Below, in pieces: positions 1 through 64,000 of a DNA stretch of 64,000 nucleotides. The notes under the pieces are model-generated. The model saw nothing but the letters and a program-made list of their open reading frames with translations, searched no databases and had not been told where the DNA came from. The stretch is from NCBI GenBank assembly GCA_965237865.1, contig OZ250164.1, positions 309,217-373,216 on the forward strand, read 5' to 3'. The position numbers and the translations under genes are program-made. How positions within the stretch are numbered: position 1 is the first letter of the stretch; each line of letters begins with the position of its first letter. Source of the DNA: Dehalococcoidia bacterium. Its GTDB lineage: Bacteria > Chloroflexota > Dehalococcoidia > UBA2979.

Positions 1-1164
1 GCCCTCCCAGGAGATTGCGTAGTCACGCTCGCGGCCCCTGCGGGTGCGGTAGGAGACCTGGATCTGCTCGTCGCCCGCGCCGTCCATCAGCGCCGACCTC
101 TGGCGCTCGTCGAGGTTCTGGAGCGGGGTGTCGAGGTCGAAGCCGTAGGCAAGGCCCAGCGCCTCGAGGCGGCGGCGGTACCAGCTCAGCGTGGTGCTGA
201 GGCGCTGGTAGGGCAGGATCGCGCCCTCGTTGATCGTGAGCCGCGGGTTCGGCACCACGAGCTCCGGGTCGAGCTCCATGCGCATGCCGAGGCCGGCGCA
301 GGCCGCGCAGGCGCCGTGCGGGCTGTTGAACGAGAAGTTGCGAGGCTCGATCTCGCCCACCGAGTAGGGCGGATGCGTCGTGTTCGGACAGGCGAAGTGC
401 TCGCTGAAGGTCTCCTCCGAGCGGCCCTCCGGCGCGAACAGCAGCACGCCCTCGCCGAGCTTGAGCGCCTGCTCCACGGAGTCCGCGATGCGCTGCCGCG
501 TCGCCTCGGCGTCCTCGGCGCCGGCGGCCGGGGTGACCAGCCGGTCGACGACGACGTCGATGTCGTGCCACTGGTAGCGGTCGAGGTCGAACTGCTCCTC
601 GATGTCGCGCACGGCGCCGTCGACGCGCACGCGCACGAAGCCGGCGCGCCGGATCGCGTCGAAGACCTGCTCATGCTGCCCGCGGCGGTGGCGCACCACG
701 GGCGCGAGCAGCATCGCGCGCGTGCCGGGCGCCTCGGCGAGGATCGCATCGACGATCTGCTGGATGGTCTGGCGGCGGATCACCTGGCCGCAGTGCGGGC
801 AGTAGGGGATGCCGACGCGGGCGAAGAGCAGCCGCAGGTAGTCGTAGATCTCGGTCACGGTGGCGACGGTGGAGCGCGGGTTCTTCGAGACCCCCTTCTG
901 GTCGATCGAGATCGCGGGCGAGAGGCCGTCGATGTAATCGACGTCCGGCTTCTCCATCAGCCCGAGGAACTGGCGGGCGTAGGCGGAGAGCGACTCTACA
1001 TAACGTCTCTGTCCCTCGGCGTAGATGGTGTCGAAGGCGAGCGAGGACTTGCCGGAGCCGCTGAGCCCGGTGATGACGACGAGGCGATCACGCGGAATCT
1101 CGACGGAGATGTTCTTGAGATTGTGCTCGCGTGCCCCGGTGACGGCGATGCGGTCGGTCGGCAG
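1..1164 (-). CDS. uvrA: Excinuclease ABC subunit A (UvrA), N-terminal ~390 aa; 3' end lies beyond window start
   Basis: Minus-strand translation gives (P)[65 protein letters not shown] (Walker A), CPHCG and [17 protein letters not shown] zinc modules typical of UvrA. Not in ORF track because no stop in window. No ATG/GTG/TTG at the conserved N-terminus; CTG at 1162-1164 with GAGG 6 nt upstream is the best start candidate. Confidence 0.85.
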
Positions 1165-1416
1165 AGGCCACCTCGATTGTGTGGTGGGGGAGGGCGTCGA
1201 GCGGAGCGGGCGGCGCCCCTCGGCGGTTCGAATGGGCGTTCGCTGCCATCGTAGCGCCGCGCCCCCGGCGGCGCCAGCGCGCGGCGCCGGATCGCGAGGT
1301 CAGCGCGTGGGATCGAGGACGGTCGGGAGCGGTCCGTCGCCGTCGAGCGCGGCCGCGAGCGCCTCGCGGTCGGCCACGTCGACGGATGCCACGCCTCCGT
1401 TCCTGGTCGGCAGCGG

Positions 1417-1563
1417 CTACAGCTGGTCCGTTGGCGGCGGGGCGTCATCGAGGACGCAGCGCAGCCCCGCCTCGACAAGAGCGGAGATGGTTGTCTCTCG
1501 CCGCGTCGCTTCTTCCCGCAATCGCTTCAGCAGGGTGTCGTCGATGTTGAGCGTCGTCTTTAT
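1417..1563 (-). CDS. putative ribbon-helix-helix (CopG/VapB-like) small DNA-binding protein
   Basis: Minus-strand frame reads (I)[47 protein letters not shown]-stop, a classic RHH N-terminal beta-strand plus helix pattern. No canonical start codon in frame (ATA only), so the start is uncertain. No cognate toxin gene is evident downstream. Confidence 0.3.
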
Positions 1564-1581
1564 GTGAGACCCGTACGGCGG

Positions 1582-1986
1582 CTACGCGAGCGCCGGAGGC
1601 TCCTCGTCGCTATCGAGCTCGCCGAGCTGGCGGCGCAGTTCCGCCTCGATCTCGCTGAGGTGGGACTCGGTGATGCCCATCGAGGAGAGCGTCTCGCGGA
1701 TCAGGCGCTGCACCTCGTCCATCTCGCGGCGCAGCAGCGCGTCGGCGATCTCGAGCTGCGTCTCGACGGCGCGGAAGCCCTCGCGACGCGGCGTCGCGTC
1801 CTCCATCGCCAGGATCGTCGCCATCAGGCGCGTGAACAGCGTCGAGGTGCGGGCGATGCGCACGCGGTCATCGGGATCCTCGGGGAAGTCGCCCGTGACC
1901 GTGACCTCGAGGCCGGTGCGCGTGTCGGTGGCCACGTACTGGTTGGGCATGGGCTCCGCCGCGGCTCGCTCGCTCGTCGCGCGCAT
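1582..1986 (-). CDS. hypothetical protein (134 aa, acidic, helical)
   Basis: ORF-track ORF with coding-like composition (MRATSERAAAEPMPNQYVATDTRTGLEVTVTGDFPEDPDD...); no family recognised. Confidence 0.45.
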   Translation of the reverse strand: MRATSERAAAEPMPNQYVATDTRTGLEVTVTGDFPEDPDDRVRIARTSTLFTRLMATILAMEDATPRREGFRAVETQLEIADALLRREMDEVQRLIRETLSSMGITESHLSEIEAELRRQLGELDSDEEPPALA

Positions 1987-2084
1987 GGTAGCGCGGGAAC
2001 GGGGCGGCGGCTTCCTCCCGGCGGCGTGAGGGGGTGGGCGCTAGAATCCGCCCCGCGTGCGATGGCGCGCGGGAGGGGGCCGCG

Positions 2085-3086
2085 ATGAAGCTCGGGCTGC
2101 AGGCGCCGATGGGGGACGACTGGCGGGAGACGCTGGAGAAGGTGCGGATCGCCGAGGACCTCGGGATCGAGCACATCACCAGCGGCGGCGAATCGTGGGG
2201 CCCGTCCGCGATCCCGTGGCTCACGCTGCTGGCGGAGCACACGGAGCGCGCCACGATCCTGCCCTCGATCCTCAACGTCTTCTCGCGCAGCCCCGCGACG
2301 CTCGCCCAGGAGTTCGCGCGGCTCGAGCAGATCTCGGAGGGGCGGATGGTGCTCGGCCTCGGCTCCTCGGGCCACCTCGTGATCGAGCACTACTTCGGCG
2401 TGCCGTTCGAGCGGCCGCTGCGCCGCATCCGCGAGTACGTCGAGATCTTCCAGATGCTGATGGCGGGCGAGCGGCTGGAGTACGAAGGCGAGCTGTTCCA
2501 ACTGCAGCGCGGCTTCCGGCTGGACTACCCGCGCGTGCGCGACCGCATCCCGGTCTGGATCGCCGCGATCACCCCTCGCTCGATCCGCCAGACCGGCGAG
2601 ATCGCCGACGGCATCCTCCCGATCCACTGGCCGACGCGGCTGCTGCCGCAGCTCCGAGAACAGCTCGGCGAGGGCGCGAGCAGCGCCGGCCGCGACGCCT
2701 CCGCGATCACGATCGCTCCGTTCACCAACGTCTTCGTCCTCGACGGCAACGCGGACGAGGACGAGCGCAAGTGGATGGCGGCCCGCAGCCACGTGCACCA
2801 CTACGTGAACCGCATGGGCGACTTCTACTGGCGGATGCTCACCCGCGCCGGCCACGAGGACGACGTGGCCGCCTCGAGGGCGGCGTGGGGCGAGCGCGAT
2901 CGCGAGGCCTCGCTGGCCGCCCTCAGCGACGAGATGATCGCCGGCATCCAGGTGATCGGTCCGATCGAGCAGGTGCGCGAGCACCTCGCCGAGCGCGCCC
3001 GCCTCGGGGCGGACGTGCAGATGCTCTACATGCCCGACGGCGACCCGCGCGAGGTCGGTGGCGTGCTGGAGTCGCTGCTCGCCTGA
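2085..3086 (+). CDS. LLM-class (luciferase-like) F420/flavin-dependent oxidoreductase
   Basis: MKLGLQAPMGDDWRETLEKVRIAEDLGIEHITSGGESWG...LGLGSSGHLVIEHYFGVPFERP resembles the luciferase-like monooxygenase family. ATG at 2085 is preceded by GGGAGG at 7 nt spacing; the upstream part of the track ORF (from 2034) is probably not translated. Confidence 0.8.
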   Translation: MKLGLQAPMGDDWRETLEKVRIAEDLGIEHITSGGESWGPSAIPWLTLLAEHTERATILPSILNVFSRSPATLAQEFARLEQISEGRMVLGLGSSGHLVIEHYFGVPFERPLRRIREYVEIFQMLMAGERLEYEGELFQLQRGFRLDYPRVRDRIPVWIAAITPRSIRQTGEIADGILPIHWPTRLLPQLREQLGEGASSAGRDASAITIAPFTNVFVLDGNADEDERKWMAARSHVHHYVNRMGDFYWRMLTRAGHEDDVAASRAAWGERDREASLAALSDEMIAGIQVIGPIEQVREHLAERARLGADVQMLYMPDGDPREVGGVLESLLA

Positions 3087-3104
3087 CCCGCCGTCGCCGA
3101 GGAG

Positions 3105-3920
3105 TTACAGCGCGCGGAAGGTGCGCTTGCCCTCGACGCGCACGATGTGGCCGAAGCCCGGCGCCGGGAAGTGGCAGGCGGCGACGAGGTCGCCGTCCGC
3201 CTCGAGGCGCTCCAGCAGTGCGCTGCGCGTCTCCGCGCTCAGCATGCCGTCGCTGTCGAAGCTGGGGCTCCAGCCGGTCTCCTCGGTCTGCGCCGGGTGG
3301 TGAATCACGTCGCCGAGGATCACGGCCCGCTCGCCCGCCGAGGCGATCACGAAGCTCTGGTGTCCGGGTGTGTGGCCCGGAGTCGGGATCGCCGTAATCT
3401 CGTCGGTCAGCGCGACCTCGCCGGAGACGAGGTCCATCACGCCCAGCGCCTCGAGTGGCTCGATCTGGGCGGTGACGTGCGCCTCGTCGCGGAACTGCTC
3501 CCAGTCCGCCTGCGGCACCACGTAGCGCGCGTTCGCGAACGTGGCCGCGCCGTCCTCGGTGACGCTCCAGCCCACGTGATCGCCGTGCAGGTGCGTGAAC
3601 GCGACGCGCCCGACCGCCTCCGGCTCGATGCCCTGGGCGCGCATGTCCGGCACGAGGTTCCCCGACGCCCCGCCGAGGAAGGCGAAGGGCCCCGGCCCGA
3701 AGCCGGTGTCGATCAGCAGCGTCTCGCCGCCGGAGCGCAGGGCGTAGCACTGTGCGTTCGAGCGCCACGCATCGGCGCTCTCGCCGGAGCCCGGGTACTG
3801 CTCGAAGTAGGGAGCCCACTGCTCGGCGCTCACATCGGGGAAGACGTTGGCGAACGGGAATCCCAGCTCGAGGTCGAGGAGCTGCACGATCTCGACATTG
3901 CCCACGGTGATTGAAGCCAT
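3105..3920 (-). CDS. MBL-fold metallo-hydrolase
   Basis: 271-aa C-terminal part of the 823-aa track ORF; THLHGDHVGW (HxHxDH) and later His/Asp ligands; ATG at 3918-3920 with GGAGG 5 nt upstream. The 823-aa ORF fuses three real genes through low-complexity read-through. Confidence 0.8.
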   Translation of the reverse strand: MASITVGNVEIVQLLDLELGFPFANVFPDVSAEQWAPYFEQYPGSGESADAWRSNAQCYALRSGGETLLIDTGFGPGPFAFLGGASGNLVPDMRAQGIEPEAVGRVAFTHLHGDHVGWSVTEDGAATFANARYVVPQADWEQFRDEAHVTAQIEPLEALGVMDLVSGEVALTDEITAIPTPGHTPGHQSFVIASAGERAVILGDVIHHPAQTEETGWSPSFDSDGMLSAETRSALLERLEADGDLVAACHFPAPGFGHIVRVEGKRTFRAL

Positions 3921-3988
3921 CTCGTCCTCCGTCCGCGCTCCCGACTCCGCCCGTGATGGCGGCCGCGCGCATCCTATCGAACCGCGCG

Positions 3989-5152
3989 TCAGGTCGTGCG
4001 CGCTCGCCGCCGCGCCGGCGTCGTCTCCTCCTCGCGGCTGGGCAGCGCGATCACGGAGCGCGAGGGCATCACGTCCTCCTTGCGCTGGTTGAAGACGGAT
4101 CCCTCGACCTGGATGCAGTGCTCGCCGTCCTCGTCCACGAACTTGCGCGTGATCGTGTTGCGGAACGTCATCGCGTCGCCGAGGTAGACGAAGCGGCGGT
4201 AGTCGCAGGAGTTGCGCTTGATCCAGGCGTCGTCGCCGACCGCGTGGAGCAGGGATTGCAACTGGTACGACTGCCGCGCCGCGCCGAGGTCGTAGGCGCC
4301 GGGCAGGCCCGCGGTGCGGGCCGCCTCGTTGTCGAAGTGCACGATCTCGATCGGCTCGCGGGCGTTGCTCGCCGGATGCAGCATCCCGAGCGCGGGTGTG
4401 GCGAGGATGCCGCGGATCGAGCGCGAGTAGCCGTCGAGGATGCCGCGCGCGGAGAACCAGCAGATCATGTCCCACATGCGCAGCGGCCCCTTGACCAGTG
4501 GCTCGAGCGCGGTGTCTTCCTCCACGTCCTCCCACCAGAGCGGCTCGCGCCCGCGGATCTGCTCCGGCTCGCGCGCCGATGCCTCCTCGATGGCGAGCCG
4601 CTCCTCGTCGCTCCAGGGGTGCGGCACCTCGAGCCGGGTGTCGCGGCCCTTGCGGCGGGTGCTGCTGCGCTCGGCGCGCAGGTTGCGCACGTGCGAGCGC
4701 GCGACGAGCTCGCCGCGCTGGTTCGTCCAATCGCCGCGATAGTGCTCGATGATCGAGCGCGCGGCGAAGCGCGACTCGTCGCGCTCCTCGATCTCGTCGA
4801 AGGCGACCGAGGCGTGGATCGTGTCGCCCTCGTAGACCGGGGCCAGCAGCTCCCAGGCGGTGCCGATGTTGTAGCCCATGACGCCGCGCAGGCCGTGCAT
4901 CGCGTTGCCGAGGTGGATGCGGTAGAGGGCGCCGGGCGGCGCGATCGGCGCGCCGTAGGGCCCGGACGCGGCGTACGCCGCGTCCTGCCAGAGCGGGTTG
5001 GAGTCCCCGATCGCACGCGCGAAGATCTCGATCGCGGAGCGGTCGAGCAGGCCCTCGCCCTCCCAGGTGCGGCCGAGCCGCGTGCGGTGCCGGTCCAGCA
5101 TCTCGTCGCTGAGCACGCCTTCGACTGCCCAGCGCGGCTTCTGCTCCGTCAT
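3989..5152 (-). CDS. MaoC-like/FAS1-like double-hotdog (R)-specific hydratase/dehydratase
   Basis: 387-aa ORF with two hotdog-like halves; the N-half resembles the FAS1-like dehydratase domain and the C-half a MaoC dehydratase. Confidence 0.7.
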   Translation of the reverse strand: MTEQKPRWAVEGVLSDEMLDRHRTRLGRTWEGEGLLDRSAIEIFARAIGDSNPLWQDAAYAASGPYGAPIAPPGALYRIHLGNAMHGLRGVMGYNIGTAWELLAPVYEGDTIHASVAFDEIEERDESRFAARSIIEHYRGDWTNQRGELVARSHVRNLRAERSSTRRKGRDTRLEVPHPWSDEERLAIEEASAREPEQIRGREPLWWEDVEEDTALEPLVKGPLRMWDMICWFSARGILDGYSRSIRGILATPALGMLHPASNAREPIEIVHFDNEAARTAGLPGAYDLGAARQSYQLQSLLHAVGDDAWIKRNSCDYRRFVYLGDAMTFRNTITRKFVDEDGEHCIQVEGSVFNQRKEDVMPSRSVIALPSREEETTPARRRARTT

Positions 5153-5173
5153 CGCTGGTCTCCCGTCCGTTCG

Positions 5174-5617
5174 CTAGCCTCGCTCTGTGTCGCTGCCTCG
5201 CCGGATGCCGCAGGTGACGCGCGCCTTCGCGTTGAGCGCGCCATCCGAGGCGTCGCGGATCTCGACGTCGCCGACGGCGAGGCGGCCACCGCGGCGCAGC
5301 AGCCGTGCCTCGGCGATGGTGCGCTCGCCGCGTGCCGATGAGAGGAAGGAGATGCTCAGTTCCAGCGTCGGCCCCGGCTGCTCGCCGGGCCGCAGCACCG
5401 TGCCCGTGCAGAGCTGCATCGCCGCGTCCGCGAGCGAGGCGACCACGCCCCCGTTGAGCGAGTTGCGGACCCCGCGCAGCGGCGACGAGGCGCGCTCGAC
5501 GGCCAACCGCGCGTAGCCCTCGGCCAGCTCCTCGACCTCGATGCCGAAGGCGGTGAAGAACGGGTGCTCCCGCCACTGGCCGCCGATCGCCTCGCTCGGC
5601 GCGCCGGTGGCGCTCAC
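5174..5617 (-). CDS. PaaI/YbgC-type hotdog thioesterase
   Basis: 147 aa, with the GGVVASLADAAMQLC / LELSISFLSSA pattern typical of PaaI-family thioesterases. Confidence 0.65.
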   Translation of the reverse strand: MSATGAPSEAIGGQWREHPFFTAFGIEVEELAEGYARLAVERASSPLRGVRNSLNGGVVASLADAAMQLCTGTVLRPGEQPGPTLELSISFLSSARGERTIAEARLLRRGGRLAVGDVEIRDASDGALNAKARVTCGIRRGSDTERG

Positions 5618-6039
5618 GAGGCTCCCGCGACCGGCCGCAGCGAGTAGGTCGTCAGCCCTCGAGCCACGAGTTCGCCGCCGGGCGCGTGCGCCTCGAGTTC
5701 AATGTGCGCGGCGTAGTCCGCCCAGTGCGCCACGCGCGCGCTCACCTCGACGGCGTCCGGGAGGCGGCCGCCCGGCGGATCGACGAACGAGAGGTGCAAC
5801 TCGGCGGTGCCGTTCGCGAGCTGCACGTCCTCGTCGCGCTGCGCGTTGACGGCGGAGATCGCCGCCAGGTCCGCGGCGATCGTGAGCGAGCTGCGGAACA
5901 GCAGCTCGTCGGCGTCGTCGGGGCGGTCGACGCGCATGCGCGCGTAGCCGCGCTCGACGGTGTCGCCGCGGATGCCGAGGCGCTGGAGGATCGGGCGCTG
6001 CCAGTTGCGCAGCCAGTCGTCGAGGTCTGGAACGGGCAC
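5614..6039 (-). CDS. hotdog-fold thioesterase-like protein
   Basis: C-terminal 141 aa of the 342-aa track ORF (VPVPDLDDWLRNWQRPILQRLGIRGDTVERGYARMRVDRP...ELHLSFVDPPGGRLPDAVEVSARVAHWADYAAHIELEAH). GTG at 6037-6039 lies just after the stop of the upstream LLM gene; the Arg-rich upstream part of the track ORF overlaps that gene and is rejected. Confidence 0.55.
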   Translation of the reverse strand: MPVPDLDDWLRNWQRPILQRLGIRGDTVERGYARMRVDRPDDADELLFRSSLTIAADLAAISAVNAQRDEDVQLANGTAELHLSFVDPPGGRLPDAVEVSARVAHWADYAAHIELEAHAPGGELVARGLTTYSLRPVAGAS

Positions 6040-6056
6040 GCTGCTCCCCTCGCGGG

Positions 6057-6962
6057 CTACGTCCCCACGCCGTACTGCTCGGCGAAGTCGCGGATGGCGC
6101 CGATGTGCTCCTCGGGCGAGTAGTCCAGCTCCATGGTGCTGTAGTGCAGGTGCGTGACGCCCGCCGCCTGCACTTGCTCCGCCAGGTCGAGTTGCTGGTC
6201 CGGATTGAGGCCCGCGGCGTGCAGGTTGCTGCTCAGCCCCAGCGTCGAGGGGTCGCGCCCGGCGGCGCGGGCGGCGCCGAAGAACTTCTCGGCCTCGCTC
6301 GCGATCCGGCCCGGGTCGCCGCGGTAGGCGCGCGGCACGTGCCAGCCGTCCGCGAGGCGGCCCGCGCGGTCGACCGCGAGATCGGCCATCGCGCCGACCC
6401 AGATCGGGATCGGGCGTTCGGGCAGCGGCTTCAGCCCCGCCTTGGTCACGCGATCGAAGCGGCCCTCGAAGGTCACGAGCGGCTCCGTCCAGAGCTGCCG
6501 CAGCAGTCCGATCTGCTCCTCCATGCGCCGCCCGCGCGTCCGGTAGTCCTCGCCCAGCGCCTCGAACTCGACCGAGTTCCAGCCGACCCCGACGCCGAGG
6601 ATGAGCCGCCCGCCACCCGCGAGGATGTCGATCTCCGCGCACTGCTTGGCGACGAGCGCAGTCTGCCGCTGCGGCAGCACCAGCACGCCGGTCATGAACT
6701 CGAGGCGTTCGGTCAGCCCGGCGAGGAAGCCGAAGAGCACGAACGGCTCGTGGAAGGCACTCTCATGCGTGTAGGGCGGCGTGACCCGGTTTCCGTAGGG
6801 CCCGAGCCAGACGCCCTCGGGGCGATCGGGGTGGGCGCCGAGGACGTGATCGTAGGCGACGAGGCGGGTGTAGCCGAGATCCTCGGCGGCCTGCGCGAAG
6901 TCGCGGATCGCGATCCGGTCGTTCCCGATCTCGTTCGTGGGGAAGACGACGCCCAGCTCCAT
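6057..6962 (-). CDS. LLM-class F420-dependent oxidoreductase
   Basis: 301 aa; MELGVVFPTNEIGNDRIAIRDFAQAAEDLGYTRLVAYDHVLGAHP... is typical of F420-dependent LLM oxidoreductases. Confidence 0.8.
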   Translation of the reverse strand: MELGVVFPTNEIGNDRIAIRDFAQAAEDLGYTRLVAYDHVLGAHPDRPEGVWLGPYGNRVTPPYTHESAFHEPFVLFGFLAGLTERLEFMTGVLVLPQRQTALVAKQCAEIDILAGGGRLILGVGVGWNSVEFEALGEDYRTRGRRMEEQIGLLRQLWTEPLVTFEGRFDRVTKAGLKPLPERPIPIWVGAMADLAVDRAGRLADGWHVPRAYRGDPGRIASEAEKFFGAARAAGRDPSTLGLSSNLHAAGLNPDQQLDLAEQVQAAGVTHLHYSTMELDYSPEEHIGAIRDFAEQYGVGT

Positions 6963-7081
6963 CTCCGGCTCCGTTCCGCGCCAGCGATGCGGCGCGCCGG
7001 GATGGTACCGTAGCCCCGGCCTGCAGGGGCCAGGAACGCCAGCGAGACACGATCGCCGGCGGTGCGTGAGAGGCGGGGGCG

Positions 7082-8374
7082 GTGCTGATCGGGCATTTCA
7101 CGGAACGGCCATACCAGGACGAGGAGCACGGCTTCTTCGGCTCGACCACGCGCGAGGCGTACTTCGACCTCGGCCTCAGCAACAAGGACTACGACCCGCG
7201 GCTCGGAGCGCTCCTGTATCACCGCTACCTCGACGAGAAGCTCGCGGCCGAGGAGGCCGGGTTCGACGCGCTGATGCTCAACGAGCACCACAGCACCCCC
7301 GCCTGCATGGGCGGCGTGATGAACGTAGAGGCGGCGATCCTCGCGCGAATCACCACGAAGCCGAGGATCCTGCTGCTCGGCAACATCCTGCCGATCTGGG
7401 AGGACCCGCTCTGGCTCGCCGAGTCGCTCGCCGAGATCGACATGATCTCGCGTGGCCGCCTCGTGACCGGCTGGGTGCACGGCTCGGGGCGCGAGAGCGT
7501 CTCGCACAACGCGCAGCCGCCGTTCAACCGCGAGCGCTTCATCGAGGCGCACGACTTCATCGTCAGCGCCTGGACGAAGTCCGGCCCCTTCCGCTGGGAG
7601 GGCGAGCACTACAACTACCGCTACGTGAACCCCTTCACGCGCCCCTACCAGCAGCCGCACCCACCGATCTGGATTCCCGGCGGGGGCAGCAAGGAGAGCA
7701 CCGACTGGGCCGCCCAGCACCGCTACCCCTACGTGATGCTCGCGACCTCGCCCGAGGCGACGCGCGAGTCGTTCGCGTTCTACGACGAGCAGGCGCGCGA
7801 GCACGGCTTCGAGGCCGGCTCGCAGCACCGCGGCTACCTCTTCAAGGTCCACGTCGAGGCGACCGACGAGCTGGCGCACGAGGTCGGCCGCAAGTACATC
7901 CAGGGGCCGCCGAACCCGTTCCTCGAGGGCAACCAGGGCGGCGTCCATCGCTACCTGCAGAACCTGCCGGGTCTCGCGCCGCGGAACCGCACGATGCCCG
8001 CGGCCGCGCGCAACCGCGCCACCGCCTACTCGCGCGGCCTCGCGCCGCCGCCGGAGAGCGGCCCCGCGCTCTCCACGATCGAGCGCTCCGCCGGCACCTA
8101 CGAGCAGCAGGTCGAGCGCATGACGATCATCACCGGATCGCCGCAGACGGTGATCGAGAAGCTGCGCCACATCCTCGAGCTGCTGCGGCCGGGCTCGATC
8201 ATCCTCTGGGACGGCGAGGGCGCGATGAGCCACGAGGACCAGATGCGCAGCATGAAGCTGATGGGCGATGAGGTGCTCCCGGCCGTCCGCGAGATCGGGC
8301 GGGCGCTGGAGCTGCACAGCCCCTTCGAGGTCGATCCGGTGACGAACCAGCCCGTCGAGCCCGTCGCGTCGTAG
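7082..8374 (+). CDS. LLM-class flavin-dependent monooxygenase/oxidoreductase
   Basis: 430 aa; LGALLYHRYLDEKLAAEEAGFDALMLNEHHSTPACMGG resembles luciferase-like monooxygenases. Divergent from the 6057-6962 gene. Confidence 0.8.
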   Translation: MLIGHFTERPYQDEEHGFFGSTTREAYFDLGLSNKDYDPRLGALLYHRYLDEKLAAEEAGFDALMLNEHHSTPACMGGVMNVEAAILARITTKPRILLLGNILPIWEDPLWLAESLAEIDMISRGRLVTGWVHGSGRESVSHNAQPPFNRERFIEAHDFIVSAWTKSGPFRWEGEHYNYRYVNPFTRPYQQPHPPIWIPGGGSKESTDWAAQHRYPYVMLATSPEATRESFAFYDEQAREHGFEAGSQHRGYLFKVHVEATDELAHEVGRKYIQGPPNPFLEGNQGGVHRYLQNLPGLAPRNRTMPAAARNRATAYSRGLAPPPESGPALSTIERSAGTYEQQVERMTIITGSPQTVIEKLRHILELLRPGSIILWDGEGAMSHEDQMRSMKLMGDEVLPAVREIGRALELHSPFEVDPVTNQPVEPVAS

Positions 8375-8422
8375 CGGCTGGCAAGGCGGGGCCGCGCCGG
8401 CAAGGCCGTCTCGATGCGCGGA

Positions 8423-8800
8423 CTACGCGCGGAGGGCGTCGAGGTCGAAGTCGTCCGGCACGGGTACGACGACCGAGCAGCGCGGCAGCTCGATGGTGCG
8501 GGTGATGTGACCGTGGCCCGTCAGATCATCGGCCAGCAGCACGTCGCCGGCGCCAAGCTGCCGCGTCGTGCCGTCGCCGCACACCATCTCGGCCCGCCCC
8601 TGGACGGTGATCACGAACTGACGGCGGGGTGCGGTGTGGAAGTCCATCTCGTTTTCGGCGGTGGCTTCGCGCATGCTGATGCTCTCCGCCGGGAAGTGCT
8701 GCGTGCGGTTGCCGAGCCCCATCGCCTCCGGGAAGGCGATGTCGATGTCCTCGAAGTGGGACTCCCCGTCGTCGCCGGTGTAGACGCGCGTGATCCGCAT
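8423..8800 (-). CDS. cupin domain protein
   Basis: 125 aa with a small-barrel-like pattern (FHTAPRRQFVITVQGRAEMVCGDGTTRQLGAGDVLLADD...GHGH). Confidence 0.65.
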   Translation of the reverse strand: MRITRVYTGDDGESHFEDIDIAFPEAMGLGNRTQHFPAESISMREATAENEMDFHTAPRRQFVITVQGRAEMVCGDGTTRQLGAGDVLLADDLTGHGHITRTIELPRCSVVVPVPDDFDLDALRA

Positions 8801-8880
8801 CGCTCTGTGCTCCCTCCAGCGTGGCGCCGCCCGGGCGCTGCGCCGCGCGCCATGCTAGCAGGCGCGGGATCGCGGCCACG

Positions 8881-9483
8881 ATGAGCCTCGCCGACGCGCT
8901 GCGACGCCGCCGCTCGATCCGCGGCCTGCAGGGCCCGCCGCTCAGCCGCGAGGAGATCGAGGGCCTTGTCGAGCTGGCGCTGCTCGCGCCGGCGCCGCAC
9001 CACACCCGCCCCTGGCGCTTCGCCTCGATCTCGCAAGCTCGCCGCGCGGCGCTGGCCTCGGCGATGGCCGCGGCCTGGGAGGCGGACATGATCGCCGACG
9101 GCCTTGAGGAGGCGGTGCGCCGCCGCGCCCTCGAACGCTCGCGAGGCCGCATCGAGGGCGCGCCCACGCTGCTGCTGGGCTGCCTCGTCGGCGAGGGGCT
9201 CAACACCTACCCGGACGAGGAGCGCACCCGCGCGGAGTGGACGATGGCGGCGCACTCGTTCGGCGCGGCGCTGCAGAACCTGCTGCTCGAGGCCAGCGAG
9301 CGCGGGCTCGGCGCCTACTGGATGGCCGCGCCGCTCTACACACCGGACGAGGTGCGGCGGGTGCTCGAACTGCCGGAGGACTGGCGGCCGCAGGCGTTCA
9401 TCGCCCTCGGCCGCCGTCGCGCGGACTACCGTCCGTTCGATCGACCGTCGCCCGATCTCGGCGGCAGCCTGATCGAGCGCTGA
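8881..9483 (+). CDS. nitroreductase-family protein (FbiB C-terminal-domain-like)
   Basis: MSLADALRRRRSIRGLQGPPLSREEIEGLVELALLAPAPHHTRPWRF is the classic nitroreductase N-terminus. ATG at 8881 is in frame with the track ORF. Confidence 0.7.
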   Translation: MSLADALRRRRSIRGLQGPPLSREEIEGLVELALLAPAPHHTRPWRFASISQARRAALASAMAAAWEADMIADGLEEAVRRRALERSRGRIEGAPTLLLGCLVGEGLNTYPDEERTRAEWTMAAHSFGAALQNLLLEASERGLGAYWMAAPLYTPDEVRRVLELPEDWRPQAFIALGRRRADYRPFDRPSPDLGGSLIER

Positions 9484-9552
9484 CCGGGCGGGAGCAACTG
9501 CGCGCGAGGGTGCTACGCTCGGGCGCACGCAGACGGGAGGGATGGCGCGCCG

Positions 9553-11178
9553 ATGCTGCACAGCCTGATGAGCGACGACCACCCCCTCACGCTCGCCATG
9601 CTGTTCGAGCGCGCCGCGACGCAGTTCCCGGACAACGAGCTCGTCAGCCGCTTCCCCGACGGCCGCATCCACCGCTACCGCTACGCCGAATTCGCGCGCC
9701 GCACGCGCAAGCTTGCGAACGCCCTCGCCACGCTCGGCATCGAGCCCGGCGACCGGGTCGCGACGCTCTGCTGGAACGAGCATCGCCACCTGGAGCTCTA
9801 CTTCGCCGTGCCGATGAGCGGCGCCGTCGTGCACACGCTCAACGCGCGCCTGCACGCCGACGAGCTGACCTACATCGTCAACGACGCCGCGGACCGCGCG
9901 CTCTTCGTGCACAGCTCGCTGCTCGCCGCCTTCGAGGAGATCCGCGACCGCGTCTCCGTGGAGCACGTGATCGTGATCCCGGACGACGGCGAGACGCCCG
10001 AGGGGTACCGGGACTACGAGGAGCTGATCGCGGACGAGCCCGAGACGTTCGAGCCGCCGCCGCTGGACGAGCGGCAGGCCTCGGGGATGTGCCACACCTC
10101 GGGCACCACGGGCCGCCCCAAGGGCGTGCTCTACAGCCACCGCTCCACCTCATTGCTGGCGATGATGAGCTGCATGACGGACACCGTCGGCGTCCGCGAG
10201 CGCGACTCGATCCTGCCGGTGGTGCCGATGTACCACGCGAACGCCTGGGGCCTGCCCTACGCCGCGACGTACGCGGGCGCGAAGCAGGTCTTCCCCGGTC
10301 GCGACCTCAGCGCGGAGAGTTTGCTCCGCCTCTTCGCGGACGAGGGCGTCACCCTCACCGGCGGCGTGCCCACCGTCTTCCTCGACGTGCTGCGCATGCT
10401 CGACGAGCGGCCCGGCGAGTGGGACCTGTCCTCGATGCGCTCGATGCTGATCGGCGGATCGGCGGCGCCGCCCTCGCTGATCGAGGGCTTCGACCGCCAC
10501 GGGCTGCACGTCACGCACGCCTGGGGCATGACGGAGATGAACCCGCTCGGCAGCATCGCCAACCTCAAGCGCTCGCACGACGGGCTCGACGACGAAGGCA
10601 CGCTCGCCGTGCGTGCCCGCCAGGGCCACGCGCAGCCGCTGATCCAGTTCCGCCACGTCTCCGAGGACGGCACGGTGCAGCCCTGGGACGGCGAAGCGCT
10701 CGGCGAGTTGCAGGTGCGCGGGCCGACGATCGCGCGCGCCTACTACGGCGTCGAGCGCGCCGACGACTTCGCCGGCGACGGCTGGTTCCGCACGGGCGAC
10801 ATCGTGACGATCGACGAGCACGGCTCGATCCTGATCGCCGACCGCGCGCGCGACGTGGTGAAGTCCGGCGGCGAGTGGATCAGCAGCGTGGCGCTGGAGA
10901 ACGCGCTGATGGCGCATCCCGCCGTCGTCGAGGCCGCCGTCTTCGCGGCCGAGGACGAGCGCTGGGGCGAGCGCCCGCTGGCCGCCGTCGTCCACGCCCC
11001 GGACGTGAGCGCCAGCGACGAGGAGCTGCGCGCCTGGCTGGAGCCGCAGTTCCTGCGCTGGTGGCTCCCCGCCGGCTTCGTCGCCGTCGACGAAGTCCCG
11101 AAGACCTCGACCGGCAAGTTCGACAAGGCCGCGCTGCGCGAGCGCTACGGGCGGCGGCTGATCGAGGGCGCGGACTAG
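9553..11178 (+). CDS. AMP-dependent acyl-CoA synthetase / fatty-acid--CoA ligase
   Basis: 541 aa; MCHTSGTTGRPKGVLYSHRS (AMP-binding motif), GWFRTGD, and the terminal K in PKTSTGKFDK. Confidence 0.85.
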   Translation: MLHSLMSDDHPLTLAMLFERAATQFPDNELVSRFPDGRIHRYRYAEFARRTRKLANALATLGIEPGDRVATLCWNEHRHLELYFAVPMSGAVVHTLNARLHADELTYIVNDAADRALFVHSSLLAAFEEIRDRVSVEHVIVIPDDGETPEGYRDYEELIADEPETFEPPPLDERQASGMCHTSGTTGRPKGVLYSHRSTSLLAMMSCMTDTVGVRERDSILPVVPMYHANAWGLPYAATYAGAKQVFPGRDLSAESLLRLFADEGVTLTGGVPTVFLDVLRMLDERPGEWDLSSMRSMLIGGSAAPPSLIEGFDRHGLHVTHAWGMTEMNPLGSIANLKRSHDGLDDEGTLAVRARQGHAQPLIQFRHVSEDGTVQPWDGEALGELQVRGPTIARAYYGVERADDFAGDGWFRTGDIVTIDEHGSILIADRARDVVKSGGEWISSVALENALMAHPAVVEAAVFAAEDERWGERPLAAVVHAPDVSASDEELRAWLEPQFLRWWLPAGFVAVDEVPKTSTGKFDKAALRERYGRRLIEGAD

Positions 11179-11222
11179 GGCCGGCGGCCGGGGGGCGCCA
11201 CGGGGAGCCGGGCAGGAGCGAC

Positions 11223-11732
11223 GTGGAGACGAGAATCCTCGACTGGGACGACGTGCAGGGCCTGCTCGCGGGGTTGAGCGACCGCCTCGGTGAGGGCTCG
11301 GTGGTGTGGGGCGTGCCGCGCGGCGGCAGCCACGTCGCCTCGATGCTCAGCGTGCGCGGCGTCCGCGTCGCGCTCTCGCCCGTGGAGGCGACGGTCGCCG
11401 TCGACGACGTGATCGACACCGGCCGGACTGCCGAGCGCGTGCGCCTCCGCTACGGCATCGAGACGCTGGCGCTCGTCACGCGCCACGAGGGCGAGCTGTA
11501 CTACCTCTTCCCCTGGGAGCGCGCGGAGCTCGATAGCGGGTTGGACGCGGACGCCCGGGACCACGTCACGAGGCTGCTGCTGCTGCTCGGCGACGAGCCG
11601 CAGCGTGCGGAGTTGCAGCAGACGCCCGATCGCGTCGTCGAGTCGTGGAAGACGCTGTACGCGGGCTACCTCTCGGAGCCCGGCGAACTCAAGGCGTCGC
11701 TGAACTGGTTCAGCGACGCACCCCGGAGATGA
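11223..11732 (+). CDS. type-I phosphoribosyltransferase-like domain fused in frame to the N-terminal helix of GTP cyclohydrolase I; frame terminates at a C4-run frameshift
   Basis: GTG at 11223 follows GGAGCG. VVWGVPRGGSHVASML and VAVDDVIDTGRT give the PPi loop and PRPP-binding motif. This is followed without a stop by DARDHVTRLLLLLGDEPQRAELQQTPDRVVESWKTLYAGY, the FolE N-terminal helix. The frame stops at 11730-11732. Confidence 0.55.
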   Translation: METRILDWDDVQGLLAGLSDRLGEGSVVWGVPRGGSHVASMLSVRGVRVALSPVEATVAVDDVIDTGRTAERVRLRYGIETLALVTRHEGELYYLFPWERAELDSGLDADARDHVTRLLLLLGDEPQRAELQQTPDRVVESWKTLYAGYLSEPGELKASLNWFSDAPRR

Positions 11733-12121
11733 TCGTCGTGCGCGACATCTCCTTCCTCAGCAGCTGCGAGGAGCACCTGCTGCCCTTCTTCGGCACGGTC
11801 GGCGTGGCCTACCTGCCGAACGACCACGCCCTCGGCGAGAGCAAGCTGCACCAGATCGTCAGCGTCGTCAGCCGCAAGCTGCAGAGCCAGCAGCGCATGA
11901 CGCGCGAGATCGGCGAGGTCGTCTTCGACGCCGAGCGCACGCGCGGCGTCGCCGTGCACTCCCGTGCCACGCACCTCTGCTTCGCCGCGCTCGGCGCCGA
12001 GCGCGAGGGCGTGACCGTCGAGGAGACGTGGCTGTCCGGCGCCTTCGAGGCGGACCCGGGCACGCACTCGCGCTTCCTCGAAGCGCTGGGCGACGCCAGG
12101 GACGGCGTCAGTCCGGCCTGA
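11723..12121 (+). CDS. folE: GTP cyclohydrolase I (FolE) catalytic core, in a different frame from the N-terminal part (frameshifted gene)
   Basis: PEMIVVRDISFLSSCEEHLLPFFGTVGVAYLPNDHALGESKLHQIVSVVSRKLQSQQRMTREIGEVV...ATHLCF is the FolE core. Inserting one C into the C4 run at 11721-11724 restores a continuous FolE. The motif is CEEH where FolE normally has CEHH. Confidence 0.6.
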   Translation, partial: PEMIVVRDISFLSSCEEHLLPFFGTVGVAYLPNDHALGESKLHQIVSVVSRKLQSQQRMTREIGEVVFDAERTRGVAVHSRATHLCFAALGAEREGVTVEETWLSGAFEADPGTHSRFLEALGDARDGVSPA

Positions 12122-12130
12122 GCCGCGCTC

Positions 12131-13624
12131 CTACGCGAACCCGCGGCGCGCGAGGAAGCGCGGGTTGCTGATCCGCGTCGCGTCGAGCGCTCGGGTGCGC
12201 AGCCAGGCGGCGAGGGCGGCCTGCTCCGGGCCGGCGTCGTAGCGGCCCGCGCGGATGTCGCCAGCGAGGCGCGCCTCGGCGTCGCGCAGTGCGGCGCGCA
12301 CGTCCGCGTCGGCAGCAGCCGGTGCGCCCTCGATGGCGGCGAGGTCGGCAAGGGCGCGTCGTGCGGGCGCCTCGCCTGCTTCCAGTTCGCGCGCGGCGAT
12401 GCCCATCGCGTTGTCGGCCATGAGCAGCGCGTAGCGCTGCGCGCCCGGCACGTGCGGCGCGAGCTCGTCCATCAGCGCGCCGCGCGCGGCTTCGAGCAGC
12501 GCCGCGCCGTCGAGGGGATCGGATGCGGCTGACGCCACCGCGTCCGCCGGGGGCGAAGGCGTGGCGTCCGCGCCGCTGCCGTACTCGCCGCGCTCGCCCT
12601 CCTCGATCAGCGTCAGGATCTCTACTTCGATCTCGTCGACGATGCGGCCGGTCAGCGCCAGTTCCAGCGAGGGCTGGCGTCCGCTGCTGTGGCGCTCGCC
12701 CTGGTGGATGGCGATCACCGCCCAGCGCACGTGCGCCATCACCTCCCAGTAGTGGAGCGCCCTCGGCGGCAGCTCGCGCCCGTAGCCGCGCTCGAAGTCG
12801 GCGAGGTCGCCGAGGCCGCCGGCGCGGCGGTCGTAGCGGTTGAAGCGCCAGCAGCGGGCGCTGAACCAGCCGGCGTCATCGAGCGGATCGCCCCAGCGCG
12901 CGAACTCCCAGTCGAGGACCCCGTGCAGCCCGCCCTCGCCGACGAGGAAGTTGCCGGTCCGGTAGTCGCTGTGGACCAGCACCAGGCGGTCCGTCCGTGG
13001 CGCCTCGCGCTCCAGCCAGCGCAGGCCCCACTCCATGGCCGGCCGCGGCTTCGGGTGCGCGTCGAGGGCGGCTCGATACTCGGCGACGGCGGCGAGCGCC
13101 GGGCTCGGCTCGGGCGTGGGCAGCCACTCAAGGCCGGCCGTTCCCGGCTCCAGCGTCTGGATGCGCGCGAGCTCCGCGCCGAGCTGCTCGAGCAGCGCCG
13201 GACGCGGGCCGCCGAGCGTCTCGTCGCGCACAAGCAGATGCCCCGCCGCGACGCCCTCGACAAAGCGTGAGATGGAGAAGGCGCGTCCCAGCACGGAATC
13301 GTCGGCCTGCCAGAGCGGCTCCGGCACGGCGACGCCGGCCTCGAACGCCGCGCGCGCGATCGTGAACTCCTCGGCGACGCTGTGGCTCTCCTCCAGCCGC
13401 GCGTCGCCCTCGGCGCGCAGCACGATGGCGATCGGATCGCCACCGTGGGGGCCGCCCTCGAAGGCCACGTTGATGCGCCAGTGCTGGTGGATCGCGCCAC
13501 CCGTGAGCGGCGTCGTGTCGCCGATGCTCGCGCGCTCGGCTCCGGCGACCGCGGCGAGCCAGCCCGCGAGGGCGTCCCGCACCGCCTCGTCGCCGAGGTC
13601 CAGCGGCGCAGCGGCGGAGCTCAC
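12131..13624 (-). CDS. phosphotransferase-family protein (APH/choline-kinase fold, ACAD-associated) with C-terminal helical extension
   Basis: C-terminal 497 aa of the 731-aa track ORF; VLVHSDYRTGNFLVGEGGLHGVLDWEFARWGDP carries the HxDxxxxN and D motifs. GTG at 13622-13624 overlaps the ACAD stop by 4 nt. Confidence 0.75.
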   Translation of the reverse strand: MSSAAAPLDLGDEAVRDALAGWLAAVAGAERASIGDTTPLTGGAIHQHWRINVAFEGGPHGGDPIAIVLRAEGDARLEESHSVAEEFTIARAAFEAGVAVPEPLWQADDSVLGRAFSISRFVEGVAAGHLLVRDETLGGPRPALLEQLGAELARIQTLEPGTAGLEWLPTPEPSPALAAVAEYRAALDAHPKPRPAMEWGLRWLEREAPRTDRLVLVHSDYRTGNFLVGEGGLHGVLDWEFARWGDPLDDAGWFSARCWRFNRYDRRAGGLGDLADFERGYGRELPPRALHYWEVMAHVRWAVIAIHQGERHSSGRQPSLELALTGRIVDEIEVEILTLIEEGERGEYGSGADATPSPPADAVASAASDPLDGAALLEAARGALMDELAPHVPGAQRYALLMADNAMGIAARELEAGEAPARRALADLAAIEGAPAAADADVRAALRDAEARLAGDIRAGRYDAGPEQAALAAWLRTRALDATRISNPRFLARRGFA

Positions 13625-14817
13625 TGCCAGCTCCAGAAGTCGTGCTGCTCCTCCATGTAGAGCCGGGCGAGCACCATCTTGTGCACCTCGGATGCGCCGT
13701 CGACGAGCCGTGCCTGGCGGGCGTAGCGGTACATCCACTCCAGCGGCGTGTCCTTCGAGTAGCCGCGCGCGCCGCAGAGCTGGATCGCGGTGTCCACGGC
13801 GTTGTGCAGCGTCTCGGAGACGTGGATCTTGGCCATCGAGACGTCCTGGCGGGCGAAGTCGCCCTGGTCGAGACGCCAGGCCGCGCGCATCGTGAGCAGG
13901 CGGCCGACCTCGATCGCCATCGCGACCTCGCCGAGCATCCACTGCACGCCCTCGTGCTCGTGCAGCTTCTGCCCGAAGCTCTCGCGCTCGCGCACGTAGT
14001 CGGCGGCGATCGACATCGCGCGCTGCGCCATGCCGAGCCAGCGCATGCAGTGCGTGAGCCGCGCCGTGCCGAGGCGGATCTGCGTCGCCTTCAGGCCCTC
14101 GCCGACCTCCATCAGGCGCTGCTCGTCGGGGATCACGAGGTCGTCGAAGCGCAGCTCGCAGTGCCCGCCGTGCTCCTCGGGGCCCATGATCGGGATGCGC
14201 CGCTCGATCTCCCAGCCGGGCTCGGCGGCGTCGAAGAGGAAGGCCGTCAGGCCGCGGCGCTGGTCGTCGCCGGTGCGCGCGATCAGGATGAAGTGCTGCG
14301 CCTCGGCGCCGCCGGTGATGAACCACTTGCGCCCGTTGATGCGCCAGTGGTCGCCGTCCCGCTCGGCGGTGGTGAGCATCATCGAGGGGTCCGAGCCGGA
14401 GCCCGGCGCGGGCTCGGTCATGGCGAAGGCCGAGCGCACGCGGCCCTCGATGATCGGGTCGAGCCAGCGCTGCTTCTGCGCCTCGGTCCCGACGCGCTCA
14501 AGCAGGATCATGTTGCCGTCGTCGGGGGCGGCGCAGTTGAAGCTGACCGGCCCGAACAGCGAGCGGCCCATCTCCTCGTAGCAGGCCGCCATCCCCGCCA
14601 CGCCGAGGCCGAGGCCCCCGCGCTCGCGCGGCATCTGAGGCGCCCACATGCCCTGAGCCTTGACCTCCGCACGCAGTTCGCCGAGCAGGTCGAGGCGGAT
14701 GTTCTCGTGCTCGTCGAAGGAGTCCGGGTCGGCTTCCAGGGGGATGATGCGCGTCTGTGTGAAGTCGCGGATGCGCAGACGCAGTTCGTCTACCTCCGGC
14801 GAGAGCGTGAAGTCCAC
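13621..14817 (-). CDS. acyl-CoA dehydrogenase
   Basis: 398-aa C-terminal part of the 1093-aa track ORF, with ACAD hallmarks AFAMTEPAPGSGSDPSMM, the WRINGRKWFITGG region and GARGYSKDTPLEWMYRYAR. GTG at 14815-14817 follows AGGAGG at 7 nt spacing. Confidence 0.85.
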   Translation of the reverse strand: MDFTLSPEVDELRLRIRDFTQTRIIPLEADPDSFDEHENIRLDLLGELRAEVKAQGMWAPQMPRERGGLGLGVAGMAACYEEMGRSLFGPVSFNCAAPDDGNMILLERVGTEAQKQRWLDPIIEGRVRSAFAMTEPAPGSGSDPSMMLTTAERDGDHWRINGRKWFITGGAEAQHFILIARTGDDQRRGLTAFLFDAAEPGWEIERRIPIMGPEEHGGHCELRFDDLVIPDEQRLMEVGEGLKATQIRLGTARLTHCMRWLGMAQRAMSIAADYVRERESFGQKLHEHEGVQWMLGEVAMAIEVGRLLTMRAAWRLDQGDFARQDVSMAKIHVSETLHNAVDTAIQLCGARGYSKDTPLEWMYRYARQARLVDGASEVHKMVLARLYMEEQHDFWSWQ

Positions 14818-14940
14818 CGCCTGCCTCCTCGCGAACCCGTGCCGCCGCGAAGATAGCGCAGCCCGCCTGCCCGCGGTGCGGTCGCCCTCGGCAGGGCGGG
14901 GGCGCGAACGTACAATCGATGGTGCGCGAGGAAGCCGGCG

Positions 14941-16350
14941 ATGACGAACCCCTACCGCGAACTGCCCGCGATCGAGCGGCTGCTGGCGCACCCGCGCGTG
15001 GCCCCGCTCGCCGAGCGCCACGGCCACGACGCGATCGTGCGCGTCGCGCGCGAGGTGCTCGACGACTACCGCGCGGAGATCGAGCGCTCCGGCGCGCCGC
15101 CCGAGCAGCCCGCCGCCGAGGCGGTGGCCGATCGCGCCGCCAGCCTGGAGCCGAGCCTGCGCCGCGTCGTCAACGCGAGCGGCGTGATCATCCACACGAA
15201 CCTCGGACGCGCTCCGCTCTCGCAGGCGACGATCGCCGCGATGGCCGCCGCCTCCGAGGGCTACTCGAACATCGAGTTCGATCTCGACGCGGGGGAGCGC
15301 GGATCGCGCTTCAGCCACCTCGGCGGACTGCTGGCGAGCGTGAGCGGGGCCGAGGCGGGAATCGCGGTCAACAACAACGCCTCTGCGCTGCTGCTGGCGC
15401 TCTCGGCGCTCTGTACCGGCGGCGAGGTGGTGATCGCGCGCGGCCAGCTGGTCGAGATCGGCGGCGGCTTCCGCATCCCCGACGTGATGCGCCAGTCCGG
15501 CGCGACGCTCGTCGAGGTCGGCACGACGAACCGCACGTACCTGCGCGACTACGCGGAGGCGATCAGCGAGCGCACCGTGGCGCTGCTGCGCGTTCACGCC
15601 TCGAACTTCCGCGTCGTCGGCTTCACCGAGGAGACGCCGCTCCCGGCGCTGGCCTCGCTCGCGCGCGAGCGCGGGCTGTTGCTGCTCGACGACCTCGGGA
15701 GCGGGGCGCTGCTCGATCCCCGCGAGTACGGGCTGGCGGCGGAGCCGCTGGTGCGCGACTCGGTCGCCGCCGGCGTGGACGTGGCGCTGTTCTCCGGCGA
15801 CAAGCTGATCGGCGGGCCGCAGGCGGGTATCGCGGTCGGGCGCGAGCGCGCGATCGCAACGATGCAGCGCCACCCGCTCGCGCGAGCCGTGCGCATGGAC
15901 AAGGCCTCGATCGCCGGGCTGGCCGCCACCCTCGGCCACTACACCCGCGGCGAGGCCGTCGAGGAGATCCCGATCTGGCGCATGATCGCCGCCCCGCTCG
16001 ACGGGCTGCGGCGGCGCGCGCGCCGCTGGGTGCGCGCCTGCGCCGGCGACGCGGACGCCTCCGTCGACGTGGCGCGCTCGATGGTCGGGGGGGGCTCGCT
16101 GCCGGGCGAGGGCCTGGAGTCCGCGGTCTGCGCGATCGCCGCGCCGCCCGGCGGCGCCGACGCCTTCGCCGCCGCGCTGCGCCGCGCCGACCCGCCGATC
16201 GTCGCGCGCATCGAGCGCGGCGCGGTGCTGCTTGACCCGCGCACGGTCGCGCCCTCGGACGATCGCCACGTCGCCGACTCGCTGACCGCGCTCTGCGGCC
16301 CCGAGGAGGGCGCCGCCGACGGCAGCCCGGAGGATTCCACTGGACGATAA
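14941..16350 (+). CDS. selA: L-seryl-tRNA(Sec) selenium transferase
   Basis: 469 aa; VINASGVIIHTNLGRAPL, NNNASALLLAL and FSGDKLIGGPQAGI (PLP lysine) match the SelA family. Confidence 0.8.
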   Translation: MTNPYRELPAIERLLAHPRVAPLAERHGHDAIVRVAREVLDDYRAEIERSGAPPEQPAAEAVADRAASLEPSLRRVVNASGVIIHTNLGRAPLSQATIAAMAAASEGYSNIEFDLDAGERGSRFSHLGGLLASVSGAEAGIAVNNNASALLLALSALCTGGEVVIARGQLVEIGGGFRIPDVMRQSGATLVEVGTTNRTYLRDYAEAISERTVALLRVHASNFRVVGFTEETPLPALASLARERGLLLLDDLGSGALLDPREYGLAAEPLVRDSVAAGVDVALFSGDKLIGGPQAGIAVGRERAIATMQRHPLARAVRMDKASIAGLAATLGHYTRGEAVEEIPIWRMIAAPLDGLRRRARRWVRACAGDADASVDVARSMVGGGSLPGEGLESAVCAIAAPPGGADAFAAALRRADPPIVARIERGAVLLDPRTVAPSDDRHVADSLTALCGPEEGAADGSPEDSTGR

Positions 16351-18742
16351 GGCGCTCGCCGTCCTCGAGTTCCCGGCGATCCGGGAGCGGCTCGCGCGGG
16401 AGACCTCGTTCGCGGCCGGGCGCGAGCTGGCGCTGGCGCTGCGCCCCGTCGCCGACCGCGAGCGTGCGGTCCGGCGCCAGCGCGAGACCGCCGAGGCGGT
16501 GCGCCTGCGCACCCTGCGCGTCGACGTCGGGATGGGCGGCGTGCGCGACGTGCGGCCCTCGGCGCGCGCGGCGGGGCTTGGGCAGGTGCTCGCCGCCTCC
16601 GAGCTGCTGGAGATCGCGGAGCTCGCGAGGGCGTCGACGCGGCTGCGGCGCACCTTCGTGCGCACGCGGCAGGAGACGCCGCTGCTCTCCACGCGCGCCG
16701 CCGGACTCGCGGACCTCGAGGCGCTGCGCGAGCTAATCGCCACGGCGGTCGACGAGCGCGGCGAGGTGCGCGACTCGGCGAGCCGCGAGCTGGCGGCGAT
16801 CCGCCGCGAGCGCGACGCCGTGCACGGCCGCCTGCAGCAGCGCATGGAGGCGCTGCTGCGCTCCGCCTCACTGCGGCCCTCGCTGCAGGACCCGATCGTC
16901 ACGCTGCGCGACGGGCGCTACGTGCTGCCGGTGCGCGCCGAGGCCCGCAGCGCGGTGCCCGGCATCGTGCACGACAGCTCTGCCTCCGGCGCGACGATCT
17001 ACGTCGAGCCGCTCGCCGTGATCGAGCTCGGCAACCGCTGGCGCGAGCTGCAGGCGCAGGAGCGCCACGAGATCGAGCGCATCATGCGCACGCTCTCCGA
17101 GGCGGCCGGTGAGGCGGAGCACGAGCTCGTCGACGCCGTCGAGCGCCTCGCGCGACTCGACCTCGCGCTGGCGAAGGCGCGCCTCGCCGAGCAGATCGGC
17201 GCCGCCGACTTGACCGAGGCGGGGAACGACGCGCCCTGGCTCGTCGAGGCGCCCGCGGCGCTACGGCTGGTGGAAGCGCGGCACCCCCTGCTCGAGGGCG
17301 AGGTCGTCCCCGTCACCATCGAGGCCGGCGGCGAGACGCGCGCGCTGCTGATCACCGGGCCGAACACCGGCGGCAAGACCGTCGCACTGAAGACCGCGGG
17401 CCTGCTCTCGCTGATGGCCCTCGCCGGGCTGCCCGTCCCGGCCGACGAGGGCACCCGCATCCCCGTCTACGACGCCGTCTTCGCCGACATCGGCGACGAG
17501 CAGTCGATCGAGCAGTCGCTCTCGACGTTCTCGGGCCACGTGACGGCGATCATCGACATCCTCGAACGCGCCGGGCCGCGCTCGCTCGTGCTGCTCGACG
17601 AACTGGGCGCCGGCACCGACCCGACCGAGGGCGCCGCGCTGGCGATCGCGATCGTCGGGCGGCTCGTCGAGGCGGGCGCGACGCTGATCGCGACCACGCA
17701 CCACAGCGAGCTGAAGCTGTTCGCGCACCGCGAGGCGGGGGTCCTCAACGCATCCGTTGAGTTCGACGTGGAGACGCTCGCGCCCACCTACCGGCTGCGT
17801 ATCGGCGTGCCGGGCCAGTCCAACGCGCTCGCGATCGCCGAGCGGCTGGGCATGCCGGGCGCGATCGTCGAGGCCGCGCGCGAGGGCCTCTCGCACGGGC
17901 AGCGCGACCTCGAGGCGGTGCTCGGCGACCTGCGCACGCAGCTGAGCGCCGCCGAGGAGCGCGCCGCCCGCGCCGCCGCCGACCGCGACGCCGCCGAGGA
18001 GCTGCGCGGCGACCTCGAGCGGCAGCTCGCGACGCTGGCCGGCGAGAGCGAACGGCTGCGCGCCGAGTCGCGCGAGCGCGTGCGCGAGGAGGTCCGCGAC
18101 GCGGAGCGGATGCTGCAGCGCGCGCGCCGCGAGGTGGAGTCGGCGCGCCTCGAACAGGCGGCGGCCGACCTCGAGCGCGCGCGCGAGGCCGTCGCCGCGC
18201 TCGCGCCCGAACCGCCGCCCGCGCCGCCGCCCAGCGAAGACTCCCTCTCCCCGCGGGAGAGGGTTGGGGTGAGGGCTCCGCGCACGCTGCCGTCGCCGGA
18301 GCTGGGCTCGCGGGTCTGGCTGCGCGGCATCGGCTCACCGGGCGAGGCGCTGAGCGAGCCGGACGCGGCGGGCGAGTTCGAGGTGCAGCTCGGCGCGCTG
18401 CGCACCCGTGTGCGCCTCGCCCAGGTCGAGCGCATCGAGCAGCCGGACGGCGCGGTGATCGTGGCGGTGAGCACGCCGCCCGCGCCGAGCGCGCCCGAGC
18501 AGATCGAGATCCGCGGCCAGATCGTCGCCGAGGCGCTGCCCTCGGTGGAGGCCTTCCTCGACGACGCGGCGCGCGCCGGACGCGAGCGCGTGCGCATCAT
18601 CCACGGCAAGGGCACCGGCGCGCTGCGCCGCGCCGTGCGCGAGCTGCTCGCGCGCCACCCCCTGGTCACCGCCTATGAGAGCGGCACGCCCCAGGAAGGC
18701 GGCGAGGGCGTCACCGTCGCCCTCCTCGCCCACGTGCGGTAG
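16340..18742 (+). CDS. mutS2: endonuclease MutS2 (MutS domain plus C-terminal Smr)
   Basis: LITGPNTGGKTVALKTAGL (Walker A), DELGAGTDPTEGAALA, and a C-terminal Smr region (RIIHGKGTGALRRAVRELL). The N-terminus LDDKALAVLEFPAIRERL is conserved but lies upstream of the first canonical start (GTG 16499); CTG at 16340 with GGAGGA 6 nt upstream is the likely start. Confidence 0.85.
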   Translation: MDDKALAVLEFPAIRERLARETSFAAGRELALALRPVADRERAVRRQRETAEAVRLRTLRVDVGMGGVRDVRPSARAAGLGQVLAASELLEIAELARASTRLRRTFVRTRQETPLLSTRAAGLADLEALRELIATAVDERGEVRDSASRELAAIRRERDAVHGRLQQRMEALLRSASLRPSLQDPIVTLRDGRYVLPVRAEARSAVPGIVHDSSASGATIYVEPLAVIELGNRWRELQAQERHEIERIMRTLSEAAGEAEHELVDAVERLARLDLALAKARLAEQIGAADLTEAGNDAPWLVEAPAALRLVEARHPLLEGEVVPVTIEAGGETRALLITGPNTGGKTVALKTAGLLSLMALAGLPVPADEGTRIPVYDAVFADIGDEQSIEQSLSTFSGHVTAIIDILERAGPRSLVLLDELGAGTDPTEGAALAIAIVGRLVEAGATLIATTHHSELKLFAHREAGVLNASVEFDVETLAPTYRLRIGVPGQSNALAIAERLGMPGAIVEAAREGLSHGQRDLEAVLGDLRTQLSAAEERAARAAADRDAAEELRGDLERQLATLAGESERLRAESRERVREEVRDAERMLQRARREVESARLEQAAADLERAREAVAALAPEPPPAPPPSEDSLSPRERVGVRAPRTLPSPELGSRVWLRGIGSPGEALSEPDAAGEFEVQLGALRTRVRLAQVERIEQPDGAVIVAVSTPPAPSAPEQIEIRGQIVAEALPSVEAFLDDAARAGRERVRIIHGKGTGALRRAVRELLARHPLVTAYESGTPQEGGEGVTVALLAHVR

Positions 18743-18887
18743 GCAGCGCCGGATGCGCTGTCCGCCGGGTTGTACTGGGCGGACCCTGGTCATTGCGAAT
18801 GTGATATACCTGACGAGACCGCTTCGGCCGGGGGTGCCTGCGTCTCGCGCGGCGTTGGCGAGCGGTGGGCCGGGCCCGGTGAAACGC

Positions 18888-20561
18888 ATGACCTTGAGTA
18901 CTATCCCTCCCGCGCTGCTGGCGCTCCTCGGAGCAGTCGTCATCCTGCTGGCTGGCGCGCCAACGGCCCTGCACGCGCAGTCCACACCCTCGATTTCGAT
19001 CGAGCTGTCACCGGGTCAGCACGTCCCGCACACGGTCGCCCTCACGGGCGAGGTGACCCTGAGCAACCTGGCCCCTGCTGACTACTCGATGGTGACGCTC
19101 CGCGCCGACATCACCGGGCACGAGGATCGGACGAGCCACTGCTACGGCGAGGACACCAGCAGCGATATCGAACTCGCGGTGGACGAGAGTCTGGAGGCAG
19201 TAACGCTCAGGCTGTTCAAGCCCTGCACGAATGCCCCGGGCGGATTCGGAACGTATGACTACGCGCTCACGATCAGCGTATCGAGGGCCGATCCGATGCA
19301 GCCCGGCGACACCATCGAGCTGGTATCGATGCACGTGCCCTTCCTGGTGTCGACATACCTGACTCCCGGGGAGCAGACCCTTCCGGCCCCTGATCCCAGT
19401 GCGCTGGCCTGGTTTGACCCGGATCCCAGAACTTCCGCGATGTACGTGGGAGAGTGGCGCCAATTCCGCTTCCGCACGGACATTTCCAGGTATGCCGAAG
19501 ACCATCTGAACGTGTACGTGGACGCCGGCGATCCCGGTGACTTCGTTGCGAGATCGGGCGAAGGTCCTTCTCCCGGCAGCGCCGAGGAAGCCTGCAACGA
19601 CTCGCATCCAACGCAGAACTGGCGTCGTGCCATCCATCAGCCTCTCTGGGTTGTTCCCTGCAAGCCGGGTCCGGCAGTCTTTTGGCTGTCGCACGAGACC
19701 CTGGGCGTGCCGCCCCTCTACACCTACGAATTCGAGGTGTACCCGGCCGACGAATCTCGAGGAGGGCCGATCGTTGGTGGGCCGAGTGGCGGGGGCGGCG
19801 CTCCGCCCTCGTCCGGCCCCACGCCGAGTGGCGGGGGCGGCGCTCCGCCGTCGTCCGGCCCCACGCCGAGCGACGCCGACTTCGCCTGGACCGTCGATAA
19901 GGACATCGACGCGCTCGACGCCGGGAATGACGAGGCGACTGGCCTCTGGGGCGACGGCGCGACGATCTGGGTAGCGCAGAACAGCGACGGCGGCGGCGAC
20001 GGCGTCTTCGCCTACGACCTCGCAAGCGGCGAACGCCTCGAGGATCGCGAGTTCGAACTCGACACCGCCAACCTCGCCCCGCGCGGCCTCTGGTCCAACG
20101 GCGAGACGATCTGGGTTTCCGACAGCGGCAAGGAGAAGCTCTACGCCCACGACCTGGAGAGCGGCGAGCGCCTCCCGGCGCGTGACATCAAGCTCAGCGA
20201 TGCGAACGACGACCCGCGCGGCATCTGGTCCGATCGGACGACGATCTGGGTGCTCGACGACCGCGACGAGAGCGTCTATCTCTACGACCTCGGGAGTGGC
20301 GAGCAGACGGCCGTCTACGAACTCGACGCCGCCAACGACGACCCGCACGGCATCTGGTCCGACGGCGTCGCGGTCTGGGTCTCCAACCACGACCCCAAGC
20401 GGCTCTTCGCCTACCGCCTCGTCGACGACGCCCTCGTGCGCGAGTCAGACGAGGACTTCACGAGGCTGGGCCGGGCCAGCAACAACAGCCCGCGCGGCAT
20501 CTGGTCGGACTACAGCGTGATCTACGTCGTCGACGCCCTGGACGAGCAGGTCTACAGCTGA
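18888..20561 (+). CDS. secreted repeat protein (five ~50-aa beta-propeller-like repeats; Pro/Gly linker duplication)
   Basis: Signal peptide MTLSTIPPALLALLGAVVILLAGAPTALHA-QS. The C-terminal half has five tandem repeats of the form GIWSDGxTIWVxD...YAYDLxSGER. An exact tandem duplication GGGGAPPSSGPTPS x2 lies around 19790-19870. Confidence 0.55.
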   Translation: MTLSTIPPALLALLGAVVILLAGAPTALHAQSTPSISIELSPGQHVPHTVALTGEVTLSNLAPADYSMVTLRADITGHEDRTSHCYGEDTSSDIELAVDESLEAVTLRLFKPCTNAPGGFGTYDYALTISVSRADPMQPGDTIELVSMHVPFLVSTYLTPGEQTLPAPDPSALAWFDPDPRTSAMYVGEWRQFRFRTDISRYAEDHLNVYVDAGDPGDFVARSGEGPSPGSAEEACNDSHPTQNWRRAIHQPLWVVPCKPGPAVFWLSHETLGVPPLYTYEFEVYPADESRGGPIVGGPSGGGGAPPSSGPTPSGGGGAPPSSGPTPSDADFAWTVDKDIDALDAGNDEATGLWGDGATIWVAQNSDGGGDGVFAYDLASGERLEDREFELDTANLAPRGLWSNGETIWVSDSGKEKLYAHDLESGERLPARDIKLSDANDDPRGIWSDRTTIWVLDDRDESVYLYDLGSGEQTAVYELDAANDDPHGIWSDGVAVWVSNHDPKRLFAYRLVDDALVRESDEDFTRLGRASNNSPRGIWSDYSVIYVVDALDEQVYS

Positions 20562-22084
20562 TATGGAGTGACCGGTTGTCAAGCAGCACCGGCGGTGGTC
20601 GTGGCGATCCGGCTCCGGAACGGGGGGAGATGGACGAACGAGGGCGCTGCTTCGACGACGTGTCACTCTGATATTCGCGGGTTGCCTGGGGCCTTGCCGC
20701 ATGACCGTGCTTCGCCGGGAGGGGTCGCCGTCTACGGTCGCGGGTTGACGGCGCCGGGCGCCGCTGCCGCATAGCTGTACCGCGCGTCCTCCTGAGCCTG
20801 CCCTCGCTCATCCACCCCCTCCTGCTCCGGAGCGGCGTATCGCCAGCTCCGCCTTCGCCGCGGACCGCGCGCGTGCTGTCAGGCCGCCGCCTGCTCCCGG
20901 GCGCCGATGTTCAGCACCGCCCACAGGTAACCCGCGAGTTCACGGGCGACGGCCACGTTCGCCACGACCGATGGCTTGCCGTGAGCGGCCAGCCGCCGGT
21001 GGCGGCGATAGAGCCGGGTCTGCGCCCGGTCGGCCAACACCACGGCCCAGCCCGGCTGGCCCTCCCTGCGCTTGCGCAGCGCTGCCCCCACCCGCGGCGG
21101 GTGGCGGTAGTGCCAGGCGCTCTCCACCAGGATGCGGCGCACGTGGCTGTTCCCTGTCTTCGTGATCGGTCCCCGCCGCTGACGGGCGCCGCTGCTGTAC
21201 TCGCTCGGCGTGAGCCCGAGGTAGGACATCAACTGCCGGGCGCTGCCGAAGCGCGTGACGTCGCCGAGCTCGGCCAGCACCGTCATCGCCGTCACCGTGT
21301 CGACCCCGCGGAAGCAGCGCAGCAGCCCCACCGCCTCGCGGTAGTCGTCGCTGGCGGCACACGCGGCCAGTTCCTGCTCCAGCGTGCGCAGCCGCTCCTC
21401 CACGCCCTCGAGCGCGCGCAGGTAGTCGTCGAAGGTGGCCTGCGCGGCCGGGTGTTCGAAGCGCAGCGTCAGCAGCCAGCGGCGGTGCCGCAGCGTCCAG
21501 TTCCGGCCGTCGTAGGCGATGCCGCGCCGCAGCAGCAGCTTCGCCAGGCGGTGGCGCGCCCGGGTGCGGTCGGTCACGGCGTCCTCGCGCGCCCGGCAGA
21601 GGTCGCGCACCGCCTCCTGGTCGATGGTCGGGGGATGCACCGCCGTGAGCAGGTCCGCGCGCAGCAGCTCGGCCAGCTTCCTGGCGTCGCGGCGGTCGGT
21701 CTTGACGCGGTCGCCGGGCCGCCTGGGGATGAGCGCCGGCGCGATCACCTGGCATTCGATGCCCTCGGCCTCGAGCTGGCGCTGCAGCGCGAAGCCCCCC
21801 GGCCCCGCCTCGTAGCAGGCCACGACCGGCCCCGGCGCCATGCGCCGCAGGCGCTGCGCGAGCCGCTTCACCGCCTTCGGCTCGTTCGCCAGCTGCCACT
21901 CCTCGGGCCGCTCGGCCCCCGGCGCCAGCACCGCCACGTGGATCGCCCGCGCGTGTGCATCCATCCCTGCATATGTGGTAGTCATCTTCCTGACCGGCTC
22001 CTTTCGCATGCGGCTCTGCAGCCCTCGCGTCTGTAACCCGCGAGTTTGCGGACTCGGAGCCGGTCACTCCATACGGTCTACAAC
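20562..22084 (-). mobile_element. IS110-family insertion sequence (approximate boundaries)
   Basis: A DEDD transposase gene sits between two unrelated surface-protein ORFs, with a 318-bp non-coding flank on its 3' side and ~75 bp on its 5' side. The 14-mer GTAACCCGCGAGTT occurs at 20927-20940 and 22033-22046. Termini are not defined; IS110-family elements lack terminal inverted repeats. Confidence 0.5.
20879..21985 (-). CDS. IS110-family transposase (DEDD/RuvC-like N-domain plus Tnp C-domain)
   Basis: MTTTYAGMDAHARAIHVAVL... with C-terminal ...ITKTGNSHVRRILVESAWH, typical of IS110/IS1111 transposases. The second in-frame Met was chosen as start. Confidence 0.85.
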   Translation of the reverse strand: MTTTYAGMDAHARAIHVAVLAPGAERPEEWQLANEPKAVKRLAQRLRRMAPGPVVACYEAGPGGFALQRQLEAEGIECQVIAPALIPRRPGDRVKTDRRDARKLAELLRADLLTAVHPPTIDQEAVRDLCRAREDAVTDRTRARHRLAKLLLRRGIAYDGRNWTLRHRRWLLTLRFEHPAAQATFDDYLRALEGVEERLRTLEQELAACAASDDYREAVGLLRCFRGVDTVTAMTVLAELGDVTRFGSARQLMSYLGLTPSEYSSGARQRRGPITKTGNSHVRRILVESAWHYRHPPRVGAALRKRREGQPGWAVVLADRAQTRLYRRHRRLAAHGKPSVVANVAVARELAGYLWAVLNIGAREQAAA

Positions 22085-22726
22085 ATGCCCGACGCCATCG
22101 ACGCCCGGCTCGCCTCGCTGGCGCTGAGCGGCGTGGACATCGGCGAGTTCGACGGCCGCAGGCCGGTGTACGTGGGCGTCCTCGGGGAGGGCGTGAGCGA
22201 GACCACGGTCGAAGCGGAGACGGTCCAGTCCGGCGCGAGCGTCGCGATCACGCCCGCCGACGCTGATGATGACGCGGAGAACGGCCACCAGGCCGCAATC
22301 GAGGATGGCACGGAGATCACGGTCACGGTGACCTCGGAGGACGGTAGCCGGACGCGGGTGTACCGGGTGCGGATCGGCGAGCCGGAAGAAGGCGAGCCGG
22401 AAGATGGCGAGCCGGAAGAAGAGGACCAGGAACCGGGGCGCTCGCCGGAGTGCCTGCGCGGCCTGGTCGCGGGCCGCTTCAGCCTTGTCGTCTACGAGGG
22501 TGGCAGCCTGGCCGACCTCGAGTCCTGTGCGCGGAGCCTGTCGGTGACGGCGCTGTACAGCTGGCAAGACGGCGACTTCGTGCACTACATCCTGGGCGCG
22601 CCGGCGTTCGTGAACGAGGGGTTCGTGGCGCTCTTCCCGGCGGCTCTGCCTCCTGACACCCCGCTGATTGCCCAGCGCGAGCTGCCGCCGCCGGAGGCGG
22701 AAGCCCCCGCAGAGGACTCGCCGTAG
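22085..22726 (+). CDS. cadherin-like beta-sandwich domain protein (possible fragment) with acidic GEPE-repeat linker
   Basis: LASLALSGVDIGEFDGRRPVYVGVLGEGVSETTVEAETVQSGASVAITPAD...GTEITVTVTSEDGSRTRVYRVRI fits the cadherin-like beta-sandwich pattern, followed by the repeated linker GEPEEGEPEDGEPEE. No signal peptide; sits immediately 5' of the IS. Confidence 0.45.
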   Translation: MPDAIDARLASLALSGVDIGEFDGRRPVYVGVLGEGVSETTVEAETVQSGASVAITPADADDDAENGHQAAIEDGTEITVTVTSEDGSRTRVYRVRIGEPEEGEPEDGEPEEEDQEPGRSPECLRGLVAGRFSLVVYEGGSLADLESCARSLSVTALYSWQDGDFVHYILGAPAFVNEGFVALFPAALPPDTPLIAQRELPPPEAEAPAEDSP

Positions 22727-22838
22727 CCCGGCCGTCACGGCTGCGCGCCCGCCGCGGATCGCGTTGACGCTACCGGGGCGCGGGTGGACGATGATTCGGC
22801 CCAGCGCGCCGACCTGAATCCCCATCTCCGGAGGCACC

Positions 22839-23942
22839 GTGAACCTGCGTACGCCGGGTCCGATTCCCGTTCCCGCGGAAGTCGCACAGGCGGGCGTGGC
22901 CCCGATGATCAACCATCGCGGGCCGGAGTTCGCCGAACTGATGGCGGCCCTCGGCGAGGGTCTGCAGTACGCCTACCGCACCGAGAACGACGTGCTCGTG
23001 CTGACCGGCTCCGGCACCTCCGGCATGGAGGCCGCCGTCGTCAACCACATCTCGCCGGGTGATCGCGTGCTGGTGGTCACCGTCGGCGTCTTCGGCGAGC
23101 GCTTCCTGGAGCTGGTCCGCATCTACGGAGGCGATCCGGTGCACCTCGCCTTCGAGTACGGCACGGCCGCCGACCCGAACCGCATCGACGAGGCCCTCGC
23201 CGCCGACGGCGAGATCCGCACCGTGCTGGTCACGCACAACGAGACCTCGACCGGCGTGACCAACCCGCTCGAGGAGATCGCGCAGGTCGTCCGGCGTCAC
23301 GACCGGCTGCTGATCGTGGACGCGATCTCGTCGCTCTCCTCGATCCCGGTGGAGACGGACGCGTGGGGCCTCGACGTGGTCGTGTCCGGCTCGCAGAAGG
23401 GCTGGATGGTCGCGCCCGGGCTCTCCTTCGTGAGCGTCAGCGAGCGCGCGTGGGAGGCGCAGGACCGCTGCACCACGCCTCGGATGTACCTCGATCTGCG
23501 GCGCGCGCAGCGCTCGATGCAGGCCGGCCAGACGCCGTGGACCCCGGCGATCTCGCTCATGTTCCAGCTGCGGCAGGCGCTCTCCATGCTGCGCGCCGAG
23601 GGCATCGAGAACGTCTGGGCGCGCCACCACGACACCGCCGAGCGCGTCCGCGAGGGCATCCGGGAGCTCGGCCTCGAGCTCTACGCCGCCGAGGGCGTCC
23701 GCTCCGACACCGTGACGGCAATCCTGCCGCCGGAAGGCGTCGCCGCGAACGAGCTGCGCGCGATTGCCCGCTCGGACTTCGGGACCGACTTCGCGGGCGG
23801 CCAGGCCAGCCTCGGAGGCAAGATCATCCGCTTCGGCCACCTCGGCTATACGAGCGAGGAGGACGTGCGCGGCGCCCTCGAAGCGCTGCAGGGCAGCCTC
23901 GCGAAGCTCGGCCACGCCCCCGTGGCGGCGGCGAGCGGCTAG
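22839..23942 (+). CDS. class V aminotransferase (serine--glyoxylate / phosphoserine aminotransferase family)
   Basis: 367 aa; VLVTHNETSTGV and VVSGSQKGWMVAPGLS (PLP lysine) match AGXT-type aminotransferases; directly upstream of serA. Confidence 0.75.
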   Translation: MNLRTPGPIPVPAEVAQAGVAPMINHRGPEFAELMAALGEGLQYAYRTENDVLVLTGSGTSGMEAAVVNHISPGDRVLVVTVGVFGERFLELVRIYGGDPVHLAFEYGTAADPNRIDEALAADGEIRTVLVTHNETSTGVTNPLEEIAQVVRRHDRLLIVDAISSLSSIPVETDAWGLDVVVSGSQKGWMVAPGLSFVSVSERAWEAQDRCTTPRMYLDLRRAQRSMQAGQTPWTPAISLMFQLRQALSMLRAEGIENVWARHHDTAERVREGIRELGLELYAAEGVRSDTVTAILPPEGVAANELRAIARSDFGTDFAGGQASLGGKIIRFGHLGYTSEEDVRGALEALQGSLAKLGHAPVAAASG

Positions 23943-23970
23943 GGCGCCCCAGGCCACGGGAGGCGGCTCG

Positions 23971-25551
23971 ATGGCGACCGTCCTCGTTGCCGACCAGATC
24001 GCCGAACAGGGCATCGCGCGCCTGCGCGAGCGCCACGACGCCGTAGTCCGCACCGGTCTGAGCGAGGGTGAACTCGTCGCAGCCGTCGCCGACGTGGCCG
24101 GCATCATCGTGCGCAGCCAGACCCGCATCACCGAGCGCGTGATCGAGGCCGCCCCGCAGCTCACGGTGATCGGCCGCGCCGGAGTCGGCGTCGACAACAT
24201 CGACCTCGAGGCGGCGACGGCGCGCGGCGTGGTCGTCGTCAACGCGCCGCTCTCCAACACCATCTCCGCCATCGAGCACGCCCTCGCGCTGCTGCTCGCC
24301 GTCGCGCGCAACGTGCCGCAGGGCCACGCCTCGCTGCGCGCGGGCCGCTGGGAGCGCAGCAAGCTGCAGGGGGTCGAGCTGGCCGGGCACACGCTCGGCA
24401 TCGTCGGCCTCGGGCGCATCGGCACGGGCGTGGCGCAGCGTGCGCGCGCCTTCGAAATGCGCGTGGTCGCCCACGACCCGTTCGTCTCCAGCGAGCGCGC
24501 CGCCTCGATCGGCGTCGAGCTGGTCTCGCTCGACGCGCTGCTGGAGCAGTCCGACTTCGTGACGCTGCACACCGCGCTGCACGAGGAGACGCGAGGGCTG
24601 ATCAGCCGCGAGCAGCTCGCGCGCATGAAGCCGGGCGCCTACCTCGTCAACACCGCGCGCGGCGCGCTCGTGGACGAGCAGGCGCTGCATGAGGCGGTCG
24701 AGGGCGGCGTGATCGCCGGCGCGGCGATCGACGTGTTCAGCGAGGAGCCCGCGATCGGCAACGTGCTCACTGCCACGGACGGCATCGTCGTCACGCCGCA
24801 CCTCGCCGCCTCGACCGCCGAGGCGCAGGACCGCGCCGCCGTCGACGTCGTCGACGAGGTGCTGGCCGTGCTCGCGGGGCGGCCCGCCCGCTTCGCGGTC
24901 AACGCCCCGCTCGTCGACCCGGAGACGATGGCGATCATCGGCCCCTACATCGACGCCGCCGAGGTCGCGGCCTGCGTCGCCTCGCAGCTCCAGGGCGGCC
25001 AGCTCGCGCAGTTGAGGATCGATTACCTCGGAGAGATCGCGAACCACGAGACGGGTCCGCTGCGCGCCGCTGCCATCGTCGGGGTGCTGGAGCGCGTCTC
25101 GTCCGGCAAGGTGACGATCGTCAACGCCGACCAGGAGGCGCGGGAGCACGGCATCGGCATCGTCGAGGACCGCGGCGCGGCGCGTGAGCCCTACGCGAAC
25201 CTCGTGGTCGTGCGCGTCATCTCCGAGAACGGCGGCACCAGCGTCGCCGCCACGCACACGCCGGCGGGGGTCCGCATCGTCGGCATCGACGGCTTCGAGG
25301 TCGAGATCGCACCCGGCGCGGCGCCCTACGTGCTGGCGCTGGAGAACGTGGACCAGCCGGGCATGGTCGGACAGGTCGGCGGGCTGCTCGGCGAGTGGTC
25401 GATCAACATCAACTTCATGTCCGTCGCCAGCGGCGAGGCGGGCCGCGCGCTGATGGTGCTCGGCATCGACCGCCCGCTCGACGCCGGCGAGCGGGCCGCC
25501 CTCGAGGCGCTCGACGCGATCTTCGGCGTGCGGCTGATCAACCTCACGTAG
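23971..25551 (+). CDS. serA: D-3-phosphoglycerate dehydrogenase (with ASB and ACT domains)
   Basis: 527 aa; NAD-binding GIVGLGRIGTGVA, catalytic region, and a C-terminal ACT domain (GMVGQVGGLLGEWSINI). Confidence 0.85.
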   Translation: MATVLVADQIAEQGIARLRERHDAVVRTGLSEGELVAAVADVAGIIVRSQTRITERVIEAAPQLTVIGRAGVGVDNIDLEAATARGVVVVNAPLSNTISAIEHALALLLAVARNVPQGHASLRAGRWERSKLQGVELAGHTLGIVGLGRIGTGVAQRARAFEMRVVAHDPFVSSERAASIGVELVSLDALLEQSDFVTLHTALHEETRGLISREQLARMKPGAYLVNTARGALVDEQALHEAVEGGVIAGAAIDVFSEEPAIGNVLTATDGIVVTPHLAASTAEAQDRAAVDVVDEVLAVLAGRPARFAVNAPLVDPETMAIIGPYIDAAEVAACVASQLQGGQLAQLRIDYLGEIANHETGPLRAAAIVGVLERVSSGKVTIVNADQEAREHGIGIVEDRGAAREPYANLVVVRVISENGGTSVAATHTPAGVRIVGIDGFEVEIAPGAAPYVLALENVDQPGMVGQVGGLLGEWSININFMSVASGEAGRALMVLGIDRPLDAGERAALEALDAIFGVRLINLT

Positions 25552-25563
25552 CCGCCGGACCGG

Positions 25564-26865
25564 TCAGTCGAGGCGGTTGAGGACCATGCCGGTGGCCAGC
25601 TTCGGGTAGAAGTACGTCGCCTTCTGCGGCAGCACGTCGCCCGAGCCGGCCACGGCGATCACCTGGTCGATGCGCGGCGGATTGACGAGGAAGGCGAGGC
25701 GGTTCGGGCCGTCCTGCACCCACTCCCAGGCGTGTCCGGCGTCCTCGCTGAACCGCACGCGCCCGGCCCTCAGCTCCGCCGCGTCGATGCCGAGCAGCGG
25801 GTGGAGAATCGCCTGGTTCAGGATCTGCACGTCGAGCGCGCGCGACGCCTCGGACCACTCGGCTGGGAGGAGCGCATCGATTGCCTCCGGCGAGCGTGGA
25901 CGCAGCAGGTGCAGGCCGCCGCCCGGCAGTCCGATCAGCCCGAACGTCCCCGGCTGCGACGCTTCCGCTTGCACCTGCTCCCAGAGCCGCATTGCCGCTC
26001 CGCTATCCGCCGGGTTGGCCGAGTCCGAGACGCGCGGCGTCAGCGGCTCGACGACGTAGAGCTCCTCGAGCCGCTCGATGAAGTCCCCTGCGAGGTCCAC
26101 GTCCGGGACCAGTCGGTGGGTCGGCAGGATGTCGAGGCCCGGGTCGTTCTCGGGGACGAGGCAGGCGAGCATCCAGCGGCGGCCCTCCTCGTCGCGATCC
26201 TCAAGGTGTCCGAGCGCCGTCTCGTAGCGGTGGTGGCCGTCGGCGATCGTGACCGGCGCGGCGGCGGCCGCCTCCACCAGCCGTGCGATCTCCGAAGGAT
26301 CGTCGATCATCCAGAGGCGGTGCTCATCCCCGCGTCCGTCCGTGGCGGCGAAGGCCGGCTCGCGCGAGGCGACCTCCGCGAGCAGCGCCGAGGCCGTGCC
26401 CGTGTCTCCCCCGGAAATCACGAGGATCGGGCTCACGTTCGTCTGTGTCGCTTGCAGCAGGGCCAGCCGCTCCGCCTTCGGGTCGGCCATCGTGCGCTCG
26501 TGCGGAAGCACCTCGCCCGCCTCGAACGGGCTCAGGCGCAGCCTCGCGAAGTAGCCCCGCCGCACGCGCCGCGGGCCATCGTCGCCCTCGATGCGGGTGC
26601 GCTGCTCGTAGGCGTAGAGCGCGGGCTCGGGATCGCGGAGCAGCACGCCCTCGGCCTCCCAGCTGCGCAGCGCGGCCGCCGCCTCCTCGAAGCGCTGCTC
26701 GCCGCCGCGAGGCGACTCGACGCGCGCGACGTTGTAGGGCGAGCGAGCGTGCAGCGCGGCCACGTCGTCCTCGTCGACCACGTCGTAGGGCGGGGCGATG
26801 ACGGCGTCCGGATCGACGCGCGAGGGGTCGTAGCGGAGCCCGCGGAAGGGAGCGATCTCTGCGAT
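25564..26865 (-). CDS. DUF1015 family protein
   Basis: Conserved N-terminus (I)AEIAPFRGLRYDP...VIAPPYDVV. The track ORF adds a 38-aa Arg/Pro leader from ATG 26979; AGGAGG lies 6 nt upstream of the ATC codon at 26863-26865. Confidence 0.7.
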   Translation of the reverse strand: MAEIAPFRGLRYDPSRVDPDAVIAPPYDVVDEDDVAALHARSPYNVARVESPRGGEQRFEEAAAALRSWEAEGVLLRDPEPALYAYEQRTRIEGDDGPRRVRRGYFARLRLSPFEAGEVLPHERTMADPKAERLALLQATQTNVSPILVISGGDTGTASALLAEVASREPAFAATDGRGDEHRLWMIDDPSEIARLVEAAAAAPVTIADGHHRYETALGHLEDRDEEGRRWMLACLVPENDPGLDILPTHRLVPDVDLAGDFIERLEELYVVEPLTPRVSDSANPADSGAAMRLWEQVQAEASQPGTFGLIGLPGGGLHLLRPRSPEAIDALLPAEWSEASRALDVQILNQAILHPLLGIDAAELRAGRVRFSEDAGHAWEWVQDGPNRLAFLVNPPRIDQVIAVAGSGDVLPQKATYFYPKLATGMVLNRLD

Positions 26866-26968
26866 GGGGCGCCTCCTCGGCTGCTGCGGGGTAGCCCGTC
26901 CACGCGGGCCGCGGTTAGGCTGCGGCGGAGCGGTCCGCCCGGCCGCAGCATGGCCGCCCGGAAGGTAC

Positions 26969-27331
26969 TTGCCGATCACGTTCGAGCGCTACTGCATCTT
27001 CTGCCGGATCATCGCCGGCCAGGCGCCGGCCGACGTGCTGCACGACTCGGAGCGGGTGATCGTCTTCCGCAACCAGCTGCGCTGGGTGCCGATCATGCTG
27101 CTCGCCGTGCCCAAAGAGCACATGACGCAGGAGCAACTCTGGGAGAGCGATCTGCTCGCCGAGGTCGGACGGATCGCCTCGGAAGTGGGCCGCGAGCACT
27201 GCCCGAACGGCTACCGCCTGGTCTCGAATGCGGGCTGGGAGGCGAAGCAGTCGCAGGAGCACGCGCACATCCACGTCCTCGGTGGCGCGTTCCTGGGCGA
27301 CTACGTGAACCCCGGCAGCGGCTGGTGGTAA
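26969..27331 (+). CDS. HIT-family (histidine triad) hydrolase
   Basis: (M)PITFERYCIFCRIIAGQAPADVL...QSQEHAHIHVLGG (HxHxHxx triad). TTG at 26969 follows GGAAGG; the upstream part of the track ORF (from 26864) overlaps the DUF1015 gene. Confidence 0.7.
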   Translation: MPITFERYCIFCRIIAGQAPADVLHDSERVIVFRNQLRWVPIMLLAVPKEHMTQEQLWESDLLAEVGRIASEVGREHCPNGYRLVSNAGWEAKQSQEHAHIHVLGGAFLGDYVNPGSGWW

Positions 27332-27356
27332 GCGGCCCGGCGCTGCGCCGGGCCGC

Positions 27357-28097
27357 TCAGCGCTGAGCCGCGCGCTCCTCGGCCAGCGCCTCGCGCTGCG
27401 CCACGAACAGGTCCGCGATCCCCGCCCCCGCGAGCGCGACGACGCGATCGAGGTCGCCTCGGGAGAAGGGGGCGCGCTCGGCCGTGCCCTGCACCTCGAC
27501 GAGCTTCCCCGTGCCGAGCTGCACGACGTTGAAGTCCGTCTCCGCGCTCGAGTCCTCGTCGTAGTCGAGGTCGAGCAGCGCCATGCCGTCGCTGAGGCCG
27601 ACCGAGATCGCGGCGACCTGCGTCGTGAGCGGCGAGGCGGCGAGCGCGCCGCCGCGCTGCAGCCAGTCGATCGCCAGCGCCAGCGCCACCCAGCCGCCGG
27701 TAACCGCCGCGGTGCGGGTGCCGCCGTCGGCCTGGATCACGTCGCAGTCGACGGTGATTGTCTGCTCGCCGAGCCGGTCGAGGTCGAGCGCGGCGCGCAG
27801 CGAGCGGCCGATCAGGCGCTGGATCTCCTGGGAGCGTCCGCTCTGACGGCCCTCGCGGGCCTCGCGGCGGCCGCGCGTGTGCGTCGCGCGGGGCAGCATC
27901 CCGTACTCCGCCGTCACCCAGCCGGAGCCGGTGCCGCGCAGCCAGCGCGGCACGCCGCGCTCGACGCTGGCCGCGCAGAGCACGCGCGTGTCGCCCATCG
28001 AGATCAGCGCGGCGCCCTCGGCGTGCCGCAGCACGCCGGTCTCGATCGTCAGCGGACGCAGCTCCTCGAGGCTGCGCCCGCGTAGTCGGCTCACCAT
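27357..28097 (-). CDS. rph: ribonuclease PH
   Basis: [45 protein letters not shown]...[14 protein letters not shown]...[20 protein letters not shown]; ATG at 28095-28097 with GGGAGG upstream. Confidence 0.85.
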
Positions 28098-28141
28098 CGC
28101 TGGCCTCCCGATCGCTGCCCTCGAGTCACCGTAGCACGCGA

Positions 28142-30456
28142 TCAGCGCGAACTCCGCACCCACAACCGCTCGCCGTCGGAGCGCAACGTCACGTCCCCGT
28201 GCTCGTCCGTGCGGTAGAGGGCGATCGCGGCGTAGCGCGCGACCACCTCCGGGTGCGGGTGGCCGTGCCGGTTGCGCGCCCCGACCGAGGCGATCGCGAC
28301 TCTCGGCTCGACCGCCTCGAGGAAGACCTCGCTCGACGACGTGCGCGAGCCGTGGTGCGGCAGCACCAGCGCGTCCGCCCGCAGGTCGAGCCCGCTCGAG
28401 GCGAGCCACTGCTCGGCGGGCGCCTCGATGTCCGCGGGCAGCAGGATCCGCCGCTCGCCGATCGTCACCAGCAGCACGAGCGAGCGGTTGTTGGCGCCGC
28501 GGTGCGCGCGGCCCGCCGTGACGACGGGCGGCGAGAGCACCTCGATCGAGGTCCGCTCGCTGAGCCGGATGCGATCGCCGATGTCGAGCGCCCGCGCGCC
28601 GCCGTCGCCGTCATCGGGGGCCACGGCGGCGAGCGTCTCCGCGCTGCCGAGCAGCACGCCGACGCGCAGACGCCGCCGCAACTCCGCCAGCCCGCCCGCG
28701 TGATCGCTGTCGCCGTGCGTGAGCAGCACCGCGTCGAGCGTGCGGCCCTCGAGGGCGCGAGGCAGCGCCGTCAGCACGGCGCCGTCGGCCGGTCCGGTGT
28801 CCACCAGTACGGCCGCGCCGCGATCGCGCACGAGGATCGCCTGCCCCTGTCCGACATCGAGCACGGTCACGCTCGCCATGCCGTCCGAGGGCGTCAGCAC
28901 GGCCAGCCAGAGGCCCGCTGCCGCCGTCGCGAGCGCGACCGGCGCCGCGAGGCGCGCACGTTGCCCCGGCAGCGCGATCAGCGACGCCCGCCGGTTGAGC
29001 AGCCAGACGAGGCCGCCCAGCAGCGCGAACCAGCCCGCGCCGGCGAGGAGCGACGGTCGCAGCTCGACCGTCGCGATCGGCAGCGAGGCCATCGCCTTGA
29101 CGGCGGCGACGAAGGCCGCGGGCGCGAAGACGCCGGCGACCTCGACGAGCCGCGCGACGGGCTCGAGCCAGCCGAGCAGCGCCGCGACCGCGGCGACGAG
29201 CACGGTCGCCTCGTAGAGCGGCGCGACGGCCACGTTCGCCGGCGCCTGCAGCAGCGGCAGCGTTCCGAAGGCGGCGGCCTGCACCGGCAGCACCGCGAGC
29301 GAGGCCCCGACTGCGCCGCCGCCTCGGTAAACCCGGCCGCGAGGCTGCCCGGCGCCACGCCGAGGCGGGCGAGGGCGCGGTCGCGCAGCGGCGGCGCGAT
29401 CAGCAGCACCCCGACGGTCGCCGTCGCGCTCAGTTGGAAGGCCACGTCGCGGATCAGCAGCGGCCGCAGCGCCAGCATCAGCGCGAGCGCGTAGACGAGG
29501 TAGATCCAGGCGGGCGTGCGCCTCCCCGTGATCGCGGCGATCGCGATGCCGACGGCCATGATCGCCGCCCGCACCACCGGCGGCTCGGCCCCCGTGAGCA
29601 CGACGTAGCCCGGCAGCAGCGCGAGCGCGATCAGCGCCGCCTGCCGCCTCGCGACCAGCGCGCCGAGCAGGCCCACCGCCGTCCCGAGGAGCAGCGCGAT
29701 GTTCTGCCCGGAGACGACCAGCAGGTGGGTCGTCCCCGTGCGGCGCAGACTCTCCTCCAACGCCGCCGGCATCGTGCGCTGCCGCCCCAGCAGCATGCCT
29801 GCCGCCAGCGACGCCTCCGGCTCCGGCAGGGCGAGCTCGATGTTGCCGAGCGCCCAGCGCCGCATCCCTCGCAGCGCGTCGACGATCGCGGGCTCGGCGT
29901 TGCGTTCGAGCAGCGTCCAGCGCTGCGGGTACGCGGCGACGGCGTGGATGCCGCGGCTGCGCAGGAACGCCGCGTAGTCGAACTCCTCGAAGGCGCCGGG
30001 ACGCTCGACCTCCAGCGTTGCGGAGATGCGGTCGCCCGCACGCAGCGGCTGCAGCGGGGCAGGCAGCCTGAGCCGCAGTCCGCCCTCCGCCGCTGCGCCG
30101 TCGATCGACTCGACGCGCAGATCGAGGCGCGCGATCGCGCCCGACACGCGCGGGTCCGGGAGCACCACGCCCGTGATCTCGTGCACGCCCTCGAGGCTGG
30201 CGAGCGGCGGCGGGGCGCGCGAGTCCGCCTCGCTTCCCCGGGCGTGCCCGGCGGCGGCAAGGGCCACGACCGCGATCAGCATCAGCAACGTGCGGGCCCG
30301 GCCGCCGCGTCCGAGGCGCCAGAGCGCCGCCGCCGCGCTCGCCGCGAGCGCGGCCAGCAGGGTCACGGTCCACGGCCCGCCGATCAGCGCGCCGCCGATG
30401 CAGCCCGCGATGAACGCCGCCGCCGCAAGCGGCAGTGCGGGAACCCGCGCGCTCAC
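28142..30456 (-). CDS. comEC: ComEC/Rec2 competence protein (DUF4131 plus competence TM domain plus C-terminal MBL domain); reading frame broken in a C4/G4 run
   Basis: The N-part (track ORF 28978-30456) and C-part (track ORF 28142-30373, with MBL motif [12 protein letters not shown]) are in different frames. One extra G/C in the C4 run at 29305-29308 gives a continuous ...[35 protein letters not shown].... GTG start overlaps the comEA stop. Confidence 0.75.
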
Positions 30457-31001
30457 CGCGCCGCGATCATGTCCCGGATCACCTCGTAGACGTGCTCCGG
30501 GATCGCTCCGCGCGCCGTGAGATTGTCGGTCGAGGCGTAGGGGCCTGCGCGCTCGCGCTCGGCGATGATCGCGGCGGCGTAGGCCGCGCCGATGCCGGGC
30601 AGCGCGTCCAGCTCCTCGCGCGAGGCGCTGTTCACGTCGAGCAGCGCCGCCGCCTCGCCACGCCGCGGCACGCGCACGGCATCCTCGTCCACGACGCGGC
30701 GCGAGAGGTTCAGCGGCGCCGTGTCCGCGTCCGGGGCGAGCCCGCCAGCGAGCGCGATCACGTCGCTGACGCGGTCCCCGGGCGCGGCGGTCACCACCTG
30801 CGGCTGCAGCACCGCGCCCGAGACGTCGACGCGGATCTCATCAATGCCCTGGCGCGGATCGCGCGCCTCGATCTCGATGCCGCGCGGCTCGCCCGGTCGC
30901 AGCGCGAGGATCGCGAGGGCGGCGACTATGGCGAGGCCGAGCGCGATCTGGAGGACGGTGCGCGCTTCCGGCGCCCCGCGAAGCCTCTGGAGGTACGACA
31001 C
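30453..31001 (-). CDS. comEA: competence protein ComEA (helix-hairpin-helix DNA-binding)
   Basis: 182 aa; N-terminal TM helix, then LLDVNSASREELDALPGIGAAYAAAIIAERERAGPYASTDNL (HhH tandem). Confidence 0.8.
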   Translation of the reverse strand: MSYLQRLRGAPEARTVLQIALGLAIVAALAILALRPGEPRGIEIEARDPRQGIDEIRVDVSGAVLQPQVVTAAPGDRVSDVIALAGGLAPDADTAPLNLSRRVVDEDAVRVPRRGEAAALLDVNSASREELDALPGIGAAYAAAIIAERERAGPYASTDNLTARGAIPEHVYEVIRDMIAAR

Positions 31002-31011
31002 GCGCCGGGGG

Positions 31012-31308
31012 CTACTCCTCGTCCTCGAGCAACTGGCGCAGCAGCGCCTTGAGCCGCGGCGCGCGATCCAGTTCCTTGCGGAGCGGGCGTAATTCGCGCT
31101 CGTTGATGATCAGGGAGCGCCGCTCCAGTTCCCCCTCGGGATCGTAGGCGGCGAAGCGAATCGCCATCTGGCCGGCCTTCTCGCCGGTCTCGTAGCGCAT
31201 GAGCTGCAGCGAGGGCGCGTGGAGGCCGCCCTCGATCGCCGCTTCCTCGACGATCCTGCCGCCGCCCCAGAGCAGATTGAACGGGCGCGGGATCCGGCGT
31301 TGGGCCAT
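31012..31308 (-). CDS. hypothetical small protein (98 aa)
   Basis: MAQRRIPRPFNLLWGGGRIVEEAAIEGGLHAPSLQLMRYETGEKAGQMAIRFAAYDPEGELERR...; ATG at 31306-31308 with AGGGGA 6 nt upstream. The upstream part of the track ORF is rejected. Confidence 0.45.
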   Translation of the reverse strand: MAQRRIPRPFNLLWGGGRIVEEAAIEGGLHAPSLQLMRYETGEKAGQMAIRFAAYDPEGELERRSLIINERELRPLRKELDRAPRLKALLRQLLEDEE

Positions 31309-31417
31309 GCTGCATCCCCTCCGGTGCTCGTCGGGCTCCTCGCGCGCCTGCCTGCAAGGCGCAGCGACGCGTAGCATAGCGTGCGCGGCGCGCAGCCCGC
31401 GCCCGGCGACGGAGGAG

Positions 31418-32755
31418 ATGCGCCTCGTGACAGCCCCCAGCGACCTCAGCGGCGACCCCGCGCGCCTCACCGCCAGCGAGGCCGCGCGACGCATCGCCGA
31501 GGGCTCGCTGAGCTCGGAGGCGCTCGTCCGCGCCTGCCTCGCGCGCATCGAGCAGCGCGAGCCGCTGGTGCGCGCCTGGACGGCGCTCGATCCCGCGGAC
31601 GCCCTCGCCCGCGCGCGGGCAGCCGACACCGCGGAGCCCATGGGGCCGCTGCACGGCGTGCCGTTCGGCGTGAAGGACATCTTCGACACCGCCGAGATGC
31701 CGACCGGGTACGGCTCCCCGCTCTACGAGGGCCACCAGCCGGCCCGCGACAGCGCCGCGGTCGCCGCACTGCGCGAGGCCGGCGCGCTGGTCCTCGGCAA
31801 GACGGTGACGACCGAGTTCGCCTTCCGCACGCCCGGCGCGACGAGGAACCCGCACCGCCCGGAGCACACGCCCGGCGGATCCTCGAGCGGCTCGGCGGCA
31901 GCCGTCGCCGACGGCATGGTCCCGTTCGCCCTCGGCACCCAGACCGGAGGATCGACGATCCGTCCGGCGGCGTTCTGCGGCATCTTCGCCTTCAAGCCGA
32001 CCTACGGCTTCGTCAACAGCGACGGCGTGCACCCGCTGGCCACGGCGCTCGACACCGTCGGCTGGTTCGCACGCAGCATCGAGGATCTCGCGCTCGTCGG
32101 GGCAGTGCTCAGCACCACGCAGTCGGCCGCGCTGGACGCGCCCGCGCAGCCGCTGCGCGTCGGCGTCGTCCGCACGCCGGAGTGGGGGCGCGTCTCGCCC
32201 GCGGGGCAGCGCGCCATCGAGGAGACGGCGGCAGCGATCGAGGCCGCGGGCGGGCAGGTCACCGACCTCGATCTGCCGGCCGAGTGCGACGGCCTGGGCG
32301 AGGCCTGGGGCCCGATCGTGGCGGCCGGCGCGGCGAGCGCCTTCGCGCGCGAGTACGGCGAGCAGCGCGAAGGCCTCAGCCCCGCGCTGCGCGAGCTGAT
32401 CGAGGCGGGCCGCGTCCTCGCTGGCCCCGCGCGCAGTGAGGCCGAATCGCTGGCCCTGCACTGCCGCGCGGCCGTCAGCGAGACCTTCGCGCAGGTCGAC
32501 GCCTTCCTCACGCCGAGCGCGCCCGGCGAGGCGCCCGCTGGCCTCTCCTCCACGGGCGACCCGCTCTACAACCGCGTCTGGACGCTGCTGCGCCTGCCCT
32601 GCGTCGCCCTGCCCACCGGCGCGGGCGAGGGCGGCCTGCCGGTCGGCGTTCAGCTCGTCGGGCGTCACGGCGGCGATCAGTCCCTGCTCGAGCTTGCCCG
32701 CGCCGTCGCCGATCTGCTCGCGCCGCCCGCCTTCCCCGGCGGCGACTCGGCCTGA
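31418..32755 (+). CDS. amidase (amidase-signature family, GatA-like)
   Basis: GGSSSGSAAAVADGMVPFALGTQTGGSTIRPAAFCGIFAFKPTYG is the amidase signature, with the Ser-cisSer-Lys triad context. Confidence 0.8.
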   Translation: MRLVTAPSDLSGDPARLTASEAARRIAEGSLSSEALVRACLARIEQREPLVRAWTALDPADALARARAADTAEPMGPLHGVPFGVKDIFDTAEMPTGYGSPLYEGHQPARDSAAVAALREAGALVLGKTVTTEFAFRTPGATRNPHRPEHTPGGSSSGSAAAVADGMVPFALGTQTGGSTIRPAAFCGIFAFKPTYGFVNSDGVHPLATALDTVGWFARSIEDLALVGAVLSTTQSAALDAPAQPLRVGVVRTPEWGRVSPAGQRAIEETAAAIEAAGGQVTDLDLPAECDGLGEAWGPIVAAGAASAFAREYGEQREGLSPALRELIEAGRVLAGPARSEAESLALHCRAAVSETFAQVDAFLTPSAPGEAPAGLSSTGDPLYNRVWTLLRLPCVALPTGAGEGGLPVGVQLVGRHGGDQSLLELARAVADLLAPPAFPGGDSA

Positions 32756-32916
32756 CGCCGCCTTCAGCCTGGCCCTCTCCCGCGGACAGAAGGGGTAGGA
32801 ACGCGCCGCCGGGCGCCGATCGTCCGCACGCTCGCGGCGGCGCGTGTTGCCCGCTTGGCGGCATATACTGGACGGCAGCCGACACACCGAACAACACCGG
32901 ACTGCAGGAGCTAGCG

Positions 32917-33834
32917 GTGACTCCCCGCCATTTTTCTTCGATCCTCGATCTCTCCCCGGGGCAACTCGGCGACCTGCTTGACGCGGCGCTCGCGATCAAG
33001 CGCGACGGCTGCGGTCCGGTGCTCGCCGGGCGCTCGCTGGCGCTCGTCTTCGAGAAGCCGTCACTGCGCACGCGCGTCTCGTTCGAGGTCGCGATGCAGC
33101 GCCTCGGCGGGCGCGCGATCTACCTCGGACCGCAGGAGATCGGCCCCGGCGAGCGCGAGCCGGTGCGAGACATCGCGAGGGTGCTGGGGCGCATGGTGCA
33201 CGGCATCGCCGCCCGCACCTACGAGCATGACACCGTCCTCGAGTTCGCGGAGTGGGCCGGGGTGCCCGTGATCAACGCGCTCAGCGACCGCGAGCACCCC
33301 TGCCAGACGCTCGCCGACCTGCTGACGCTGCGCGAGCGTTTCTCGTCGTTGCGCGGCCTGCGCATCGCCTACCTCGGCGAGGGCAACAACGTCGCGCGCT
33401 CGCTCGCCTACGCGAGCGTGCTCGCGGGCATGGAGCTGCGCTGCGCCTCGCCCGAGGGCTACGGACTGAGCGACGCCGACATCGAGCGCGCGCACGCCGC
33501 CCCCGGGGGCGGCCGCGTCGAGCGCCTCAGCGATGCCGAGGAGGCTGTGCGCGATGCCGCCGCCGTCTATACGGACGTGTGGGCCTCGATGGGCGACGAG
33601 GACAAGCTGACGAGCCGCCTCGAGACCTTCGAGGCGTTCCGCCTCGACGAGCAACTGCTGGACGCCGCACCGCCCGATGCGCTGGTGATGCACGACATGC
33701 CCGCGCACCGCGGCCAGGAGATCAGCGCCGGTGTGATGGAGTCGCCGCGTTCGGTCATCTTCGACCAGGCGGAGAATCGCTTGCACGCGCAGCAGGCGCT
33801 CCTCGGCTGGCTGCTGGGTGGTGGCGCGGGCTGA
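32917..33834 (+). CDS. argF: ornithine carbamoyltransferase-like protein (atypical HDMP in place of HCLP)
   Basis: SLRTR (STRTR-type), HPCQ and DVWASMG motifs present. The usual HCLP motif reads MHDMPAHRGQE. GTG start follows GGAG. The gene is isolated from any arg cluster. Confidence 0.65.
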   Translation: MTPRHFSSILDLSPGQLGDLLDAALAIKRDGCGPVLAGRSLALVFEKPSLRTRVSFEVAMQRLGGRAIYLGPQEIGPGEREPVRDIARVLGRMVHGIAARTYEHDTVLEFAEWAGVPVINALSDREHPCQTLADLLTLRERFSSLRGLRIAYLGEGNNVARSLAYASVLAGMELRCASPEGYGLSDADIERAHAAPGGGRVERLSDAEEAVRDAAAVYTDVWASMGDEDKLTSRLETFEAFRLDEQLLDAAPPDALVMHDMPAHRGQEISAGVMESPRSVIFDQAENRLHAQQALLGWLLGGGAG

Positions 33835-33903
33835 TCGCTGGCTGCGGGGAGCGCAGAGCCTTCCCCGGCACGGCACGCACGGTCCGAAGTGGGAGGCGTT
33901 CAG

Positions 33904-34743
33904 GTGCCGGAAATCCCGGACGGCGTGCGCGATGTCGCCGAGCGCCTCGACGCGGGCGCGGTGCTCGACATCCTGCTGATCACGGTCGCCATCTACTGGC
34001 TGCTGCTGCTGCTGCGCGGCACCACCGCGATGACGGTGCTGCGAGGCGTCTCCGTACTGTTCTTCGGCACCTTCCTGCTCGCCCGCATCTTCGACCTGAG
34101 CGTTGTGAACTGGCTCCTCGAACGCATCATCACCGGTCTCGTGATCGGCGTGATCATCGTCTTCCACCCGGAAATCCGCCGCGCCCTGGAGCGGCTGGGG
34201 CGGACCGGCTGGCGGCCCTCACTCGTGCGCGCGGAACAGGAGCAGAGCATCGAGCACGTCGTGCGGGCGGCTCTGAGGCTCTCGCGGCAGTCGCATGGCG
34301 CGCTGGTGGTGCTGGAACGCGAGACCGGGCTGCAGGAGGTCATCGACACCGGAGTGTCGCTCGGCTCGGAGCTGACGCCGGAGATCCTCGGCAGCATCTT
34401 CGCGCCCGGCACGCCGCTGCATGACGGCGCCGTGATCGTGCGCTCGAACCGCATCATCGCCGCCGGCTGCACGCTGCCGCTTTCCGAGGCCCCGCTCCCC
34501 GCCGACCTCGGCATGCGTCACCGCGCCGGCCTCGGCATCACGGAGGGCAGCGACGCCGTGGTCGTCACCGTCTCCGAGGAGAGCGGCGCGATCTCGCTGT
34601 GCTCGCAGGGGCGGATGCTGATGGATCTGGATGAGGAGCGCCTGCGCTCGCAGCTCCGCCGGATGTTCCACCTGACCGGAGACGGCTCGTCCGCCGAGCT
34701 TCCGCTCGCCGACACCGCCGGTTCGCGGCACGAGGCCTCCTGA
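33904..34743 (+). CDS. cdaA: diadenylate cyclase CdaA (DAC domain, N-terminal TM helices)
   Basis: TM N-terminus, then GTPLHDGAVIVRSNRIIAAGCTLPLS...RHRAGLGITEGSDAVVVTVSEESG (DGA and RHR motifs). GTG at 33904 follows GGGAGG at 7 nt spacing. Confidence 0.8.
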   Translation: MPEIPDGVRDVAERLDAGAVLDILLITVAIYWLLLLLRGTTAMTVLRGVSVLFFGTFLLARIFDLSVVNWLLERIITGLVIGVIIVFHPEIRRALERLGRTGWRPSLVRAEQEQSIEHVVRAALRLSRQSHGALVVLERETGLQEVIDTGVSLGSELTPEILGSIFAPGTPLHDGAVIVRSNRIIAAGCTLPLSEAPLPADLGMRHRAGLGITEGSDAVVVTVSEESGAISLCSQGRMLMDLDEERLRSQLRRMFHLTGDGSSAELPLADTAGSRHEAS

Positions 34744-34744
34744 G

Positions 34745-36103
34745 ATGGCGCGTTCGCACTTCCCGCACGCGCCGCTCACCGACCTGCGCGAAATACTCGG
34801 CGGCGTCTGGTGGCGCAGCTTCAACGCGGTGCGTCGCACGCCCGGCCTGTTGCTGCTCTCGATCGCGCTCGGAATCGCGATCTGGTTCTTCGTCACCGAG
34901 GAGGAGAACCCCACACTGAGCGGCCTCTTCGCCAGCCCGATCGAGGTCGTCGCCGTCAACGTCGGGCGCGAGGTCGCCGTCGCCAACGCGCTGCCGTCCG
35001 CCAGCATCCGCATCGCCGCGCCCGAGGATCGCTGGGACAGCCTCACCAGCGCCAACTTCCGCGCGATCGTCGACCTCAACGGCCTCAACGCGCGGGAGCA
35101 GACCGTGCCCGTGCGCGTCGAGGTCAACGACGCGCGCGGCGTGCGCGTGGTCAGCGTCGATCCCCCGGAGATCCTGGTGAACCTCGAACAGATCGTGACC
35201 CGCGGCGTGCCGGTCGACGCGCGCCTCGTCGGCGCACTGCCGCGCGGGTTCGCGGCCGGGGAGGCCGTGCCCGACCCCGCCACCGTAGAGGTCTCCGGCC
35301 CCGAGTCGCTCGTCGACCTGGTGGTCAGCGCCGGCGCCGACATCAACGTCACGGGGCTGACCCTTGGCATCTCACAGTCGCTCCGGCTCGTCGCCCGCGG
35401 CGCGGGCGGCGGGGAGATCCGCGGCGTCACGATCGTTCCTCCCAACGTCCGCATCGAGGTCGCGATCGAACAGACGGTGCTCACCCGCACCGTGCCGCTC
35501 GATGTCCAGCTGCTCGGGCAACCGGCGCCCGGCTACCGCGTCGAAGGCGTCCAGATTCAGCCCGGCGTCTTCGTCGTCGAGGGAAGCTTCGAAGTGCTCC
35601 AGACCATCGACGGCCTCTCGCTCGGGCAGGTGCTGCTCGACGGCGCGCGCGCGAACCTGAGCGTCGCGCGGTCGCCGCGCCTGCCGCCAGGAGTCAGCGC
35701 CGTGTCCGCGGAGGACGTTGACGTGATCGTCTCCATCGCGCCCATCGAGGGCTCCACTGCCCTTACGGTCGTGCCGAGGCTGATCGGAGTGCCGGCCGGC
35801 CTGAGGGGCGCCCTCGGCCCGCTGGTCGTGACCGTCGTGCTCGAGGGCGAGCTTCCGCTGCTCAACGCACTCGGCCCTGACGATCTCCGCGCCGACGTCG
35901 ACGCGAGCGGACTCAACGCCGGCGTGTCGCAGGTAGAAGTGCTGATCGAGGCGCCGGAGCGAATTCGCGTGCGAGAGGTGCGACCCGCGCAGATTGAGCT
36001 TACGCTTCGGCCGATCGCGACGCCGACACCGACACCGACAGCAACGGCGACGGCGACGCCGACAGAGGCTGTGCCGGACGCCACCGTGGAGAACGACGAA
36101 TGA
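34745..36103 (+). CDS. cdaR: CdaA regulatory protein CdaR (YbbR-like domains)
   Basis: 452 aa; N-terminal TM helix, then repeated YbbR-like segments, and a C-terminal Pro/Thr-rich tail (PTPTPTATATATPTE). Start is 2 nt after the cdaA stop. Confidence 0.7.
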   Translation: MARSHFPHAPLTDLREILGGVWWRSFNAVRRTPGLLLLSIALGIAIWFFVTEEENPTLSGLFASPIEVVAVNVGREVAVANALPSASIRIAAPEDRWDSLTSANFRAIVDLNGLNAREQTVPVRVEVNDARGVRVVSVDPPEILVNLEQIVTRGVPVDARLVGALPRGFAAGEAVPDPATVEVSGPESLVDLVVSAGADINVTGLTLGISQSLRLVARGAGGGEIRGVTIVPPNVRIEVAIEQTVLTRTVPLDVQLLGQPAPGYRVEGVQIQPGVFVVEGSFEVLQTIDGLSLGQVLLDGARANLSVARSPRLPPGVSAVSAEDVDVIVSIAPIEGSTALTVVPRLIGVPAGLRGALGPLVVTVVLEGELPLLNALGPDDLRADVDASGLNAGVSQVEVLIEAPERIRVREVRPAQIELTLRPIATPTPTPTATATATPTEAVPDATVENDE

Positions 36104-37455
36104 CCCTGGAAGCGCCGCTCGTCGCGATCGTCGGGCGTCCGAACGTCGGCAAGTCTGCGCTGTTCAACCGGCTCACGCGCTCGCGCCGCGCGCTCGTCGA
36201 GCGTCTCCCCGGCACCACGCGCGACCGCCAGTACGGCAACTGCCGCTGGCGCGGCCGCGAGTTCCGCGTCGTCGACACGGGCGGCCTCGAGGGCCCCTCG
36301 GACGATCCCTTCGACGCGCCGATTCGGGAGCAGGTCGGGCAGGCGCTCTCGGAAGCGGCGCTGCTGCTCTTCGTGGTCGACGCAGCAAGCGGTCTGACGG
36401 CGGCGGACCACGTGATCGCCGAGCAACTGCGCCGCTCCGACCGGCCCGTGCTGGTCGTGGCCAACAAGAGCGACCGCCGCGAATCGCGCAGCAACGTGCA
36501 CGAGGCGCACGCGCTCGGCCTCGGCGATCCGCTGCTGATCTCCGCCTACCACGCCGAGGGCATCGGCGATCTGCTCGACCTCGTCTTCGAGGCGCTGCCG
36601 GAGGCGCCCGATGAGGAGGCGCAGGAGCGCGATCCCGGCGATCGCGCGCTGCGGATTGCGATCGTCGGGCGTCCCAACGTCGGCAAGTCCTCGCTCGTCA
36701 ACGCCATCCTCGGCGAGCAGCGCGTGATCGTCTCCGAGGTGCCAGGCGCGACCCGCGACTCCATCGATTCGCCGTTCGCCTGGGAGGGGCGGTCGATGGT
36801 GCTGGTCGATACGGCGGGGATCCGCCGCCGCGGGAAGATCGGTCGCGGGGCGGAGCGCCACTCCGTGCAGCAGGCCGAGCGCGCGATCACGCGCGCCGAC
36901 GTGGTGGTGCTGCTGATCGACCCCTCGGAGCCGGTGGCGGCTCAGGACTCGCACATCGCGGGCTGGGCGATCGAGCGCGGGACCGGGCTCGTGCTCGCCG
37001 TCAACAAGTGGGATCTCGCCGCACCCGGCACCGATCGCCACCAGTTCGCCAAGCGCATCGACCACCGCTACCGCTTCGCGCCCTGGGCCCCGGTCCATTT
37101 CACCTCGGCGCTGACCGGCGCGGGCATCCCCGATCTCTTGCAGCTCGCGATCCACGTCGAGGAAGTGCGGCAGCGCCGCATCCAGACCTCGGAGTTGAAT
37201 CGCGTGCTGCTGCGCGCGGTGGCGCAGCAGCCGCCGCGCTACCAGGGGCAGCGACGGCTCAAGGTGCTCTACGTGACGCAGGCGGAGGTGGCGCCGCCCA
37301 CATTTGTCTTCTTCGTGAATGATCCAGACCTGCTTCATTTCGCCTATCGTCGGTTCCTGGAGAATCGCATCCGCGACGCCTTCGGGTTCGAAGGGACGGC
37401 GATCCGGATGCGTTTCCGCAGTCGCACGCCGGAACAGGTGGGGGCCCTCGCGTGA
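36100..37455 (+). CDS. der: ribosome-biogenesis GTPase Der/EngA (tandem GTPase domains plus KH-like domain)
   Basis: Two G-domains: VAIVGRPNVGKSALFN...DTGG and IAIVGRPNVGKSSLVN...DTAG; start overlaps the cdaR stop. Confidence 0.9.
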   Translation: MTLEAPLVAIVGRPNVGKSALFNRLTRSRRALVERLPGTTRDRQYGNCRWRGREFRVVDTGGLEGPSDDPFDAPIREQVGQALSEAALLLFVVDAASGLTAADHVIAEQLRRSDRPVLVVANKSDRRESRSNVHEAHALGLGDPLLISAYHAEGIGDLLDLVFEALPEAPDEEAQERDPGDRALRIAIVGRPNVGKSSLVNAILGEQRVIVSEVPGATRDSIDSPFAWEGRSMVLVDTAGIRRRGKIGRGAERHSVQQAERAITRADVVVLLIDPSEPVAAQDSHIAGWAIERGTGLVLAVNKWDLAAPGTDRHQFAKRIDHRYRFAPWAPVHFTSALTGAGIPDLLQLAIHVEEVRQRRIQTSELNRVLLRAVAQQPPRYQGQRRLKVLYVTQAEVAPPTFVFFVNDPDLLHFAYRRFLENRIRDAFGFEGTAIRMRFRSRTPEQVGALA

Positions 37456-38075
37456 TTGCCGCACTGCTCGTCCTCGTCGGCTACCTGATCGGCTCGATCC
37501 CCGTGGGCGTGCTGGTCGGCCGCATCTACCGAGGCGTGGACGTGCGCGACTACGGGTCCGGCAAGATCGGCTTCACCAACACGTTGCGCTCACTGGGCTG
37601 GGGCGCCGCGCTGATCGTCGCCGTCGGGGACACCATGAAGGGCGTCGTGCCGATCCTGATCGGGCGCTTCGTCTTCGACGACCCCTGGGCCGTCGCGCTT
37701 GGCGGCGTCGCGGCGGTGGCCGGTCACATGTTCCCGCTGTTCGCCGGCTTCCGGGGCGGCCGGGGCGCGGCGACCGCGTTCGGCGCGTTCGCCGCGATCG
37801 CTCCCATCGCCGGCCTGGTGCTGATTGCCTGCGCCGTTATCGCGTTGGCGGCGACGCGCTACGCCTCGCTGACGACGGTGACCGCCACGGCCGCGGGGTG
37901 CCTCGCGATCGTCGCGCTGGTCGTCGCCGGATGGCTGCCCCCGCACTACCTGCTGTTTGCCCTCACGGTGACCGCCTCGATCGAGCTCAGCCACATCGGC
38001 AACATTCGCCGCCTGCTCGCCGGCGTGGAGCCGAAGCTCGGCCAGGGCGGCTCCCCGCGCACGGGCGGTGCCTGA
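37452..38075 (+). CDS. plsY: glycerol-3-phosphate acyltransferase PlsY
   Basis: 207 aa multi-TM; GSGKIGFTNTLRSLGWG and FAGFRGGRGAATAFG motifs. Confidence 0.85.
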   Translation: MIAALLVLVGYLIGSIPVGVLVGRIYRGVDVRDYGSGKIGFTNTLRSLGWGAALIVAVGDTMKGVVPILIGRFVFDDPWAVALGGVAAVAGHMFPLFAGFRGGRGAATAFGAFAAIAPIAGLVLIACAVIALAATRYASLTTVTATAAGCLAIVALVVAGWLPPHYLLFALTVTASIELSHIGNIRRLLAGVEPKLGQGGSPRTGGA

Positions 38076-39084
38076 GCGCGAGGCGGCCCCGGCGCCGATC
38101 CGCCGGGCCGCCGTCGTCGGGGCCACCGGCTGGGGCGTGACGATCGCGATCCTGCTCGCGGGTAACGGCGTCTCCGTCACCCTGCTCGCACGCAGCGACG
38201 AGGAAGCCGAGCGCCTGCGCACGGACGGCGAGCTCCATCGCCTGCCCGGCGTGACGTTCCCGCCGGGCCTCGCGATCTCCTCGGACCCCACCACGCTCGA
38301 GGTCGCCGATCTGATCTGCTTCGTCGTGCCGGCGCAGACCATGGCGGCGAACGCCGCCGCCCTCGCGGCGCACGTGCCGCCGTCCACGCCGCTGCTCTCC
38401 GGCTCCAAGGGCATCGAGAGCGAGAGCGGCCGCCGCATGACGGAGGTGCTGGCCTCGCAACTGCCGGGCCGTCCGCTCGCCGCCCTGTCCGGGCCGAATC
38501 TCTCGCGCGAGGTCGCCGCCGGGCTCCCCGGCGCGACCGTCATCGCCTCCGCCGATCCGTCGCTCGAGGCGATCCGCGCCGCGTTCCACAGCGCCGCGTT
38601 CCGCGTCTACACCAGCGGCGACGTCGTCGGCGTCGAGTTTGGCGGGGCGCTCAAGAACATCATCGCGATCGCGGCCGGAATGGAGGACGCCTTCGGCTTC
38701 GGCGACAACGCGAAGGCCGCGCTCATCGCGCGCGGCCTCGCCGAGATATCGAGGCTCGGCGTGGCCGCCGGCGCCGATCCGCTGACCTTCCTGGGCCTCG
38801 CCGGCGTCGGTGACCTGATGGCCAGCTCCTACAGCCCGCTCGCGCGCAACCGCCGCCTCGGCGAGCTGATCGGCGGCGGAGCGAGCCGCGCGGACGCCCT
38901 CGCCAGCATCGGCGAGACGGTCGAGGGCGTCTCGACGACGCCGGCCGCCCTGCGCCTCGCTTCCCGCCTCGGCGTCGAACTGCCGATCGCCGCCGCGCTG
39001 CAGGCGATTCTCGACGAGGAGATCTCGCCGCAGGAGGCGCTGGCGGTGCTGCTCGAGCGCGACCCGATGTCGGAACTCGCCTGA
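38068..39084 (+). CDS. gpsA: NAD(P)H-dependent glycerol-3-phosphate dehydrogenase
   Basis: AAVVGATGWGVTIAILLA (Rossmann fold), GSKGIESESGRRMTEVL, GVEFGGALKNIIAIAAGM. Confidence 0.85.
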   Translation: MPEREAAPAPIRRAAVVGATGWGVTIAILLAGNGVSVTLLARSDEEAERLRTDGELHRLPGVTFPPGLAISSDPTTLEVADLICFVVPAQTMAANAAALAAHVPPSTPLLSGSKGIESESGRRMTEVLASQLPGRPLAALSGPNLSREVAAGLPGATVIASADPSLEAIRAAFHSAAFRVYTSGDVVGVEFGGALKNIIAIAAGMEDAFGFGDNAKAALIARGLAEISRLGVAAGADPLTFLGLAGVGDLMASSYSPLARNRRLGELIGGGASRADALASIGETVEGVSTTPAALRLASRLGVELPIAAALQAILDEEISPQEALAVLLERDPMSELA

Positions 39085-39136
39085 TCGCCGGGCCGCTGAC
39101 GATAGGCGCTGCTAGACTCCCCCTCGGAGGTCGCCG

Positions 39137-40150
39137 ATGAGTCCTCCCGATGCGACGGACGGCGCCGCAAGCGACGGCGATCCGTTCGCCGATGATCGGC
39201 AGCGCGAGTACCCGGCCGCGGCGGACGTGCTCGCCGCGATCGCGGACGAGACGGGGCCGATCGCCTTCGCCGACCTGCCCGCGCTCAGCAACCCTGACGA
39301 CGCCACCGTCGGGCGCGTCTTCGCCCTCTGGAGCCGGCTGACGCCGAACCGTCGCCGCGACTTCCTCGCGGCGATCCAGCAGCTGGCTGACGAGGATGCG
39401 ACGCTGGGCTTCGAGCGCATCCAGCTCTCCGCGCTGCACGACCCGGACGTCGCGACGCGCATCCTCGCGATTCGCGGGCTCTGGGAGAGCGAGCGCCCGG
39501 AGTACGCCGCAGTCCTGCTGGACCTCGCGAGCGACGACGCCGAGGCGAGCGTGCGCGCCGCCGCCGCCGACGGTCTCGCCAGCTTCGTCGTCAGCAACGA
39601 GTTCGGGATGCTGCCGCTGGAGCTGGGCGAGCGCATGCTGGACGCGCTGCGCGACCGCATCGAGGACGTCACGGAACAGGACGAGGTGCGCGGAACCGCG
39701 CTCACCGCCCTCGGCGCGTCCTCGGAGGAGTGGGTCGCCGAGCTGGTCGCCGAGCAGTACGAGACCGGCAGCACGCGGATGCGCCTCGCAGCCGTGGCGG
39801 CGATGGGTCGCCACGGCTCCGACGACTGGCTGCCCGTGCTGATCCAGACCTTCGAGGACGAAGACGAGGACGTGCGCGCGGCCGCCGCCATCTCCGCCGG
39901 CAATCTGCTGCTCGAGGCCGCCGTCGAACCCCTCACGCTGCTGCTCGAGGACGAGGAGCAGGAGGTGCAGGTGGCCGCGATCAGCGCGCTCGGCGAGATC
40001 GCCGGCGACCGCGCCGAGCAGATCCTGCGGGATCTGCTGCGCAGCCCCGAGCCGCACATCGCCGGAGCCGCGGGGCAGGCTGCCGAGGAAGCGCGGATGA
40101 TGGCGGTCGATCCCGGCGAGGAGTCGCCCCTCGAATGGACCGGGGACTGA
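39137..40150 (+). CDS. HEAT-repeat protein
   Basis: Repeated VRAAAA...LG helical repeats (PDVATRILAIRGL, ASVRAAAADGLASF, EDVRAAAAISAGNL, QEVQVAAISALGEI). Confidence 0.6.
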   Translation: MSPPDATDGAASDGDPFADDRQREYPAAADVLAAIADETGPIAFADLPALSNPDDATVGRVFALWSRLTPNRRRDFLAAIQQLADEDATLGFERIQLSALHDPDVATRILAIRGLWESERPEYAAVLLDLASDDAEASVRAAAADGLASFVVSNEFGMLPLELGERMLDALRDRIEDVTEQDEVRGTALTALGASSEEWVAELVAEQYETGSTRMRLAAVAAMGRHGSDDWLPVLIQTFEDEDEDVRAAAAISAGNLLLEAAVEPLTLLLEDEEQEVQVAAISALGEIAGDRAEQILRDLLRSPEPHIAGAAGQAAEEARMMAVDPGEESPLEWTGD

Positions 40151-40611
40151 TGAGCGCCTGCGACGGCGCGCGCGAGATCTGGTCGGCGGGCGGCGTCGTC
40201 TACCGGCGCGGCGGCTCCTCCGGCCTCGAGGTCGTGCTCGTCGCGCGGCCGCGCGAGCGCCTCTGGGCGCTGCCCAAGGGCAAGCCCGAGCCCGGCGAGA
40301 GCATCGAACAGACGGCGCTGCGCGAGGTCGCCGAGGAGACGGGGCTGCGGGTCGCCATCGATCGGCGCGAACCGCTCGGCTCGATCCGCTACTCGTACGA
40401 GGCGCCGCGGGAGGGCGGGCGCGTCAACAAGGTCGTCCACCACTACCTGATGCAGCCGATCGGCGGCGACCTCGAACATCACGACGAGGAGTACGACCTG
40501 GCCGGGTGGTTCGACGCCCACGAGGCGTGCAAGCGCATGACGTACGGGAACGAGCGCTCGATCGTCGAACGGGCGATCGAGGCGCTCAACGGCGGCGAGG
40601 CGCCAAGATGA
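40150..40611 (+). CDS. NUDIX hydrolase
   Basis: Nudix box GKPEPGESIEQTALREVAEETGL. ATG overlaps the HEAT gene stop (ATGA). Confidence 0.7.
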   Translation: MSACDGAREIWSAGGVVYRRGGSSGLEVVLVARPRERLWALPKGKPEPGESIEQTALREVAEETGLRVAIDRREPLGSIRYSYEAPREGGRVNKVVHHYLMQPIGGDLEHHDEEYDLAGWFDAHEACKRMTYGNERSIVERAIEALNGGEAPR

Positions 40612-41225
40612 CCGCCACCGCGCCGCGCGTCATCGCCGAGGGCCGCCTCGTGCGCCTGCGCGAGAAGCAGATCGAGGACGCCTGGCGGGACTACACCTGG
40701 CGCAAGGACCGGGAACTCGCCGACTACGACGCGACGCGCCCGATCACGATGACCTTCCGGGCCTACACCGCGACCATCACGGAGGATCTGCGCCGCCCCT
40801 CCCGGTTCCGCCGCACCTTCGCGATCGAGGACCGCGAGAGCGGGACGCACATCGGCAACGTGATGTACTACGGGTACGACTCGTACCTCGGCGAGGCCGA
40901 GCTGGGGATCACGATCGGGGACCGGGCGTACTGGGCGAGGGGCTATGGCAGCGAGGCCGTGCGCTACCTGCTCGGGCACCTCTTCGGGGAGCTGGAGCTG
41001 CGGCGCGTCTACCTGCACACGCTGACCAGCAACGTGCGCGCACAGCACGCCTTCCGCCGCGCCGGCTTCCGCCGCCTCCGCTCCGTGCGCCGCGACGGCT
41101 ACGACTTCGAGCGCATGGAGATCAGCCGCGAGGAGTACCAGCAGCAAGAGCGCGACGCCGCCTCCGGCGAGGTCCAGCCGGAAGGCGGCGACCCCTCGGG
41201 CGCGGCTGGCGCTGGCGCGCTGTAG
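40608..41225 (+). CDS. GNAT-family N-acetyltransferase
   Basis: RVYLHTLTSNVRAQHAFRRAGF matches the acetyl-CoA binding motif A region. ATG overlaps the NUDIX stop. Confidence 0.7.
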   Translation: MTATAPRVIAEGRLVRLREKQIEDAWRDYTWRKDRELADYDATRPITMTFRAYTATITEDLRRPSRFRRTFAIEDRESGTHIGNVMYYGYDSYLGEAELGITIGDRAYWARGYGSEAVRYLLGHLFGELELRRVYLHTLTSNVRAQHAFRRAGFRRLRSVRRDGYDFERMEISREEYQQQERDAASGEVQPEGGDPSGAAGAGAL

Positions 41226-41349
41226 GGGCCGGTGCTACCTTCTCGCTCGATGCCGGACCGAGCGGTTCGGGGGCCCGGTGGCGGGTCGCGGCGTCCCGGT
41301 TCGAGGGACGCGCAGCCCCCTGGCGGGGACCGCTGAGGAGCGCGCCCGG

Positions 41350-41724
41350 GTGATTCCAGAGCTGTTCGGCCGCGTCGGGGTACTTATCCTTCTGGGCGTG
41401 GTCTTTCCCGCGATTCCGCTCATTGCCTCCTTCGGCATCTACCTGCTGCGCCGCCGGCCCAGCAATCCCGACCCCATCAAGCACGCCACCTACGAGTGCG
41501 GCGTCGAATCCGAGGGCAACGCCTGGGGGCAGTTCAACGCCCGCTACTACCTGTTCGGGCTCGGCTTCGTGATCTTCGACGTGGAGGTCGTCTTCCTCTA
41601 TCCGTGGGCGCTGCAGCACGGCGTGCTCAACACCGATGCGCTGTTCAAGGCCGCGATCTTCGTCGGCGTGCTGGCCTTCGGCCTTGCCTACGCCTGGCGG
41701 CGCCGCGCGCTGGAGTGGCGCTAG
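41350..41724 (+). CDS. nuoA: NADH-quinone oxidoreductase subunit A
   Basis: VIPELFGRVGVLILLGVVFPAIPLIASFG...YECGVESEGNAW...FVIFDVEVVFLYPWA. GTG at 41350 follows AGGAG; the N-terminal part of the track ORF is rejected. Confidence 0.8.
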   Translation: MIPELFGRVGVLILLGVVFPAIPLIASFGIYLLRRRPSNPDPIKHATYECGVESEGNAWGQFNARYYLFGLGFVIFDVEVVFLYPWALQHGVLNTDALFKAAIFVGVLAFGLAYAWRRRALEWR

Positions 41725-41725
41725 C

Positions 41726-42241
41726 GTGCCGGCGGGCCCGCGGCAGCTGAGCGGCGAGGTCGTCGCGGCGCCCCTCGCCGCAGCTGTCCCCGACGCGATC
41801 CTGCGCGCGACCGACGAGTGGGTCGAGGTGCGGCCCGAGCGCATCGTGGACGTGCTGCGCTTCCTGCACGACGACGCCGACCTCGACGCGCGGCAGCTCA
41901 GCAGCCTCTGCGCCGTCGACCGCTACGACCGCTTCGAGGTGGTCTACCACTTGCAGTCGCTCGACCAGAACCATCAGATCGTGATCAAGGCGATCATCGC
42001 CGAGCACGACGAGCCCTCGCTGCCGAGCTCCTACGGCGTCTACAAGGGCGCGCTGCTGCAGGAGCGCGAGGCCTACGACCTGATGGGCGTGCGCTTCGAG
42101 GGCCACCCGGACCTGCGCCGCATGTTCCTCTGGGAGGGCTTCCCCGGCTTCCCGCTGCGCAAGGACTTCCTGCAAATCCCCGAGCACCACCCCGGCCTGC
42201 CGAAGTTCCCCTTCGAGGAACCCGGGGTGCAGGCAAGATGA
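41726..42241 (+). CDS. nuoC: NADH-quinone oxidoreductase subunit C (30 kDa)
   Basis: FEVVYHLQSLDQNHQIVIKA...YDLMGVRFEGHPDLRRMFLWEGFPGFPLRKDF. GTG lies 1 nt after the nuoA stop, so there is no nuoB between A and C. Confidence 0.8.
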   Translation: MPAGPRQLSGEVVAAPLAAAVPDAILRATDEWVEVRPERIVDVLRFLHDDADLDARQLSSLCAVDRYDRFEVVYHLQSLDQNHQIVIKAIIAEHDEPSLPSSYGVYKGALLQEREAYDLMGVRFEGHPDLRRMFLWEGFPGFPLRKDFLQIPEHHPGLPKFPFEEPGVQAR

Positions 42242-42251
42242 CGGTGACGCG

Positions 42252-43355
42252 ATGACCGCCGCGACCGAGCCGTACGTCCTGAACATCGGGCCTCAGCACC
42301 CCTCGACCCACGGGGTGTTCCGGCTGCGCGTCGTCATGGACGGCGAGCGCATCCAGGACGTCGAGATGGTGGTCGGCTACCTCCACCGCTCGATGGAGAA
42401 GCTGGCCGAGGAGCGCAGCTACACGCAGAACATCCCTTTCACCGACCGCGCCGACTACCTGGCGGCGATGAGCGGCAACCTCGGCTACTGCCTCGCCGTG
42501 GAGCGCCTCGCGGGTGTCGAGGTGCCGGAGCGCGCCTCCTACCTGCGCGTGATCTTCGCGGAGCTGCAGCGCATCGCCAGCCACTCGATGGCGAACGGCA
42601 CGTTCGTCAACGACGCGGGCGCGTGGCAGACGCCGCTGATGTACATGTTCCGCGAGCGCGAGCGCATCCTCGATCTTTTCGAGATGACCTGCGGCGCGCG
42701 CCTCACCACGAACTACATGCGCATCGGCGGTGTCGCCTTCGACCCGCCGGACGAGTTCTACCCGGCGATCAACTCGCTGGTCGATGAGCTGCCGGAGCGC
42801 ATCGACGAGTACGCGGAGCTGCTGGTCGACAACGAGATCCTGCTCGCGCGCGGGCGCGGCGTGGGCATCATCACCGCCGAGGACGCGATCAACGGCTCGC
42901 TCGTCGGACCGATGCTGCGCGGCTCGGGCGTGCCCTGGGATCTGCGCAAGGCCGAGCCCTATTGCGTCTACGATCGCGTCGACTTCGAGATCCCCGTGGG
43001 GCGGCGGGGCGACGCGTACGATCGCTTCCTCGTACGCCTCGAGGAGGTCCGCCAGTCGACGCGCATCATCCGCCAGGCGCTCGACGGGTTGCCGTCCGGC
43101 CCGCACAAGACGCAGATCCCGCTCGCGCTGCGGCCCGATCCCGGCGAGGCCTACGCCCGCGTCGAGGGCCCGCGCGGTGAGCTCGGCTTCTACGTCGTCT
43201 CCGACGGCGGCTCCGCGCCGTTCCGCTTCCACATCCGCGCGCCCTCGCTGATCAACCTCTCGCTGCTGCGCGAGATGGCGACCGGCGCCTCGCTGCCGGA
43301 CGCGATCGTGGCGCTCGGCTCCATCGACATCGTCGTCGGGGAGATCGACCGATGA
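42252..43355 (+). CDS. nuoD: NADH-quinone oxidoreductase subunit D (49 kDa)
   Basis: MTAATEPYVLNIGPQHPSTHGVFRL...RIGGVAFDPP...RAPSLINL. Confidence 0.9.
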   Translation: MTAATEPYVLNIGPQHPSTHGVFRLRVVMDGERIQDVEMVVGYLHRSMEKLAEERSYTQNIPFTDRADYLAAMSGNLGYCLAVERLAGVEVPERASYLRVIFAELQRIASHSMANGTFVNDAGAWQTPLMYMFRERERILDLFEMTCGARLTTNYMRIGGVAFDPPDEFYPAINSLVDELPERIDEYAELLVDNEILLARGRGVGIITAEDAINGSLVGPMLRGSGVPWDLRKAEPYCVYDRVDFEIPVGRRGDAYDRFLVRLEEVRQSTRIIRQALDGLPSGPHKTQIPLALRPDPGEAYARVEGPRGELGFYVVSDGGSAPFRFHIRAPSLINLSLLREMATGASLPDAIVALGSIDIVVGEIDR

Positions 43356-44797
43356 GTTCGCTGCGAACCGGCAAGCGGCTCCCGCAGCGCGTGGTTCCGC
43401 GCGCGCTGATGGTGCTCGGCGCGCTCGGCGCGCTTGGCTTCCTCGCCGTCAACGTGGCCATCGGCTACGTCGTGATCGACGGCCATCTCGATGGGCAGTG
43501 GTACGACGTGCGCGATCTCGGCATCGGCGTCGAGGCGCTGCGCGAGTGGCTGGACGATCGCAACGCGCAGCAGCCGGGCATCCTCGACTTCCTCGGCCAG
43601 CACTGGATCTCGTACGCCGTCACGGCGCTGCTGGGCGCTACCGGCATCCTCAGCCTCGTCGGCGGCGCGCTGCTGATCCTGATCTGGGTCGAGCGGCGGC
43701 TGATCGGCCGCATGCAGATCCGCCGCGGACCGAACCGCGTCGGGCCCTACGGCCTGCTGCAGCCGGTCGCCGACGCGCTCAAGCTGATCCAGAAGGAAGT
43801 GCTGATGCCGCGCGGCGCGGACCGCGCGATGTTCTTCCTCCCGCCCGCGATCATCTTCATCCCGATGATCGTCGCCTGGGGTCCGATCCCGTGGGGCGGG
43901 CAGATGTCCTACCTCGACGTGCACGTCGGGATCCTCTTCCTGATCGCCGTCAGCTCGCTCACCACGCTGGCGATCTTCATGGCCGGCTGGTCGTCGAATA
44001 ACCACTACGCGCTGCTCGGCGCTATGCGCACGATCGCGATGATGATCTCCTACGAGATCCCGCTCTCCCTCGCGCTGCTCTCCGTGGTGCTGCTCAGCGG
44101 CTCGATGCAGCTCTCGGTGATCGTGGAGTGGCAGGCCACCCACAACGCCTGGCTCGCCGCGCTGCTGCCGCTGGCGATGCTGACCTACTTCTTCTCCGCG
44201 ACCGCCGAACTGAACCGCACGCCCAACGACATCGCCGAGGCGGAGTCCGAGATCGTCGCCGGCTTCCACACCGAGTACTCCGGCATGAAGTTCGGGCTCT
44301 TCTACGCCGTCGAGCTGGGCAACGCGCTCTTCGTCGCGGCGCTGACGGCGACGCTCTTCCTCGGCGGCTGGTCGTTGTTCGGCCTCGAGGAGTGGATACC
44401 GGGCTACCTGATCCTCGGGGCGAAGATCTCGGCGGCCTACTTCCTGCTGATCTGGCTGCGCGGCACGCTCCCGCGCTTCCGCCTGGACCAGCTGATGCGC
44501 TTCGCCTGGCAGTTCCTGATCCCGCTCTCGCTCGTCAACCTGCTGATCGTCGCCGCCGAGGCATCCCTGTTCGCGCGCTGGGAAGTCGAGGGTATTGTCA
44601 GCCTCGGGCTCTTCGCGATCGTGAACTGGGCCGCTGCGGCGTTCCTCCTGCGCGAGTGGGCGCGCCGCCTCGGCTACCGCCCGGAGCACGAGGCAGTCCG
44701 GCGGCCGGTGCTCACCCAGGATGTCGGCGGGATGCAGGCGGCGCGCAGGCTCGGCGCGGCGGAGCCCGGCGTGCTGGAGATGGGGACGGAGGCCTGA
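43352..44797 (+). CDS. nuoH: NADH-quinone oxidoreductase subunit H with N- and C-terminal extensions
   Basis: Core RMQIRRGPNRVGPYGLLQPVADALKLIQKE...; ~95 extra aa with one TM helix at the N-terminus and ~75 extra aa at the C-terminus (481 aa versus the typical ~330-400). Confidence 0.8.
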   Translation: MSSLRTGKRLPQRVVPRALMVLGALGALGFLAVNVAIGYVVIDGHLDGQWYDVRDLGIGVEALREWLDDRNAQQPGILDFLGQHWISYAVTALLGATGILSLVGGALLILIWVERRLIGRMQIRRGPNRVGPYGLLQPVADALKLIQKEVLMPRGADRAMFFLPPAIIFIPMIVAWGPIPWGGQMSYLDVHVGILFLIAVSSLTTLAIFMAGWSSNNHYALLGAMRTIAMMISYEIPLSLALLSVVLLSGSMQLSVIVEWQATHNAWLAALLPLAMLTYFFSATAELNRTPNDIAEAESEIVAGFHTEYSGMKFGLFYAVELGNALFVAALTATLFLGGWSLFGLEEWIPGYLILGAKISAAYFLLIWLRGTLPRFRLDQLMRFAWQFLIPLSLVNLLIVAAEASLFARWEVEGIVSLGLFAIVNWAAAAFLLREWARRLGYRPEHEAVRRPVLTQDVGGMQAARRLGAAEPGVLEMGTEA

Positions 44798-45312
44798 TGG
44801 ACTCCGCGGGAATCATCGTCGCCTTCTGGCTGCTCTCCGCGATTGCGGTGGGCTCCGCCATCGGTGTCTTCCTCGCGAGGAACCTGATTCACGCCGTCGC
44901 GCTGCTCGTGCTCTCGTTCGTCGCCACCGCGGGGCTGTTCCTCACGCTCTCCGCGGACTTCATCGCCGTCGCGCAGGTGCTGATCTACGCTGGCGCGATT
45001 CCGGTGCTGATGGTCTTCGCCGTGATGCTCACCCCGCTCGCGGGGCGCGACAACGGCAACTCGCTCTTCGTCGTGCCCGGCGTGCTGCTCGGTGGCGCCT
45101 TCGCCGTGGTCGTCGCGATCATCGCGATCGATGCCGAGTGGGGCGCGCTCGGCGGCGCCGCGCTCGCCGGCCAGTCCTTCGAGACCACCGCCGACGCGAT
45201 CGGCGACGCGCTGCTCGGGCGCTACGTGCTCGCCTTCGAGATCGCCTCGGTGCTGTTGCTCGCTGCGCTGATCGGCGCGATCGTGCTGGTGCGAGAGGAC
45301 GAGCCGGCATGA
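44797..45312 (+). CDS. nuoJ: NADH-quinone oxidoreductase subunit J
   Basis: MDSAGIIVAFWLLSAIAVGSAIGVFLARNLIHAVALLVLSFVATAGLF. ATG overlaps the nuoH stop, so there is no nuoI between H and J. Confidence 0.8.
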   Translation: MDSAGIIVAFWLLSAIAVGSAIGVFLARNLIHAVALLVLSFVATAGLFLTLSADFIAVAQVLIYAGAIPVLMVFAVMLTPLAGRDNGNSLFVVPGVLLGGAFAVVVAIIAIDAEWGALGGAALAGQSFETTADAIGDALLGRYVLAFEIASVLLLAALIGAIVLVREDEPA

Positions 45313-45635
45313 GCGTGGAGCTGGCCCACTACCTGACCGTGGGCGCGATGATCTTCGGCGTCGGGATCGCCATCGCGCTCTCCAAGCGCAACGCGATCGC
45401 CGTGCTGATGGGCGTCGAGTTGATGCTCAACGGCGTCAACCTCACCTTCCTCGCGTTCTCGCGCTTCGGCGGCGCCTTCGACGGCGGGGACGCCCCGCTC
45501 GCGGGCCACGTCTTCGTCATCTTCGTGCTTACCGTCGCCGCCGCCGAGGCCGCGGTCGCCCTCGCGATGGCGGTGCTGATCTACCGGCGGCGCGAGACCG
45601 TCGACCTCGATCGCATCAACCTGATGCGCTGGTAG
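45309..45635 (+). CDS. nuoK: NADH-quinone oxidoreductase subunit K
   Basis: MSVELAHYLTVGAMIFGVGIAIALSKRNAIAVLMGVELMLNGVNLTFLAFSR. Confidence 0.85.
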   Translation: MSVELAHYLTVGAMIFGVGIAIALSKRNAIAVLMGVELMLNGVNLTFLAFSRFGGAFDGGDAPLAGHVFVIFVLTVAAAEAAVALAMAVLIYRRRETVDLDRINLMRW

Positions 45636-45648
45636 GGCGGAGGGGCGT

Positions 45649-45837
45649 ATGTGGGTGAAGTTCATGGACGCGCCCGACGGCTACGCCGCAGCGATGTGGT
45701 GGGAGCTGTTCAACACGGAAGCCATCGCCGTGCGCATCGTGCCGCCCCTCGAAATCGGCCCGATGTCCGCGCCCCGCGAGATCTGGGCGCCCGACGGCAA
45801 GACCCACGTCGCCCGCGAAGTGCTGAACAAGATCTAG
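45649..45837 (+). CDS. small hypothetical protein (62 aa) between nuoK and nuoL
   Basis: ATG preceded by GGAGG at ~5 nt; third-position G/C bias consistent with coding; no TM segment; MWVKFMDAPDGYAAAMWWELFNTEAIAVRIVPPLEIGPMSAPREIWAPDGKTHVAREVLNKI. Confidence 0.45.
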   Translation: MWVKFMDAPDGYAAAMWWELFNTEAIAVRIVPPLEIGPMSAPREIWAPDGKTHVAREVLNKI

Positions 45838-45883
45838 CGGCGATGCGCACACCCGGAAACCGAACACAAGCTGGCGAGGCCTG

Positions 45884-47842
45884 ATGCTGCTCGGTCAAGT
45901 CCCCGAAGCCGTCGTCTGGGCGATCTATTTCGCCCCGGTCGCCTCGACGCTGCTGATCACCGCCGGGCTGATCGCGCGGCGGCTGTTCGGTGCCCGCTGG
46001 CTGCGTGACGAGTGGGCCGGACGACTCACCATCGCCGCGCTCACCGTCGCCTGGCTCGCCGCGCTGTGGGCGCTCGACAGCTCCATCGAGGCGGGGGGCG
46101 AGGCGCTCGGCTTCCACGCGCACCAGTGGCTGACGCTGTTCGACCTGCATGTCGAGATGGGTGTGCGAATCGACGGCCTCTCCGCGATCATGGTCGTGGT
46201 CGTCACGAGCGTCTCGCTGCTCGTCCAGATCTACTCCGTCGGCTACATGCACGGCGACAGCGGCTACGCCCGCTACTTCGCATTCATGTCGCTGTTCACG
46301 GCGGCGATGCTGGGGCTGGTGCTCTCCTCGAGCTTGCTCCAGTTGTTCGTGCACTGGGAGCTGGTCGGGCTCGCCTCGTACCTGCTGATCGGCTTCTGGT
46401 TCCACCGGCCCGCGGCGGCGGCGGCCGCGAAGAAGGCGTTCATCGTCACGCGCTTCGGCGACTTCGCCTTCCTGCTCGCCGTGCTGCTGATCTGGGGCAA
46501 GGCCGGGACGTTCGACATCCACGAGATCAACGAGCTGGCGCTCGCGGGCGCGCTCTCCTCGGCGGTGCTCACGGGCTTCACGCTCGGTCTGCTCTCGGGC
46601 GCCATCGGCAAGTCCGCGCAGTTCCCGCTGCACATCTGGCTGCCCGACGCGATGGAGGGCCCGACGCCCGTCTCCGCGCTGATCCACGCCGCCACGATGG
46701 TCGTCGCCGGCGTCTACCTGATCGCGCGCATGTTCCCCAGCTTCGAGGCCGCCCCGGCGGAGATCCTGGACCTCGTGGCCTACATCGGCGGCTTCACGGC
46801 GTTGCTGGCGGCCGTGTTGGGGCTGGTGCAGACGGACATCAAGCGCGTGCTCGCCTACTCGACGATCTCGCAGATCGGCTACATGGTGCTGGCGCTCGGG
46901 GTGTTCGGCTACGTGGCGGCGATCTTCCACCTCTTCACGCACGCCTTCTTCAAGGCGCTGCTCTTCCTCGGCGCCGGCTCGGTCAACCACGCGACGTACA
47001 GCTTCGACATGCGCCGCATGGGCGGCCTGCGCTCGTACATGCCGATCACCTACGTGACCTTCGTGATCGGCGCGCTCTCGCTGTCTGGCGTGTTCCCCCT
47101 CGCGGGGTTCTGGAGCAAGGACGAGATCCTGCTCGACGCCTGGAACCACGACAAGCTGCTGTTCGTGATCGGCATCGCCGTCGCCTTCATGACCGCGCTC
47201 TACATGTTCCGCGCGATCTTCCTCACCTTCTGGGGCGAGTACCGCGGCGGCGAGGAGCCCGAGGCCGGCCGCGGCGATATCTCCACCGTTCCCCACGAGT
47301 CCCCGCCCTCGATGGCGTTCCCGCTGCTGATCCTCGCCGTGCCGGCCGTCCTCGCCGGCCTGTTCGCGCTCGGCGGCGGCTTCACGCACCTGATCGAGGG
47401 CTCGCTGCCGGCTGAGTTGCGGCACGGCAAGCCGCACATCGAGGGCATCGTCGTCGCCGCCTCGCTCGTCGCCGCCCTCGCGGGCATCGGCGTCGCTACC
47501 GCGGTCTACCTCTACCGCCGGCCCGCTTCCGAGGCCGTCGCCGCCCGCCTCGGTCCGCTTCCGGGCGTCGTCGAGCAGAAGTACTACCTCGACTTCCTCG
47601 CCGAGACGGTGATCGTGCGCTGGATCCTCAACACCGGACTGCAGCGTGCCGCCGAGCTCTTCGACCGCTACATCGTCGACGCCATCGCGGACGGGATCGG
47701 CACGGGCACGCGGCTCGCCGGCGACGCGCTGCGCCGCTCCGAGGCGGGCTACGTGCAGGCCTACACCTCGCTGTTCTTCATCGGAGTCGTGATCGCCGTC
47801 GTCGCGGTCGCGGTCCTCGGCACTGACGTGGTGGGCCGCTGA
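45884..47842 (+). CDS. nuoL: NADH-quinone oxidoreductase subunit L
   Basis: 652 aa; SALIHAATMVVAGVYL and typical antiporter-like TM repeats. Confidence 0.9.
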   Translation: MLLGQVPEAVVWAIYFAPVASTLLITAGLIARRLFGARWLRDEWAGRLTIAALTVAWLAALWALDSSIEAGGEALGFHAHQWLTLFDLHVEMGVRIDGLSAIMVVVVTSVSLLVQIYSVGYMHGDSGYARYFAFMSLFTAAMLGLVLSSSLLQLFVHWELVGLASYLLIGFWFHRPAAAAAAKKAFIVTRFGDFAFLLAVLLIWGKAGTFDIHEINELALAGALSSAVLTGFTLGLLSGAIGKSAQFPLHIWLPDAMEGPTPVSALIHAATMVVAGVYLIARMFPSFEAAPAEILDLVAYIGGFTALLAAVLGLVQTDIKRVLAYSTISQIGYMVLALGVFGYVAAIFHLFTHAFFKALLFLGAGSVNHATYSFDMRRMGGLRSYMPITYVTFVIGALSLSGVFPLAGFWSKDEILLDAWNHDKLLFVIGIAVAFMTALYMFRAIFLTFWGEYRGGEEPEAGRGDISTVPHESPPSMAFPLLILAVPAVLAGLFALGGGFTHLIEGSLPAELRHGKPHIEGIVVAASLVAALAGIGVATAVYLYRRPASEAVAARLGPLPGVVEQKYYLDFLAETVIVRWILNTGLQRAAELFDRYIVDAIADGIGTGTRLAGDALRRSEAGYVQAYTSLFFIGVVIAVVAVAVLGTDVVGR

Positions 47843-49314
47843 TGCTGTCGGTCTTCGTGCTGCTGCCGGCCGTCGGGGCCCTGATCATCGCCACGCTGCC
47901 GCGCGCCCGCACGGGCGACGCCCGCTGGATCGCGCTGTTCTTCAGCATGATCACCTTCGTGCTCGGGATCGTGATCTTCGCCCGCCTCGACCGCGTCGCC
48001 GAGGGCTACCAACTGGTCGATCGCTTCGACTGGATCCGCGCGGGCGACACCGGGTTCGCGGTGCAGTACGTGCTCGGCGTGGACGGCCTCTCGGCGCCGC
48101 TGGTGCTGCTCACGGGGCTGCTCGGGTTGGTCTCGGTACTGGTCTCGTGGCGCATCGACAAGCGGGTGAAGGAGTACTTCGTCTGGCTGCTCATCCTGGA
48201 GACGGCGGTCGCCGGGGTCTTCCTCTCGCTCGACCTGATCCAGTTCTTCTTCTTCTGGGAACTGGAGCTGCTCCCGATGTACATGCTGATCAGCATCTGG
48301 GGCAGCGGACGGCCGCGCTACAGCGCGATGAAGTTCCTGCTGTTCACGATGGCCGGTTCCGCGCTGATGCTCGCCGGCTTCCTCGTGCTCGGCCTCCAGG
48401 CGGGGACGTTCGACATTGCGGTGCTCACCGCAGACCCGCCGACGGAGGCGCTGGTCCCGCTCAGCCTCGTGTTCTGGCTGATCATGGCCGCCTTCCTCGT
48501 CAAGCTGCCGGTCTTCCCGCTGCACAGCTGGCTGCCCGACGCGCACACCGACGCGCCGACGGCGGTCTCCGTGATGCTCGCCGGTGTGCTGCTGAAGATG
48601 GGCGGCTACGGCATTCTGCGCATCGTGCTGCCGATCCTGCCCGGCGAGGCGCAGGACTTCCGAGTCATCCTCGCGGCTATCGCAGCCATCTCCGTGATCT
48701 ACGGCGCGGTGCTGACGCTGCAGCAGCGCGATCTGAAGCGGCTCATCGCCTACTCCTCGGTCTCGCACATGGGCTACGTGCTGCTCGGCGTGTCCGCGAT
48801 GGGGGCGGCCGGCCTCTCCGGCGCGGCGCTGCAGATGTTCTCGCACGGCGTCATCACTGGCCTGCTCTTCATCGTCGTGGGCCTGATGTACGACCGCACC
48901 CACACGCGCCAGATCTCCGACCTCGGCGGGTTGCTGCACCAGATGCCGCTGCTCGGCCTCGTGGCGATCATCGCGGGCTTCGCGGCGCTCGGGCTGCCGG
49001 CCCTGAGCGGCTTCGTCGCCGAGTTCGCGGTCTTCGCCGGGACGCTGCAGGTGCACCCGGCGGCGACGATCATCTCCGCCTTCGGCGTCGTGCTCGCGGC
49101 GGGCTACATCCTCTGGGCCGTGCAGCGCGTCTTCACCGGCCCCGCCAACGAGCGCTGGTCCGGCCTCGGCGACGCGACCGAGTGGTGGGAGCTTGCGGCG
49201 ATGGCCGCGATGCTGGTCTTCGTGATCGGCGTCGGCGTCTACCCGCGGCTGCTCACCGACGTGGTTGAACTCGGCATCGAGCCGATCGCGCTGATCGTGC
49301 GGGCCGCCGCATGA
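47842..49314 (+). CDS. nuoM: NADH-quinone oxidoreductase subunit M
   Basis: 490 aa; LHSWLPDAHTDAPTAVSVMLAGVLLKMGGYG. Confidence 0.9.
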   Translation: MLSVFVLLPAVGALIIATLPRARTGDARWIALFFSMITFVLGIVIFARLDRVAEGYQLVDRFDWIRAGDTGFAVQYVLGVDGLSAPLVLLTGLLGLVSVLVSWRIDKRVKEYFVWLLILETAVAGVFLSLDLIQFFFFWELELLPMYMLISIWGSGRPRYSAMKFLLFTMAGSALMLAGFLVLGLQAGTFDIAVLTADPPTEALVPLSLVFWLIMAAFLVKLPVFPLHSWLPDAHTDAPTAVSVMLAGVLLKMGGYGILRIVLPILPGEAQDFRVILAAIAAISVIYGAVLTLQQRDLKRLIAYSSVSHMGYVLLGVSAMGAAGLSGAALQMFSHGVITGLLFIVVGLMYDRTHTRQISDLGGLLHQMPLLGLVAIIAGFAALGLPALSGFVAEFAVFAGTLQVHPAATIISAFGVVLAAGYILWAVQRVFTGPANERWSGLGDATEWWELAAMAAMLVFVIGVGVYPRLLTDVVELGIEPIALIVRAAA

Positions 49315-50786
49315 ACTGGTACGAACAGCTCCACTACATCGGCCCGGCCTTCGCGCTGCTGCTCGGCGCGGGCGTCGTGATGACGGCCGACCTGATCGCG
49401 CCGCGCCGCGCGCCTGTCCTCGCGCTCACGATCCTCGTGCTGCTCGCGGCGGGCCTCTGGGCGATTGTGCAGGCCGTCTCCGGCATCGAGGGCCCCGCGC
49501 TCTCGGGCGCGATCGTCGTCGACCGCTTCGCGCTGTTCTTCACCTTCCTGCTGATCGGCGTCTCGCTGGCCGTCGTGATCGCCACTTCCGAGGGCCTCTC
49601 GCGCGTCGAGCACCGGCCCGAATTCTTCGCGCTGCTGCTGACGGCGACCGGCGCGATGGTGCTGCTGGCGCAGTCCAACGACCTGATCGCGATCTTCGTC
49701 GCGCTCGAGACGACCTCGATCGCGCAGTTCGTGCTGGCCGGCATCGCCCGCGACGACCGCTCCTCCGAGGCGGGGATCAAGTACCTGCTGAGCGGCGCCG
49801 TCGCCGCCGCCGTGCTGCTCTACGGCTTCGCGTTCCTGTTCGGCCTCTCCGGCACGACCTCGCTCGAGGGCATCGCCGCCTTCGTCCAGACCGGGTCGGA
49901 CGGGACACAACTGGCGCTCGTGCTCGGCTTCGTGCTGGTCGTGGCGGGGCTGGGCTTCAAGATGTCGATCGCGCCCTTCCATGCGTGGGTACCGGACGTC
50001 TACGAGGGCGCCCCGACGACCGTCACCACCTTCCTTTCGGTCGCCTCGAAGGCGGCGGGCTTCGCGGTGGCGCTGCGCATCTTCTACGGCGGCCTCGGGG
50101 GCGGCGACACCTTCATCGCCGAGCACTGGGCGGCGCTGATCGCCGTGCTTGCAGCCGCCTCGATGATCTTCGGCAACGCCGCCGCGATCCTGCAGACGAA
50201 CGTGAAGCGGCTGCTCGCCTATTCCTCGATCGCGCAGGCGGGCAACATCGCGGTCGGGCTCGCCGCCGTGGCAGCCGGGAGCGTCGCCGGGCCCTCGGCG
50301 GTGCTGTTCTTCCTCGGGGCCTACGCGGCGACGAACGTGGGCGCGTTCCTCTGCGTGATCGTCGTCTCCGAGCGCATCGGCGTCGAGGATCTGAGCGGTT
50401 ACGCCGGCCTGATGAAGCGATCGCCGCTGGTGGCGGGGGTGCTGGCCTTGTGCCTGCTCTCGCTCACGGGCATCCCCCCGGCCGCGGGGTTCCTCGCGAA
50501 GCTGTATATCTTCAACAGCGCGGTCCAGTCTGGCCACGACTGGCTCGTCTGGCTGGTCGTGATCGCCGTGCTCAACTCCGCCGTCTCCGCCTTCTACTAC
50601 CTGCGCTGGGTGCGCACGATGGTGCTCGACGAGCCCGAGGACGAGGCTCCCTTCCACGCGAGCGCGCCGGTCCAGGTGCTGCTCGGCCTCGCCGCCCTCG
50701 CGGTGCTGTTCTTCGGCCTGATCCCCGGTCCGTTGCTCGGCGCCGCCCAGCGCGCTGCGGAGACGCTCGTCATCGCCGCGCCGTAG
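49311..50786 (+). CDS. nuoN: NADH-quinone oxidoreductase subunit N
   Basis: 491 aa; FHAWVPDVYEGAPTTVTTFLSVASKAAGFA. Confidence 0.9.
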   Translation: MNWYEQLHYIGPAFALLLGAGVVMTADLIAPRRAPVLALTILVLLAAGLWAIVQAVSGIEGPALSGAIVVDRFALFFTFLLIGVSLAVVIATSEGLSRVEHRPEFFALLLTATGAMVLLAQSNDLIAIFVALETTSIAQFVLAGIARDDRSSEAGIKYLLSGAVAAAVLLYGFAFLFGLSGTTSLEGIAAFVQTGSDGTQLALVLGFVLVVAGLGFKMSIAPFHAWVPDVYEGAPTTVTTFLSVASKAAGFAVALRIFYGGLGGGDTFIAEHWAALIAVLAAASMIFGNAAAILQTNVKRLLAYSSIAQAGNIAVGLAAVAAGSVAGPSAVLFFLGAYAATNVGAFLCVIVVSERIGVEDLSGYAGLMKRSPLVAGVLALCLLSLTGIPPAAGFLAKLYIFNSAVQSGHDWLVWLVVIAVLNSAVSAFYYLRWVRTMVLDEPEDEAPFHASAPVQVLLGLAALAVLFFGLIPGPLLGAAQRAAETLVIAAP

Positions 50787-50820
50787 CGCGGAGCGAGAGC
50801 GCGCCGCGCGCGGCTCTCCC
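50787..50820 (+). terminator. GC-rich hairpin immediately after nuoN stop (possible terminator, no clear U-tract)
   Basis: GAGAGCGCGCCGCGCGCGGCTCTC palindrome directly after the TAG at 50784-50786. Confidence 0.3.
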
Positions 50821-51650
50821 CACCCGCCCGCCCTCGGAGTTTCTATCTGTGGGGGCTGTGTCCCCACGCCCCCGGCGGGTTGGCAGTGCAACCGCCGCCC
50901 CGAGGCAGGCGCATGTCTGTTGTGGGGGGCGCAGCCCCCCACGCCCCCATCCCGGAGGAGCACGCGCTGCGCGCGGCTCTGGCCCACCCGCCCGCCCTCG
51001 GAGTTTCTTTCTGTGGGGGCTTCGCCCCCACGCCCCCGGCGGGTCGGCAGCGCAACTGCGGCCCCGAGGCAGGCGCATGTCTGTTGTGAGGGGCTGCGCC
51101 CCCCACGCCCCCATCCCGGAGGAGCACGCGCAGGGTGCTTCTGTTGACGCGGGGATACCCCGCAGGGCGGCTCTGGCCCACCCGCCCGCCCTCGGAGTTT
51201 CTTTCTGTGGGGGCTTTGCCCCCACGCCCCCGGCGGGTTGGCAGTGCAAGCGCGGGCCCGAGGTAGGCGCGCGTCCGCTGTGGGGGCTTTGCCCCCACGC
51301 CCCCGGCGGGTTGGCAGTGCAAGCGCGGGCCCGAGGTAGGCGCGCGTCCGCTGTGGGGGCTGCGCCCCCCGCAGGGGGCGCAGCCCTCATCCAGACAGGC
51401 GCGGCGATGTGCCCTCTGTGAAGCCGCGGCGTCCCCGCGCGCGGGCGTCGAGGGCTCAGGATGGTCCGAGGCGTCTCGGGCACGGTTCGCTCAGCCGGTA
51501 CGGGGAAGGGAACCCGCTTTGGCGCGGAGCCACGCCGCCGGCAGCTCGTGGGGGTGTGGGGGCGCAGCCCCCACATAGAGAACAATCCGGGGTGGGTGGG
51601 CGGGCCAGAGCCGCGCGCAGCGCGTGCTCCTCCGAGTCCCTCGCGGGCAA
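50808..51650. repeat. complex tandem array of G/C-rich hairpin repeats (about three ~165-195 bp super-units, including a perfect 72-bp tandem duplication, plus one inverted partial copy)
   Basis: The hairpin core CTGTGGGGGC(N3)GCCCCCAC is followed by GCCCCCGGCGGGTTGGCAGTGCAA...CCCGAGGCAGGCGC and recurs at about 50847, 51011, 51205 and 51277. Positions 51205-51276 and 51277-51348 are identical. A second unit, TGTGGGGGGCGCAGCCCCCCACGCCCCCATCCCGGAGGAGCACGCGC, occurs at about 50921 and 51085. The connector GGCTCTGGCCCACCCGCCCGCCCTCGGAGTTTCT occurs three times. A reverse-complement copy of the connector plus unit-2 piece lies at about 51590-51645. Confidence 0.8.
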
Positions 51651-51691
51651 CCGCCTTCGAGGCGCCCTCGAAACCCCCGCAGCCTGACCGG

Positions 51692-52192
51692 TCAGCCGCC
51701 GTGGTGCTGGCCGTGGCCGCCGCCGGCGGCGTGGATCTCGCTGCCCAGGACGGCCTCCTCGCGCTCACGCATCGTCACGGCGTCCTCGGCGGCGTCGTGG
51801 TCGTAGCCGAGGAGGTGGAGCAGGCCGTGCAGCACCACGTGGTGGAGCTCCAGCTCGAAGGTGAGGCCGGCGTCCTCGGCCTGGCGGCGCACGGCGGGCG
51901 CGGAGACGGCGATGTCGCCGAGGAACGGCGGAGGCTCGTCGCCGTCCTCGCGATCGTCGCGCGCCGCGGTCTCGTCCTCCTCGGCGGGGAAGGCGAGCAC
52001 GTCCGTGAAGTCCTCGATGCCGCGGTGCTCGCGGTTGAGCCGCAGCAGCAGCTCGTCGCCGGCGAAGAGCAGCGCGACGGCGGCGGCGTCCAGGCCCTCG
52101 CCGGCGAGGGCGTTCGCGATCATCACGCGTACGGGCCGCACGTCGAGGCCGCGCGCCGCGCCGTCCAGCTCGATCGAGATCTCGTAGGCCAT
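51692..52192 (-). CDS. ybeY: rRNA maturation endoribonuclease YbeY
   Basis: C-terminal 166 aa of the 1052-aa track ORF; HHVVLHGLLHLLGYDHD zinc-binding H3 motif; ATG chosen by counting back from the stop. Confidence 0.8.
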   Translation of the reverse strand: MAYEISIELDGAARGLDVRPVRVMIANALAGEGLDAAAVALLFAGDELLLRLNREHRGIEDFTDVLAFPAEEDETAARDDREDGDEPPPFLGDIAVSAPAVRRQAEDAGLTFELELHHVVLHGLLHLLGYDHDAAEDAVTMREREEAVLGSEIHAAGGGHGQHHGG

Positions 52193-52327
52193 GGATCGAG
52201 GGTACAGGGGGCCGTGGTTGCGCGCCGCGAGCGCGAGCGATGGCGGGCGGACGGCTGCCGGCGCGCCGCGCTGGTACACTGGCCGGGCGGCGACGGCCGA
52301 GTCCCCCGGTCGGCGCATGGGGTGTCG

Positions 52328-54124
52328 GTGAGCCAGGAAGTCCTCTACCGGAAGTGGCGTCCCGGCGGCTTCGCCGAGGTCGCCGGACAAGACCCGATCA
52401 CCACGACGCTGCGCAACGCGGTCGCCGCGGGTTCGCCCGCCCACGCCTACCTCTTCACCGGCCCGCGCGGCACCGGCAAAACCAGTACCGGGCGCATCCT
52501 CGCCAAGGCCGTGAACTGCGAGGCCCCCCGCGGCGGCGAGCCGGACAACGCCTGCATCTCCTGCCTCGCGTTCAACGAGGGCCGCGCGCTCGACCTGATC
52601 GAGCTCGACGCGGCCTCCAACCGCGGCATCGACGAGGTGCGCGCGCTGCGCGAGAGCGTCGGCTACGCTCCCAACGCGGGCAGCTACAAGGTCTACCTCG
52701 TGGACGAGGTCCACATGCTGACGGACGCGGCCTTCAACGCCCTGCTCAAGACGCTCGAGGAGCCGCCCGCCCACGTCATCTTCGTCCTCGCCACCACCGA
52801 GCCACACCGCATCCCGCCGACAATCAGCTCGCGCTGCCAGCGTTTCGACTTCCGGCGCGCCTCGCTGCCCGCGCTCGTCGAGCGCATCGGCGTGATCGCC
52901 GACGGCGAGGGCATCAGCGTCGCCGAGGGCGGGCCGGAGCTGATCGCGCGCCAGGCCGGCGGCTCCTTCCGCGACGCCGTGAACCTGCTCGACCAGCTGG
53001 CCGCCTACCACGGGTCCGAACTCGACCTCGAGGCGGTGCAGCGCGGCCTCGGCCTCGTCGTCGACGACCGCGCGGCGGCGCTCGCGCGCGCCGCGGTCGG
53101 CCGCGATCTGGCGACCGGCCTCTCGCTGCTGTCCTCGGTGCGCGACGACGGCATCGAGGTGCGGGCGTTCATTCGCGAGGTGGTCCAGACGCTGCGCACG
53201 CTGCTGCTGCTGCGCGCGGGCGCACGCGAGGAGATCGGGCTCTCCGACGCCCAGCTCGAGGAGCTGCGTCCGATCGCCGAGGAGACCCAGGCGGTGGAGA
53301 TCGTCGCCGCGCTGCGCGCCCTCGGCGAGATCGACTTCGCGGGCGACGCCTACGACGCGCTGCCCGCGGAGATCGCCTTCGCCTCGTTCGCCGTCGGGCT
53401 GCCGGCGGAGGCCGACGCGCTCGCGACGCCGGAGGCTGCGGCGCCTGCTCCCGCTGCACCGGCCCAACCCGCGCAGCAGCAGCCACAGGGCCGCCGTGAG
53501 GCCGCTCCGCGTCGTGAACGCGCGCAGCGCGCGCCACAGCAGCCGCCTGCGCCGCGCCCGCCGCAGCCGCGCGCCGAGCCGCCGACGGGCAGCGCAGCAG
53601 CCGCCGGCGCGCCCGCGCGTGCTGCCGCCTCGCCCGCTCGCCGCTCGCCCCCTCCGCCTGTCCTGCCCGAGGGCGAGGCCGCGTCGCCTGAGCTCGCCGC
53701 GCTGCGCGAGCGCCACGCCGAGATCCGCGACGGTGCGCGCGCCGCGCACCAGACCGCGGGCGCGCTGCTGAACTCGCGCTGCTACATCAAGAGCTTCGAG
53801 GGCGACACGGTCGAGATCGGCTTCCAATCGAAGCTGCTGGTCGAGAAGGCGCTTGGCGATCCGGCGGTGCTGGAGGCGATGAGCGCCGCCGTCGGGGGCG
53901 TCGCCGGCCGCGAGGTGAAGGTCGTGCCGGTCGTCTGGGAGGTGTTGCAGAGCGCCGCTCCGCCGCGCGCCGCTGCCCCGGCTGCGCCGCCGCCGGGTGG
54001 CGCACCACCGCCTGCCGGGCCGCCGCCTGCCGGGCCGCCGTCGGCCGCTGCGCCGCCCGCCGAACGCGGCGGCCATCTCTTCGATGAGGCGCGCAGGCTC
54101 GGCGCCGTCCCAGTCGAGGAGTAG
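52328..54124 (+). CDS. dnaX: DNA polymerase III subunits gamma/tau
   Basis: (M)SQEVLYRKWRPGGFAEVAGQDPITTTLRNAV...LFTGPRGTGKTSTGRILAKAVNCE...CISC...VYLVDEVHMLT; Pro/Ala-rich tau linker and C-terminal domain. GTG start aligns with the canonical MSYQALYRKYRP N-terminus. No obvious A-rich slippery site seen. Confidence 0.85.
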   Translation: MSQEVLYRKWRPGGFAEVAGQDPITTTLRNAVAAGSPAHAYLFTGPRGTGKTSTGRILAKAVNCEAPRGGEPDNACISCLAFNEGRALDLIELDAASNRGIDEVRALRESVGYAPNAGSYKVYLVDEVHMLTDAAFNALLKTLEEPPAHVIFVLATTEPHRIPPTISSRCQRFDFRRASLPALVERIGVIADGEGISVAEGGPELIARQAGGSFRDAVNLLDQLAAYHGSELDLEAVQRGLGLVVDDRAAALARAAVGRDLATGLSLLSSVRDDGIEVRAFIREVVQTLRTLLLLRAGAREEIGLSDAQLEELRPIAEETQAVEIVAALRALGEIDFAGDAYDALPAEIAFASFAVGLPAEADALATPEAAAPAPAAPAQPAQQQPQGRREAAPRRERAQRAPQQPPAPRPPQPRAEPPTGSAAAAGAPARAAASPARRSPPPPVLPEGEAASPELAALRERHAEIRDGARAAHQTAGALLNSRCYIKSFEGDTVEIGFQSKLLVEKALGDPAVLEAMSAAVGGVAGREVKVVPVVWEVLQSAAPPRAAAPAAPPPGGAPPPAGPPPAGPPSAAAPPAERGGHLFDEARRLGAVPVEE

Positions 54125-54193
54125 CGGCTGCGTGCGGCTCCTCCCCCGACACACAGCGCGCACGACGGCGCAGCCCTTCCCGGAGCGGCGATC

Positions 54194-54868
54194 GTGACGC
54201 TGCGGCAAGGCGGCTCCGGCTCCTCGATCTCGCGTCTCGTCGAGGCGTTCCGGCGGCTGCCGGGCGTGGGGCCGAAGTCCGCGCAGCGCCTCGCCTACCA
54301 CGTGCTGCGCTCGCCCGCGGGCGAGGCGCGCGATCTCGCCGAGGCGCTGATCGAGGTGAAGGAGCGCACCGTCTTCTGCTCGCGCTGCCAGCAGATCAGC
54401 GACGGCGATCCCTGCCCGATCTGCCTCGACGGGCAGCGCGACCGCAGCGTGATCTGCGTGGTCGAGGAGCCGCTGGACCTCGTCGCGATCGAGCGCACGC
54501 AGGGCTTCCACGGGCTCTACCACGTGCTCCACGGCGTGATCTCGCCTGCCGACGGCGTCGGCCCCGAGGACCTGCGGATTCGCGAACTGCTGAGGCGCCT
54601 CGACGGCGTCGGAGGCGCCGAGCCGTCCGACGGCGAGGAGGGCGAGGAATCCGCGGCGTCCGACGCCGTGCCCGTCTCCGAGGTGATCGTCGCGACGAAC
54701 CCCAACCTCGAGGGCGAGGCGACCGCGATGTACCTCGCGAGGCTGATCGAGCCGCTGGGGGTGCAGGTCACGCGCCTCGCGCGCGGGCTCCCGGCGGGCG
54801 CTGACCTCGAGTATGCGGACAACGTCACGCTCGAGCGCGCCCTTACCCACCGCCAGCGCGTCGAGTAG
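54194..54868 (+). CDS. recR: recombination protein RecR
   Basis: ISRLVEAFRRLPGVGPKSAQRLAYHVL (HhH), the C4 zinc finger CSRCQQISDGDPCPIC, and a Toprim domain (ICVVEEPLDLVAIERT). Confidence 0.85.
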   Translation: MTLRQGGSGSSISRLVEAFRRLPGVGPKSAQRLAYHVLRSPAGEARDLAEALIEVKERTVFCSRCQQISDGDPCPICLDGQRDRSVICVVEEPLDLVAIERTQGFHGLYHVLHGVISPADGVGPEDLRIRELLRRLDGVGGAEPSDGEEGEESAASDAVPVSEVIVATNPNLEGEATAMYLARLIEPLGVQVTRLARGLPAGADLEYADNVTLERALTHRQRVE

Positions 54869-54870
54869 CC

Positions 54871-55734
54871 ATGCCCGCGCGTGCGCCCCGCGTCACCCGC
54901 AGCGAGGTGGTGGTGATCCGCCACCGGCGCTTCGGCGACAGCGACCGCATCGTCACGCTGCTCACCCCCGCGCGCGGGAAGCTGGACGCGATCGCCAAGG
55001 GCGCGCTGCGCCCGCGCAGCAGGCTTGCCGGGCACCTCGAGCCGCTGACCCACGCCGAGGTGCTGCTCGCCCACGGCCGCAACCTCGACATCATCACGCA
55101 GGCGCAGACGATCGAGGGCTTCGCCGCGATCCGCGACGACCTCGATCGGCTCAGCCTCGCGCTCTACCTGCTGGAACTGGCCGACCGCTTCACGGTCGAG
55201 CACGCGGAGGCCGACGGCGTCTACCGTCTGCTGCTGGTCGCGCTGTTGCGCCTCGCGCGCGGCGACGGCGAGCAGATCGTCGTGAGGTCGTTCGAGCTGG
55301 GGCTGCTCGATGCGACGGGCTTCCGGCCGGAGTGGCGTGACTGCGCCGCCTGCGGGGAGCCGGTCTCGCCGGACGCGCTGGCGTGGTCGCCGCTGGCGGG
55401 AGGCGTGCTCTGCACGGCGTGCCGGGCGGCGCATCCGGAGGCGGGGCCGATCGACGTGTCGGTGCTGAAGGTGCTGCGCTTCATCCAGCAGGAGCCGTAC
55501 GAGGAGGCCGCGCGGGTGCGCCTGAGCCCCGATCTCGCCTCCGGCCTGGAGTGGGTGATGCACGAGCTGATGCGCGCAATGGCGGAGCGCGATCTGGGCA
55601 GCGCGCGCTTCCTCTCCGAGGTGCGCCGGACGCCTCGGGCGGCCGGCGGCGGCGAGGCGCCCGAGGCCCCGGCGGCGGCGGCATCCCTCAGGGAGGCGCA
55701 CGCGTATACTGAGCCGGACAGCCTGGACGACTGA
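54871..55734 (+). CDS. recO: DNA repair protein RecO
   Basis: 287 aa; N-terminal OB-fold region and the zinc-binding CAACGEPV...CTAC motif. Confidence 0.8.
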   Translation: MPARAPRVTRSEVVVIRHRRFGDSDRIVTLLTPARGKLDAIAKGALRPRSRLAGHLEPLTHAEVLLAHGRNLDIITQAQTIEGFAAIRDDLDRLSLALYLLELADRFTVEHAEADGVYRLLLVALLRLARGDGEQIVVRSFELGLLDATGFRPEWRDCAACGEPVSPDALAWSPLAGGVLCTACRAAHPEAGPIDVSVLKVLRFIQQEPYEEAARVRLSPDLASGLEWVMHELMRAMAERDLGSARFLSEVRRTPRAAGGGEAPEAPAAAASLREAHAYTEPDSLDD

Positions 55735-55757
55735 CTGACGGATCGAGGAGACGCGGC

Positions 55758-56168
55758 ATGCCGCTCTACGAGTACTACTGCGAAGGTTGCGACGGCATCT
55801 TCGAACTGATTCGCCCGGTGCGCGAGTCCTCGGACTCGCAGCCGTGCGTCGTCTGCGACGGCGACGGGCGGCGCCTGATGCCAACCGAGGTGCACGCCTT
55901 CACCATGCGCGGCGGCATGCCGCGGCGCATCCCGGACCAGAACCTCTACTGGACCCCCAAGGGCCAGTCCACGAAGCCGATGCAGACCAACGACGTGCGC
56001 AAGATGGAGCCCTTCCTGGTGAAGGACCCGCGCATCGTCTCGGCATCGACGAAGCTCACGCCCGAGGAGGTGGCCGCCGGCAAGGCCACGGTGGAGGTCC
56101 GGGAGCGCGCCAGGGGCAGCGGCTCGCGCGGCCGCCGCCGCGCTCGCGGCGAGGGCAAGGGCGCGTAG
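55758..56168 (+). CDS. FmdB-family zinc-ribbon protein with long Arg/Gly-rich tail
   Basis: MPLYEYYCEGCDGIFELIRPV...CVVCDG (CxxC...CxxC at the N-terminus, FmdB-like), then a ~90-aa extension ending RARGSGSRGRRRARGEGKGA. Confidence 0.6.
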   Translation: MPLYEYYCEGCDGIFELIRPVRESSDSQPCVVCDGDGRRLMPTEVHAFTMRGGMPRRIPDQNLYWTPKGQSTKPMQTNDVRKMEPFLVKDPRIVSASTKLTPEEVAAGKATVEVRERARGSGSRGRRRARGEGKGA

Positions 56169-56198
56169 CTCCTCGATCTCCGGGTTGCCGCAAGCCGC

Positions 56199-57176
56199 TC
56201 AACTGCGGCGCGTCAGCACGTACTCCGTCAGCGACTCGAACGTCTCGCGAGGCTCGCCGCCGGGCAGCGCCTCAAGCGCCTCCGCGGCCTGCTCGGCGAA
56301 ACGCTGCGCCGTCTCCAATGACTCGTCGAGGAGGCCCGACTCGCGGATCTCGCTGATCGCGCGCTGCAGATTGGCGCGGCTGCGCACGCCGCTGAAGGCG
56401 CGCCGGATCGGGTTGTCGTCCGGGTAGCGGTCCAGGTAGAGGAGCGCGGGCAGCGTCAGCGTTCCGGCGAGCAGGTCGGAGCCGACGGGCTTGCCGAGCT
56501 CCTCGGCCGTTGCGCTGAAGTCCAGCACGTCGTCGACCACCTGGAAGGCCATGCCGAGCTGCTCGCCGAAGCGGCGGGCCGGCTCGACGAGCGGCTCGGG
56601 CGCGCCGCAGACGATCGCCCCGCCCTCTGCAGCGGTGGCGAAGAGCGAGGCGGTCTTGCCGTGGATGCGGTCGAGGTAGCGGCGCACGTCGGGCGAGTAC
56701 TCGTAGGCCGCGAGGTCCTGGCTGATCTCGCCGCGCGCCATCACGCGCAGTGTCTCGGCGAAGTTGCGCACCACGCGCAGGTTGCCCGTCTGCGCCACGA
56801 AGTGGGCGGCGTGGGCGAACATGTAGTCGCCGAGCATCACGCTCGGTCCGTTGCTGAACTGCGCCGCCGCCGTCGGCCGCCCTCGCCGCTCCCTCGCCTC
56901 ATCGATTACGTCGTCGTGGACGAGCGTCGCCGTGTGCAGCAACTCGACGCTCGCCGCCATCGGCACGAGCAGATCGAGGTCGTAGCGTCCGAGGCGTCCC
57001 GCGAGCAGCGTCAGCGCCGGCCGCAGCCGCTTGCCGCCGCCGCCGAGCACCGCTTCGAGCATCTCGCGCAGCCACGGGAACTCGACATCGCACAGCGAGT
57101 CGAGCAGCTCGTCGACGCGCGGGAGATCGTCCGCGACGGGGCCGTAGACCTCGAACTGGCTGGCTGGCGCGGTCAT
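56199..57176 (-). CDS. polyprenyl diphosphate synthase (trans-isoprenyl diphosphate synthase family)
   Basis: LVHDDVIDEARERRGRPT (first DDxxD) and VVDDVLDF (second DDxxD). Confidence 0.8.
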   Translation of the reverse strand: MTAPASQFEVYGPVADDLPRVDELLDSLCDVEFPWLREMLEAVLGGGGKRLRPALTLLAGRLGRYDLDLLVPMAASVELLHTATLVHDDVIDEARERRGRPTAAAQFSNGPSVMLGDYMFAHAAHFVAQTGNLRVVRNFAETLRVMARGEISQDLAAYEYSPDVRRYLDRIHGKTASLFATAAEGGAIVCGAPEPLVEPARRFGEQLGMAFQVVDDVLDFSATAEELGKPVGSDLLAGTLTLPALLYLDRYPDDNPIRRAFSGVRSRANLQRAISEIRESGLLDESLETAQRFAEQAAEALEALPGGEPRETFESLTEYVLTRRS

Positions 57177-57988
57177 CGAGGCAGCTCGAAGCCGAAGAGC
57201 CGCGCGGCGTTCTCCGCCGTCACGCGCGCGACCGTCTCCGGCGTGTCGCCGCGCAGCTGCGCGATGAAGGCGATCGTCTCGAGGATGTAGGCCGGCTCGT
57301 TGCGCCCCCCGCGGTGCGACTGCGGCGTCAGTGCCGGCGCGTCGGTCTCGACCAGCAGCGACTCGAGCGGCGCCGTCCTCGCGACCTGCTGGCGCTGCGT
57401 GCCGCCAGGGTAGGTGACCGGGCCGGGGATGGAGAGCAGGAAGCCGAGCGCGCGATAGCGCTCACCGAGTTCGGTGTCGCCGGCGTAGCAGTGCATCATC
57501 CCGATCTCGCGGTCCGGCCCGAGGTAGCGCCCCGAGTGGCGCGCCCACTCCTCGATCACCGCGTACGACTCCTCGTCGGAGTCGCGGCTGTGGATCACCA
57601 CCGGCAGCGAGGCCTCGCGCGCCAGGTCGAGCTGGTAGCGGAACGCCTCGTACTGCACGTCGTGCGGAGAGAGATTGCGATAGAAGTCGAGGCCCATCTC
57701 GCCGAGCCCGACGAAGCGCCCGCTGTGCGCCTGCTCGTGCAGCTGCTCGCGCTGCTCCGGCAGATCCTTCGCGCGGTGCGGGTGCAGGCCGGCGACCGCG
57801 TGGACGCGCTCGTCGGCCGCCGCGAGAGCGTACGCCTCCTCGCTGCTCGGCGCGCTGCCGCCGACCTCGACGACCGCCGTCAGGCCGGAGCCCCAGGCGC
57901 GCTCCATCACCTCGTCGTGGTCCTCGTCGAAGGCGCCGGACCAGGTGTGCGCGTGCGCATCGATAATCGGGGCGTCGAGGGGGCTCAT
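57173..57988 (-). CDS. tatD: TatD-family metal-dependent hydrolase/DNase
   Basis: C-terminal 271 aa of the 857-aa track ORF; MSPLDAPIIDAHAHTWSGAF..., GEMGLDFY, VVIHSRDS, HCYAG, LLVETDAP (TatD motifs). Confidence 0.8.
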   Translation of the reverse strand: MSPLDAPIIDAHAHTWSGAFDEDHDEVMERAWGSGLTAVVEVGGSAPSSEEAYALAAADERVHAVAGLHPHRAKDLPEQREQLHEQAHSGRFVGLGEMGLDFYRNLSPHDVQYEAFRYQLDLAREASLPVVIHSRDSDEESYAVIEEWARHSGRYLGPDREIGMMHCYAGDTELGERYRALGFLLSIPGPVTYPGGTQRQQVARTAPLESLLVETDAPALTPQSHRGGRNEPAYILETIAFIAQLRGDTPETVARVTAENAARLFGFELPR

Positions 57989-58014
57989 CGCTTGCTTGAC
58001 CTCCGTCGCCCGGC

Positions 58015-59682
58015 TTACTGGCCGAGCCGCGCCTCTTCTTCCTCGACCAGCGACGGGTCGAGCTTGCGGAACAGCGGTGCCGGCTCGGGCAGGGCCGTGC
58101 CGGGCGCGACCGGGGTGCGCGCCCAGCCCGCCGCCTCGATCTCGCCCTCGCAGCCGGCGAGCGCCCACGCGCGCGGTGAGGTGAAGGGGAGGAACGGCTG
58201 CAGCAGCGTGGCCAGCCCCGCGATCACCTGGATCGCCGTCGAGAGCGTCTCCGCCGCCGACTCGCGGTCCTCGCGCACGGCCGTCCAGGGCGCGCGCTCG
58301 TCGAGGTAGCGGTTCGCATCCTGCGCGACGCTCATCGCGGCCCCCAGTGCCGCGCGCAGGCGCAGGCCGTTGATGTGCGCGCCGACCTCCTCGAAGGCCG
58401 CATCGACGCGCGCGAGCAGCGCGGCCGACTCCGGAGCGGGAGCGCCCTCGGTCTCCGGCACGCGCGCGTCGAAGTGCCGCCGCGTGAGGGTGAGCACGCG
58501 GTGCACGAGGTTGCCCCAGCGCGCGACGAGCTCGTCGTTGTTGCGGCGCACGTACTCCGCCCACGTGAAGTCGGTGTCGGAGCTCTCGGGCATCATCGCG
58601 GTCAGCCCGTAGCGCAGCGGGTCGGGGTCGTGGCGGTCGAGGTAGTCGGGCATCCAGATCGCCCAGTTGCGCGAGGACGACGCCTTCGAGCCGGAGATCG
58701 TGACGTACTGGTTGGCGGGCACGTCGTAGGGGAGGTTGAGGCCGCCGTAGCCGAGCAGCATGGCCGGCCAGATGGTGGTGTGGAACGGCACGTTGTCCTT
58801 GCCCTGGAAGTAGACGGTGCGCGCCGACGGGTCCTTCCAGAACGCCTCCCAGGCGTCCGGCTGCCCCGAGCGCTGCGCCCACTCCTTCGTCGCCGAGAGG
58901 TAGCCGATCACCGCCTCGAACCAGACGTAGATGCGCTTGTCGTCCCAGCCATCGAGGGGTACGGGCACGCCCCACTGGATGTCGCGCGTGATCGCGCGGT
59001 CGTGCAGGCCCTCGCGCAGCAGGCCGAGCGTGAAGTTGCGCACGGCGGGCCGCCAGTGCGTCCGCGGCTCGACCCACTCGAGCAGCTGATCGTTGAAGGC
59101 GCTGAGCCGCAGGAAGCAGTGGTTCGTGCGGCGAGGCTCCGGCGTCGCCTCGGAGAGGCGCGAGCGCGGCCCGATCAGCTCGAGGGCGTCCATCGTGCGG
59201 CCGCACTGGTCGCACTGGTCGCCGCGCGCGTCCTCGTAGTCGCAGTACGGGCAGGTGCCCTCGACATAACGGTCCGGCAGGAAGCGTTCGGCCTGCGGGT
59301 CGAACAGCATCGTCATCTCGGCCTCGTAGATGTAGCCCCGCTCGTGGAGGCGCAGGAACATGTCCTGCGTGACCTCGGCGTGGTTCGCGGTGCCGGTCGA
59401 GGTGAACAGGTCGAAGGCGATGCCGAAGCGCTCGAAGGTATCGAGGAAGGAGGCGTGGGCGCGCTCGATCACGGCCTCGGGTGTAACGCCCTGCTCCTCG
59501 GCGCGGATCGTGACGGGCGTGCCGTGCACGTCGGAGCCGGAGACCATCAGCGTGCGGTTGCCGCGCATGCGGTGGTAACGGCAGAAGATGTCGGCGGGCA
59601 GGTAGGCGCCCGCGATCTGGCCCGCGTGCAGCGCGCTGTTCGCATAAGGCCAGGCGACCGCGGCGAGGACGGTTTCGGCCAT
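58015..59682 (-). CDS. metG: methionine--tRNA ligase (compact form, no C-terminal tRNA-binding domain)
   Basis: 555-aa C-terminal part of the 684-aa track ORF; PYANSALHAGQ (HIGH-type), the zinc knuckle CPYCDYEDARGDQCDQCG, and KASSS (KMSKS-type). Confidence 0.85.
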   Translation of the reverse strand: MAETVLAAVAWPYANSALHAGQIAGAYLPADIFCRYHRMRGNRTLMVSGSDVHGTPVTIRAEEQGVTPEAVIERAHASFLDTFERFGIAFDLFTSTGTANHAEVTQDMFLRLHERGYIYEAEMTMLFDPQAERFLPDRYVEGTCPYCDYEDARGDQCDQCGRTMDALELIGPRSRLSEATPEPRRTNHCFLRLSAFNDQLLEWVEPRTHWRPAVRNFTLGLLREGLHDRAITRDIQWGVPVPLDGWDDKRIYVWFEAVIGYLSATKEWAQRSGQPDAWEAFWKDPSARTVYFQGKDNVPFHTTIWPAMLLGYGGLNLPYDVPANQYVTISGSKASSSRNWAIWMPDYLDRHDPDPLRYGLTAMMPESSDTDFTWAEYVRRNNDELVARWGNLVHRVLTLTRRHFDARVPETEGAPAPESAALLARVDAAFEEVGAHINGLRLRAALGAAMSVAQDANRYLDERAPWTAVREDRESAAETLSTAIQVIAGLATLLQPFLPFTSPRAWALAGCEGEIEAAGWARTPVAPGTALPEPAPLFRKLDPSLVEEEEARLGQ

Positions 59683-59757
59683 CGCTGGAATCGTAGCACC
59701 TGCACCCCGCAGGGCCACCTGCCGCGGCTCGGCCGGCATCAGGCACGCTGACTGCCC

Positions 59758-60135
59758 GTGAAGCTCACGATCGTCGTCCCCGCCTTCAACGAAGAGGCCT
59801 ACCTCGCCGCGACCCTCGATTCCATCAAGGCCGCCGCCGCGCACCTGCGCGCCCACTCCGACGCCGGGATCGAGACGATCGTCGTCGCCAACAACAGCGA
59901 GGACGGGACCGCCGCCATCGCTCGCGAGCAGGGCGCGAGGGTGGTCGACGAGCCGGTGCAGGGCATCGCGCGGGCCCGCACCGCCGGCGCCCGCAACGCC
60001 GAGGGTGAGGTGCTGGTCTTCGTCGACGCGGACGTGATCGTGCCGGACACGCTCCTCACGGCGATCCATGCTTCATCGCGCTGTTCCGTCGGCAAGGCGG
60101 TCTGGCAGGGCTGGTACAGGCACGAGGTGCGGTAG
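59758..60135 (+). CDS. glycosyltransferase family 2, N-terminal fragment (125 aa, probably truncated)
   Basis: MKLTIVVPAFNEEAYLAATLDSIKAAA...LVFVDADVIVP (DxD) is the GT2 N-terminal half; the reading frame stops after ~125 aa without the acceptor-binding half. Confidence 0.55.
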   Translation: MKLTIVVPAFNEEAYLAATLDSIKAAAAHLRAHSDAGIETIVVANNSEDGTAAIAREQGARVVDEPVQGIARARTAGARNAEGEVLVFVDADVIVPDTLLTAIHASSRCSVGKAVWQGWYRHEVR

Positions 60136-60289
60136 CCCTCGCGCGGCCCGGTAAGGCCCGAATCGCAGCTCCCGAGGGCCGCGACGTTGACCCTCGATCC
60201 GGCGGGCTCTACCATTCACAAAAGCAGGGTGACCGTGGCGGGACCCATGCGACAACCTGGCAACGGACGGCCTCGGGCGCATCCCGGGC

Positions 60290-60322
60290 AAGACCCCTCC
60301 CCAGTGGCGGGGTCTTTGTGTA
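60290..60322 (+). terminator. candidate intrinsic terminator (GC stem plus T-rich tail)
   Basis: AGACCCCtccccagtggcGGGGTCTTTGTGT stem-loop followed by a U-rich tract, downstream of the GT2 fragment. Confidence 0.35.
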
Positions 60323-60410
60323 TGCGCCCCACGCGCCTCATGCGCCCTCCCCGGTCGCTGTGCTCGCCGCTCGGCGTCACCTGAGCCACCGACGGGGGAG
60401 GGATACGAGG

Positions 60411-61562
60411 ATGACGGCAGCGCAGCGCAAGAGCCTCGAGCGCGCCTGGGGGTTCGACGACGTGGCGATCGTCCCCGGCGCCGTCACCACGAACCCCGAC
60501 CTCGTCGAGCCCGTCCTCACCCTCGGCGAGCACTCCTTCCCCGTCCCGATCCTCGCCTCGGCCATGGACGCGGTCGTCGACCCCTCCTTCGCCTCCGCGC
60601 TCACCAAGGCCGGCGGCCTCGCCGTGCTCAACCTCGAGGGCCTGCAAACCCGCTACGAGGACACCGAGGGCATCTTCGAGGAGATCGCCGCCGCCAACCT
60701 CGAGCACTCGACCGAGATCATCCAGCACGTCTACTCCCAGCCGATCCGCGACGAGCTCGTCGGACGCCGCATCGAGGAGATCATCGAGCGTGGCGGCATC
60801 GCCGCCGTCAGCGCCACGCCGCAGAACACGAAGCGCCTGGCGCCGATCGCGAAGGACGCGGGCGCGAGCTTCTTCGCCGTGCAGTCCACCGTCACCACCG
60901 CCCGCCACGTCTCGCGCTCCCTGCGCGGTCTGCGCCTCGACGAGCTGGTCGAGCAGATCGCCCCCGTCCCCGTGCTCGTCGGCAACACGGTTGACACCGG
61001 GGCGGCGATGGAGCTGATGGAGACGGGCGTGCACGCGCTGCTCGTCGGCGTGGGGCCGGGCGCGGCGTGCACCTCGCGCGAGGTGCTGGGCATCGGCATC
61101 CCGCAGGTCAGCGCCACGCTCGACACCGCCTACGCGCGCGACCTCTACCACGAGCAGACGGGCCGCTACGTGCCGATCATCACGGACGGCGGCATCCGCA
61201 CCGGCGGCGACCTCTCGAAGTCGATCTGCGCGGGCGCCGACGCGGTGATGATCGGCTCCCCGTTCTCGGCGACGAAGGAAGCCCCGGGGCGCGGCTACCA
61301 CTGGGGCATGGCGACCCCGCACGCGGAGCTGCCTCGAGGCGTGCGCGTGCACGTCGGCCAGCCGCGCACCCTCGACACGCTGCTCTTCGGCCCGACCTCG
61401 CGCACGGACGGCACCGAGAACCTGGTCGGCGCCCTGCGCACCTCGATGGCCACCTGCGGCGCCCTCACCATCCCGGAGTTCCACGCCGCGCGCATGGTGA
61501 TTGCTCCGTCGATCAAGACGGAGGGGAAGATCTACCAGCTGGCGCAGCAGACGCCAGGGTAG
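60411..61562 (+). CDS. IMP dehydrogenase-family protein lacking CBS domains (GuaB3-like)
   Basis: MTAAQRKSLERAWGFDDVAIVPGAVTTNPDLV...ASAMDAVV...GVGPGAACTSREVLGIGIPQVSA...ITDGGIRTGGDLSKSICAGADAVMIGS is an IMPDH/GMPR TIM barrel without a CBS insert. GGGAGGG upstream; ATG is the 32nd codon of the track ORF. Confidence 0.75.
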   Translation: MTAAQRKSLERAWGFDDVAIVPGAVTTNPDLVEPVLTLGEHSFPVPILASAMDAVVDPSFASALTKAGGLAVLNLEGLQTRYEDTEGIFEEIAAANLEHSTEIIQHVYSQPIRDELVGRRIEEIIERGGIAAVSATPQNTKRLAPIAKDAGASFFAVQSTVTTARHVSRSLRGLRLDELVEQIAPVPVLVGNTVDTGAAMELMETGVHALLVGVGPGAACTSREVLGIGIPQVSATLDTAYARDLYHEQTGRYVPIITDGGIRTGGDLSKSICAGADAVMIGSPFSATKEAPGRGYHWGMATPHAELPRGVRVHVGQPRTLDTLLFGPTSRTDGTENLVGALRTSMATCGALTIPEFHAARMVIAPSIKTEGKIYQLAQQTPG

Positions 61563-61573
61563 GGGCGGGGGCA

Positions 61574-61603
61574 TTGACAGAACACATGTTTCTGCTTCAT
61601 GAT
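61574..61603 (+). promoter_or_regulatory. candidate sigma70-like promoter (TTGACA -35 plus weak -10) in front of the methyltransferase operon
   Basis: TTGACA at 61574-61579, then a 17-18 nt spacer, then TCATGA/CATGAT. AT-richer than the surrounding sequence. The -10 is weak. Confidence 0.25.
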
Positions 61604-62531
61604 GGCAGCCCATGAAGGTCTGGGGAGCATGACGCAGGCGAGTCTCGTTCCGTCTCCCCAGACGGAGCCCGACAAGATCCCAACTTCGCCTATCCCGGCC
61701 GTGAACGTCGCCTCCGTACCCCAGCGCAGCCCGCTCCGCTATCCCGGTGGTAAGACGTGGCTGATCCCGCATATCCGTGCTTGGCTCGAGGCATTGGAGT
61801 CCGAACAGCGACTGCTGATCGAGCCTTTCTGCGGCGGCGGCATCGTGTCGCTCACCGCAGTCATGGAAGGGTACGTCGAGCGGGCACTGATGGCCGAGAT
61901 CGATCGCGACGTAGCCGCGTTCTGGCACGCGGCGCTCCGTCACGGCGACGAACTGCGGAAGCGGTGGCTCGGCTTCGAACCAACGCGGGAGACGGTCGAG
62001 CAGTTGGCGCGTCAGCACCCGGAGAATGTCGTCGACCGTGGGTTCCGCACGCTCGTTCTGAATCGGACGCGCCGCGGCGGCATCCTGGCGCCCGGGGCGT
62101 CATTCACCCGGAACGGTGAGAACGGCAAGGGAATCAGATCCCGCTGGTACCCAGAGACGATCGCGAACCGGCTGCGTGAGATCTCCGGCTGCGTCGACCG
62201 GCTCGTGTTCTGCGAGACGGACGGGATGCAACTCCTCGCGGCGACCGTACGAACTCCAGGGTCGGTCGTGTTTGCCGATCCGCCTTACACAGCCGGAGGT
62301 AAACGGGCTGGCGCACGCCTCTACGCTTCGCACGAGTTCGATCACGCGGACCTGTTCGCGCTGTTGGATGACTCTGGGGCAGAGTTCCTGATGACCTACG
62401 ACCGCGCGCCAGAGATTGTTTCGCTCGTGGAGAAGCATGGGTTCTGTGCTGTCGGCGTCTCGATGAAGAACACGCACCACGCGCAAGTACAGGAGTTGGT
62501 GATCACGCGGCGTCCGGTGTTCTCGGGATGA
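61599..62531 (+). CDS. DNA adenine (N6) methyltransferase, Dam/D12 class
   Basis: RYPGGKTWLIPHI, EPFCGGG (motif I, FxGxG), FADPPYTAGG (motif IV, DPPY). Alternative start ATG 61629 (MTQASL...) with GGGGAG upstream. Noticeably lower G+C than flanking core genes. Confidence 0.8.
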   Translation: MMAAHEGLGSMTQASLVPSPQTEPDKIPTSPIPAVNVASVPQRSPLRYPGGKTWLIPHIRAWLEALESEQRLLIEPFCGGGIVSLTAVMEGYVERALMAEIDRDVAAFWHAALRHGDELRKRWLGFEPTRETVEQLARQHPENVVDRGFRTLVLNRTRRGGILAPGASFTRNGENGKGIRSRWYPETIANRLREISGCVDRLVFCETDGMQLLAATVRTPGSVVFADPPYTAGGKRAGARLYASHEFDHADLFALLDDSGAEFLMTYDRAPEIVSLVEKHGFCAVGVSMKNTHHAQVQELVITRRPVFSG

Positions 62532-63430
62532 AGGCTCCCCGCTACGGCATCGCGGAGTGGTACGGCCAGCGGTTCGCCACGCTCACGCCAGCGGCGCGCA
62601 CACGGCTCGCTGACCGCGCGCTTGGTGGCGGTGAGCCCCCACCCTGCCCGTTCCAGGACGGCGAGCCCCCGTGTTCCAAGAAGTACGGTGTCTGCTCCAT
62701 CGACCGGTACGCGGAGGGTGACGATAGTCGGCTCGGCGAGCCGGACGGGGAGCCGGTCATTACCTGCCCGCGAAGATTCGAAGAGGGCCGCCTACTTGTA
62801 CTCTGGCTCGCCGAGATCGTTGGTTTCCCTCCGGGTCAGGTACAGATCGCCCGTGAAGTTGCGTTCATGCGGAACCCGAACACGGGCCGCGCAGCCGGGA
62901 TGATCGACTTGGTAGTGGCAACGGACCCGAACGGCAGGATCGAGTGGTACGGGATGGAGATGCAGGCCGTCTACTTCTCGGGTAGCGGGATGCCGGCGGA
63001 AATCGAAGCTCAGCGGAGCGAGCCCGGCGACGAGCGCTCCGCGCCCTTCCCCAACGCTGTCCGCCGTCCGGACTGGCGCTCGTCGAGCGCAAAGCGTCTG
63101 ATGCCACAGTTGGACGTCAAGGTTCCGCTGCTCCGGCAGTGGGGGCGTAAGACCGCCGTCGCGGTGGACCGGCCATTCTTCGACTCGATCGGGGGTCCGA
63201 GCGTCGCGCCCAGTGACGACCTTGATGCCGGCGACGTGATCTGGATGGTACCCGACCTCGTCGCCGACAGCAGCGGCCGGTACCACTTGGAGCGCGGGCA
63301 CTGGGAAGTGCTGACACTCGAAGACTCGCGGCGCAAGCTACTCTCGGCCGAACCTATCTCTCGCGCCGCGTTCGAAGATGTGCTTCGGAGCAAGCTCGAG
63401 CCGCTTAGGCGCGCACAGGATGGTCCATGA
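62528..63430 (+). CDS. putative restriction endonuclease-like protein (Cys-rich N-terminal metal-binding module plus PD-(D/E)xK-like core)
   Basis: ATG overlaps the methyltransferase stop (ATGA). The N-terminus carries a five-Cys cluster (CPFQDG...CSKKYGVCSIDRY...ITCPRRF). A central MIDLVVATDPNGRIEWYGMEMQAVYFSG segment looks like a beta-strand D...E.E/Q nuclease core. The functional call is inference from context. Confidence 0.4.
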   Translation: MKAPRYGIAEWYGQRFATLTPAARTRLADRALGGGEPPPCPFQDGEPPCSKKYGVCSIDRYAEGDDSRLGEPDGEPVITCPRRFEEGRLLVLWLAEIVGFPPGQVQIAREVAFMRNPNTGRAAGMIDLVVATDPNGRIEWYGMEMQAVYFSGSGMPAEIEAQRSEPGDERSAPFPNAVRRPDWRSSSAKRLMPQLDVKVPLLRQWGRKTAVAVDRPFFDSIGGPSVAPSDDLDAGDVIWMVPDLVADSSGRYHLERGHWEVLTLEDSRRKLLSAEPISRAAFEDVLRSKLEPLRRAQDGP

Positions 63431-64000
63431 ATGGTGAACGATCTCTCGCCTGGTTCGTACTTCAAGTTTTACGCTGGCTATCGGGGCAACTGCCCACGGT
63501 GCGGCACGAAGGCTGTGACCTTTAAGCGGCTGTTTCCAGAAACAATAAACGAGCTGTTCCTCGTGCGTGTGATGGTGCTTCGTTGCGAGCACTGTCAGAG
63601 GGCGTTCACAGCCGAAACTGAGGTCCTAAGTACGGACACAGGGAATACGCGAATGTTCCGCTTCTACCCTCCAGCGGGGGTTGAGGTTACTCCCAGCCCC
63701 TTTCTTCCCGAAGGCTCAGGAATCGTCGAGTCACTTCAGGAGGCGAGACTCTGCGGTGCCGTTGGAGCAGGTGGTGGGCGGCTGCATGTTGGCTCGTCGT
63801 GCGATCCAGCTCGTTGTGCGCGATAGGGGCGCGAGCGGCAAGAACCTCGCCGACGAAATCGATTCGCTTGAGATTTCCGAAGACCTTAAGACCGTCGCCC
63901 ACTCGATCAGGCTCATCGGCAACGAAGCAGCACACCCTGACCTTGATGACTGGAGCAACGTCACCAGCCAAGATCTCCTGATGCTGTTGGGGCTGATATC
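63431..64000 (+). CDS. zinc-ribbon plus DUF4145-domain protein (frameshifted in a G-run; 3' end beyond window)
   Basis: The N-part CPRCGTKAVTF...CEHCQRAFT is two CxxC ribbons. After a frame change near 63771-63780 the sequence reads ...GCMLARRAIQLVVRDRGASGKNLADEIDSLEISEDLKTVAHSIRLIGNEAAHPDLDDWSNVTSQDLLMLLGLI, which matches the DUF4145 consensus (...IR.IGN.AAHP...). ATG lies immediately after the upstream gene stop. Confidence 0.6.

Follow-up and report, generated by a model that had tools for sequence, protein, structure and literature searches.

Three genes with putative near-cognate start codons

The window, the whole 64,000-nt stretch of DNA analysed here, carries uvrA, mutS2 and a gene of the DUF1015 family, whose conserved N-termini begin at CTG, CTG and ATC codons, respectively. 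The features around these codons are as follows.

1..1164, minus strand: uvrA coding sequence, N-terminal 388 codons, running off the left end of the window
1162..1164, minus strand: putative CTG initiation codon of uvrA, 9 residues before GAREHNLK; CTG is kept in relatives
1169..1174, minus strand: Shine-Dalgarno (SD) sequence GAGGTG of uvrA, matching the 16S tail over all 6 nt, with a 4-nt spacer to the CTG
14941..16350, plus strand: selA-like gene, with SelA Pfam domains on its orthologue; its TAA stop (16348-16350) overlaps mutS2 codons 3-4
16329..16334, plus strand: SD sequence GGAGGA of mutS2, inside the 3' end of selA
16340..18742, plus strand: mutS2 coding sequence, 800 codons; in tblastn, most relatives match from residue 1
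16340..16342, plus strand: putative CTG initiation codon of mutS2, aligned to ATG, GTG or TTG in about 30 of the 42 more distant relatives examined
25564..26865, minus strand: DUF1015 (SerBK-like) coding sequence, 433 codons and stop; PF06245 is found on all 120 homologues listed
26863..26865, minus strand: putative ATC initiation codon of the DUF1015 gene, 5 residues before PFRGLRY, the motif being residues 6-12
26872..26877, minus strand: SD sequence AGGAGG of the DUF1015 gene, 6 nt before the ATC
26969, plus strand: TTG start of a HIT gene, divergent from the DUF1015 gene

The uvrA product is 57-94% identical to proteins that are named UvrA by NCBI and carry the UvrA_inter and UvrA_DNA-bind domains (PF17760 and PF17755). 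The C-terminal half of the protein lies outside the window, and the Walker A motif of the N-terminal ABC ATPase was confirmed (GLSGSGKS, residues 32-39 from the CTG). The sequence-only reading had placed the start of uvrA at this CTG, with GAGG 6 nt upstream and no canonical codon nearby, and re-reading bore this out. The GAGG core lies at 1174-1171 with a 6-nt spacer to the CTG, and no in-frame ATG, GTG or TTG occurs from the upstream stop until 69 codons past the CTG. That first canonical codon comes after Walker A, and a truncated start is implausible since UvrA made from it would lose its first Walker A. Met also lies 9 residues before GAREHNLK in about 100 of 120 UvrA homologues, the nearest UvrA protein with a canonical Met being P0004.

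MutS2 aligns over its full length to MutS2 of Chloroflexota and Firmicutes and is 95% identical over 802 aa to the orthologue in the related locus L083; the orthologue product carries the MutS_V (PF00488) and Smr (PF01713) domains. The CTG at 16340 does lie 53 codons before GTG 16499, as had been claimed, and GGAGGA is present upstream of it. The spacer from GGAGGA is 5 nt rather than the 6 nt first given, which is correct only when counted from GGAGG. No canonical codon was found among the 19 open codons upstream of the CTG in the window. Two other starts were considered and rejected. GTG 16499..16501 (plus strand) is the first canonical codon, but the 53 codons that it would skip are homologous to the N-termini of all relatives. 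An ATT at 16334-16336 abuts the SD with zero spacer and is missing in L084, L086-L088 and L091.

The DUF1015 gene lies adjacent to a PGDH gene and a class-V aminotransferase gene. A SerBK activity for DUF1015 proteins, encoded near serA/serC, has been proposed (bioRxiv 10.1101/2024.10.14.618325), and PF06245, the PFRGLRY motif and the serine-pathway neighbours make the product of this gene SerBK-like, as judged from these sequence features. The ATC and the AGGAGG 6 nt upstream of it were confirmed; the alternative codon 38 codons further upstream, earlier read as ATG, is a GTG (26979-26977). As a start, this GTG (26977..26979, minus strand) was rejected, since it overlaps the divergent HIT gene; L084, L088 and L091 lack an equivalent upstream start, and the peptide encoded by the leader shows no conservation. 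No Rfam family was found in the spacer between the HIT and DUF1015 genes.

All three unusual codons are single-mismatch neighbours of AUG, and each stands at the exact homologous position of its family's start. The N-terminal patterns of the families are matched (M-P-x-D-x-I for UvrA, M-D-[DE]-K for MutS2 and M-x-x-I-x-PFRGLRY for DUF1015), and more distant orthologues have ATG, GTG or TTG at precisely the aligned codon.

Conservation of the start codons in related genomes

The sequence-only reading had left two options, real initiation at codons other than AUG, GUG and UUG or sequence errors that hide the starts, and had suggested examining the orthologous positions in close relatives. When these positions were read, CTG, CTG and ATC (with one ATT) were found to be retained. 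Because only one (L008) of the 80 GTDB loci fetched by MutS2 carried uvrA and none carried the DUF1015 gene, both of these genes were searched for separately. The uvrA CTG was present in four genomes (the window, L081, L082 and L092), two of which are near-identical around the start. The mutS2 CTG was present in eight (the window, L083, L084, L086, L087, L088, L091 and L001). The DUF1015 ATC was likewise present in eight (the window, L083, L084, L086, L087, L088, L090 and L091), with ATT in L089. A metagenome scan with DUF1015 yielded one distant locus (36% identity), which had no match to PFRGLRY.

The SD sequences were retained together with the codons. That of uvrA is GAGGTG in L081 and L082 and GAGGTGATC in L092, with varying spacers. 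In mutS2, GGAGG, GGGAG or GAGGAG lies 5-8 nt upstream in 8/8 genomes, and the SD of the DUF1015 gene is kept 6-8 nt upstream in 9/9, while the remaining leader diverges with indels.

Substitutions changed in character at the start codon. On its 3' side they fall mainly at third positions, and on its 5' side identity collapses and indels appear. Just 3' of the uvrA CTG, the window and L082 differ at 0/0/9 sites by codon position; just 3' of the mutS2 CTG, the window and L088 differ at 5/1/12. At 72% GC, CTG and ATC are also the codons preferred for Leu and Ile, so conservation of the third base is in itself weak evidence, and the case rests on the position of the codons, the missing alternatives and the SD sequences.

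The possibility that sequencing or assembly errors mask canonical starts, by a base-call error or by an indel parting uvrA from GTG 1171-1169, has some basis. The reading frame of ComEC is broken at about 29314 in the window, which made concern about errors reasonable but does not apply to the three starts. Three of the four genomes with the uvrA CTG are 3-4x assemblies that carry frameshifts elsewhere in uvrA. However, 3 to 8 further assemblies, made from different samples, have the same start codons, and CTG and ATC are kept at the mutS2 and DUF1015 starts of L083, a circular 3.58-Mb contig with 16.7x coverage (ENA ERZ26167216, ctg495839). Synonymous sites, spacers and leaders around the start codons differ between the independent assemblies, and since the codons are shared despite this divergence we reject sequence error. 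The GTG at 1171-1169, which lies inside the uvrA SD and out of frame, lies 7 nt from the CTG in the window and 8 nt from it in L082, and one indel cannot explain both. Errors are thus an extremely improbable explanation, and the second option was abandoned in favour of the first, real initiation at these codons in independently assembled relatives.

It is also very improbable that the canonical codons chosen by gene callers are the true starts, with MutS2 starting at GTG 16499, the DUF1015 protein at GTG 26979 behind an Arg/Pro-rich leader, and uvrA truncated or dead. Public calls do take this form: UvrA calls begin at MEKPDV... or at an ATG far upstream, MutS2 calls vary from 725 to 813 aa, and DUF1015 proteins are called truncated or extended. 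Against this, the N-terminal segments that would be skipped share homology with the N-termini of their families and are under purifying selection; the 53 codons skipped in mutS2 evolve as coding sequence, with differences mostly at third positions. An upstream canonical codon for mutS2 is absent in 6/8 genomes; L083 has an in-frame ATG 12 codons 5' of the CTG. For the DUF1015 gene, an upstream canonical codon can be reached without an intervening stop in the window and in L083, but L088 has an in-frame TAG 6 codons upstream of the ATC and neither L084 nor L091 has any upstream canonical codon in frame.

These conserved codons and SD sequences, the start positions and the absence or implausibility of canonical alternatives are the directly observed part of the case. 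They argue that uvrA, mutS2 and the DUF1015 gene are very probably translated from near-cognate CUG, CUG and AUC codons, respectively. By the comparison among relatives, the CTG, CTG and ATC starts are traits inherited within a clade of uncultured Chloroflexota (Dehalococcoidia) of 70-74% GC and not assembly defects.

Because gene callers allow only ATG, GTG and TTG, these genes are systematically mis-annotated. UvrA, for instance, is called lacking its first Walker A. The called start lies 5 residues before PFRGLRY in 44 of the 120 closest DUF1015 homologues, and 71 of the 120 are called truncated or extended. The motif is lost from 51 of the 120 entries, which are called truncated; where the DNA of truncated cases was read, ATC was found in 3/3. 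Upstream-extended calls were seen in 24 homologues; at the position of the family start, 20 of these have Ile behind a spurious leader and the other 4 have Val. Such mis-annotation touches family alignments, structure predictions and pseudogene calls for the whole group of uncultured Chloroflexota.

Shine-Dalgarno strength and start codon use in the window

The SD sequences of the three genes are strong compared with those of their neighbours. SD complementarity is 6 nt for uvrA, 5 nt for mutS2 and 6 nt for the DUF1015 gene, against a median of 4 nt in the 55 canonical genes of the window, only four of which reach 6 nt. The cores (GAGGTG, GGAGG(A) and AGGAGG) are spaced 4-6 nt from the start codons. 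Over all window positions, the chance of an SD core at a spacing of 4-10 nt is 9.8% for a 4-mer and 3.1% for a 5-mer.

Starts were also estimated from codon usage only, by a method blind to start codons. The estimates fell exactly at 1164 and 16340 and 2 codons from 26865. In related loci, the mutS2 start was found again in all six syntenic loci and the DUF1015 start in all but L083 and L086. Five of the 58 predicted genes of the window had no canonical start within 8 codons of the estimate. Two of these, at 11184-11732 and 41317-41724, were rejected as further non-canonical cases, as each has a plausible SD-preceded GTG 11-13 codons away; the latter gene we take to be NuoA-like. This leaves about 3 of the 58 genes with putative non-canonical starts.

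This density raises the question of a lineage-specific change in the initiation machinery, such as a relaxed IF3, a change in the 16S decoding region or an additional initiator tRNA, that would make CUG and AUC routine start codons genome-wide. At three of 58 genes (about 5%), the density greatly exceeds the frequencies usually annotated, and the clade retains all three cases. Of the starts in bacterial genomes with good annotation, 81.8% are ATG, 13.8% GTG and 4.35% TTG (bioRxiv 10.1101/063800). On the other hand, 55 of the 58 window genes have ordinary starts (an automatic count of 53 gave 31 ATG, 20 GTG and 2 TTG). About 150 kb of related loci, which are largely syntenic with the window and in which the estimator is noisy, yielded no additional non-canonical start backed by an SD. 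Searches of the 64-kb window returned no tRNA gene and no Rfam family. We consider a genome-wide change of this kind quite unlikely. A broader conjecture, which we regard as unlikely, is that CUG and AUC would serve as starts in a few percent of genes throughout this clade of soil Chloroflexota with high GC, a rate tens of times that of well-studied bacteria, owing to relaxed proofreading by IF3, 16S rRNA or initiator tRNA, and that the AUC/AUU start of the DUF1015 gene would be an ancient control element like that of infC. Should three in 58 prove to be the density of the whole genome, a change in start-codon proofreading in this lineage would be indicated.

Near-cognate initiation and its possible role

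General knowledge of initiation and measurements in E. coli suggest how translation from these codons could proceed. A strong SD 5-8 nt 5' of the near-cognate codon would position the 30S subunit, and the ordinary initiator fMet-tRNA would pair with CUG or AUC with one mismatch, so that each protein would carry Met where its orthologues start. Output from CUG or AUC would, on the same grounds, be low unless a strong SD compensates. In E. coli reporters, initiation from AUA, AUC, AUU and CUG was about 1-2% of that from AUG, ranging from 0.02 to 3% by construct (Hecht et al., bioRxiv 10.1101/063800). The class of codons just below AUG, GUG and UUG in that work includes those used here; the values are for E. 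coli reporters, whereas the present genes belong to another lineage and have SD sequences of 5-6 nt.

Near-cognate initiation is an already known kind of event, and what is new here are the genes and the lineage. In Deinococcus, starts were reported at ATC for dnaA, CTG for rpsL, CTG for hppk (Deide_03051) and ATA for infC, those of dnaA and rpsL by N-terminal proteomics (Baudet et al. 2010, PMC2830850). The likeness is close: in both cases, conserved housekeeping genes in a high-GC organism use ATC and CTG, relatives keep the codon, and annotated N-termini that were heterogeneous and poorly conserved turn out uniform if the non-canonical codon is taken as the start. The differences lie in the phylum (Deinococcota versus Chloroflexota), in the genes (here uvrA, mutS2 and DUF1015) and in the proof, which was mass-spectrometric in Deinococcus, whereas the present putative starts are supported by sequence comparison. 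The density also differs, with three cases in about 58 genes of one window here against four reported in a whole Deinococcus genome. In the literature library searched, no paper was found linking Chloroflexi, uvrA or DUF1015 to non-canonical starts. The three genes add new families, three in number, and another high-GC phylum to the small set of natural examples in which initiation at CUG or AUC is well supported.

Why the weak codons persist is a separate matter. In infC (AUU/AUA) and E. coli pcnB (AUU), translational control depends on the weak codon (summarised in PMC2830850). By analogy, the codons may be retained here to set low or IF3-sensitive expression of two DNA-repair proteins and a serine-pathway enzyme, which we regard as quite possible, though short of probable. 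As in infC and pcnB, a near-cognate start has been conserved over the long term in one family, that of DUF1015. In contrast, autoregulation through IF3 discrimination was demonstrated experimentally for infC, and UvrA, MutS2 and DUF1015 have no known link to IF3.

Alternatively, initiation at CUG and AUC could be real and serve no regulatory purpose. GC-driven drift (TTG to CTG, and ATT, ATA or ATG to ATC) would then have been tolerated in lowly expressed genes where a strong SD suffices. This explanation, which is possible but in our view doubtful, departs from regulatory retention only on the reason for which the codons persist. Of the near-cognate codons, CTG and ATC are the richest in GC, and the genomes themselves have 70-74% GC; the sole ATT occurs at the DUF1015 locus of lowest GC (69%, L089). 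About nine switches between canonical and non-canonical states were counted in the DUF1015 tree, which is compatible with near-neutral drift, and L002 has ATG at the mutS2 start though L001 and the window clade use CTG. Against drift, relatives with as little as 52% protein identity still have the ATC/ATT start of DUF1015, and in one clade, made up of 46 cluster representatives and dominated by the Ile start, non-canonical states outnumber canonical ones by 43 to 3. A single GC-neutral C-to-G change would restore ATG, and the SD sequences, stronger than those of most window genes, suggest selection on expression level. With an Ile-codon start stable across a deep clade, DUF1015 provides a natural system in which to ask whether selection maintains weak starts as set-points of expression or simply tolerates them.

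At mutS2, initiation may be assisted by ribosomes that terminate at the overlapping selA stop and reinitiate. The selA TAA lies 6 nt after the mutS2 CTG, and the overlap sequence CTGGACGATAAG and its layout are kept in six genomes. As in known termination-reinitiation systems, the upstream stop overlaps the beginning of the next gene, and the mutS2 SD lies inside selA, and translational coupling of selA and mutS2 is possible. Unlike in such systems, L001 and L091 have no selA/mutS2 overlap and still use CTG, so coupling is not required to explain the mutS2 codon.

Putative start sites in the window

The sequence-only reading had placed the starts of uvrA, mutS2 and a DUF1015 gene at CTG, CTG and ATC codons preceded by Shine-Dalgarno (SD) motifs, and re-reading of the window agreed with this description of the sites.

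Putative start sites and associated features (family start, the codon where orthologues begin)
1164-1162, minus strand: CTG start of uvrA, which runs off the left end of the window
1174-1169, minus strand: SD motif GAGGTG, preceding the uvrA CTG
16340, plus strand: CTG start of mutS2, at the family start position
16329-16334, plus strand: SD motif GGAGGA of mutS2, within the 3' end of a selA-like gene
16348-16350, plus strand: TAA stop of the selA-like gene, overlapping mutS2 codons 3-4
26865-26863, minus strand: ATC start of the DUF1015 gene, at the family start position
26877-26872, minus strand: SD motif AGGAGG, upstream of the ATC
26979-26977, minus strand: GTG, the canonical alternative 38 codons upstream of the ATC

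In the window, no canonical codon (ATG, GTG or TTG) was found in the uvrA frame between the upstream stop and the CTG, nor in the stretch of 19 open codons that precedes the mutS2 CTG. The first canonical codon lies 69 codons past the CTG in uvrA, beyond the Walker A motif, and is GTG 16499 in mutS2. The DUF1015 alternative occupies the position reported earlier, but the codon is GTG rather than ATG, and a gene that began there would run into the divergent HIT-family gene (start TTG 26969, plus strand).

The G+C content of the window is 71.8%. Coding starts were estimated with a codon-usage log-likelihood model that was trained on long window ORFs and carries no start-codon information, and the best-scoring position to the stop was taken for each ORF. 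The estimated coding start coincided with 1164 and 16340 and was 2 codons off 26865. Five of the 58 predicted genes had no canonical codon within 8 codons of the estimate; since for two of these (11184-11732 and 41317-41724) a plausible GTG start with an SD motif ahead of it lies 11-13 codons off, uvrA, mutS2 and the DUF1015 gene were left. The 53 window genes counted automatically start with ATG (31), GTG (20) or TTG (2). An SD core at 4-10 nt spacing occurred at 9.8% (4-mer) and 3.1% (5-mer) of random positions. Complementarity to the 16S tail was 6, 5 and 6 nt at the three sites, compared to a median of 4 nt among 55 canonical genes, only 4 of which reached 6 nt. No tRNA genes or Rfam families were found in the window.

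Start codons in related genomes

Reading of the same codon positions in the DNA of relatives gave CTG for uvrA and mutS2, and ATC or ATT for DUF1015, in several genomes. Approximately 100 of the 120 best UvrA homologues begin M-P-x-D-x-I-x-V-x directly before GAREHNLK, which puts their Met exactly 9 residues ahead of this motif, at the site of the CTG. The CTG was present in four genomes, the window and the relatives L081 (94% UvrA identity), L082 and L092 (both 78-80%). The SD motif GAGGTG was retained in L081 and L082 and lengthened to GAGGTGATC in L092, with spacers of 6-7 nt. Over 29 codons, differences between the window and L082 at the first, second and third positions numbered 0/0/9, and all 9 changed codons were synonymous. 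Two other starts were rejected: the canonical codon of the gene caller, with which UvrA would lose its Walker A motif, and the out-of-frame GTG inside the SD motif combined with an indel, as the GTG-to-CTG offset is 7 nt in the window and 8 nt in L082.

In the MutS2 search, the source genome was absent from the GTDB species representatives, and the nearest matches were Dehalococcoidia MAGs with 61-66% identity. The codon aligned to CTG 16340 was ATG, GTG or TTG in approximately 30 of 42 relatives examined, followed by D-[DE]-K-x-L-x-x-L-E-F; the remainder mostly had ATG one or two codons upstream. CTG stood at the family start in eight genomes (the window, L083, L084, L086, L087, L088, L091 and L001), and L002 had ATG. 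Each of the eight carried GGAGG, GGGAG or GAGGAG 5-8 nt upstream of the CTG, and six had no upstream in-frame canonical codon. L001 and L091 lack the selA overlap, yet retain the CTG start. Differences between the window and L088 downstream of the CTG were 5/1/12 by codon position. In L083, the mutS2 gene call begins 12 codons ahead of the CTG, at an in-frame ATG inside selA (L083 21247-21249, minus strand), and gives an 813-aa product; this ATG is not conserved, the window having GAG at the equivalent position. A start at the canonical codon of the gene caller was rejected, since it would remove a selected, homologous N-terminus. The N-terminal peptide predicted from the CTG start is MDDKALAVLEFPAIR.

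The DUF1015 codon was ATC in eight genomes (the window, L083, L084, L086, L087, L088, L090 and L091) and ATT in L089. All nine carry an SD motif at a distance of 6-8 nt upstream, and the proteins of the relatives are between 91% and 52% identical to that of the window. Downstream of the ATC, the window and L087 differed 4/3/12 times by codon position. The upstream GTG start was rejected: its leader is not conserved, one genome (L088) has an in-frame stop, TAG, 6 codons ahead of the ATC, and two (L084 and L091) have no upstream canonical codon. Predicted N-terminal peptides are (M)AEIAPFR or (M)VEIAPFR, and use of the upstream start would instead yield leader-derived peptides, for example from VIGKYLPGGHAAAGR...

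Among the 120 closest cluster representatives, 44 were called from M/V-x-x-I-x-PFRGLRY, which corresponds to the ATC position. Calls with an upstream extension (24/120) had Ile (20) or Val (4) at the family start, and the four residues ahead of it varied (rrpp, gdaa, rsvp, rstp, gsra, rsta, rrha, rsap, qela, ggra). In another 40 the call began at a GTG immediately ahead of APPYDV, in 11 it began further downstream and in one it began 1 residue before PF. The codon was ATC in all three truncated calls for which DNA was read (L084, L088 and L091), and on the strength of these cases truncated calls were scored as non-canonical in a neighbour-joining tree of the conserved core. So scored, one clade of 46 representatives held 43 non-canonical and 3 canonical members, with approximately 9 state changes over the 108 leaves.

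The sequence-only reading had also offered sequence errors masking ordinary starts. Errors of this kind would not be out of place in these data, as the window itself has a reading-frame break in ComEC.

28142-30456, minus strand: ComEC gene split over two frames, break at ~29314, by comparison with the intact 772-aa L083 orthologue

The first part of the L083 protein (residues 1-381) aligns to 30456-29314 and the rest (residues 383-773) to 29314-28142 in a different frame, and the break is either an assembly indel error or a real pseudogene. The 3-4x relatives likewise carry frameshifts within uvrA, such as an extra G in 'tacggcccgccag' (L081, around 9975-9995), and their called UvrA proteins P0001 (L082), P0003 (L081) and P0013 (L092) contain Arg/Ala-rich stretches out of frame; for the uvrA start region these contigs are reliable only because several agree. 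However, the same odd codons were replicated in independent genomes, including, for mutS2 and DUF1015, L083, a circular 3.58-Mb contig with 16.7x coverage and ~92% nucleotide identity to the window, and error as their cause is excluded. Downstream of all three codons, most differences from the window are third-position changes; upstream, identity falls and indels appear. Together with the replication, this pattern indicates that coding begins at the odd codon and that the codon is inherited. Non-canonical initiation, the other explanation offered earlier, is thus supported by comparison of the sequences. A practical consequence is that gene calls for uvrA, mutS2 and DUF1015 are systematically wrong across a clade.

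Precedents and persistence of the codons

The closest precedent is Deinococcus deserti, in which N-terminal proteomics showed that dnaA starts at ATC and rpsL at CTG, and alignment served to infer CTG as the start of hppk and ATA as that of infC (PMC2830850). At the sequence level, uvrA, mutS2 and DUF1015 share every feature of that class and are additional instances of an already known kind of event, with starts placed by sequence comparison. No paper tying Chloroflexi, uvrA or DUF1015 to non-canonical starts was found in the literature searched. With three of 58 genes in one window, it is possible that this lineage uses such codons in a few percent of its genes.

Based on established knowledge of bacterial initiation, the SD motif would position the 30S subunit at the CUG or AUC, which the initiator tRNA would read with one mismatch. 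In mutS2, the overlapping selA stop would permit termination-reinitiation in six genomes, the other two lacking the overlap. In E. coli reporters, AUA, AUC, AUU and CUG gave ~1-2% of AUG activity, with a range of 0.02-3% across constructs (bioRxiv 10.1101/063800), so low output would be expected, partly offset by the strong SD motifs. By analogy with infC, the weak codons may be retained as an expression set-point or IF3-sensitive control, a reading favored by how deeply they are conserved in DUF1015 and by the stronger SD motifs. They may instead represent tolerated GC-driven drift, as no near-cognate codons are richer in G+C than those used and the DUF1015 tree shows several changes of state.

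The DUF1015 neighbourhood

A recent proposal identifies DUF1015 as SerBK, a serine kinase able to replace SerB and usually encoded beside serA and serC (bioRxiv 10.1101/2024.10.14.618325). A neighbourhood of this type was also found here: genes for a class-V aminotransferase and a serA-like phosphoglycerate dehydrogenase (22818-25551, plus strand) are convergent to the DUF1015 gene (25564-26865, minus strand), and this layout is kept in all syntenic relatives. The arrangement is consistent with a role for DUF1015 as SerBK in serine synthesis. Within the divergent HIT-DUF1015 spacer, approximately 45 nt upstream of the ATC, lies the motif CGCAGCCTAA(C/A)CGC (26911-26924, minus strand), which was retained in L083, L084, L086, L087 and L088 despite divergence of the leader around it. 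No Rfam match to this motif was found, and it may act as a promoter or operator. For the HIT gene, the longest ORF begins at a plus-strand ATG (26864-26866) that overlaps the DUF1015 ATC of the other strand; the signal of coding and the N-terminus typical of the family (..ERYCIFC..) favor TTG 26969-26971 (plus strand). This TTG is without a good SD motif, and translation of the HIT gene may be leaderless or start weakly.

Follow-up and report, generated by a model that had tools for sequence, protein, structure and literature searches.

Phase-variable contingency loci, which switch by slippage of simple-sequence repeats, are known from Neisseria, Haemophilus and Campylobacter, and programmed frameshifts from prfB (+1), dnaX (-1) and the IS3 transposases. 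Annotated bacterial frameshift pseudogenes carry a small indel in a conserved ORF that has intact orthologues. Split or truncated gene calls are also how homopolymer artefacts of long-read, 454 and Ion Torrent sequencing appear in IDEEL-type tests. The genes we describe here share something with each of these. Like frameshift pseudogenes, they have small indels, they are dispensable (competence, a defence-island gene, a paralogous enzyme) and they show little or no relaxed selection; unlike such pseudogenes, only one lesion of three is corroborated by a second sequence, and the source is a metagenome-assembled genome. They resemble homopolymer artefacts in their split gene calls, but the lesions are not run-length changes and every run that can be checked is correct. 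A reversible +/-1 change of frame would turn a gene off as it does at a contingency locus, but there is no long repeat tract here, and one event is a -4 in unique sequence. As in programmed frameshifting, two overlapping ORFs jointly encode one protein family, but no homologue shares the frame change, and neither a slippery site nor a stimulatory context is present (the local dnaX, at 51422-54124, is a single ORF).

The DNA is a 64,000-nucleotide stretch (the window) from a contig of 3,478,993 bp (3.48 Mb), assembled from an uncultured soil Dehalococcoidia with 72% GC. Three genes in it are frame-disrupted: a folE-like gene, comEC and a gene for a Zn-ribbon-DUF4145 protein (Table 1). Their orthologues are intact in every close relative compared. 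The original prediction had named these three genes, and the ORFs and the relatives agree with it: each frame changes within about 10 nt of where it had been placed, with net effects of -1, -1 and +1 at sites 1, 2 and 3. It had also put all three lesions inside G/C homopolymers, which the evidence does not support. The lesions are a lone G, a 4-bp deletion and, at best, a GG/GGG.

Table 1. Positions, within the window, of the gene fragments, the lesions and the neighbouring G/C runs.
Feature	Position	Strand	Description and basis
folE-like 5' fragment (PRTase-like/GTP-cyclohydrolase-I fusion)	11223..11732	+	169 aa; premature TGA at 11730-11732
Site 1, 1-nt deletion	11716..11717	+	lone G absent between A11716 and C11717 (AGCGA^CGCAC)
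CCCC run near site 1, not the lesion	11721..11724	+	relatives ACGCC; run made by synonymous ACG>ACC
folE-like 3' fragment	11729..12121	+	130 aa, internal ATG start; exact match to P0249
comEC 3' fragment	28142..29293	-	383 aa; end of Competence plus metallo-beta-lactamase domain
comEC 5' fragment	28978..30456	-	DUF4131 and most of Competence, out-of-frame tail; ORF list, Pfam on repaired protein
GGGG run near site 2 (plus-strand CCCC), not the lesion	29305..29308	-	length compared with relatives
Site 2, 4-nt deletion	29313..29316	-	coding strand lacks GTCG/CGGT; CG microhomology
Zn-ribbon-DUF4145 5' fragment	63431..63826	+	131 aa; ORF list; aligns with N-terminal half of P0241
DUF4145 3' fragment	63756..64000	+	DUF4145 domain; continues past window end
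Site 3, one surplus G within GGTGGTGGG	63770..63778	+	codon-level alignment to syntenic L033 gene

Three lesions and the genes that carry them

At site 1 the DNA alignment has AGCGAGCGCACGCC in four relatives against AGCGA-CGCACCCC in the window, and L001, L002, L006 and L007 all read AGCGAGCGCAC at the deletion. Putting a G back at 11716/11717 gives SERTPEM, the same as in the intact homologue P0001. The missing G lies 5 nt upstream of the CCCC, a run that the relatives do not have. With the repair first proposed, a fifth C, the protein matches GTP_cyclohydroI (PF01227) at 1.6e-46 in one stretch, profile positions 3-177 of 179, and its intact homologues are many single-frame PRT-FolE-like proteins of ~300 aa. 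The source contig carries the exact protein of each fragment (P0263 for the 5' and P0249 for the 3' part). P0249 is also exact on a second contig, ena:ERZ26167216:ctg433655_3.54x_l (L032, hereafter ctg433655), where the deletion is base for base as in the window. The canonical FolE active-site motif is CEHH, the Cys110/His112/His113 region of the Escherichia coli enzyme, and it is present in the canonical proteins P0037 and P0065. The window gene and its close relatives have CEEH; distant fusions have CEKH or CENH. The gene identities first given were right, except that the name folE is an overstatement because the canonical motif is absent. Judged by its sequence, the gene is a PRTase-like/GCH-I-like fusion paralogue.

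The second lesion lies beside a GGGG. This run is equally 4 long in the intact comEC allele of L003 (97% identity) and is absent (GGCG) from L004, L006 and L035. All four of these relatives alike have 4 extra nucleotides, for example GAGGCGGCGGCG[GTCG]CAGTCGGGG, and nine intact 772-aa ComEC proteins (eight aligned, plus that of L006) share one 15-residue reading at the site. Owing to the CG microhomology, the placement of the deletion is ambiguous by 2-3 nt. With the one-base repair first proposed, ComEC matches the Competence profile in one stretch (1-269 of 270), along with DUF4131 and Lactamase_B in Pfam, so that the ComEC/Rec2 architecture of DUF4131, Competence and metallo-beta-lactamase is complete; the protein is 97% identical to intact P0121. 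For its 3' fragment (P0244) the source contig alone gave an exact match, and ComEC relatives from JGI metagenomes reach at most 71% identity.

For the Zn-ribbon-DUF4145 gene the guide is a more distant one, an intact syntenic homologue of 192 aa on L033 (P0241), 59% identical. Placing the surplus G in CA[GG]TG at 63770-63771 leaves 2 mismatches to L033, and placing it in the GGG at 63776-63778 leaves 5. The alignment, of about 70% nucleotide identity, suggests that the GG is the better position for the extra G. Pfam has no power to separate the two repairs, both of which score about 44 bits. The whole DUF4145 (PF13643) match, 44 bits against a gathering cut-off of 23.1, falls after the frame change; it begins at profile position 15, as it also does in the intact homologue. 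The claim that the repaired proteins align continuously with their families thus stands for GTP_cyclohydroI and Competence; for DUF4145 the Pfam match starts after the junction, and it is P0241 that covers both halves. The source record annotates the 3' part as a 115-aa protein that starts at GTG 63756, and P0242, located on the source contig, is 100% identical to it.

Accuracy and decay across the window

Against five relatives, the stretch from 5.6 to 40.5 kb holds no window-specific frame-breaking indel other than those of the folE-like gene and comEC. The remaining indels there that are not multiples of three are intergenic or compensated. In the remainder of the window a Pfam census found no further split gene; metG, dnaX, the nuo genes, uvrA, mutS2 and serA are intact, and about 33 genes compared with relatives show zero detectable errors in the window. 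A scan of the window for tRNA genes and Rfam families found none.

The window has 104 G/C runs of at least 5. Of these, 90 lie in coding segments and 0 break a frame. They include a G8 within selA, a gene whose Pfam match is full-length, and several coding 6-mer runs that are also in frame. Over 11604-22117 the low-coverage ctg433655 (3.5x) is identical to the window save for four 1-nt run-length differences. The window is right at each, and the four disputes are +1 errors in G/C runs of ctg433655, in which the APH+DUF6285 gene and the acyl-CoA dehydrogenase gene, intact in the window, are broken. (Branch tests on these two genes were in the wrong frame and were discarded.) A second copy of the IS, on L005, aligns to the window with 0 gaps. 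A single GTDB scan found no same-species genome, its top matches having about 92-93% nucleotide identity. Exact-protein look-ups with the acyl-CoA synthetase, ComEA and P0242 gave no match; those with MutS2 and RNase PH led only to ctg433655 and to L035 (the 97.4% haplotype), and by this route the window's comEC haplotype was not found a second time.

The neighbouring region also holds an IS110 insertion and an inserted restriction-modification cassette, and nearby is a glycosyltransferase (GT2) with a 115-codon internal deletion. We considered GT2 as a possible fourth frameshift and looked for its continuation in another frame; the deletion proved to be internal and in frame. The IS110 insertion, the GT2 deletion and the cassette are real decay and flux in this part of the genome.

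Recent pseudogenes or faulty consensus

We favour, with slightly better than even confidence, the reading that all three disruptions are genuine, evolutionarily recent inactivations at the level of the strain. Recent loss-of-function mutations would have made strain-level pseudogenes of dispensable genes: by deletion of a lone G (-1) in the PRTase-GTP-cyclohydrolase-I-like gene, by a deletion between two CG dinucleotides (-4) in comEC, and by an insertion turning G to GG (+1) in the Zn-ribbon-DUF4145 gene. The first two lesions are outside runs and the third is in a GG/GGG, so they look more like ordinary recent pseudogene mutations than errors of homopolymer sequencing. In all three genes the ORF is broken against intact, conserved orthologues. 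Relaxed selection is not seen in comEC or the folE-like gene, and the lesions, if real, would therefore be recent. On the window branch comEC has 18 synonymous versus 6 non-synonymous changes, the mark of purifying selection, so its lesion is either very recent or an artefact. The folE-like gene has 12:9; the combined figure for three neighbouring genes is 111:39, and the difference is not significant. Taking the reads behind ctg433655 to be independent, as we infer, the finding of the same folE-like deletion in another assembly firmly indicates that this lesion is genuinely in the DNA. The comEC and DUF4145 lesions are observed in the source contig only; these too we infer to be in the DNA, and not only in the consensus. 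The original prediction had offered inactivation or phase variation as its alternative. Inactivation is now the favoured explanation, and phase variation has no repeat tract to work with.

The strongest competitor is residual error in a long-read metagenome consensus, of a kind other than homopolymer error: random indels where coverage is modest, or faulty polishing at positions where co-occurring strains differ. We hold it unlikely, but serious. It would cover comEC and DUF4145, and the folE-like gene as well if ctg433655 shares source reads with the window. ONT metagenome assemblers are reported to leave roughly 4 indels per 100 kb (PMC13087279), close to the 3 per 64 kb seen here. Long-read contigs of relatives (L001, P0003-5, P0264-8) carry many private, scattered frameshifts, partly and often outside homopolymers. 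Being that of a metagenome-assembled genome, the consensus may not stand for a single clone, and a mixture of strains could produce what is seen around comEC, where the deletion sits in a polymorphic patch and a 2.9%-diverged haplotype adjoins 16 kb of identity. The absence of relaxed selection in comEC also fits. Against all this, the folE-like deletion is repeated in ctg433655, whose own errors differ. The window shows no detectable error wherever it can be checked (the four disputed homopolymers, the long coding runs, the genes compared with relatives). Consensus deletions of 4 bp are unseen even in noisy relatives, the private indels of L001 being 1-3 nt and those of L032 and L003 1 nt. 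And all three lesions fall in dispensable genes while the genes listed above, from metG to serA, are intact.

A systematic deletion specific to methylation or sequence context was rejected as a deterministic cause of the site 1 lesion because the same 10-mer, GCGAGCGCAC, is intact at 5319-5328 and 15566-15575, both within coding sequence.

That the lesions are +/-1 length errors within short G/C runs (CCCC, GGGG, GGG), left by a homopolymer-inaccurate chemistry, was the original diagnosis, and we now regard it as very improbable. A run of 3-4 does lie within 5-9 nt of each lesion, a one-base change there restores the frame, and the errors of ctg433655 are of just this type. But sites 1 and 2 are each put outside the runs by four to five relatives, and at site 2 the change is one of 4 nt. 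The GGGG is as long in an intact allele, and the CCCC is missing from relatives; the longer runs, up to G8, are all correct; and the folE-like deletion is reproduced. A run beside a lesion is weak evidence, because 13.5% of positions in the window have a G/C run of at least 4 within +/-8 nt, and 46% have one of at least 3. The supposed signature of homopolymer error thus fails on the window's own long runs and on the recurrence of a deletion. Least probable of all, and rejected, is that programmed ribosomal frameshifting or simple-sequence-repeat phase variation switches these genes on and off: the frame change itself is all that speaks for it, whereas the homologues examined are all single-frame (9 close ComEC proteins, dozens of PRT-FolE-like proteins, P0241), no slippery heptamer, tract of at least 7 identical bases or multi-copy short repeat is present at any site (the longest tract is 4, and relatives vary there by substitutions, not tract length), and the comEC lesion removes 4 nt of unique sequence.

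Consequences for annotation and competence

There is a lesson here in quality control. At 72% GC almost every position has a short G/C run close by, and repair at the nearest run therefore neither locates a lesion nor diagnoses a homopolymer error; alignment to close relatives is what locates it. The advice that gene calls in this record be treated with care was sound, with three genes disrupted: annotation should mark comEC, the PRTase-GCH-I-like gene and the DUF4145 gene as such, with no silent repair. Small frameshift pseudogenes of this kind are ordinary, and they bring no new biology, save possibly a polymorphism for loss of competence. The comEC deletion falls within 12 nt that differ between population haplotypes. 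It is also inside a tract of 4 kb or more (27759-31764), made up of comEA, comEC and the 5' part of the RNase PH gene, where the window is 2.9% diverged from a strain that otherwise matches it base for base over the adjacent 16 kb. It is a doubtful but conceivable reading that comEC has a true null allele, which segregates in a natural, recombining population of uncultured soil Dehalococcoidia. If true, the tract would give a momentary view of allelic replacement at the DNA-uptake locus itself, together with a competence-loss polymorphism. For the strain in question, competence for DNA uptake should not be assumed.

Frame breaks in three genes

Overlapping or adjacent open reading frames at each site leave no doubt that the three genes change frame. 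In the source contig (3,478,993 bp; NCBI and ENA) the gene calls themselves are fragments: P0249, P0244, P0242 and P0263. That a one-base repair restores continuous family alignment, as the original prediction had it, holds in Pfam for two of the genes. The repaired 'folE' protein matches the GTP_cyclohydroI profile over positions 3-177 of 179 in a single stretch, and repaired ComEC matches Competence over 1-269 of 270, again in one stretch, along with DUF4131 and Lactamase_B. In the third gene the DUF4145 match begins only past the junction, at profile position 15, the same start as in the intact homologue. Its continuity therefore depends on that homologue, P0241 (192 aa), which shows 59% identity on both sides of the junction and occupies the syntenic position, adjoining an IMPDH-like gene.

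The 'folE' label needs qualifying. The product is a fusion of about 300 aa that does contain a GTP-cyclohydrolase-I-like domain, but it joins this to a PRTase-like domain (motif VAVDDVIDTGRT) and has CEEH in place of the canonical CEHH; more distant members have CEKH or CENH. The gene is better called a FolE-like paralogue than folE. Among the homologues of its repaired product are P0001, intact at 302 aa and 92% identical, and many fusions of similar length (about 300 aa), a widespread and unnamed architecture. The nearest genomes are uncultured Dehalococcoidia MAGs at about 92-93% nucleotide identity, with Tepidiformaceae further off.

Coordinates of the broken genes and of neighbouring features in the window
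Feature	Coordinates	Strand	Remarks
31-nt insertion	11179-11209		Between acyl-CoA synthetase stop codon and folE-like start
folE-like gene	11223-12121	+	First ORF ends at TGA 11730-11732 and overlaps a second ORF reaching 12121
IS110-family element	20552-22084
IS110 transposase	20879-22009	-	376 aa
Block diverged from ctg433655	27759-31764		5' part of RNase PH gene, comEC and comEA
comEC	28978-30456 and 28142-30373	-	Two overlapping ORFs
Repeat region	50786-51420		Intergenic, last nuo gene to dnaX
GT2 gene	59752-60135		127 aa; region up to ~60400
Lower-GC stretch	61578-63430		58-66% G+C
D12-class N6-adenine methyltransferase	61599-62531
NotI-like restriction endonuclease	62528-63430
DUF4145 gene	63431-63826, then open frame to window end	+	From the ORF list

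Position of the lesions relative to G/C runs

All three lesions had been placed inside short G/C runs, and alignment to relatives showed this localisation to be wrong. At the folE-like gene, four relatives (L001, L002, L006 and L007; 90-95% local identity) read AGCGAGCGCACGCC(G/C)GAG where the window has AGCGA-CGCACCCCGGAG. Parsimony puts the gap between 11716 and 11717, where a lone G is missing, at a cost of one mismatch against five for a gap in CCCC, and putting that G back gives SERTPEM, identical to P0001. A synonymous ACG>ACC change then accounts for the run, which is itself a private substitution of the window.

At comEC, a related contig piece (L003) encodes an intact 772-aa protein (P0121, 97% identity), and its junction has four extra bases, GAGGCGGCGGCG[GTCG]CAGTCGGGGCC, which are also present in L004, L006 and L035. 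Eight aligned intact ComEC proteins and that of L006 share the same 15-residue junction stretch, which the window matches with the four bases put back. In the intact L003 allele, too, GGGG has four bases, and the other alleles lack the run. The event is a deletion of 4 nt with CG microhomology on its flanks, 5-8 nt off the run. For the DUF4145 gene, alignment to its L033 counterpart puts the extra G in the GG of CA[GG]TG at 63770-63771 with two mismatches, as opposed to five in GGG (VGAVVGGC versus VGAVMGGC in P0241); at about 70% nucleotide identity this placement is suggestive only.

The window has 71.8% G+C, and its G/C runs number 352 at four bases, 92 at five and 11 at six, besides a single G8. 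Since 13.5% of all positions have a run of at least four no more than 8 nt away, and 46% have one of at least three, finding a run nearby is weak evidence. Moreover, 90 of the 104 runs of five or more lie in coding segments with the frame undisturbed, including the G8 in selA, whose Pfam profile is matched over 1-366 of 367.

Fragment P0249 is found also on a second contig, ena:ERZ26167216:ctg433655_3.54x_l (ctg433655; pieces L032, L003 and L034). Over 11604-27758 it shows zero substitutions and only four single-base differences from the window, each of them a base added to one of its own G/C runs (12553, 14569, 21053 and 22011). The window is correct at all four, because the APH+DUF6285 and acyl-CoA dehydrogenase genes are complete there and broken in ctg433655, and because a second IS110 copy (L005; 1533 bp, 99.87% identity, no gaps) agrees with it. 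That copy comes from a different metagenome, where its surroundings are unrelated. The insertion is recent, since ctg433655 has the element at this site and L001 does not. A homopolymer signature of sequencing or assembly error is not supported.

Mutation or consensus error

Programmed frameshifting and phase variation, the latter offered as an alternative in the original prediction, find no support: homologues of the three genes are all encoded in a single frame, and the sites lack both a slippery sequence and any long simple-sequence tract. Consensus error outside homopolymers is the live rival. At the folE-like site the same deletion recurs base for base in ctg433655, whose own errors differ in kind, which excludes a random error; the window has the same 10-mer without error at two further coding sites, which makes a deterministic one unlikely. 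We regard this lesion as very probably real, mindful that ctg433655 and the source assembly possibly come from the same sample. Upstream, the 31-nt insertion, with its G6 run, is absent in L001, L006 and L007.

For comEC, a consensus artefact not of the homopolymer type must be taken seriously. The window branch is still under purifying selection (18 synonymous versus 6 non-synonymous changes), the deletion falls inside a 12-nt patch variable among haplotypes, and the region forms a block with 126 substitutions (2.9%) relative to ctg433655, next to 16 kb of identity. A second copy of this haplotype was not found in cluster and neighbour-protein look-ups. Against an artefact, the event removes 4 nt at microhomology, whereas the private indels of noisy relatives span just 1-3 nt. 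A genuine recent mutation is plausible here, as it is for the DUF4145 gene, where the data favour neither reading over the other. The block, whose boundary near 27759 lies within the RNase PH gene, could be a tract of homologous recombination at the DNA-uptake locus, or else one of the assemblies could have switched strains there.

More generally, the reported background of about 4 indels per 100 kb in nanopore metagenome assemblies (PMC13087279) is fair warning, and the lineage's public long-read contigs carry many private frameshifts at scattered positions (L001, L032/L003, proteins P0003-P0005 and P0264-P0268). L001 has 17 private indels of 1-3 nt in a stretch of about 10 kb that L006 and L007 cover too, and ctg433655 its four +1 run errors in 16 kb. 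At least seven assemblies have the folE-like gene broken at another position. In the window, by contrast, no error is detectable at any place open to checking, and the genes hit by the three lesions are all dispensable. Over the 5.6-40.5 kb jointly spanned by five relatives, the only window-specific frame-breaking indels are those in the folE-like gene and comEC; the others are of 3 or 6 nt, preserving frame, or the intergenic 31 nt. Other differences whose length is not a multiple of three fall between genes or are compensated. Pfam finds full-length domains in the remaining ORFs, including uvrA, nuoA/C/D/H/J/K/L/M/N, dnaX, recR, recO, metG and tatD.

Structural changes and overall reading

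The sole oddity in those scans, the GT2 gene, is not a frameshift; compared with its syntenic counterpart in L033 (241 aa), it has lost about 115 codons from its interior, in frame. Downstream, about 1 kb of L033 with a 187-aa gene is missing too, and the loss is a real structural deletion. Also relative to L033, the methyltransferase and endonuclease pair is inserted between the IMPDH-like and Zn-ribbon-DUF4145 genes. The repeat region, which has no Rfam match, contains three direct repeats, each about 160 nt long and 72-90% identical, and a G5...C5 hairpin, CTGTGGGGGCTTYGCCCCC, that occurs five times.

The three genes are broken, then, but placing the breaks in homopolymers was mistaken. The best reading of the three lesions is ordinary, recent pseudogenisation, which has good support at the folE-like gene and is plausible at comEC and the DUF4145 gene, and as such a phenomenon of an already known kind.

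Follow-up and report, generated by a model that had tools for sequence, protein, structure and literature searches.

[quoted passage not shown] The element belongs to a known kind, the IS1111-type bridge/seek RNA element, and is not a new kind of system. Its placement in IS1111 was derived from the inverted repeats, the downstream non-coding region and the GL-P----SG form of the transposase, and should be read as a probable assignment.

Element boundaries and the disrupted host gene

As the sequence-only reading had proposed, other copies of the element were used to define its ends and core, which were fixed by copies in other contexts together with empty sites. A scan of representative genomes yielded 79 related loci, nearly all of them in MAGs of Dehalococcoidia/Tepidiformaceae or in other uncultured bacteria. 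Across approximately 25 copies with differing flanks, the common sequence runs from ACCGTATGG... to ...CTCCATATC. One copy from a metagenome (L001) shares 99.8% identity over ~1530 bp and is located inside an IS1380-family transposase gene. The joined flanks of L001 read ...LALFTSY-HAF..., and uninterrupted IS1380-family transposases (441 aa) read ...LALFTSYSYHAF... (TSYSYHAF). The residues SY are absent from the joined flanks unless CTGTAG is counted; hence, these six bases, which are constant after the right end, are target DNA. Taken together, this empty site and the orthologues of the host gene in the window, which read YSYNMPD, establish a 2-bp AG core. The complete insertion sequence accordingly spans 20560–22077 on the minus strand (1518 bp, core dinucleotide excluded), which corrects the extent of 20562–22084 assigned previously. 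The core, AG on the minus strand and CT on the plus strand, is found at 22078–22079 between left target and left end and at 20558–20559 between right end and right target, and occurs once in uninterrupted homologues. In transposase orientation, the insertion site is ...GTTGT-AG-CTGTAG..., where the right target CTGTAG (20552–20557), next after the right-junction core, is host DNA that codes for ..Y-S... Both empty-site comparisons indicate site-specific insertion with duplication limited to the 2-bp AG core, a trait of the IS110 family. A model in which GTAG or the direct repeat TGTAGACC served as the core or duplication, with the element at 20552–22081, was rejected because the TSYSYHAF and YSYNMPD homologues make CTGTAG the target and AG the core. 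The rejected GTAG-core model had made the 5' target guide resemble a donor guide.

A perfect 14-bp inverted repeat (I13), overlooked in the sequence-only reading, lies just inside the two ends. Its left copy, TATGGAGTGACCGG, occupies 22060–22073 on the minus strand, 4 nt from the element end, and is conserved across copies; its right copy, CCGGTCACTCCATA, occupies 20562–20575 on the minus strand, 2 nt from the end. Subterminal inverted repeats of 7–17 bp with short terminal extensions are a trait of the IS1111 subgroup, and the same applies to a longer non-coding region downstream of the gene. In the window, 319 non-coding nucleotides (20560–20878) follow the transposase gene, wholly within the element, compared with 92 nt between the other element end and the MTTTY start of the protein. 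The earlier view that the 3' flank, then counted as 318 bp, is part of the element rather than host DNA is upheld, as the flank is 100% identical in L001, a second copy in a different context, and is conserved in dozens of copies.

Removal of 20560–22079 restores one secreted ORF of 773 aa, which reads ...DEQVYSYNMPD... and is split in frame at ...EQVY/SY/NMPD.... The uninterrupted orthologue P0241 (744 aa, 83% identical) reads ...DEKIYSYNMPD... and aligns end to end with the joined ORF. According to the joined ORF and the orthologue alignment, the 5' part of the host gene, which encodes a secreted repeat/propeller protein, spans 18888–20559 on the plus strand. The 3' part, with a cadherin-like domain (Pfam Cadherin-like) and the C-terminal region, spans 22080–22726 on the same strand. 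A single gene for a predicted secreted propeller/cadherin-like protein of 773 aa is split by the element. The comparison with an uninterrupted allele, which had been suggested from the sequence alone, was therefore informative in two respects: disruption of a surface-protein locus was confirmed, but the supposed insertion between two ORFs was not, the two being halves of one gene. In annotation, both surface-protein ORFs should be read as a single pseudogenised gene.

The transposase

The gene for the DEDD transposase, or bridge recombinase, is located at 20879–21985 on the minus strand and encodes 368 aa; initiation at a further ATG upstream, at 22009, would lengthen the product to 376 aa. 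Database proteins of identical sequence use the second ATG, at 21985, as their start and begin with MTTTY. The protein P0001 is 100% identical to the window transposase, and its cluster comprises 16 member sequences. The ORF at 20879–22009 on the minus strand matches Pfam DEDD_Tnp_IS110 and Transposase_20, with the N-terminal RuvC-like DEDD domain (PF01548) at residues 14–160 (E 1.7e-20) and the C-terminal Transposase_20 domain (PF02371) at E 2.9e-22. The protein is also homologous to the PDB chains of ISCro4 (E 2.5e-13) and IS621 (E 2.6e-12), and its motif region was aligned to both. The translation shows GLTPSEYSSG, which retains the conserved Ser-Gly of G--P----SG and follows the GL-P----SG pattern reported for transposases of IS1111 elements (PMC11187229). 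Lengths of 330–350 aa are quoted for IS1111 transposases (PMC11187229), against 368 aa here, and the GL-P----SG form fits IS1111. With both Pfam domains, the Ser-Gly motif and homology to ISCro4 and IS621, the initial identification of a DEDD transposase of the IS110 family stands.

A predicted structured RNA in the 3' flank

The 3' flank is predicted to encode a structured RNA of ~150–250 nt of the bridge-RNA/seekRNA kind. Within the flank, conservation of a block of ~150 nt extends to copies whose transposases share no more than 45–60% identity. A covariance model was built from an alignment of the related RNA regions, and guides were then extracted through alignment to this model. The model (R1) scored 157.3 bits (E 1.5e-30) at 20649–20794 on the minus strand, its sole match in the window; in the related loci it gave 84 matches, all downstream of the transposase gene and co-oriented with it. 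This interval constitutes the predicted RNA core of 146 nt, in which two internal loops are each closed by stems. Consensus folding of 22 diverse sequences with RNAalifold likewise gave two stem-enclosed internal loops, each with an inner stem (UGCGG/CCGCG) and a hairpin cap. In the specified structure, 94.2% of cells are paired, compared with 30–48% when the partners are slid; compensatory changes occur at 13 pairs, and none of 500 shuffles attained the observed values. An approximate long form of the predicted RNA, at 20596–20849 on the minus strand (MFE z = -3.5), includes a basal helix with arms at 20800–20833 and 20612–20645, which form the 34-nt inverted repeat I1. A basal helix of 20–35 bp is present in 29 of the 29 families examined, with unrelated sequences. 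The long 3' flank had been named as the place to look for a bridge RNA and for conserved structure. Both expectations are supported, the latter by the compensatory changes, the covariance model, the basal helix and loops that co-vary with target and donor, and the former by the predicted 146-nt core with its target and donor guides.

A permissive search of positions 19500–23500 against Rfam 15 returned only chance-level matches (E 0.78–6), none of them at the RNA locus. Scans for sigma-70-like promoters and intrinsic terminators in and adjoining the element identified neither, and a junction promoter sought by eye from the conserved TTGACA in the right end had no acceptable -10. Some relatives carry two tandem RNAs, the second of which may be dedicated to excision at the right junction. 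As a side observation, a second IS was seen to home into the bridge-RNA gene.

Guides and their co-variation with target and donor DNA

The two internal loops contain four guide segments, all on the minus strand. On the 5' side of the target-binding loop, GUACAGCUA (20772–20780) is the reverse complement of T-AG-CTGTAC, comprising the core and right target, and matches AG-CTGTAG in the window at 7 of 8 positions. On its 3' side, ACCGU-AG-AC (20730–20738) has the same sense as the left target and core and then the left-end start; it matches GTTGT-AG in the window at 4 of 7 positions, namely two of the five left-target positions plus the core. The 5' side of the donor-binding loop, AAGCACGGUCA (20702–20712), contains ACGGUC (20703–20708), the reverse complement of G-ACCGT, which agrees with the core G and left-end start at all six positions. 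The 3' side of this loop, AAUAUCAGAGUGACAC (20660–20675), contains AUAUC-AG (20668–20674), in the same sense as the right-end terminus and core and identical to them in the window (7/7). Two further stretches were considered as guides and rejected: the variable GGCC-CCA-GGC (20684–20695) is the loop of a variable-length hairpin, and GAGUGAC beside the donor guide, a candidate guide for the inverted repeats, does not change when the repeats do.

Co-variation with the DNA partner was seen for each of the four guides across ~16–29 subfamilies. Guide sets were permuted among the variants in 20000 shuffles, with 24 guide variants for the target sides and ~16–29 variants overall. The 5' side of the target loop matched the right target at a mean of 4.64 of 6 positions (1.55 shuffled; 0/20000 reached the observed value), and the 3' side matched the left target at 3.04 of 5 (1.99 shuffled; 0/20000). 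Variants of the 5' side occur with matching right flanks as different as CTGTA, GTGTA, GGTGAG, CAGGCT, TGTCCT, GTCCCG, CCAGG and TCAGTA. Agreement of the left-target guide with natural left flanks is only partial; consequently, the real target choice seems to rest mostly on the core and right target. For the donor loop, the 5' side matched the left-end start at a mean of 3.58 of 5 positions (2.97 shuffled; 4/20000 reached the observed value), and the 3' side matched the right-end terminus at 4.67 of 5 (4.14 shuffled; 0/20000). Across subfamilies, the donor guides track the right ends ATATC, ATACA, ATACC and ATATG and the left-end starts ACCGT, ACCCT, ACAGT and ACCAT, and in several families the 5' donor guide has the same single mismatch, at left-end position 4.

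The small margins of the donor-loop means (3.58 vs 2.97; 4.67 vs 4.14) bear on an alternative that we consider unlikely, namely that the target-binding half alone is functional as a short seekRNA, while loop 2 is structural and the protein reads the ends via the 14-bp repeats. The donor-loop sequences are indeed nearly invariant, with this weaker co-variation signal; GAGUGAC adjoins the donor guide without co-varying with the repeats; and an 82-nt seekRNA with target matches sufficed in ISEc11 (PMC11187229). Nevertheless, where the ends differ the loop changes along with them, as seen for the right ends ATACA-AG, ATACC-AG and ATATG-AG and the left ends ACAGT, ACCCT and ACCAT, and the permutation results for the donor guides (0/20000 and 4/20000) argue against a purely structural loop 2.

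Under the preferred reading, in which both loops act as guides, a pathway can be proposed by analogy with IS621 and IS1111 elements (PMC11208160, PMC11208158, PMC11187229). The element would be excised as a circle that joins the right end, AG and the left end, with the predicted junction ...CTCCATATC-AG-ACCGTATGG..., or equally ...CCGGTCACTCCATATC-AG-ACCGTATGGAGTGACCGG.... A DEDD/serine recombinase tetramer loaded with the RNA would then accommodate the circle junction in loop 2, and a matching target would occupy loop 1; ACGGUC of loop 2 can pair with the top strand at the core G and the left-end start ACCGT. Strand exchange at the AG (CT) core would result in insertion in one orientation, with duplication not extending beyond the 2-bp core.

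Activity of the element and nature of the flank

An inactive, fossil status appears quite improbable for the copy in the window. This copy is the single one in the 64-kb window, and the negative promoter scan may also be counted in favour of decay. These points are opposed by an ORF, two ends and four guides that are all intact and self-consistent, by the 99.8% identical copy at another site, by copies of 96–97% identity at several sites in related genomes, and by the 16 member sequences of the P0001 protein cluster.

It is very improbable that the 3' flank is a mere structured 3' UTR, a terminator or a decayed remnant, with the protein and inverted repeats alone choosing the target. A terminator does not need two internal loops with four strands that change together with target flank and element ends over 16–29 variants, and no T-tract terminator was found in or adjoining the element. 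Moreover, in one family of distant relatives (L029–L039) the RNA core retains 77–81% nucleotide identity versus ~72% over the coding region, such that the flank is more conserved than the gene. In favour of a UTR or terminator are the poor fit of the left-target guide to natural sites and the long GC-rich basal helix, which could serve as a transcript-stabilising or terminating hairpin. We therefore retain the interpretation of an intact element with a downstream guide RNA gene.

A mirror of the bridge-RNA module in the 5' UTR

The sequence-only reading had drawn attention to a 14-mer, GTAACCCGCGAGTT, repeated directly at 20927–20940 and 22033–22046. Both copies are exact, and no further occurrence exists in the window even when 2 mismatches are allowed; the mean number of matches in shuffled sequences was 0.18, and two were attained in 1 shuffle of 100. 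The copy at 20927–20940 (minus strand) falls within the transposase codons of ARELAGY (ELAGY). Sister subfamilies with proteins 86–95% identical keep the ELAGY amino acids and change the synonymous positions (CTT GCG GGC, CTG GCG GGC). Since the coding copy varies at synonymous sites, the direct repeat is judged to be a chance agreement between a leader motif and a peptide that are each conserved. The earlier observation thus survives for the upstream copy, which is part of a conserved 5'-UTR motif, and not for the coding copy. A functional pair of sites inside the element, such as transposase-binding or recombination sites, is scarcely credible: 14 identical nucleotides are unlikely to recur within 1.1 kb by chance and the upstream copy is conserved, but the coding copy changes synonymously and the upstream copy is better explained as an arm of a 5'-UTR module that mirrors a bridge-RNA stem.

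The upstream copy, AACUCGCGGGUUAC at 22033–22046 on the minus strand, is the complement of AACCCGCGA in the inner stems of the bridge RNA. A second 5'-UTR motif, CAGAGCCGCAUG at 22007–22018 on the minus strand, lies directly upstream of the Shine-Dalgarno sequence and is complementary to CAUGCGGC of the inner stems. In nearly all families the upstream copy is conserved as UCGCGGGUUAC, followed by a variable hairpin and then by CAGAGCCGCAU(G/A)C before the Shine-Dalgarno sequence. Together, the two motifs form an inverted copy of the inner module of the bridge RNA (CAUGCGGC-hairpin-CAACCCGCGA), and for this reason they are complementary to it. One speculative possibility, which we regard as rather unlikely, is that the bridge RNA, or a left-end antisense transcript mimicking the bridge module, pairs with the leader of the transposase mRNA and thereby sets translation of the recombinase. 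The leader motif may instead act as a stem-loop in its own right or at the DNA level. RNAduplex comparisons of the 5' UTR with the RNA core against shuffles gave z values from -0.3 to -3.5 with long, spurious GC-rich duplexes, and were uninformative on antisense pairing. No description of a 5'-UTR mirror module with complementarity to a bridge RNA was found in the literature searched. If true, leader pairing would couple the amount of recombinase to that of the guide RNA in an autoregulatory manner, of which there is as yet no description in IS1111 elements.

Comparison with known systems

The closest parallels are offered by the IS1111 seekRNA elements ISEc11, ISKpn4, ISPst6 and ISPa11 (Siddiquee et al. 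2024, PMC11187229). Like these, the window element has a DEDD transposase with GL-P----SG, subterminal inverted repeats with short terminal extensions, a long downstream non-coding region, and orientation-specific insertion without target duplication. It also agrees with IS1111 seekRNAs in that, of two target matches that overlap at the crossover, the top-strand one is located 5' of the bottom-strand one (PMC11187229); in the window element, top- and bottom-strand guides have this order in both loops. Furthermore, for IS1111 elements a bridge RNA has been predicted, located in the right end (PMC11208160). The differences are that the host is a member of the Chloroflexota (Dehalococcoidia/Tepidiformaceae MAGs), that the transposase is longer, and that the target, ..GT-AG-CTGTAG.., is a different one. 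In addition, the predicted RNA has an explicit second loop with donor matches that co-vary with the ends, and is closed by the 20–35 bp basal helix.

With IS621 (Durrant et al. 2024, PMC11208160; Hiraizumi et al. 2024, PMC11208158), the element shares a homologous recombinase and target and donor internal loops, each of which reads one strand per side of a 2-bp core. The CT core and guide geometry are the same when the window element is viewed from the plus strand. However, the RNA of the window element lies in the right end, after the gene, whereas that of IS621 lies in the left end, and the order of top- and bottom-strand guides within the loops is reversed relative to transposase direction. 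The inverted repeats measure 14 bp, compared with 2–3 bp in IS621, and the 3' target guide runs on into AC matching the left end, a possible handshake-like extension.

ISPpu9 of Pseudomonas putida is likewise an IS110-family element, with a reported crossover at an AG dinucleotide (PMC12288879). In ISPpu9, small RNAs are complementary to the 5' UTR region of the transposase, and 5'-UTR structure limits translation (PMC12288879). [quoted passage not shown]

Implications

The element adds a natural bridge/seek RNA system of the IS1111 type, from Chloroflexota, that is well resolved: its ends, core, target and four guides were assigned from comparative data alone. Approximately 25 natural guide variants show which positions have been reprogrammed in nature, and a covariance model is now available for an RNA family outside Rfam. 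The family represents a source of compact candidate recombinases from high-GC Chloroflexota genomes. Finally, the 5'-UTR mirror module, the IS that homes into the bridge-RNA gene and the tandem RNAs offer leads on the biology of bridge-RNA elements.

Motifs at the element ends and in the transposase leader

Upstream of the transposase gene, a pair of 5'-UTR motifs, UCGCGGGUUAC and CAGAGCCGCAUG, flanks a variable hairpin (22007-22046, minus strand). Both motifs are conserved, and the pair recurs in the same region of most of the related loci; at one of these, L064, the second stretch measures 14 nt. The pair constitutes an inverted copy of the inner stem module of the bridge RNA and is complementary to both strands of that module. 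A second potential interaction involves UGACCGGCUCC (22056-22066, minus), which overlaps the left inverted repeat, and GGAGCCGGUCA (21991-22001, minus), which includes the Shine-Dalgarno sequence. The two segments are perfectly complementary, and their pairing co-varies among families, as in GAUCGGUCUC/GAGACCGAUC and GGUCGGGCUC/GAGCCCGACC. This arrangement looks like a device for sequestering the ribosome-binding site when transcription is initiated beyond the element's own boundaries.

At the right end, a TTGACA box (20576-20581, minus) lies 17 nt upstream of the core dinucleotide, and TTGAC(A) is conserved at this position in almost all families, across the window and the related loci. It may represent the -35 element of a circle-junction promoter; a search across the circle junction for an acceptable -10 element to accompany the box found none.

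Divergent, decayed and tandem-RNA relatives

In one distant subfamily (L069, L071 and L076), the right junction carries AC, whereas the left junction carries AG. The guides show the same discrepancy, with the 5' target guide specifying AC and the 3' guide specifying AG, which suggests that a core mismatch is tolerated or that the first core base alone is shared. Several other related copies are truncated, being decayed or rearranged: in L002, similarity stops within the right end, just past the RNA core (about 3377 onward), and L026, L070, L022 and L047 lack the 3' portion of their transposase genes.

A sister family (L029-L039; 61% identical, about 1.98 kb, 9-11 copies) encodes a tandem pair of bridge-like RNAs sharing 87.5% identity (e.g., L030 3213-3358 and 3594-3739). 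Only the second RNA contains a donor guide fitting the element's own right end (AUAUG-AG versus right end CCATATG-AG). The "target" loop of this second RNA (AUAUC-AG / G-GUUCCGU) is similar to the right junction of the element itself, hinting that the RNA may act in excision.

Insertion sequences as targets

Most copies of the window's subfamily interrupt an IS1380-family transposase gene at an identical set of codons (TSY|SY|HAF), as revealed by the flanks of L001, L006-L009, L025, L079 and L011, and the host gene disrupted in the window contains an identical YSY-coding string (GT-AG-CTGTAG). The subfamily's natural target is therefore, for the most part, another insertion sequence.

In the disrupted host protein, a tandem Gly/Pro-rich linker (19700-19860; two repeats of GGGGAPPSSGPTPS) separates the N-terminal domain from the propeller-like repeats, and local GC content here reaches 0.75.

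In some relatives the bridge-RNA gene is itself invaded. An IS110-group element of 1506 bp (L011 3327-4832) has a long 5' non-coding region and encodes a 419-aa DEDD transposase. Six related copies (L011, L014, L025, L018, L021 and L080), which represent at least four subfamilies and two genomes, carry it at precisely one position, GGCAACCCG|CGAATATCAG. This position falls within the DNA coding for the donor loop, and GATATTCGC in the 5' non-coding region of the invading element matches its target. The 1506-bp element is one insertion sequence homing into the guide-RNA gene of another.

Follow-up and report, generated by a model that had tools for sequence, protein, structure and literature searches.

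A split nuo operon without nuoB and nuoI is shared across a lineage of Dehalococcoidia

In Thermus, all 14 complex I genes lie in one operon. In cyanobacteria and chloroplasts the ndh genes are dispersed over several loci (ndhC-K-J, ndhA-I-G-E and ndhH), while the cyanobacterial homologues of NuoB and NuoI, NdhK and NdhI, stay beside their A/C and H/J partners. The archaeal F420H2 dehydrogenase Fpo has 11 core subunit types and a short NuoD, and its clusters contain FpoB and FpoI. An 11-subunit Nuo with a short NuoD of about 366 aa and a cluster without nuoEFG occurs in Bacillus, and 11-subunit nuo clusters without nuoEFG have been described in cultured Dehalococcoidia (PMC4959651); a cluster lacking nuoEFG is not new for this class. 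Here we analysed a 64-kb stretch of DNA (the window) from a sponge-associated, high-GC, SAR202-like member of the Dehalococcoidia (Chloroflexota), not an actinomycete. All nine Nuo subunits of its nuo operon are orthologue-level matches of Thermus thermophilus Nqo1-14 (PDB 4HEA), with one each of L, M and N. In contrast to the Thermus operon, B, E, F, G and I lie outside, NuoH carries an extra N-terminal helix with a motif, and a 62-aa gene stands between nuoK and nuoL. The ndh system offers a parallel in its dispersed genes, its input module encoded elsewhere and its lineage-specific small accessory subunits, and Fpo one in its subunit types and short NuoD, but the genes for FpoF and FpoO are absent here. 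NuoD from Bacillus and Paenibacillus aligned end to end with NuoD of the window at 50% identity, and NF008974 is the best model for it. However, in the Bacillus thuringiensis operon nuoB follows A and nuoI follows H, ahead of C and J respectively, and both are cleanly absent here; Bacillus NuoC has a long N-terminal extension that the present NuoC lacks, and the K-L interval of Bacillus contains no small gene. The contiguous nuoA-B-C-D-H-I-J-K-L-M-N cluster was therefore not found, B and I being missing.

The operon occupies positions 41350-50786 of the plus strand in the order nuoA-C-D-H-J-K-(small ORF)-L-M-N. The Pfam and NCBIfam identities bear out this order, which a preliminary description had given. 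nuoA (41350-41724; 124 aa; PF00507, E=2.4e-30) has a GTG start with GAGGAG upstream, and a gene call on the identical contig has the same start. It is followed by nuoC (41726-42241; 171 aa; PF00329, E=5e-40; TIGR01961) and nuoD (42252-43355; 367 aa; PF00346, E=5e-95), whose product scored 504.9 bits on NF008974 against a cut-off of 522, residues 5-367 aligning with model positions 4-366. The stop of nuoD and the start of nuoH overlap as ATGA (4 nt). nuoH (43352-44797; 481 aa) matched PF00146 at residues 99-401 (E=1e-109), and nuoJ (44797-45312; 171 aa; PF00499), with which the gene call agrees, and nuoK (45309-45635; 108 aa; PF00420; NF004322) come next. After the small ORF (45649-45837; 62 aa) lies nuoL (45884-47842; 652 aa; PF00662 and PF00361), which is full length including its C-terminal part and scored 664 bits on NF005141 (cut-off 556) over residues 9-645. 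The operon ends with nuoM (47842-49314; 490 aa; PF00361; TIGR01972, 528.8 bits) and nuoN (49311-50786; 491 aa; PF00361; TIGR01770, 381.7 bits). The seven membrane subunits NuoA, H, J, K, L, M and N all had strong Pfam and NCBIfam scores, and NuoH, L, M and N each scored above the curated threshold for one or more Nuo models. With all nine subunits identified, the locus encodes the membrane arm plus NuoC and NuoD, as had been proposed. A regulatory RNA in the operon was considered and rejected, as no Rfam match at E<=0.1 was found there, and promoter and terminator scans gave no signal above that of shuffled sequence.

The two junctions at which nuoB and nuoI could be expected can be read directly from the sequence and agree with the earlier reading; translational coupling is tight. 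The nuoA stop TAG (41722-41724) is separated from the nuoC GTG at 41726 by a 1-nt spacer, with no nuoB between them, and the nuoH stop and nuoJ ATG overlap as TGATG (44795-44799, with a shared A), with no nuoI between them. The preliminary description had held that nuoB and nuoI were never here rather than deleted. We found no remnant of either gene at the junctions, but cultured Dehalococcoidia have been described with 11-subunit nuo clusters (PMC4959651), so either arrangement may have come first. The claim that the locus lacks B, E, F, G and I was confirmed, and none of the five genes is in the window. In its six frames no signature motif of NuoB, NuoI, NuoE or NuoF was detected, including the double CxxCxxCxxxCP motif of NuoI, and tblastn with Thermus Nqo6 and Nqo9, Bacillus NuoB and NuoI and 40 database NuoB sequences gave no match in the window. 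nuoE, F and G were not found in the window or the flanks. Among 80 related genomes, nuoB and nuoI were likewise not found within 10 kb on either side of the locus, which would place both genes outside these regions, as had been suggested. A GNAT-nuoA block of 4-6 kb in distant relatives was considered as a hiding place for B and I; it holds ChsH2, thiolase, MaoC, PHP and SDR genes on the opposite strand. Database searches for NuoB returned only Deinococcota with an approximate Thermus Nqo6 query and only other phyla with a consensus query. One NuoB match, in a low-GC organism, lay in an A-B-C-D cluster unrelated to the clade, and two further matches adjoined nuoA and menaquinone-type neighbours and were read, from these neighbours alone, as probably actinobacterial. 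GC-like amino-acid composition as a filter on the NuoB matches did not discriminate between them, and no NuoD from Chloroflexota was present in the plasmid collection. An unrelated metagenome contig carried nuoA-B-E-F-H-J without C, D, G and I, a fragmented nuo cluster elsewhere.

Judged by their model scores, the subunits group with bacterial Nuo and with neither Fpo nor cyanobacterial Ndh. Every subunit had its top score on bacterial Nuo models, with Fpo and Ndh models far below their cut-offs; NuoD, for example, scored 505 bits on NF008974, versus 351 on FpoD (cut-off 600) and 384 on NdhH (cut-off 583). Fpo models reached 26-58% of their cut-off scores (FpoJ to FpoD), with FpoD at 351/600, FpoH at 260/475, FpoL at 456/1050 (versus 664 for the same protein on NuoL), FpoC at 78/220 and FpoK at 88/145, and the Ndh models gave 384/583 for NdhH, 572/963 for NdhF-type, 425/645 for NdhD-type and 364/569 for NdhB-type. 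The Fpo/NDH-1-like affiliation raised in the preliminary description is thus not supported. These scores also bear on the possibility of a non-NADH input, in which an F420H2-oxidising FpoF-like or a ferredoxin-dependent module would feed the complex and NuoB and NuoI would be encoded with that module. FpoF-type input has been proposed for the 11-subunit clusters of cultured Dehalococcoidia (PMC4959651), examples of partial complex I operons served by other donors are on record (PMC4453560), and NuoD is of the short type of about 366 aa, like that of the Bacillus 11-subunit enzyme. Three luciferase-like oxidoreductases of flavin or F420 families are present in the window as well, and the richness of the organism in F420-type enzymes had been taken as a hint of a different, Fpo/NDH-1-like electron-input module. 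However, these enzymes are luciferase-like monooxygenase paralogues typical of SAR202, which are mostly FMN enzymes and silent on complex I input, and they provide no evidence for an F420 input module. Moreover, no subunit scores as high on an Fpo or Ndh model as on its Nuo model, and no FpoF/FrhB-like gene was found in the operon or its flanks. Cultured SAR202 isolates, which belong to this class, carry annotations for nuoA-I and nuoK-N and hence for B, E, F, G and I (PMC10444878), at the level of subunit presence. We consider a non-NADH input quite improbable.

We then compared the locus with those of relatives, taken as the best 80 of 306 NuoD relatives in species-level genomes. The order A-C-D-H-J-K-x-L-M-N was found at 80/80 of these loci, with NuoD 76-98% identical, so that the split is common to the relatives and the nuo operon is split lineage-wide. 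The genomes include the complete long-read chromosomes OZ252046.1 (NuoD 98% identical to that of the window), OY839116.1 and OZ242017.1, and the occurrence of the same order in 80/80 independent genomes rules out chance or an assembly artefact. The operon is flanked by syntenic genes, Der-PlsY-GpsA-HEAT-NUDIX-GNAT upstream and DnaX-RecR downstream, and these housekeeping flanks indicate a core, vertically inherited locus and not an island. Because at least 80 related species share the same operon, the Fe-S subunits are probably not missing but have their genes at other loci. For B and I to be split off across a class is unusual, since nuo genes as a rule lie together and share their losses and transfers (PMC4453560). 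We searched the literature and found no description of this gene order, and the Tepidiforma paper with its supplements makes no mention of nuo. SAR202 and Tepidiforma strains are now in culture.

With a probability of roughly 0.7, we read the locus as the main nuo operon, passed on vertically, of a large Dehalococcoidia clade, with NuoB and NuoI coming from another locus to form an ordinary Nuo-type enzyme. The outcome of the NuoB searches, the unusual class-wide split and the Thr-Thr that NuoD has next to N2 weigh against this reading. The operon might instead be a second, partial paralogue in genomes that also have a complete nuo operon; it would then either draw on that operon for NuoB and NuoI or provide an alternative isoform of the membrane arm and Q scaffold. 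Partial second nuo clusters do occur, among them the loosely arranged one of Chloroflexus aurantiacus (PMC3150298), a separate full operon would also explain why all Nuo types are annotated in the SAR202 isolates, and the scan contained 306 NuoD relatives whereas the comparison covered the best 80. Against this, the locus sits in its conserved housekeeping neighbourhood in 80/80 genomes (the best 80 of 306), and no second NuoD locus from the same contigs occurs among these best 80 of 306 matches. The strong constraint on NuoD (76-98% identity, versus NuoA, C and N, which fall to about 47-53% among relatives) is also as expected of a primary enzyme and not of a copy that is accessory or decaying. 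We judge a paralogue an unlikely explanation.

The quinone site of NuoD is intact. Alignment with Thermus Nqo4 (E=2e-107) equated H20, R66, Y69 and D121 with H38, R84, Y87 and D139, and these four residues are invariant in 82/82 sequences, as are 153/367 columns of the protein overall. NuoD is of the short type, without the Nqo4 312-334 insertion, and Thr-Thr replaces Nqo4 His169-His170 next to N2. It has no [NiFe] cysteine ligands, the place of the N-terminal cysteine ligands of hydrogenase large subunits being occupied by GPQHPSTHG, and NuoC is present. The invariance of the quinone-site residues argues for a NuoB/N2 partner encoded elsewhere. A complex truly without NuoB and NuoI, perhaps with the 62-aa protein, would have no N2 path and could act as an ion translocator or use another electron carrier. 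The absence of both genes from the 64 kb here and from 10 kb on either side in 80 genomes would fit such a complex, as would the lineage-specific protein and the NuoH extensions that co-occur with the loss. However, the invariant His, Tyr, Arg and Asp of NuoD have no known role other than catalysis next to cluster N2, and no member of complex I or the group 4 hydrogenases is known to lack a NuoB-type subunit. The 62-aa protein is free of cysteine, and relatives in the class are annotated with B and I. We regard this explanation as highly improbable. The earlier suggestion that B and I were replaced also finds no support in the operon, whose products contain 0-3 Cys each (three in all in NuoD) and no Fe-S motif or cryptic site, while the NuoD residues beside N2 are invariant.

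If the locus is the main nuo operon of the clade, it would co-express every cofactor-free core subunit, namely NuoA, H, J, K, L, M and N together with NuoC and NuoD, the latter two forming half of the quinone module, as well as the lineage-specific 62-residue soluble protein. NuoB, with cluster N2, and NuoI would be supplied by another locus, and so would the electron-input module, whether NuoEFG or other. The assembled enzyme would be an ordinary Nuo-type proton-pumping quinone reductase, in which the input module would hand electrons to NuoI, whence they would reach NuoB/N2 and then quinone at NuoD His20/Tyr69, and NuoH/A/J/K and L/M/N would pump protons.

A broader proposal, which we put forward only tentatively as a rather doubtful one, is that a class-level clade has sorted its complex I genes by cofactor into a constitutively placed, Fe-S-free operon with a new 62-residue accessory subunit, with NuoB and NuoI kept with the input genes elsewhere, and that the 62-aa protein and the external NuoH motif are previously unknown structural parts. 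If true, one or more Fe-S input cassettes could be paired with an unchanging membrane and quinone scaffold, or be controlled independently of it. It is customary to regard complex I genes as a single co-inherited block, and genome surveys require a complete cluster for presence. nuoB and nuoI are consistently unlinked from the operon in a clade that is abundant worldwide and to which SAR202-like and sponge-associated Dehalococcoidia belong, and annotation that relies on operons would therefore label such organisms 'incomplete'. For the question of how the Q-module assembles without co-translation of its four subunits, the split provides a natural test case. As lineage-specific components of complex I, the 62-aa gene and the NuoH motif are concrete candidates.

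NuoH is extended at both ends, as the preliminary description had stated (about 95 N-terminal residues with an extra TM helix, and about 75 C-terminal residues). The conserved core covers residues 99-401 by Pfam and 84-405 by alignment to Thermus Nqo8 residues 10-329 (E=1e-70), leaving about 83-98 additional residues at the N-terminus and 76-80 at the C-terminus with one hydrophobic helix each, and the E-channel motifs ISYE, AEAESE and TEYS are conserved. The ATGA-overlap start and a length of 471-491 aa are kept in most relatives. In the N-terminal extension (43400-43522, plus strand), a hydrophobic helix at about residues 17-42 precedes a nearly invariant motif, G-x-L-D-G-x-W-Y-D-x-R-D-L-G, at residues 44-57. 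This motif is a new feature; in an alignment of 64 complete NuoH sequences, L46, W50, Y51, D52, R54, D55, L56 and G57 were each at least 95% conserved. From the known orientation of NuoH TM1, the motif is predicted to face the outside of the membrane. The C-terminal extension (residues 406-481; 44567-44794, plus strand) adds another hydrophobic helix and a tail in which the stretch DVGGMQAAR is moderately conserved, and Thermus Nqo8 also has about 36 residues past the aligned core.

The 62-aa ORF between nuoK and nuoL is a real gene and a new feature, restricted to this lineage. A 77-aa frame at 45651-45884 from the mechanical ORF list was rejected as the K-L gene, being less conserved than the 62-aa frame. 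The protein, MWVKFMDAPDGY...THVAREVLNKI, is soluble, conserved and without cysteine, and is a candidate lineage-specific accessory subunit or assembly factor. It has a predicted beta-alpha-beta-beta-alpha fold and weakly resembles DUF2007 (PF09413; structure 2HFV), a family of small alpha/beta proteins.

We identified nuoA, C, D, H, J, K, L, M and N on the plus strand at window positions 41350-50786 using Pfam and NCBIfam models, in DNA with a G+C content of ~72%. The nuoA stop codon TAG (41722-41724, plus strand) is followed by the nuoC start codon GTG at 41726 (plus strand), the nuoH stop and nuoJ start share a single base in TGATG, nuoD and nuoH overlap in ATGA, and the nuoJ/K, L/M and M/N pairs likewise abut or overlap. 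Gene calls made independently on a metagenome contig of identical sequence (L001) reproduced these coordinates, and reading the nuoA/nuoC and nuoH/nuoJ junctions in the sequence bore out the preliminary description of them.

The operon had also been described as lacking nuoB, nuoI, nuoE and nuoF, which we confirmed by its Pfam and NCBIfam content, six-frame motif searches and tblastn over the 64 kb. Signatures of NuoB, NuoI, NuoE and NuoF were found in no frame of the 64 kb, and tblastn of the same DNA gave no match with Thermus Nqo6 and Nqo9, with NuoB and NuoI from an annotated Bacillus record, or with 40 database NuoB sequences. The Nqo6 query was validated by its retrieval of PF01058 proteins at 92% identity, and for NuoI the Bacillus protein served as an independent query beside Nqo9. 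Each of the ten operon products contains 0-3 cysteines, indicating that none of them carries a cryptic Fe-S site. Absence of nuoEFG from the cluster has already been described for cultured Dehalococcoidia, and the same absence is seen here (PMC4959651).

The phylogenetic side of the proposal, an Fpo- or NDH-1-like affiliation, was not supported by model scores. The best-scoring NCBIfam models for every subunit were those of bacterial Nuo, with NuoH, L, M and N above the curated cut-off of at least one Nuo model, whereas Fpo- and Ndh-specific models scored much lower and far under their own cut-offs. NuoD reached 465 bits on NF004739 (cut-off 360) and 504.9 bits on NF008974 (cut-off 522). It aligned with Thermus Nqo4 at E=2e-107 and kept the equivalents of His38, Arg84, Tyr87 and Asp139, which were invariant in all 82 compared sequences. 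NuoD differs from Nqo4 in carrying Thr-Thr at His169-His170 and in missing the insertion 312-334, which is likewise missing from the 366-aa Bacillus NuoD. The Bacillus protein, whose operon has the order A-B-C-D-H-I-J-K-L-M-N, aligned end to end with the window NuoD at 50% identity. Similarly, residues 10-329 of Thermus Nqo8 aligned with NuoH, with the conserved acidic motifs kept.

Scanning GTDB with NuoD, at one genome per species, identified 306 relatives, and the best 80 loci were taken with 10 kb flanks. The split that the preliminary description had proposed looking for in relatives was common to them: every sufficiently long locus among the best 80 of 306 carried the order A-C-D-H-J-K-x-L-M-N. 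This order was kept down to 76% NuoD identity, where NuoA, NuoC and NuoN were only ~47-53% identical. NuoB, NuoI and NuoF motifs or tblastn matches were detected in none of the 80 loci (~1.4 Mb in total). The operon is flanked by syntenic housekeeping DNA, with Der, PlsY, GpsA, a HEAT-repeat protein, NUDIX and GNAT upstream and YbeY, DnaX, RecR and RecO downstream, and several of the loci lie on complete long-read chromosomes. Taken together, the conserved order, the syntenic flanks and the long-read chromosomes show that the split is ancient, was inherited vertically and does not depend on assembly method.

The HEAT-repeat (PBS-lyase-like) gene lies at window positions 39137-40150, followed by the NUDIX and GNAT genes upstream of nuoA. 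This set was present in ~50 of the 80 relatives, directly upstream of nuoA in the closest ones and parted from it in more distant ones by an inserted 4-6 kb block. The block is on the minus strand in three fetched contigs of distant members (L030, 3964-8732; L041, 5212-8781; L080, 4554-8925) and carries lipid or steroid beta-oxidation-type genes, encoding ChsH2-like OB/zinc-ribbon, thiolase-like and PHP-domain proteins, MaoC/FAS1 dehydratases and short-chain dehydrogenases.

Indirect evidence leads us to favour a location of nuoB and nuoI elsewhere in the genome: the NuoD residues acting beside cluster N2 do not vary, no other operon product is as conserved as NuoD, and no complex I or group 4 hydrogenase without a NuoB-type subunit is known. 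Cultured SAR202 isolates point the same way, being annotated with nuoB, nuoI and nuoE/F/G in a table that carries no locus tags (PMC10444878). Protein-database searches for the clade's own NuoB gave only other phyla among the matches listed, and the gene contexts of four such matches belonged to unrelated organisms. Class-wide separation of exactly B and I would be uncommon, given that nuo genes are viewed as typically colocalized and as being lost or transferred as a set (PMC4453560), and we found no account of such a separation in the literature. The best reading of the locus is a split operon, shared across the lineage, for an otherwise ordinary Nuo-type complex I that has two lineage-specific additions, a 62-aa protein and a NuoH motif. 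The finding would be important only if nuoB and nuoI were truly absent genome-wide or travelled with interchangeable input modules.

Uncultured bacteria can carry nuo genes in fragmented clusters. An unrelated metagenome contig of 55% G+C (L084, JGI Ga0117933_1135238, 74-7520) carries a differently fragmented cluster without nuoC, D, G and I, in which an antiporter-like (nuoN-like) gene and three ATP synthase genes (PF09527, PF00119, PF00137) precede nuoA-nuoB-nuoE-nuoF-nuoH-nuoJ. On a low-GC contig (L082, NCBI FWPV01000929.1, 7654-16477), nuoA-B-C-D is followed by DRTGG, histidine-kinase-like ATPase, Fe-only-hydrogenase-like, PHP, NuoE-like and NuoF-like genes, coupling nuoABCD to a hydrogenase- or bifurcating-type module and not to a membrane arm.

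For most relatives, the nuoH start codon falls in the 4-nt overlap with the end of nuoD and the protein is 471-491 aa long; in the most distant group NuoH has 412-464 aa. The N-terminal extension begins with a basic stretch and adds one hydrophobic helix, which is followed by the motif G-x-L-D-G-x-W-Y-D-x-R-D-L-G, in which eight positions were at least 95% conserved among 64 sequences. In the canonical topology, NuoH TM1 starts outside and leads into the cytoplasmic TM1-2 loop, so the motif should lie on the outer side of the membrane, opposite to the NuoB/NuoI binding side. The C-terminal extension adds one more helix, partly shared by Thermus Nqo8, and a tail of weak conservation. Neither extension can replace an Fe-S subunit.

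The 62-aa gene (45649-45837, plus strand) lies in the 248-nt gap between nuoK and nuoL, with GGAGG upstream of its ATG. Its product was found by tblastn in 73 relatives, full-length except at one truncated locus; in 67 of the 73 the product is exactly 62 aa long, has no indels and is 65-98% identical, and five more distant loci align over 62-66 aa at 44-55%. A 77-aa alternative frame in the same gap was rejected for its much lower conservation. All 130 protein-database matches are hypothetical proteins from MAGs assigned to Dehalococcoidia or Chloroflexota; they have no Pfam domain and are 57-84 aa long, nearly all exactly 62. A profile matched only 44 clusters among 1.84 billion cluster representatives. 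One homologue matches DUF2007 at E=5.8e-4, under the Pfam cut-off. The alignment contains 13 invariant columns and an almost unvarying C-terminus, DGKTHVAREVLNKI. Neither a cysteine nor a hydrophobic helix is present in the protein, for which AlphaFold2 confidently predicted a beta-alpha-beta-beta-alpha fold (pLDDT 95). With its fixed place inside the operon and a conservation like that of core subunits, the protein is a candidate for an accessory subunit or an assembly factor.

The window NuoD matches proteins encoded on 'MAG: Dehalococcoidia bacterium' chromosomes and in Chloroflexi bins from sponges at 96-98% identity. Window positions 1992-8374 encode three luciferase-like monooxygenase paralogues (PF00296) beside a MaoC/FAS1-type dehydratase; an acyl-CoA ligase gene follows shortly downstream (9484-11178). 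Expansion of such paralogues has been described for SAR202 (PMC5395668). The NuoD identity and this SAR202-type expansion together identify the host as a SAR202-like member of the Dehalococcoidia (Chloroflexota) and speak against an actinomycete. The same three paralogues are the likely source of the F420-type enzymes in which the organism had been thought rich.

Downstream of nuoN and before ybeY/dnaX, at 50795-51634, we observed a repeat of ~160 nt, with direct copies at 50819-50974, 50983-51138 (90%) and 51177-51332 (72%). Part of the repeat recurs in inverted orientation at 51550-51634. A 20-nt GC-rich palindrome, TGTGGGGGCTTCGCCCCCAC, forms the core of the repeat and occurs six times, and the repeat looks like a REP- or MITE-type element. 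An IS110-family transposase gene (PF01548 and PF02371) is located at 20879-22063 on the minus strand.
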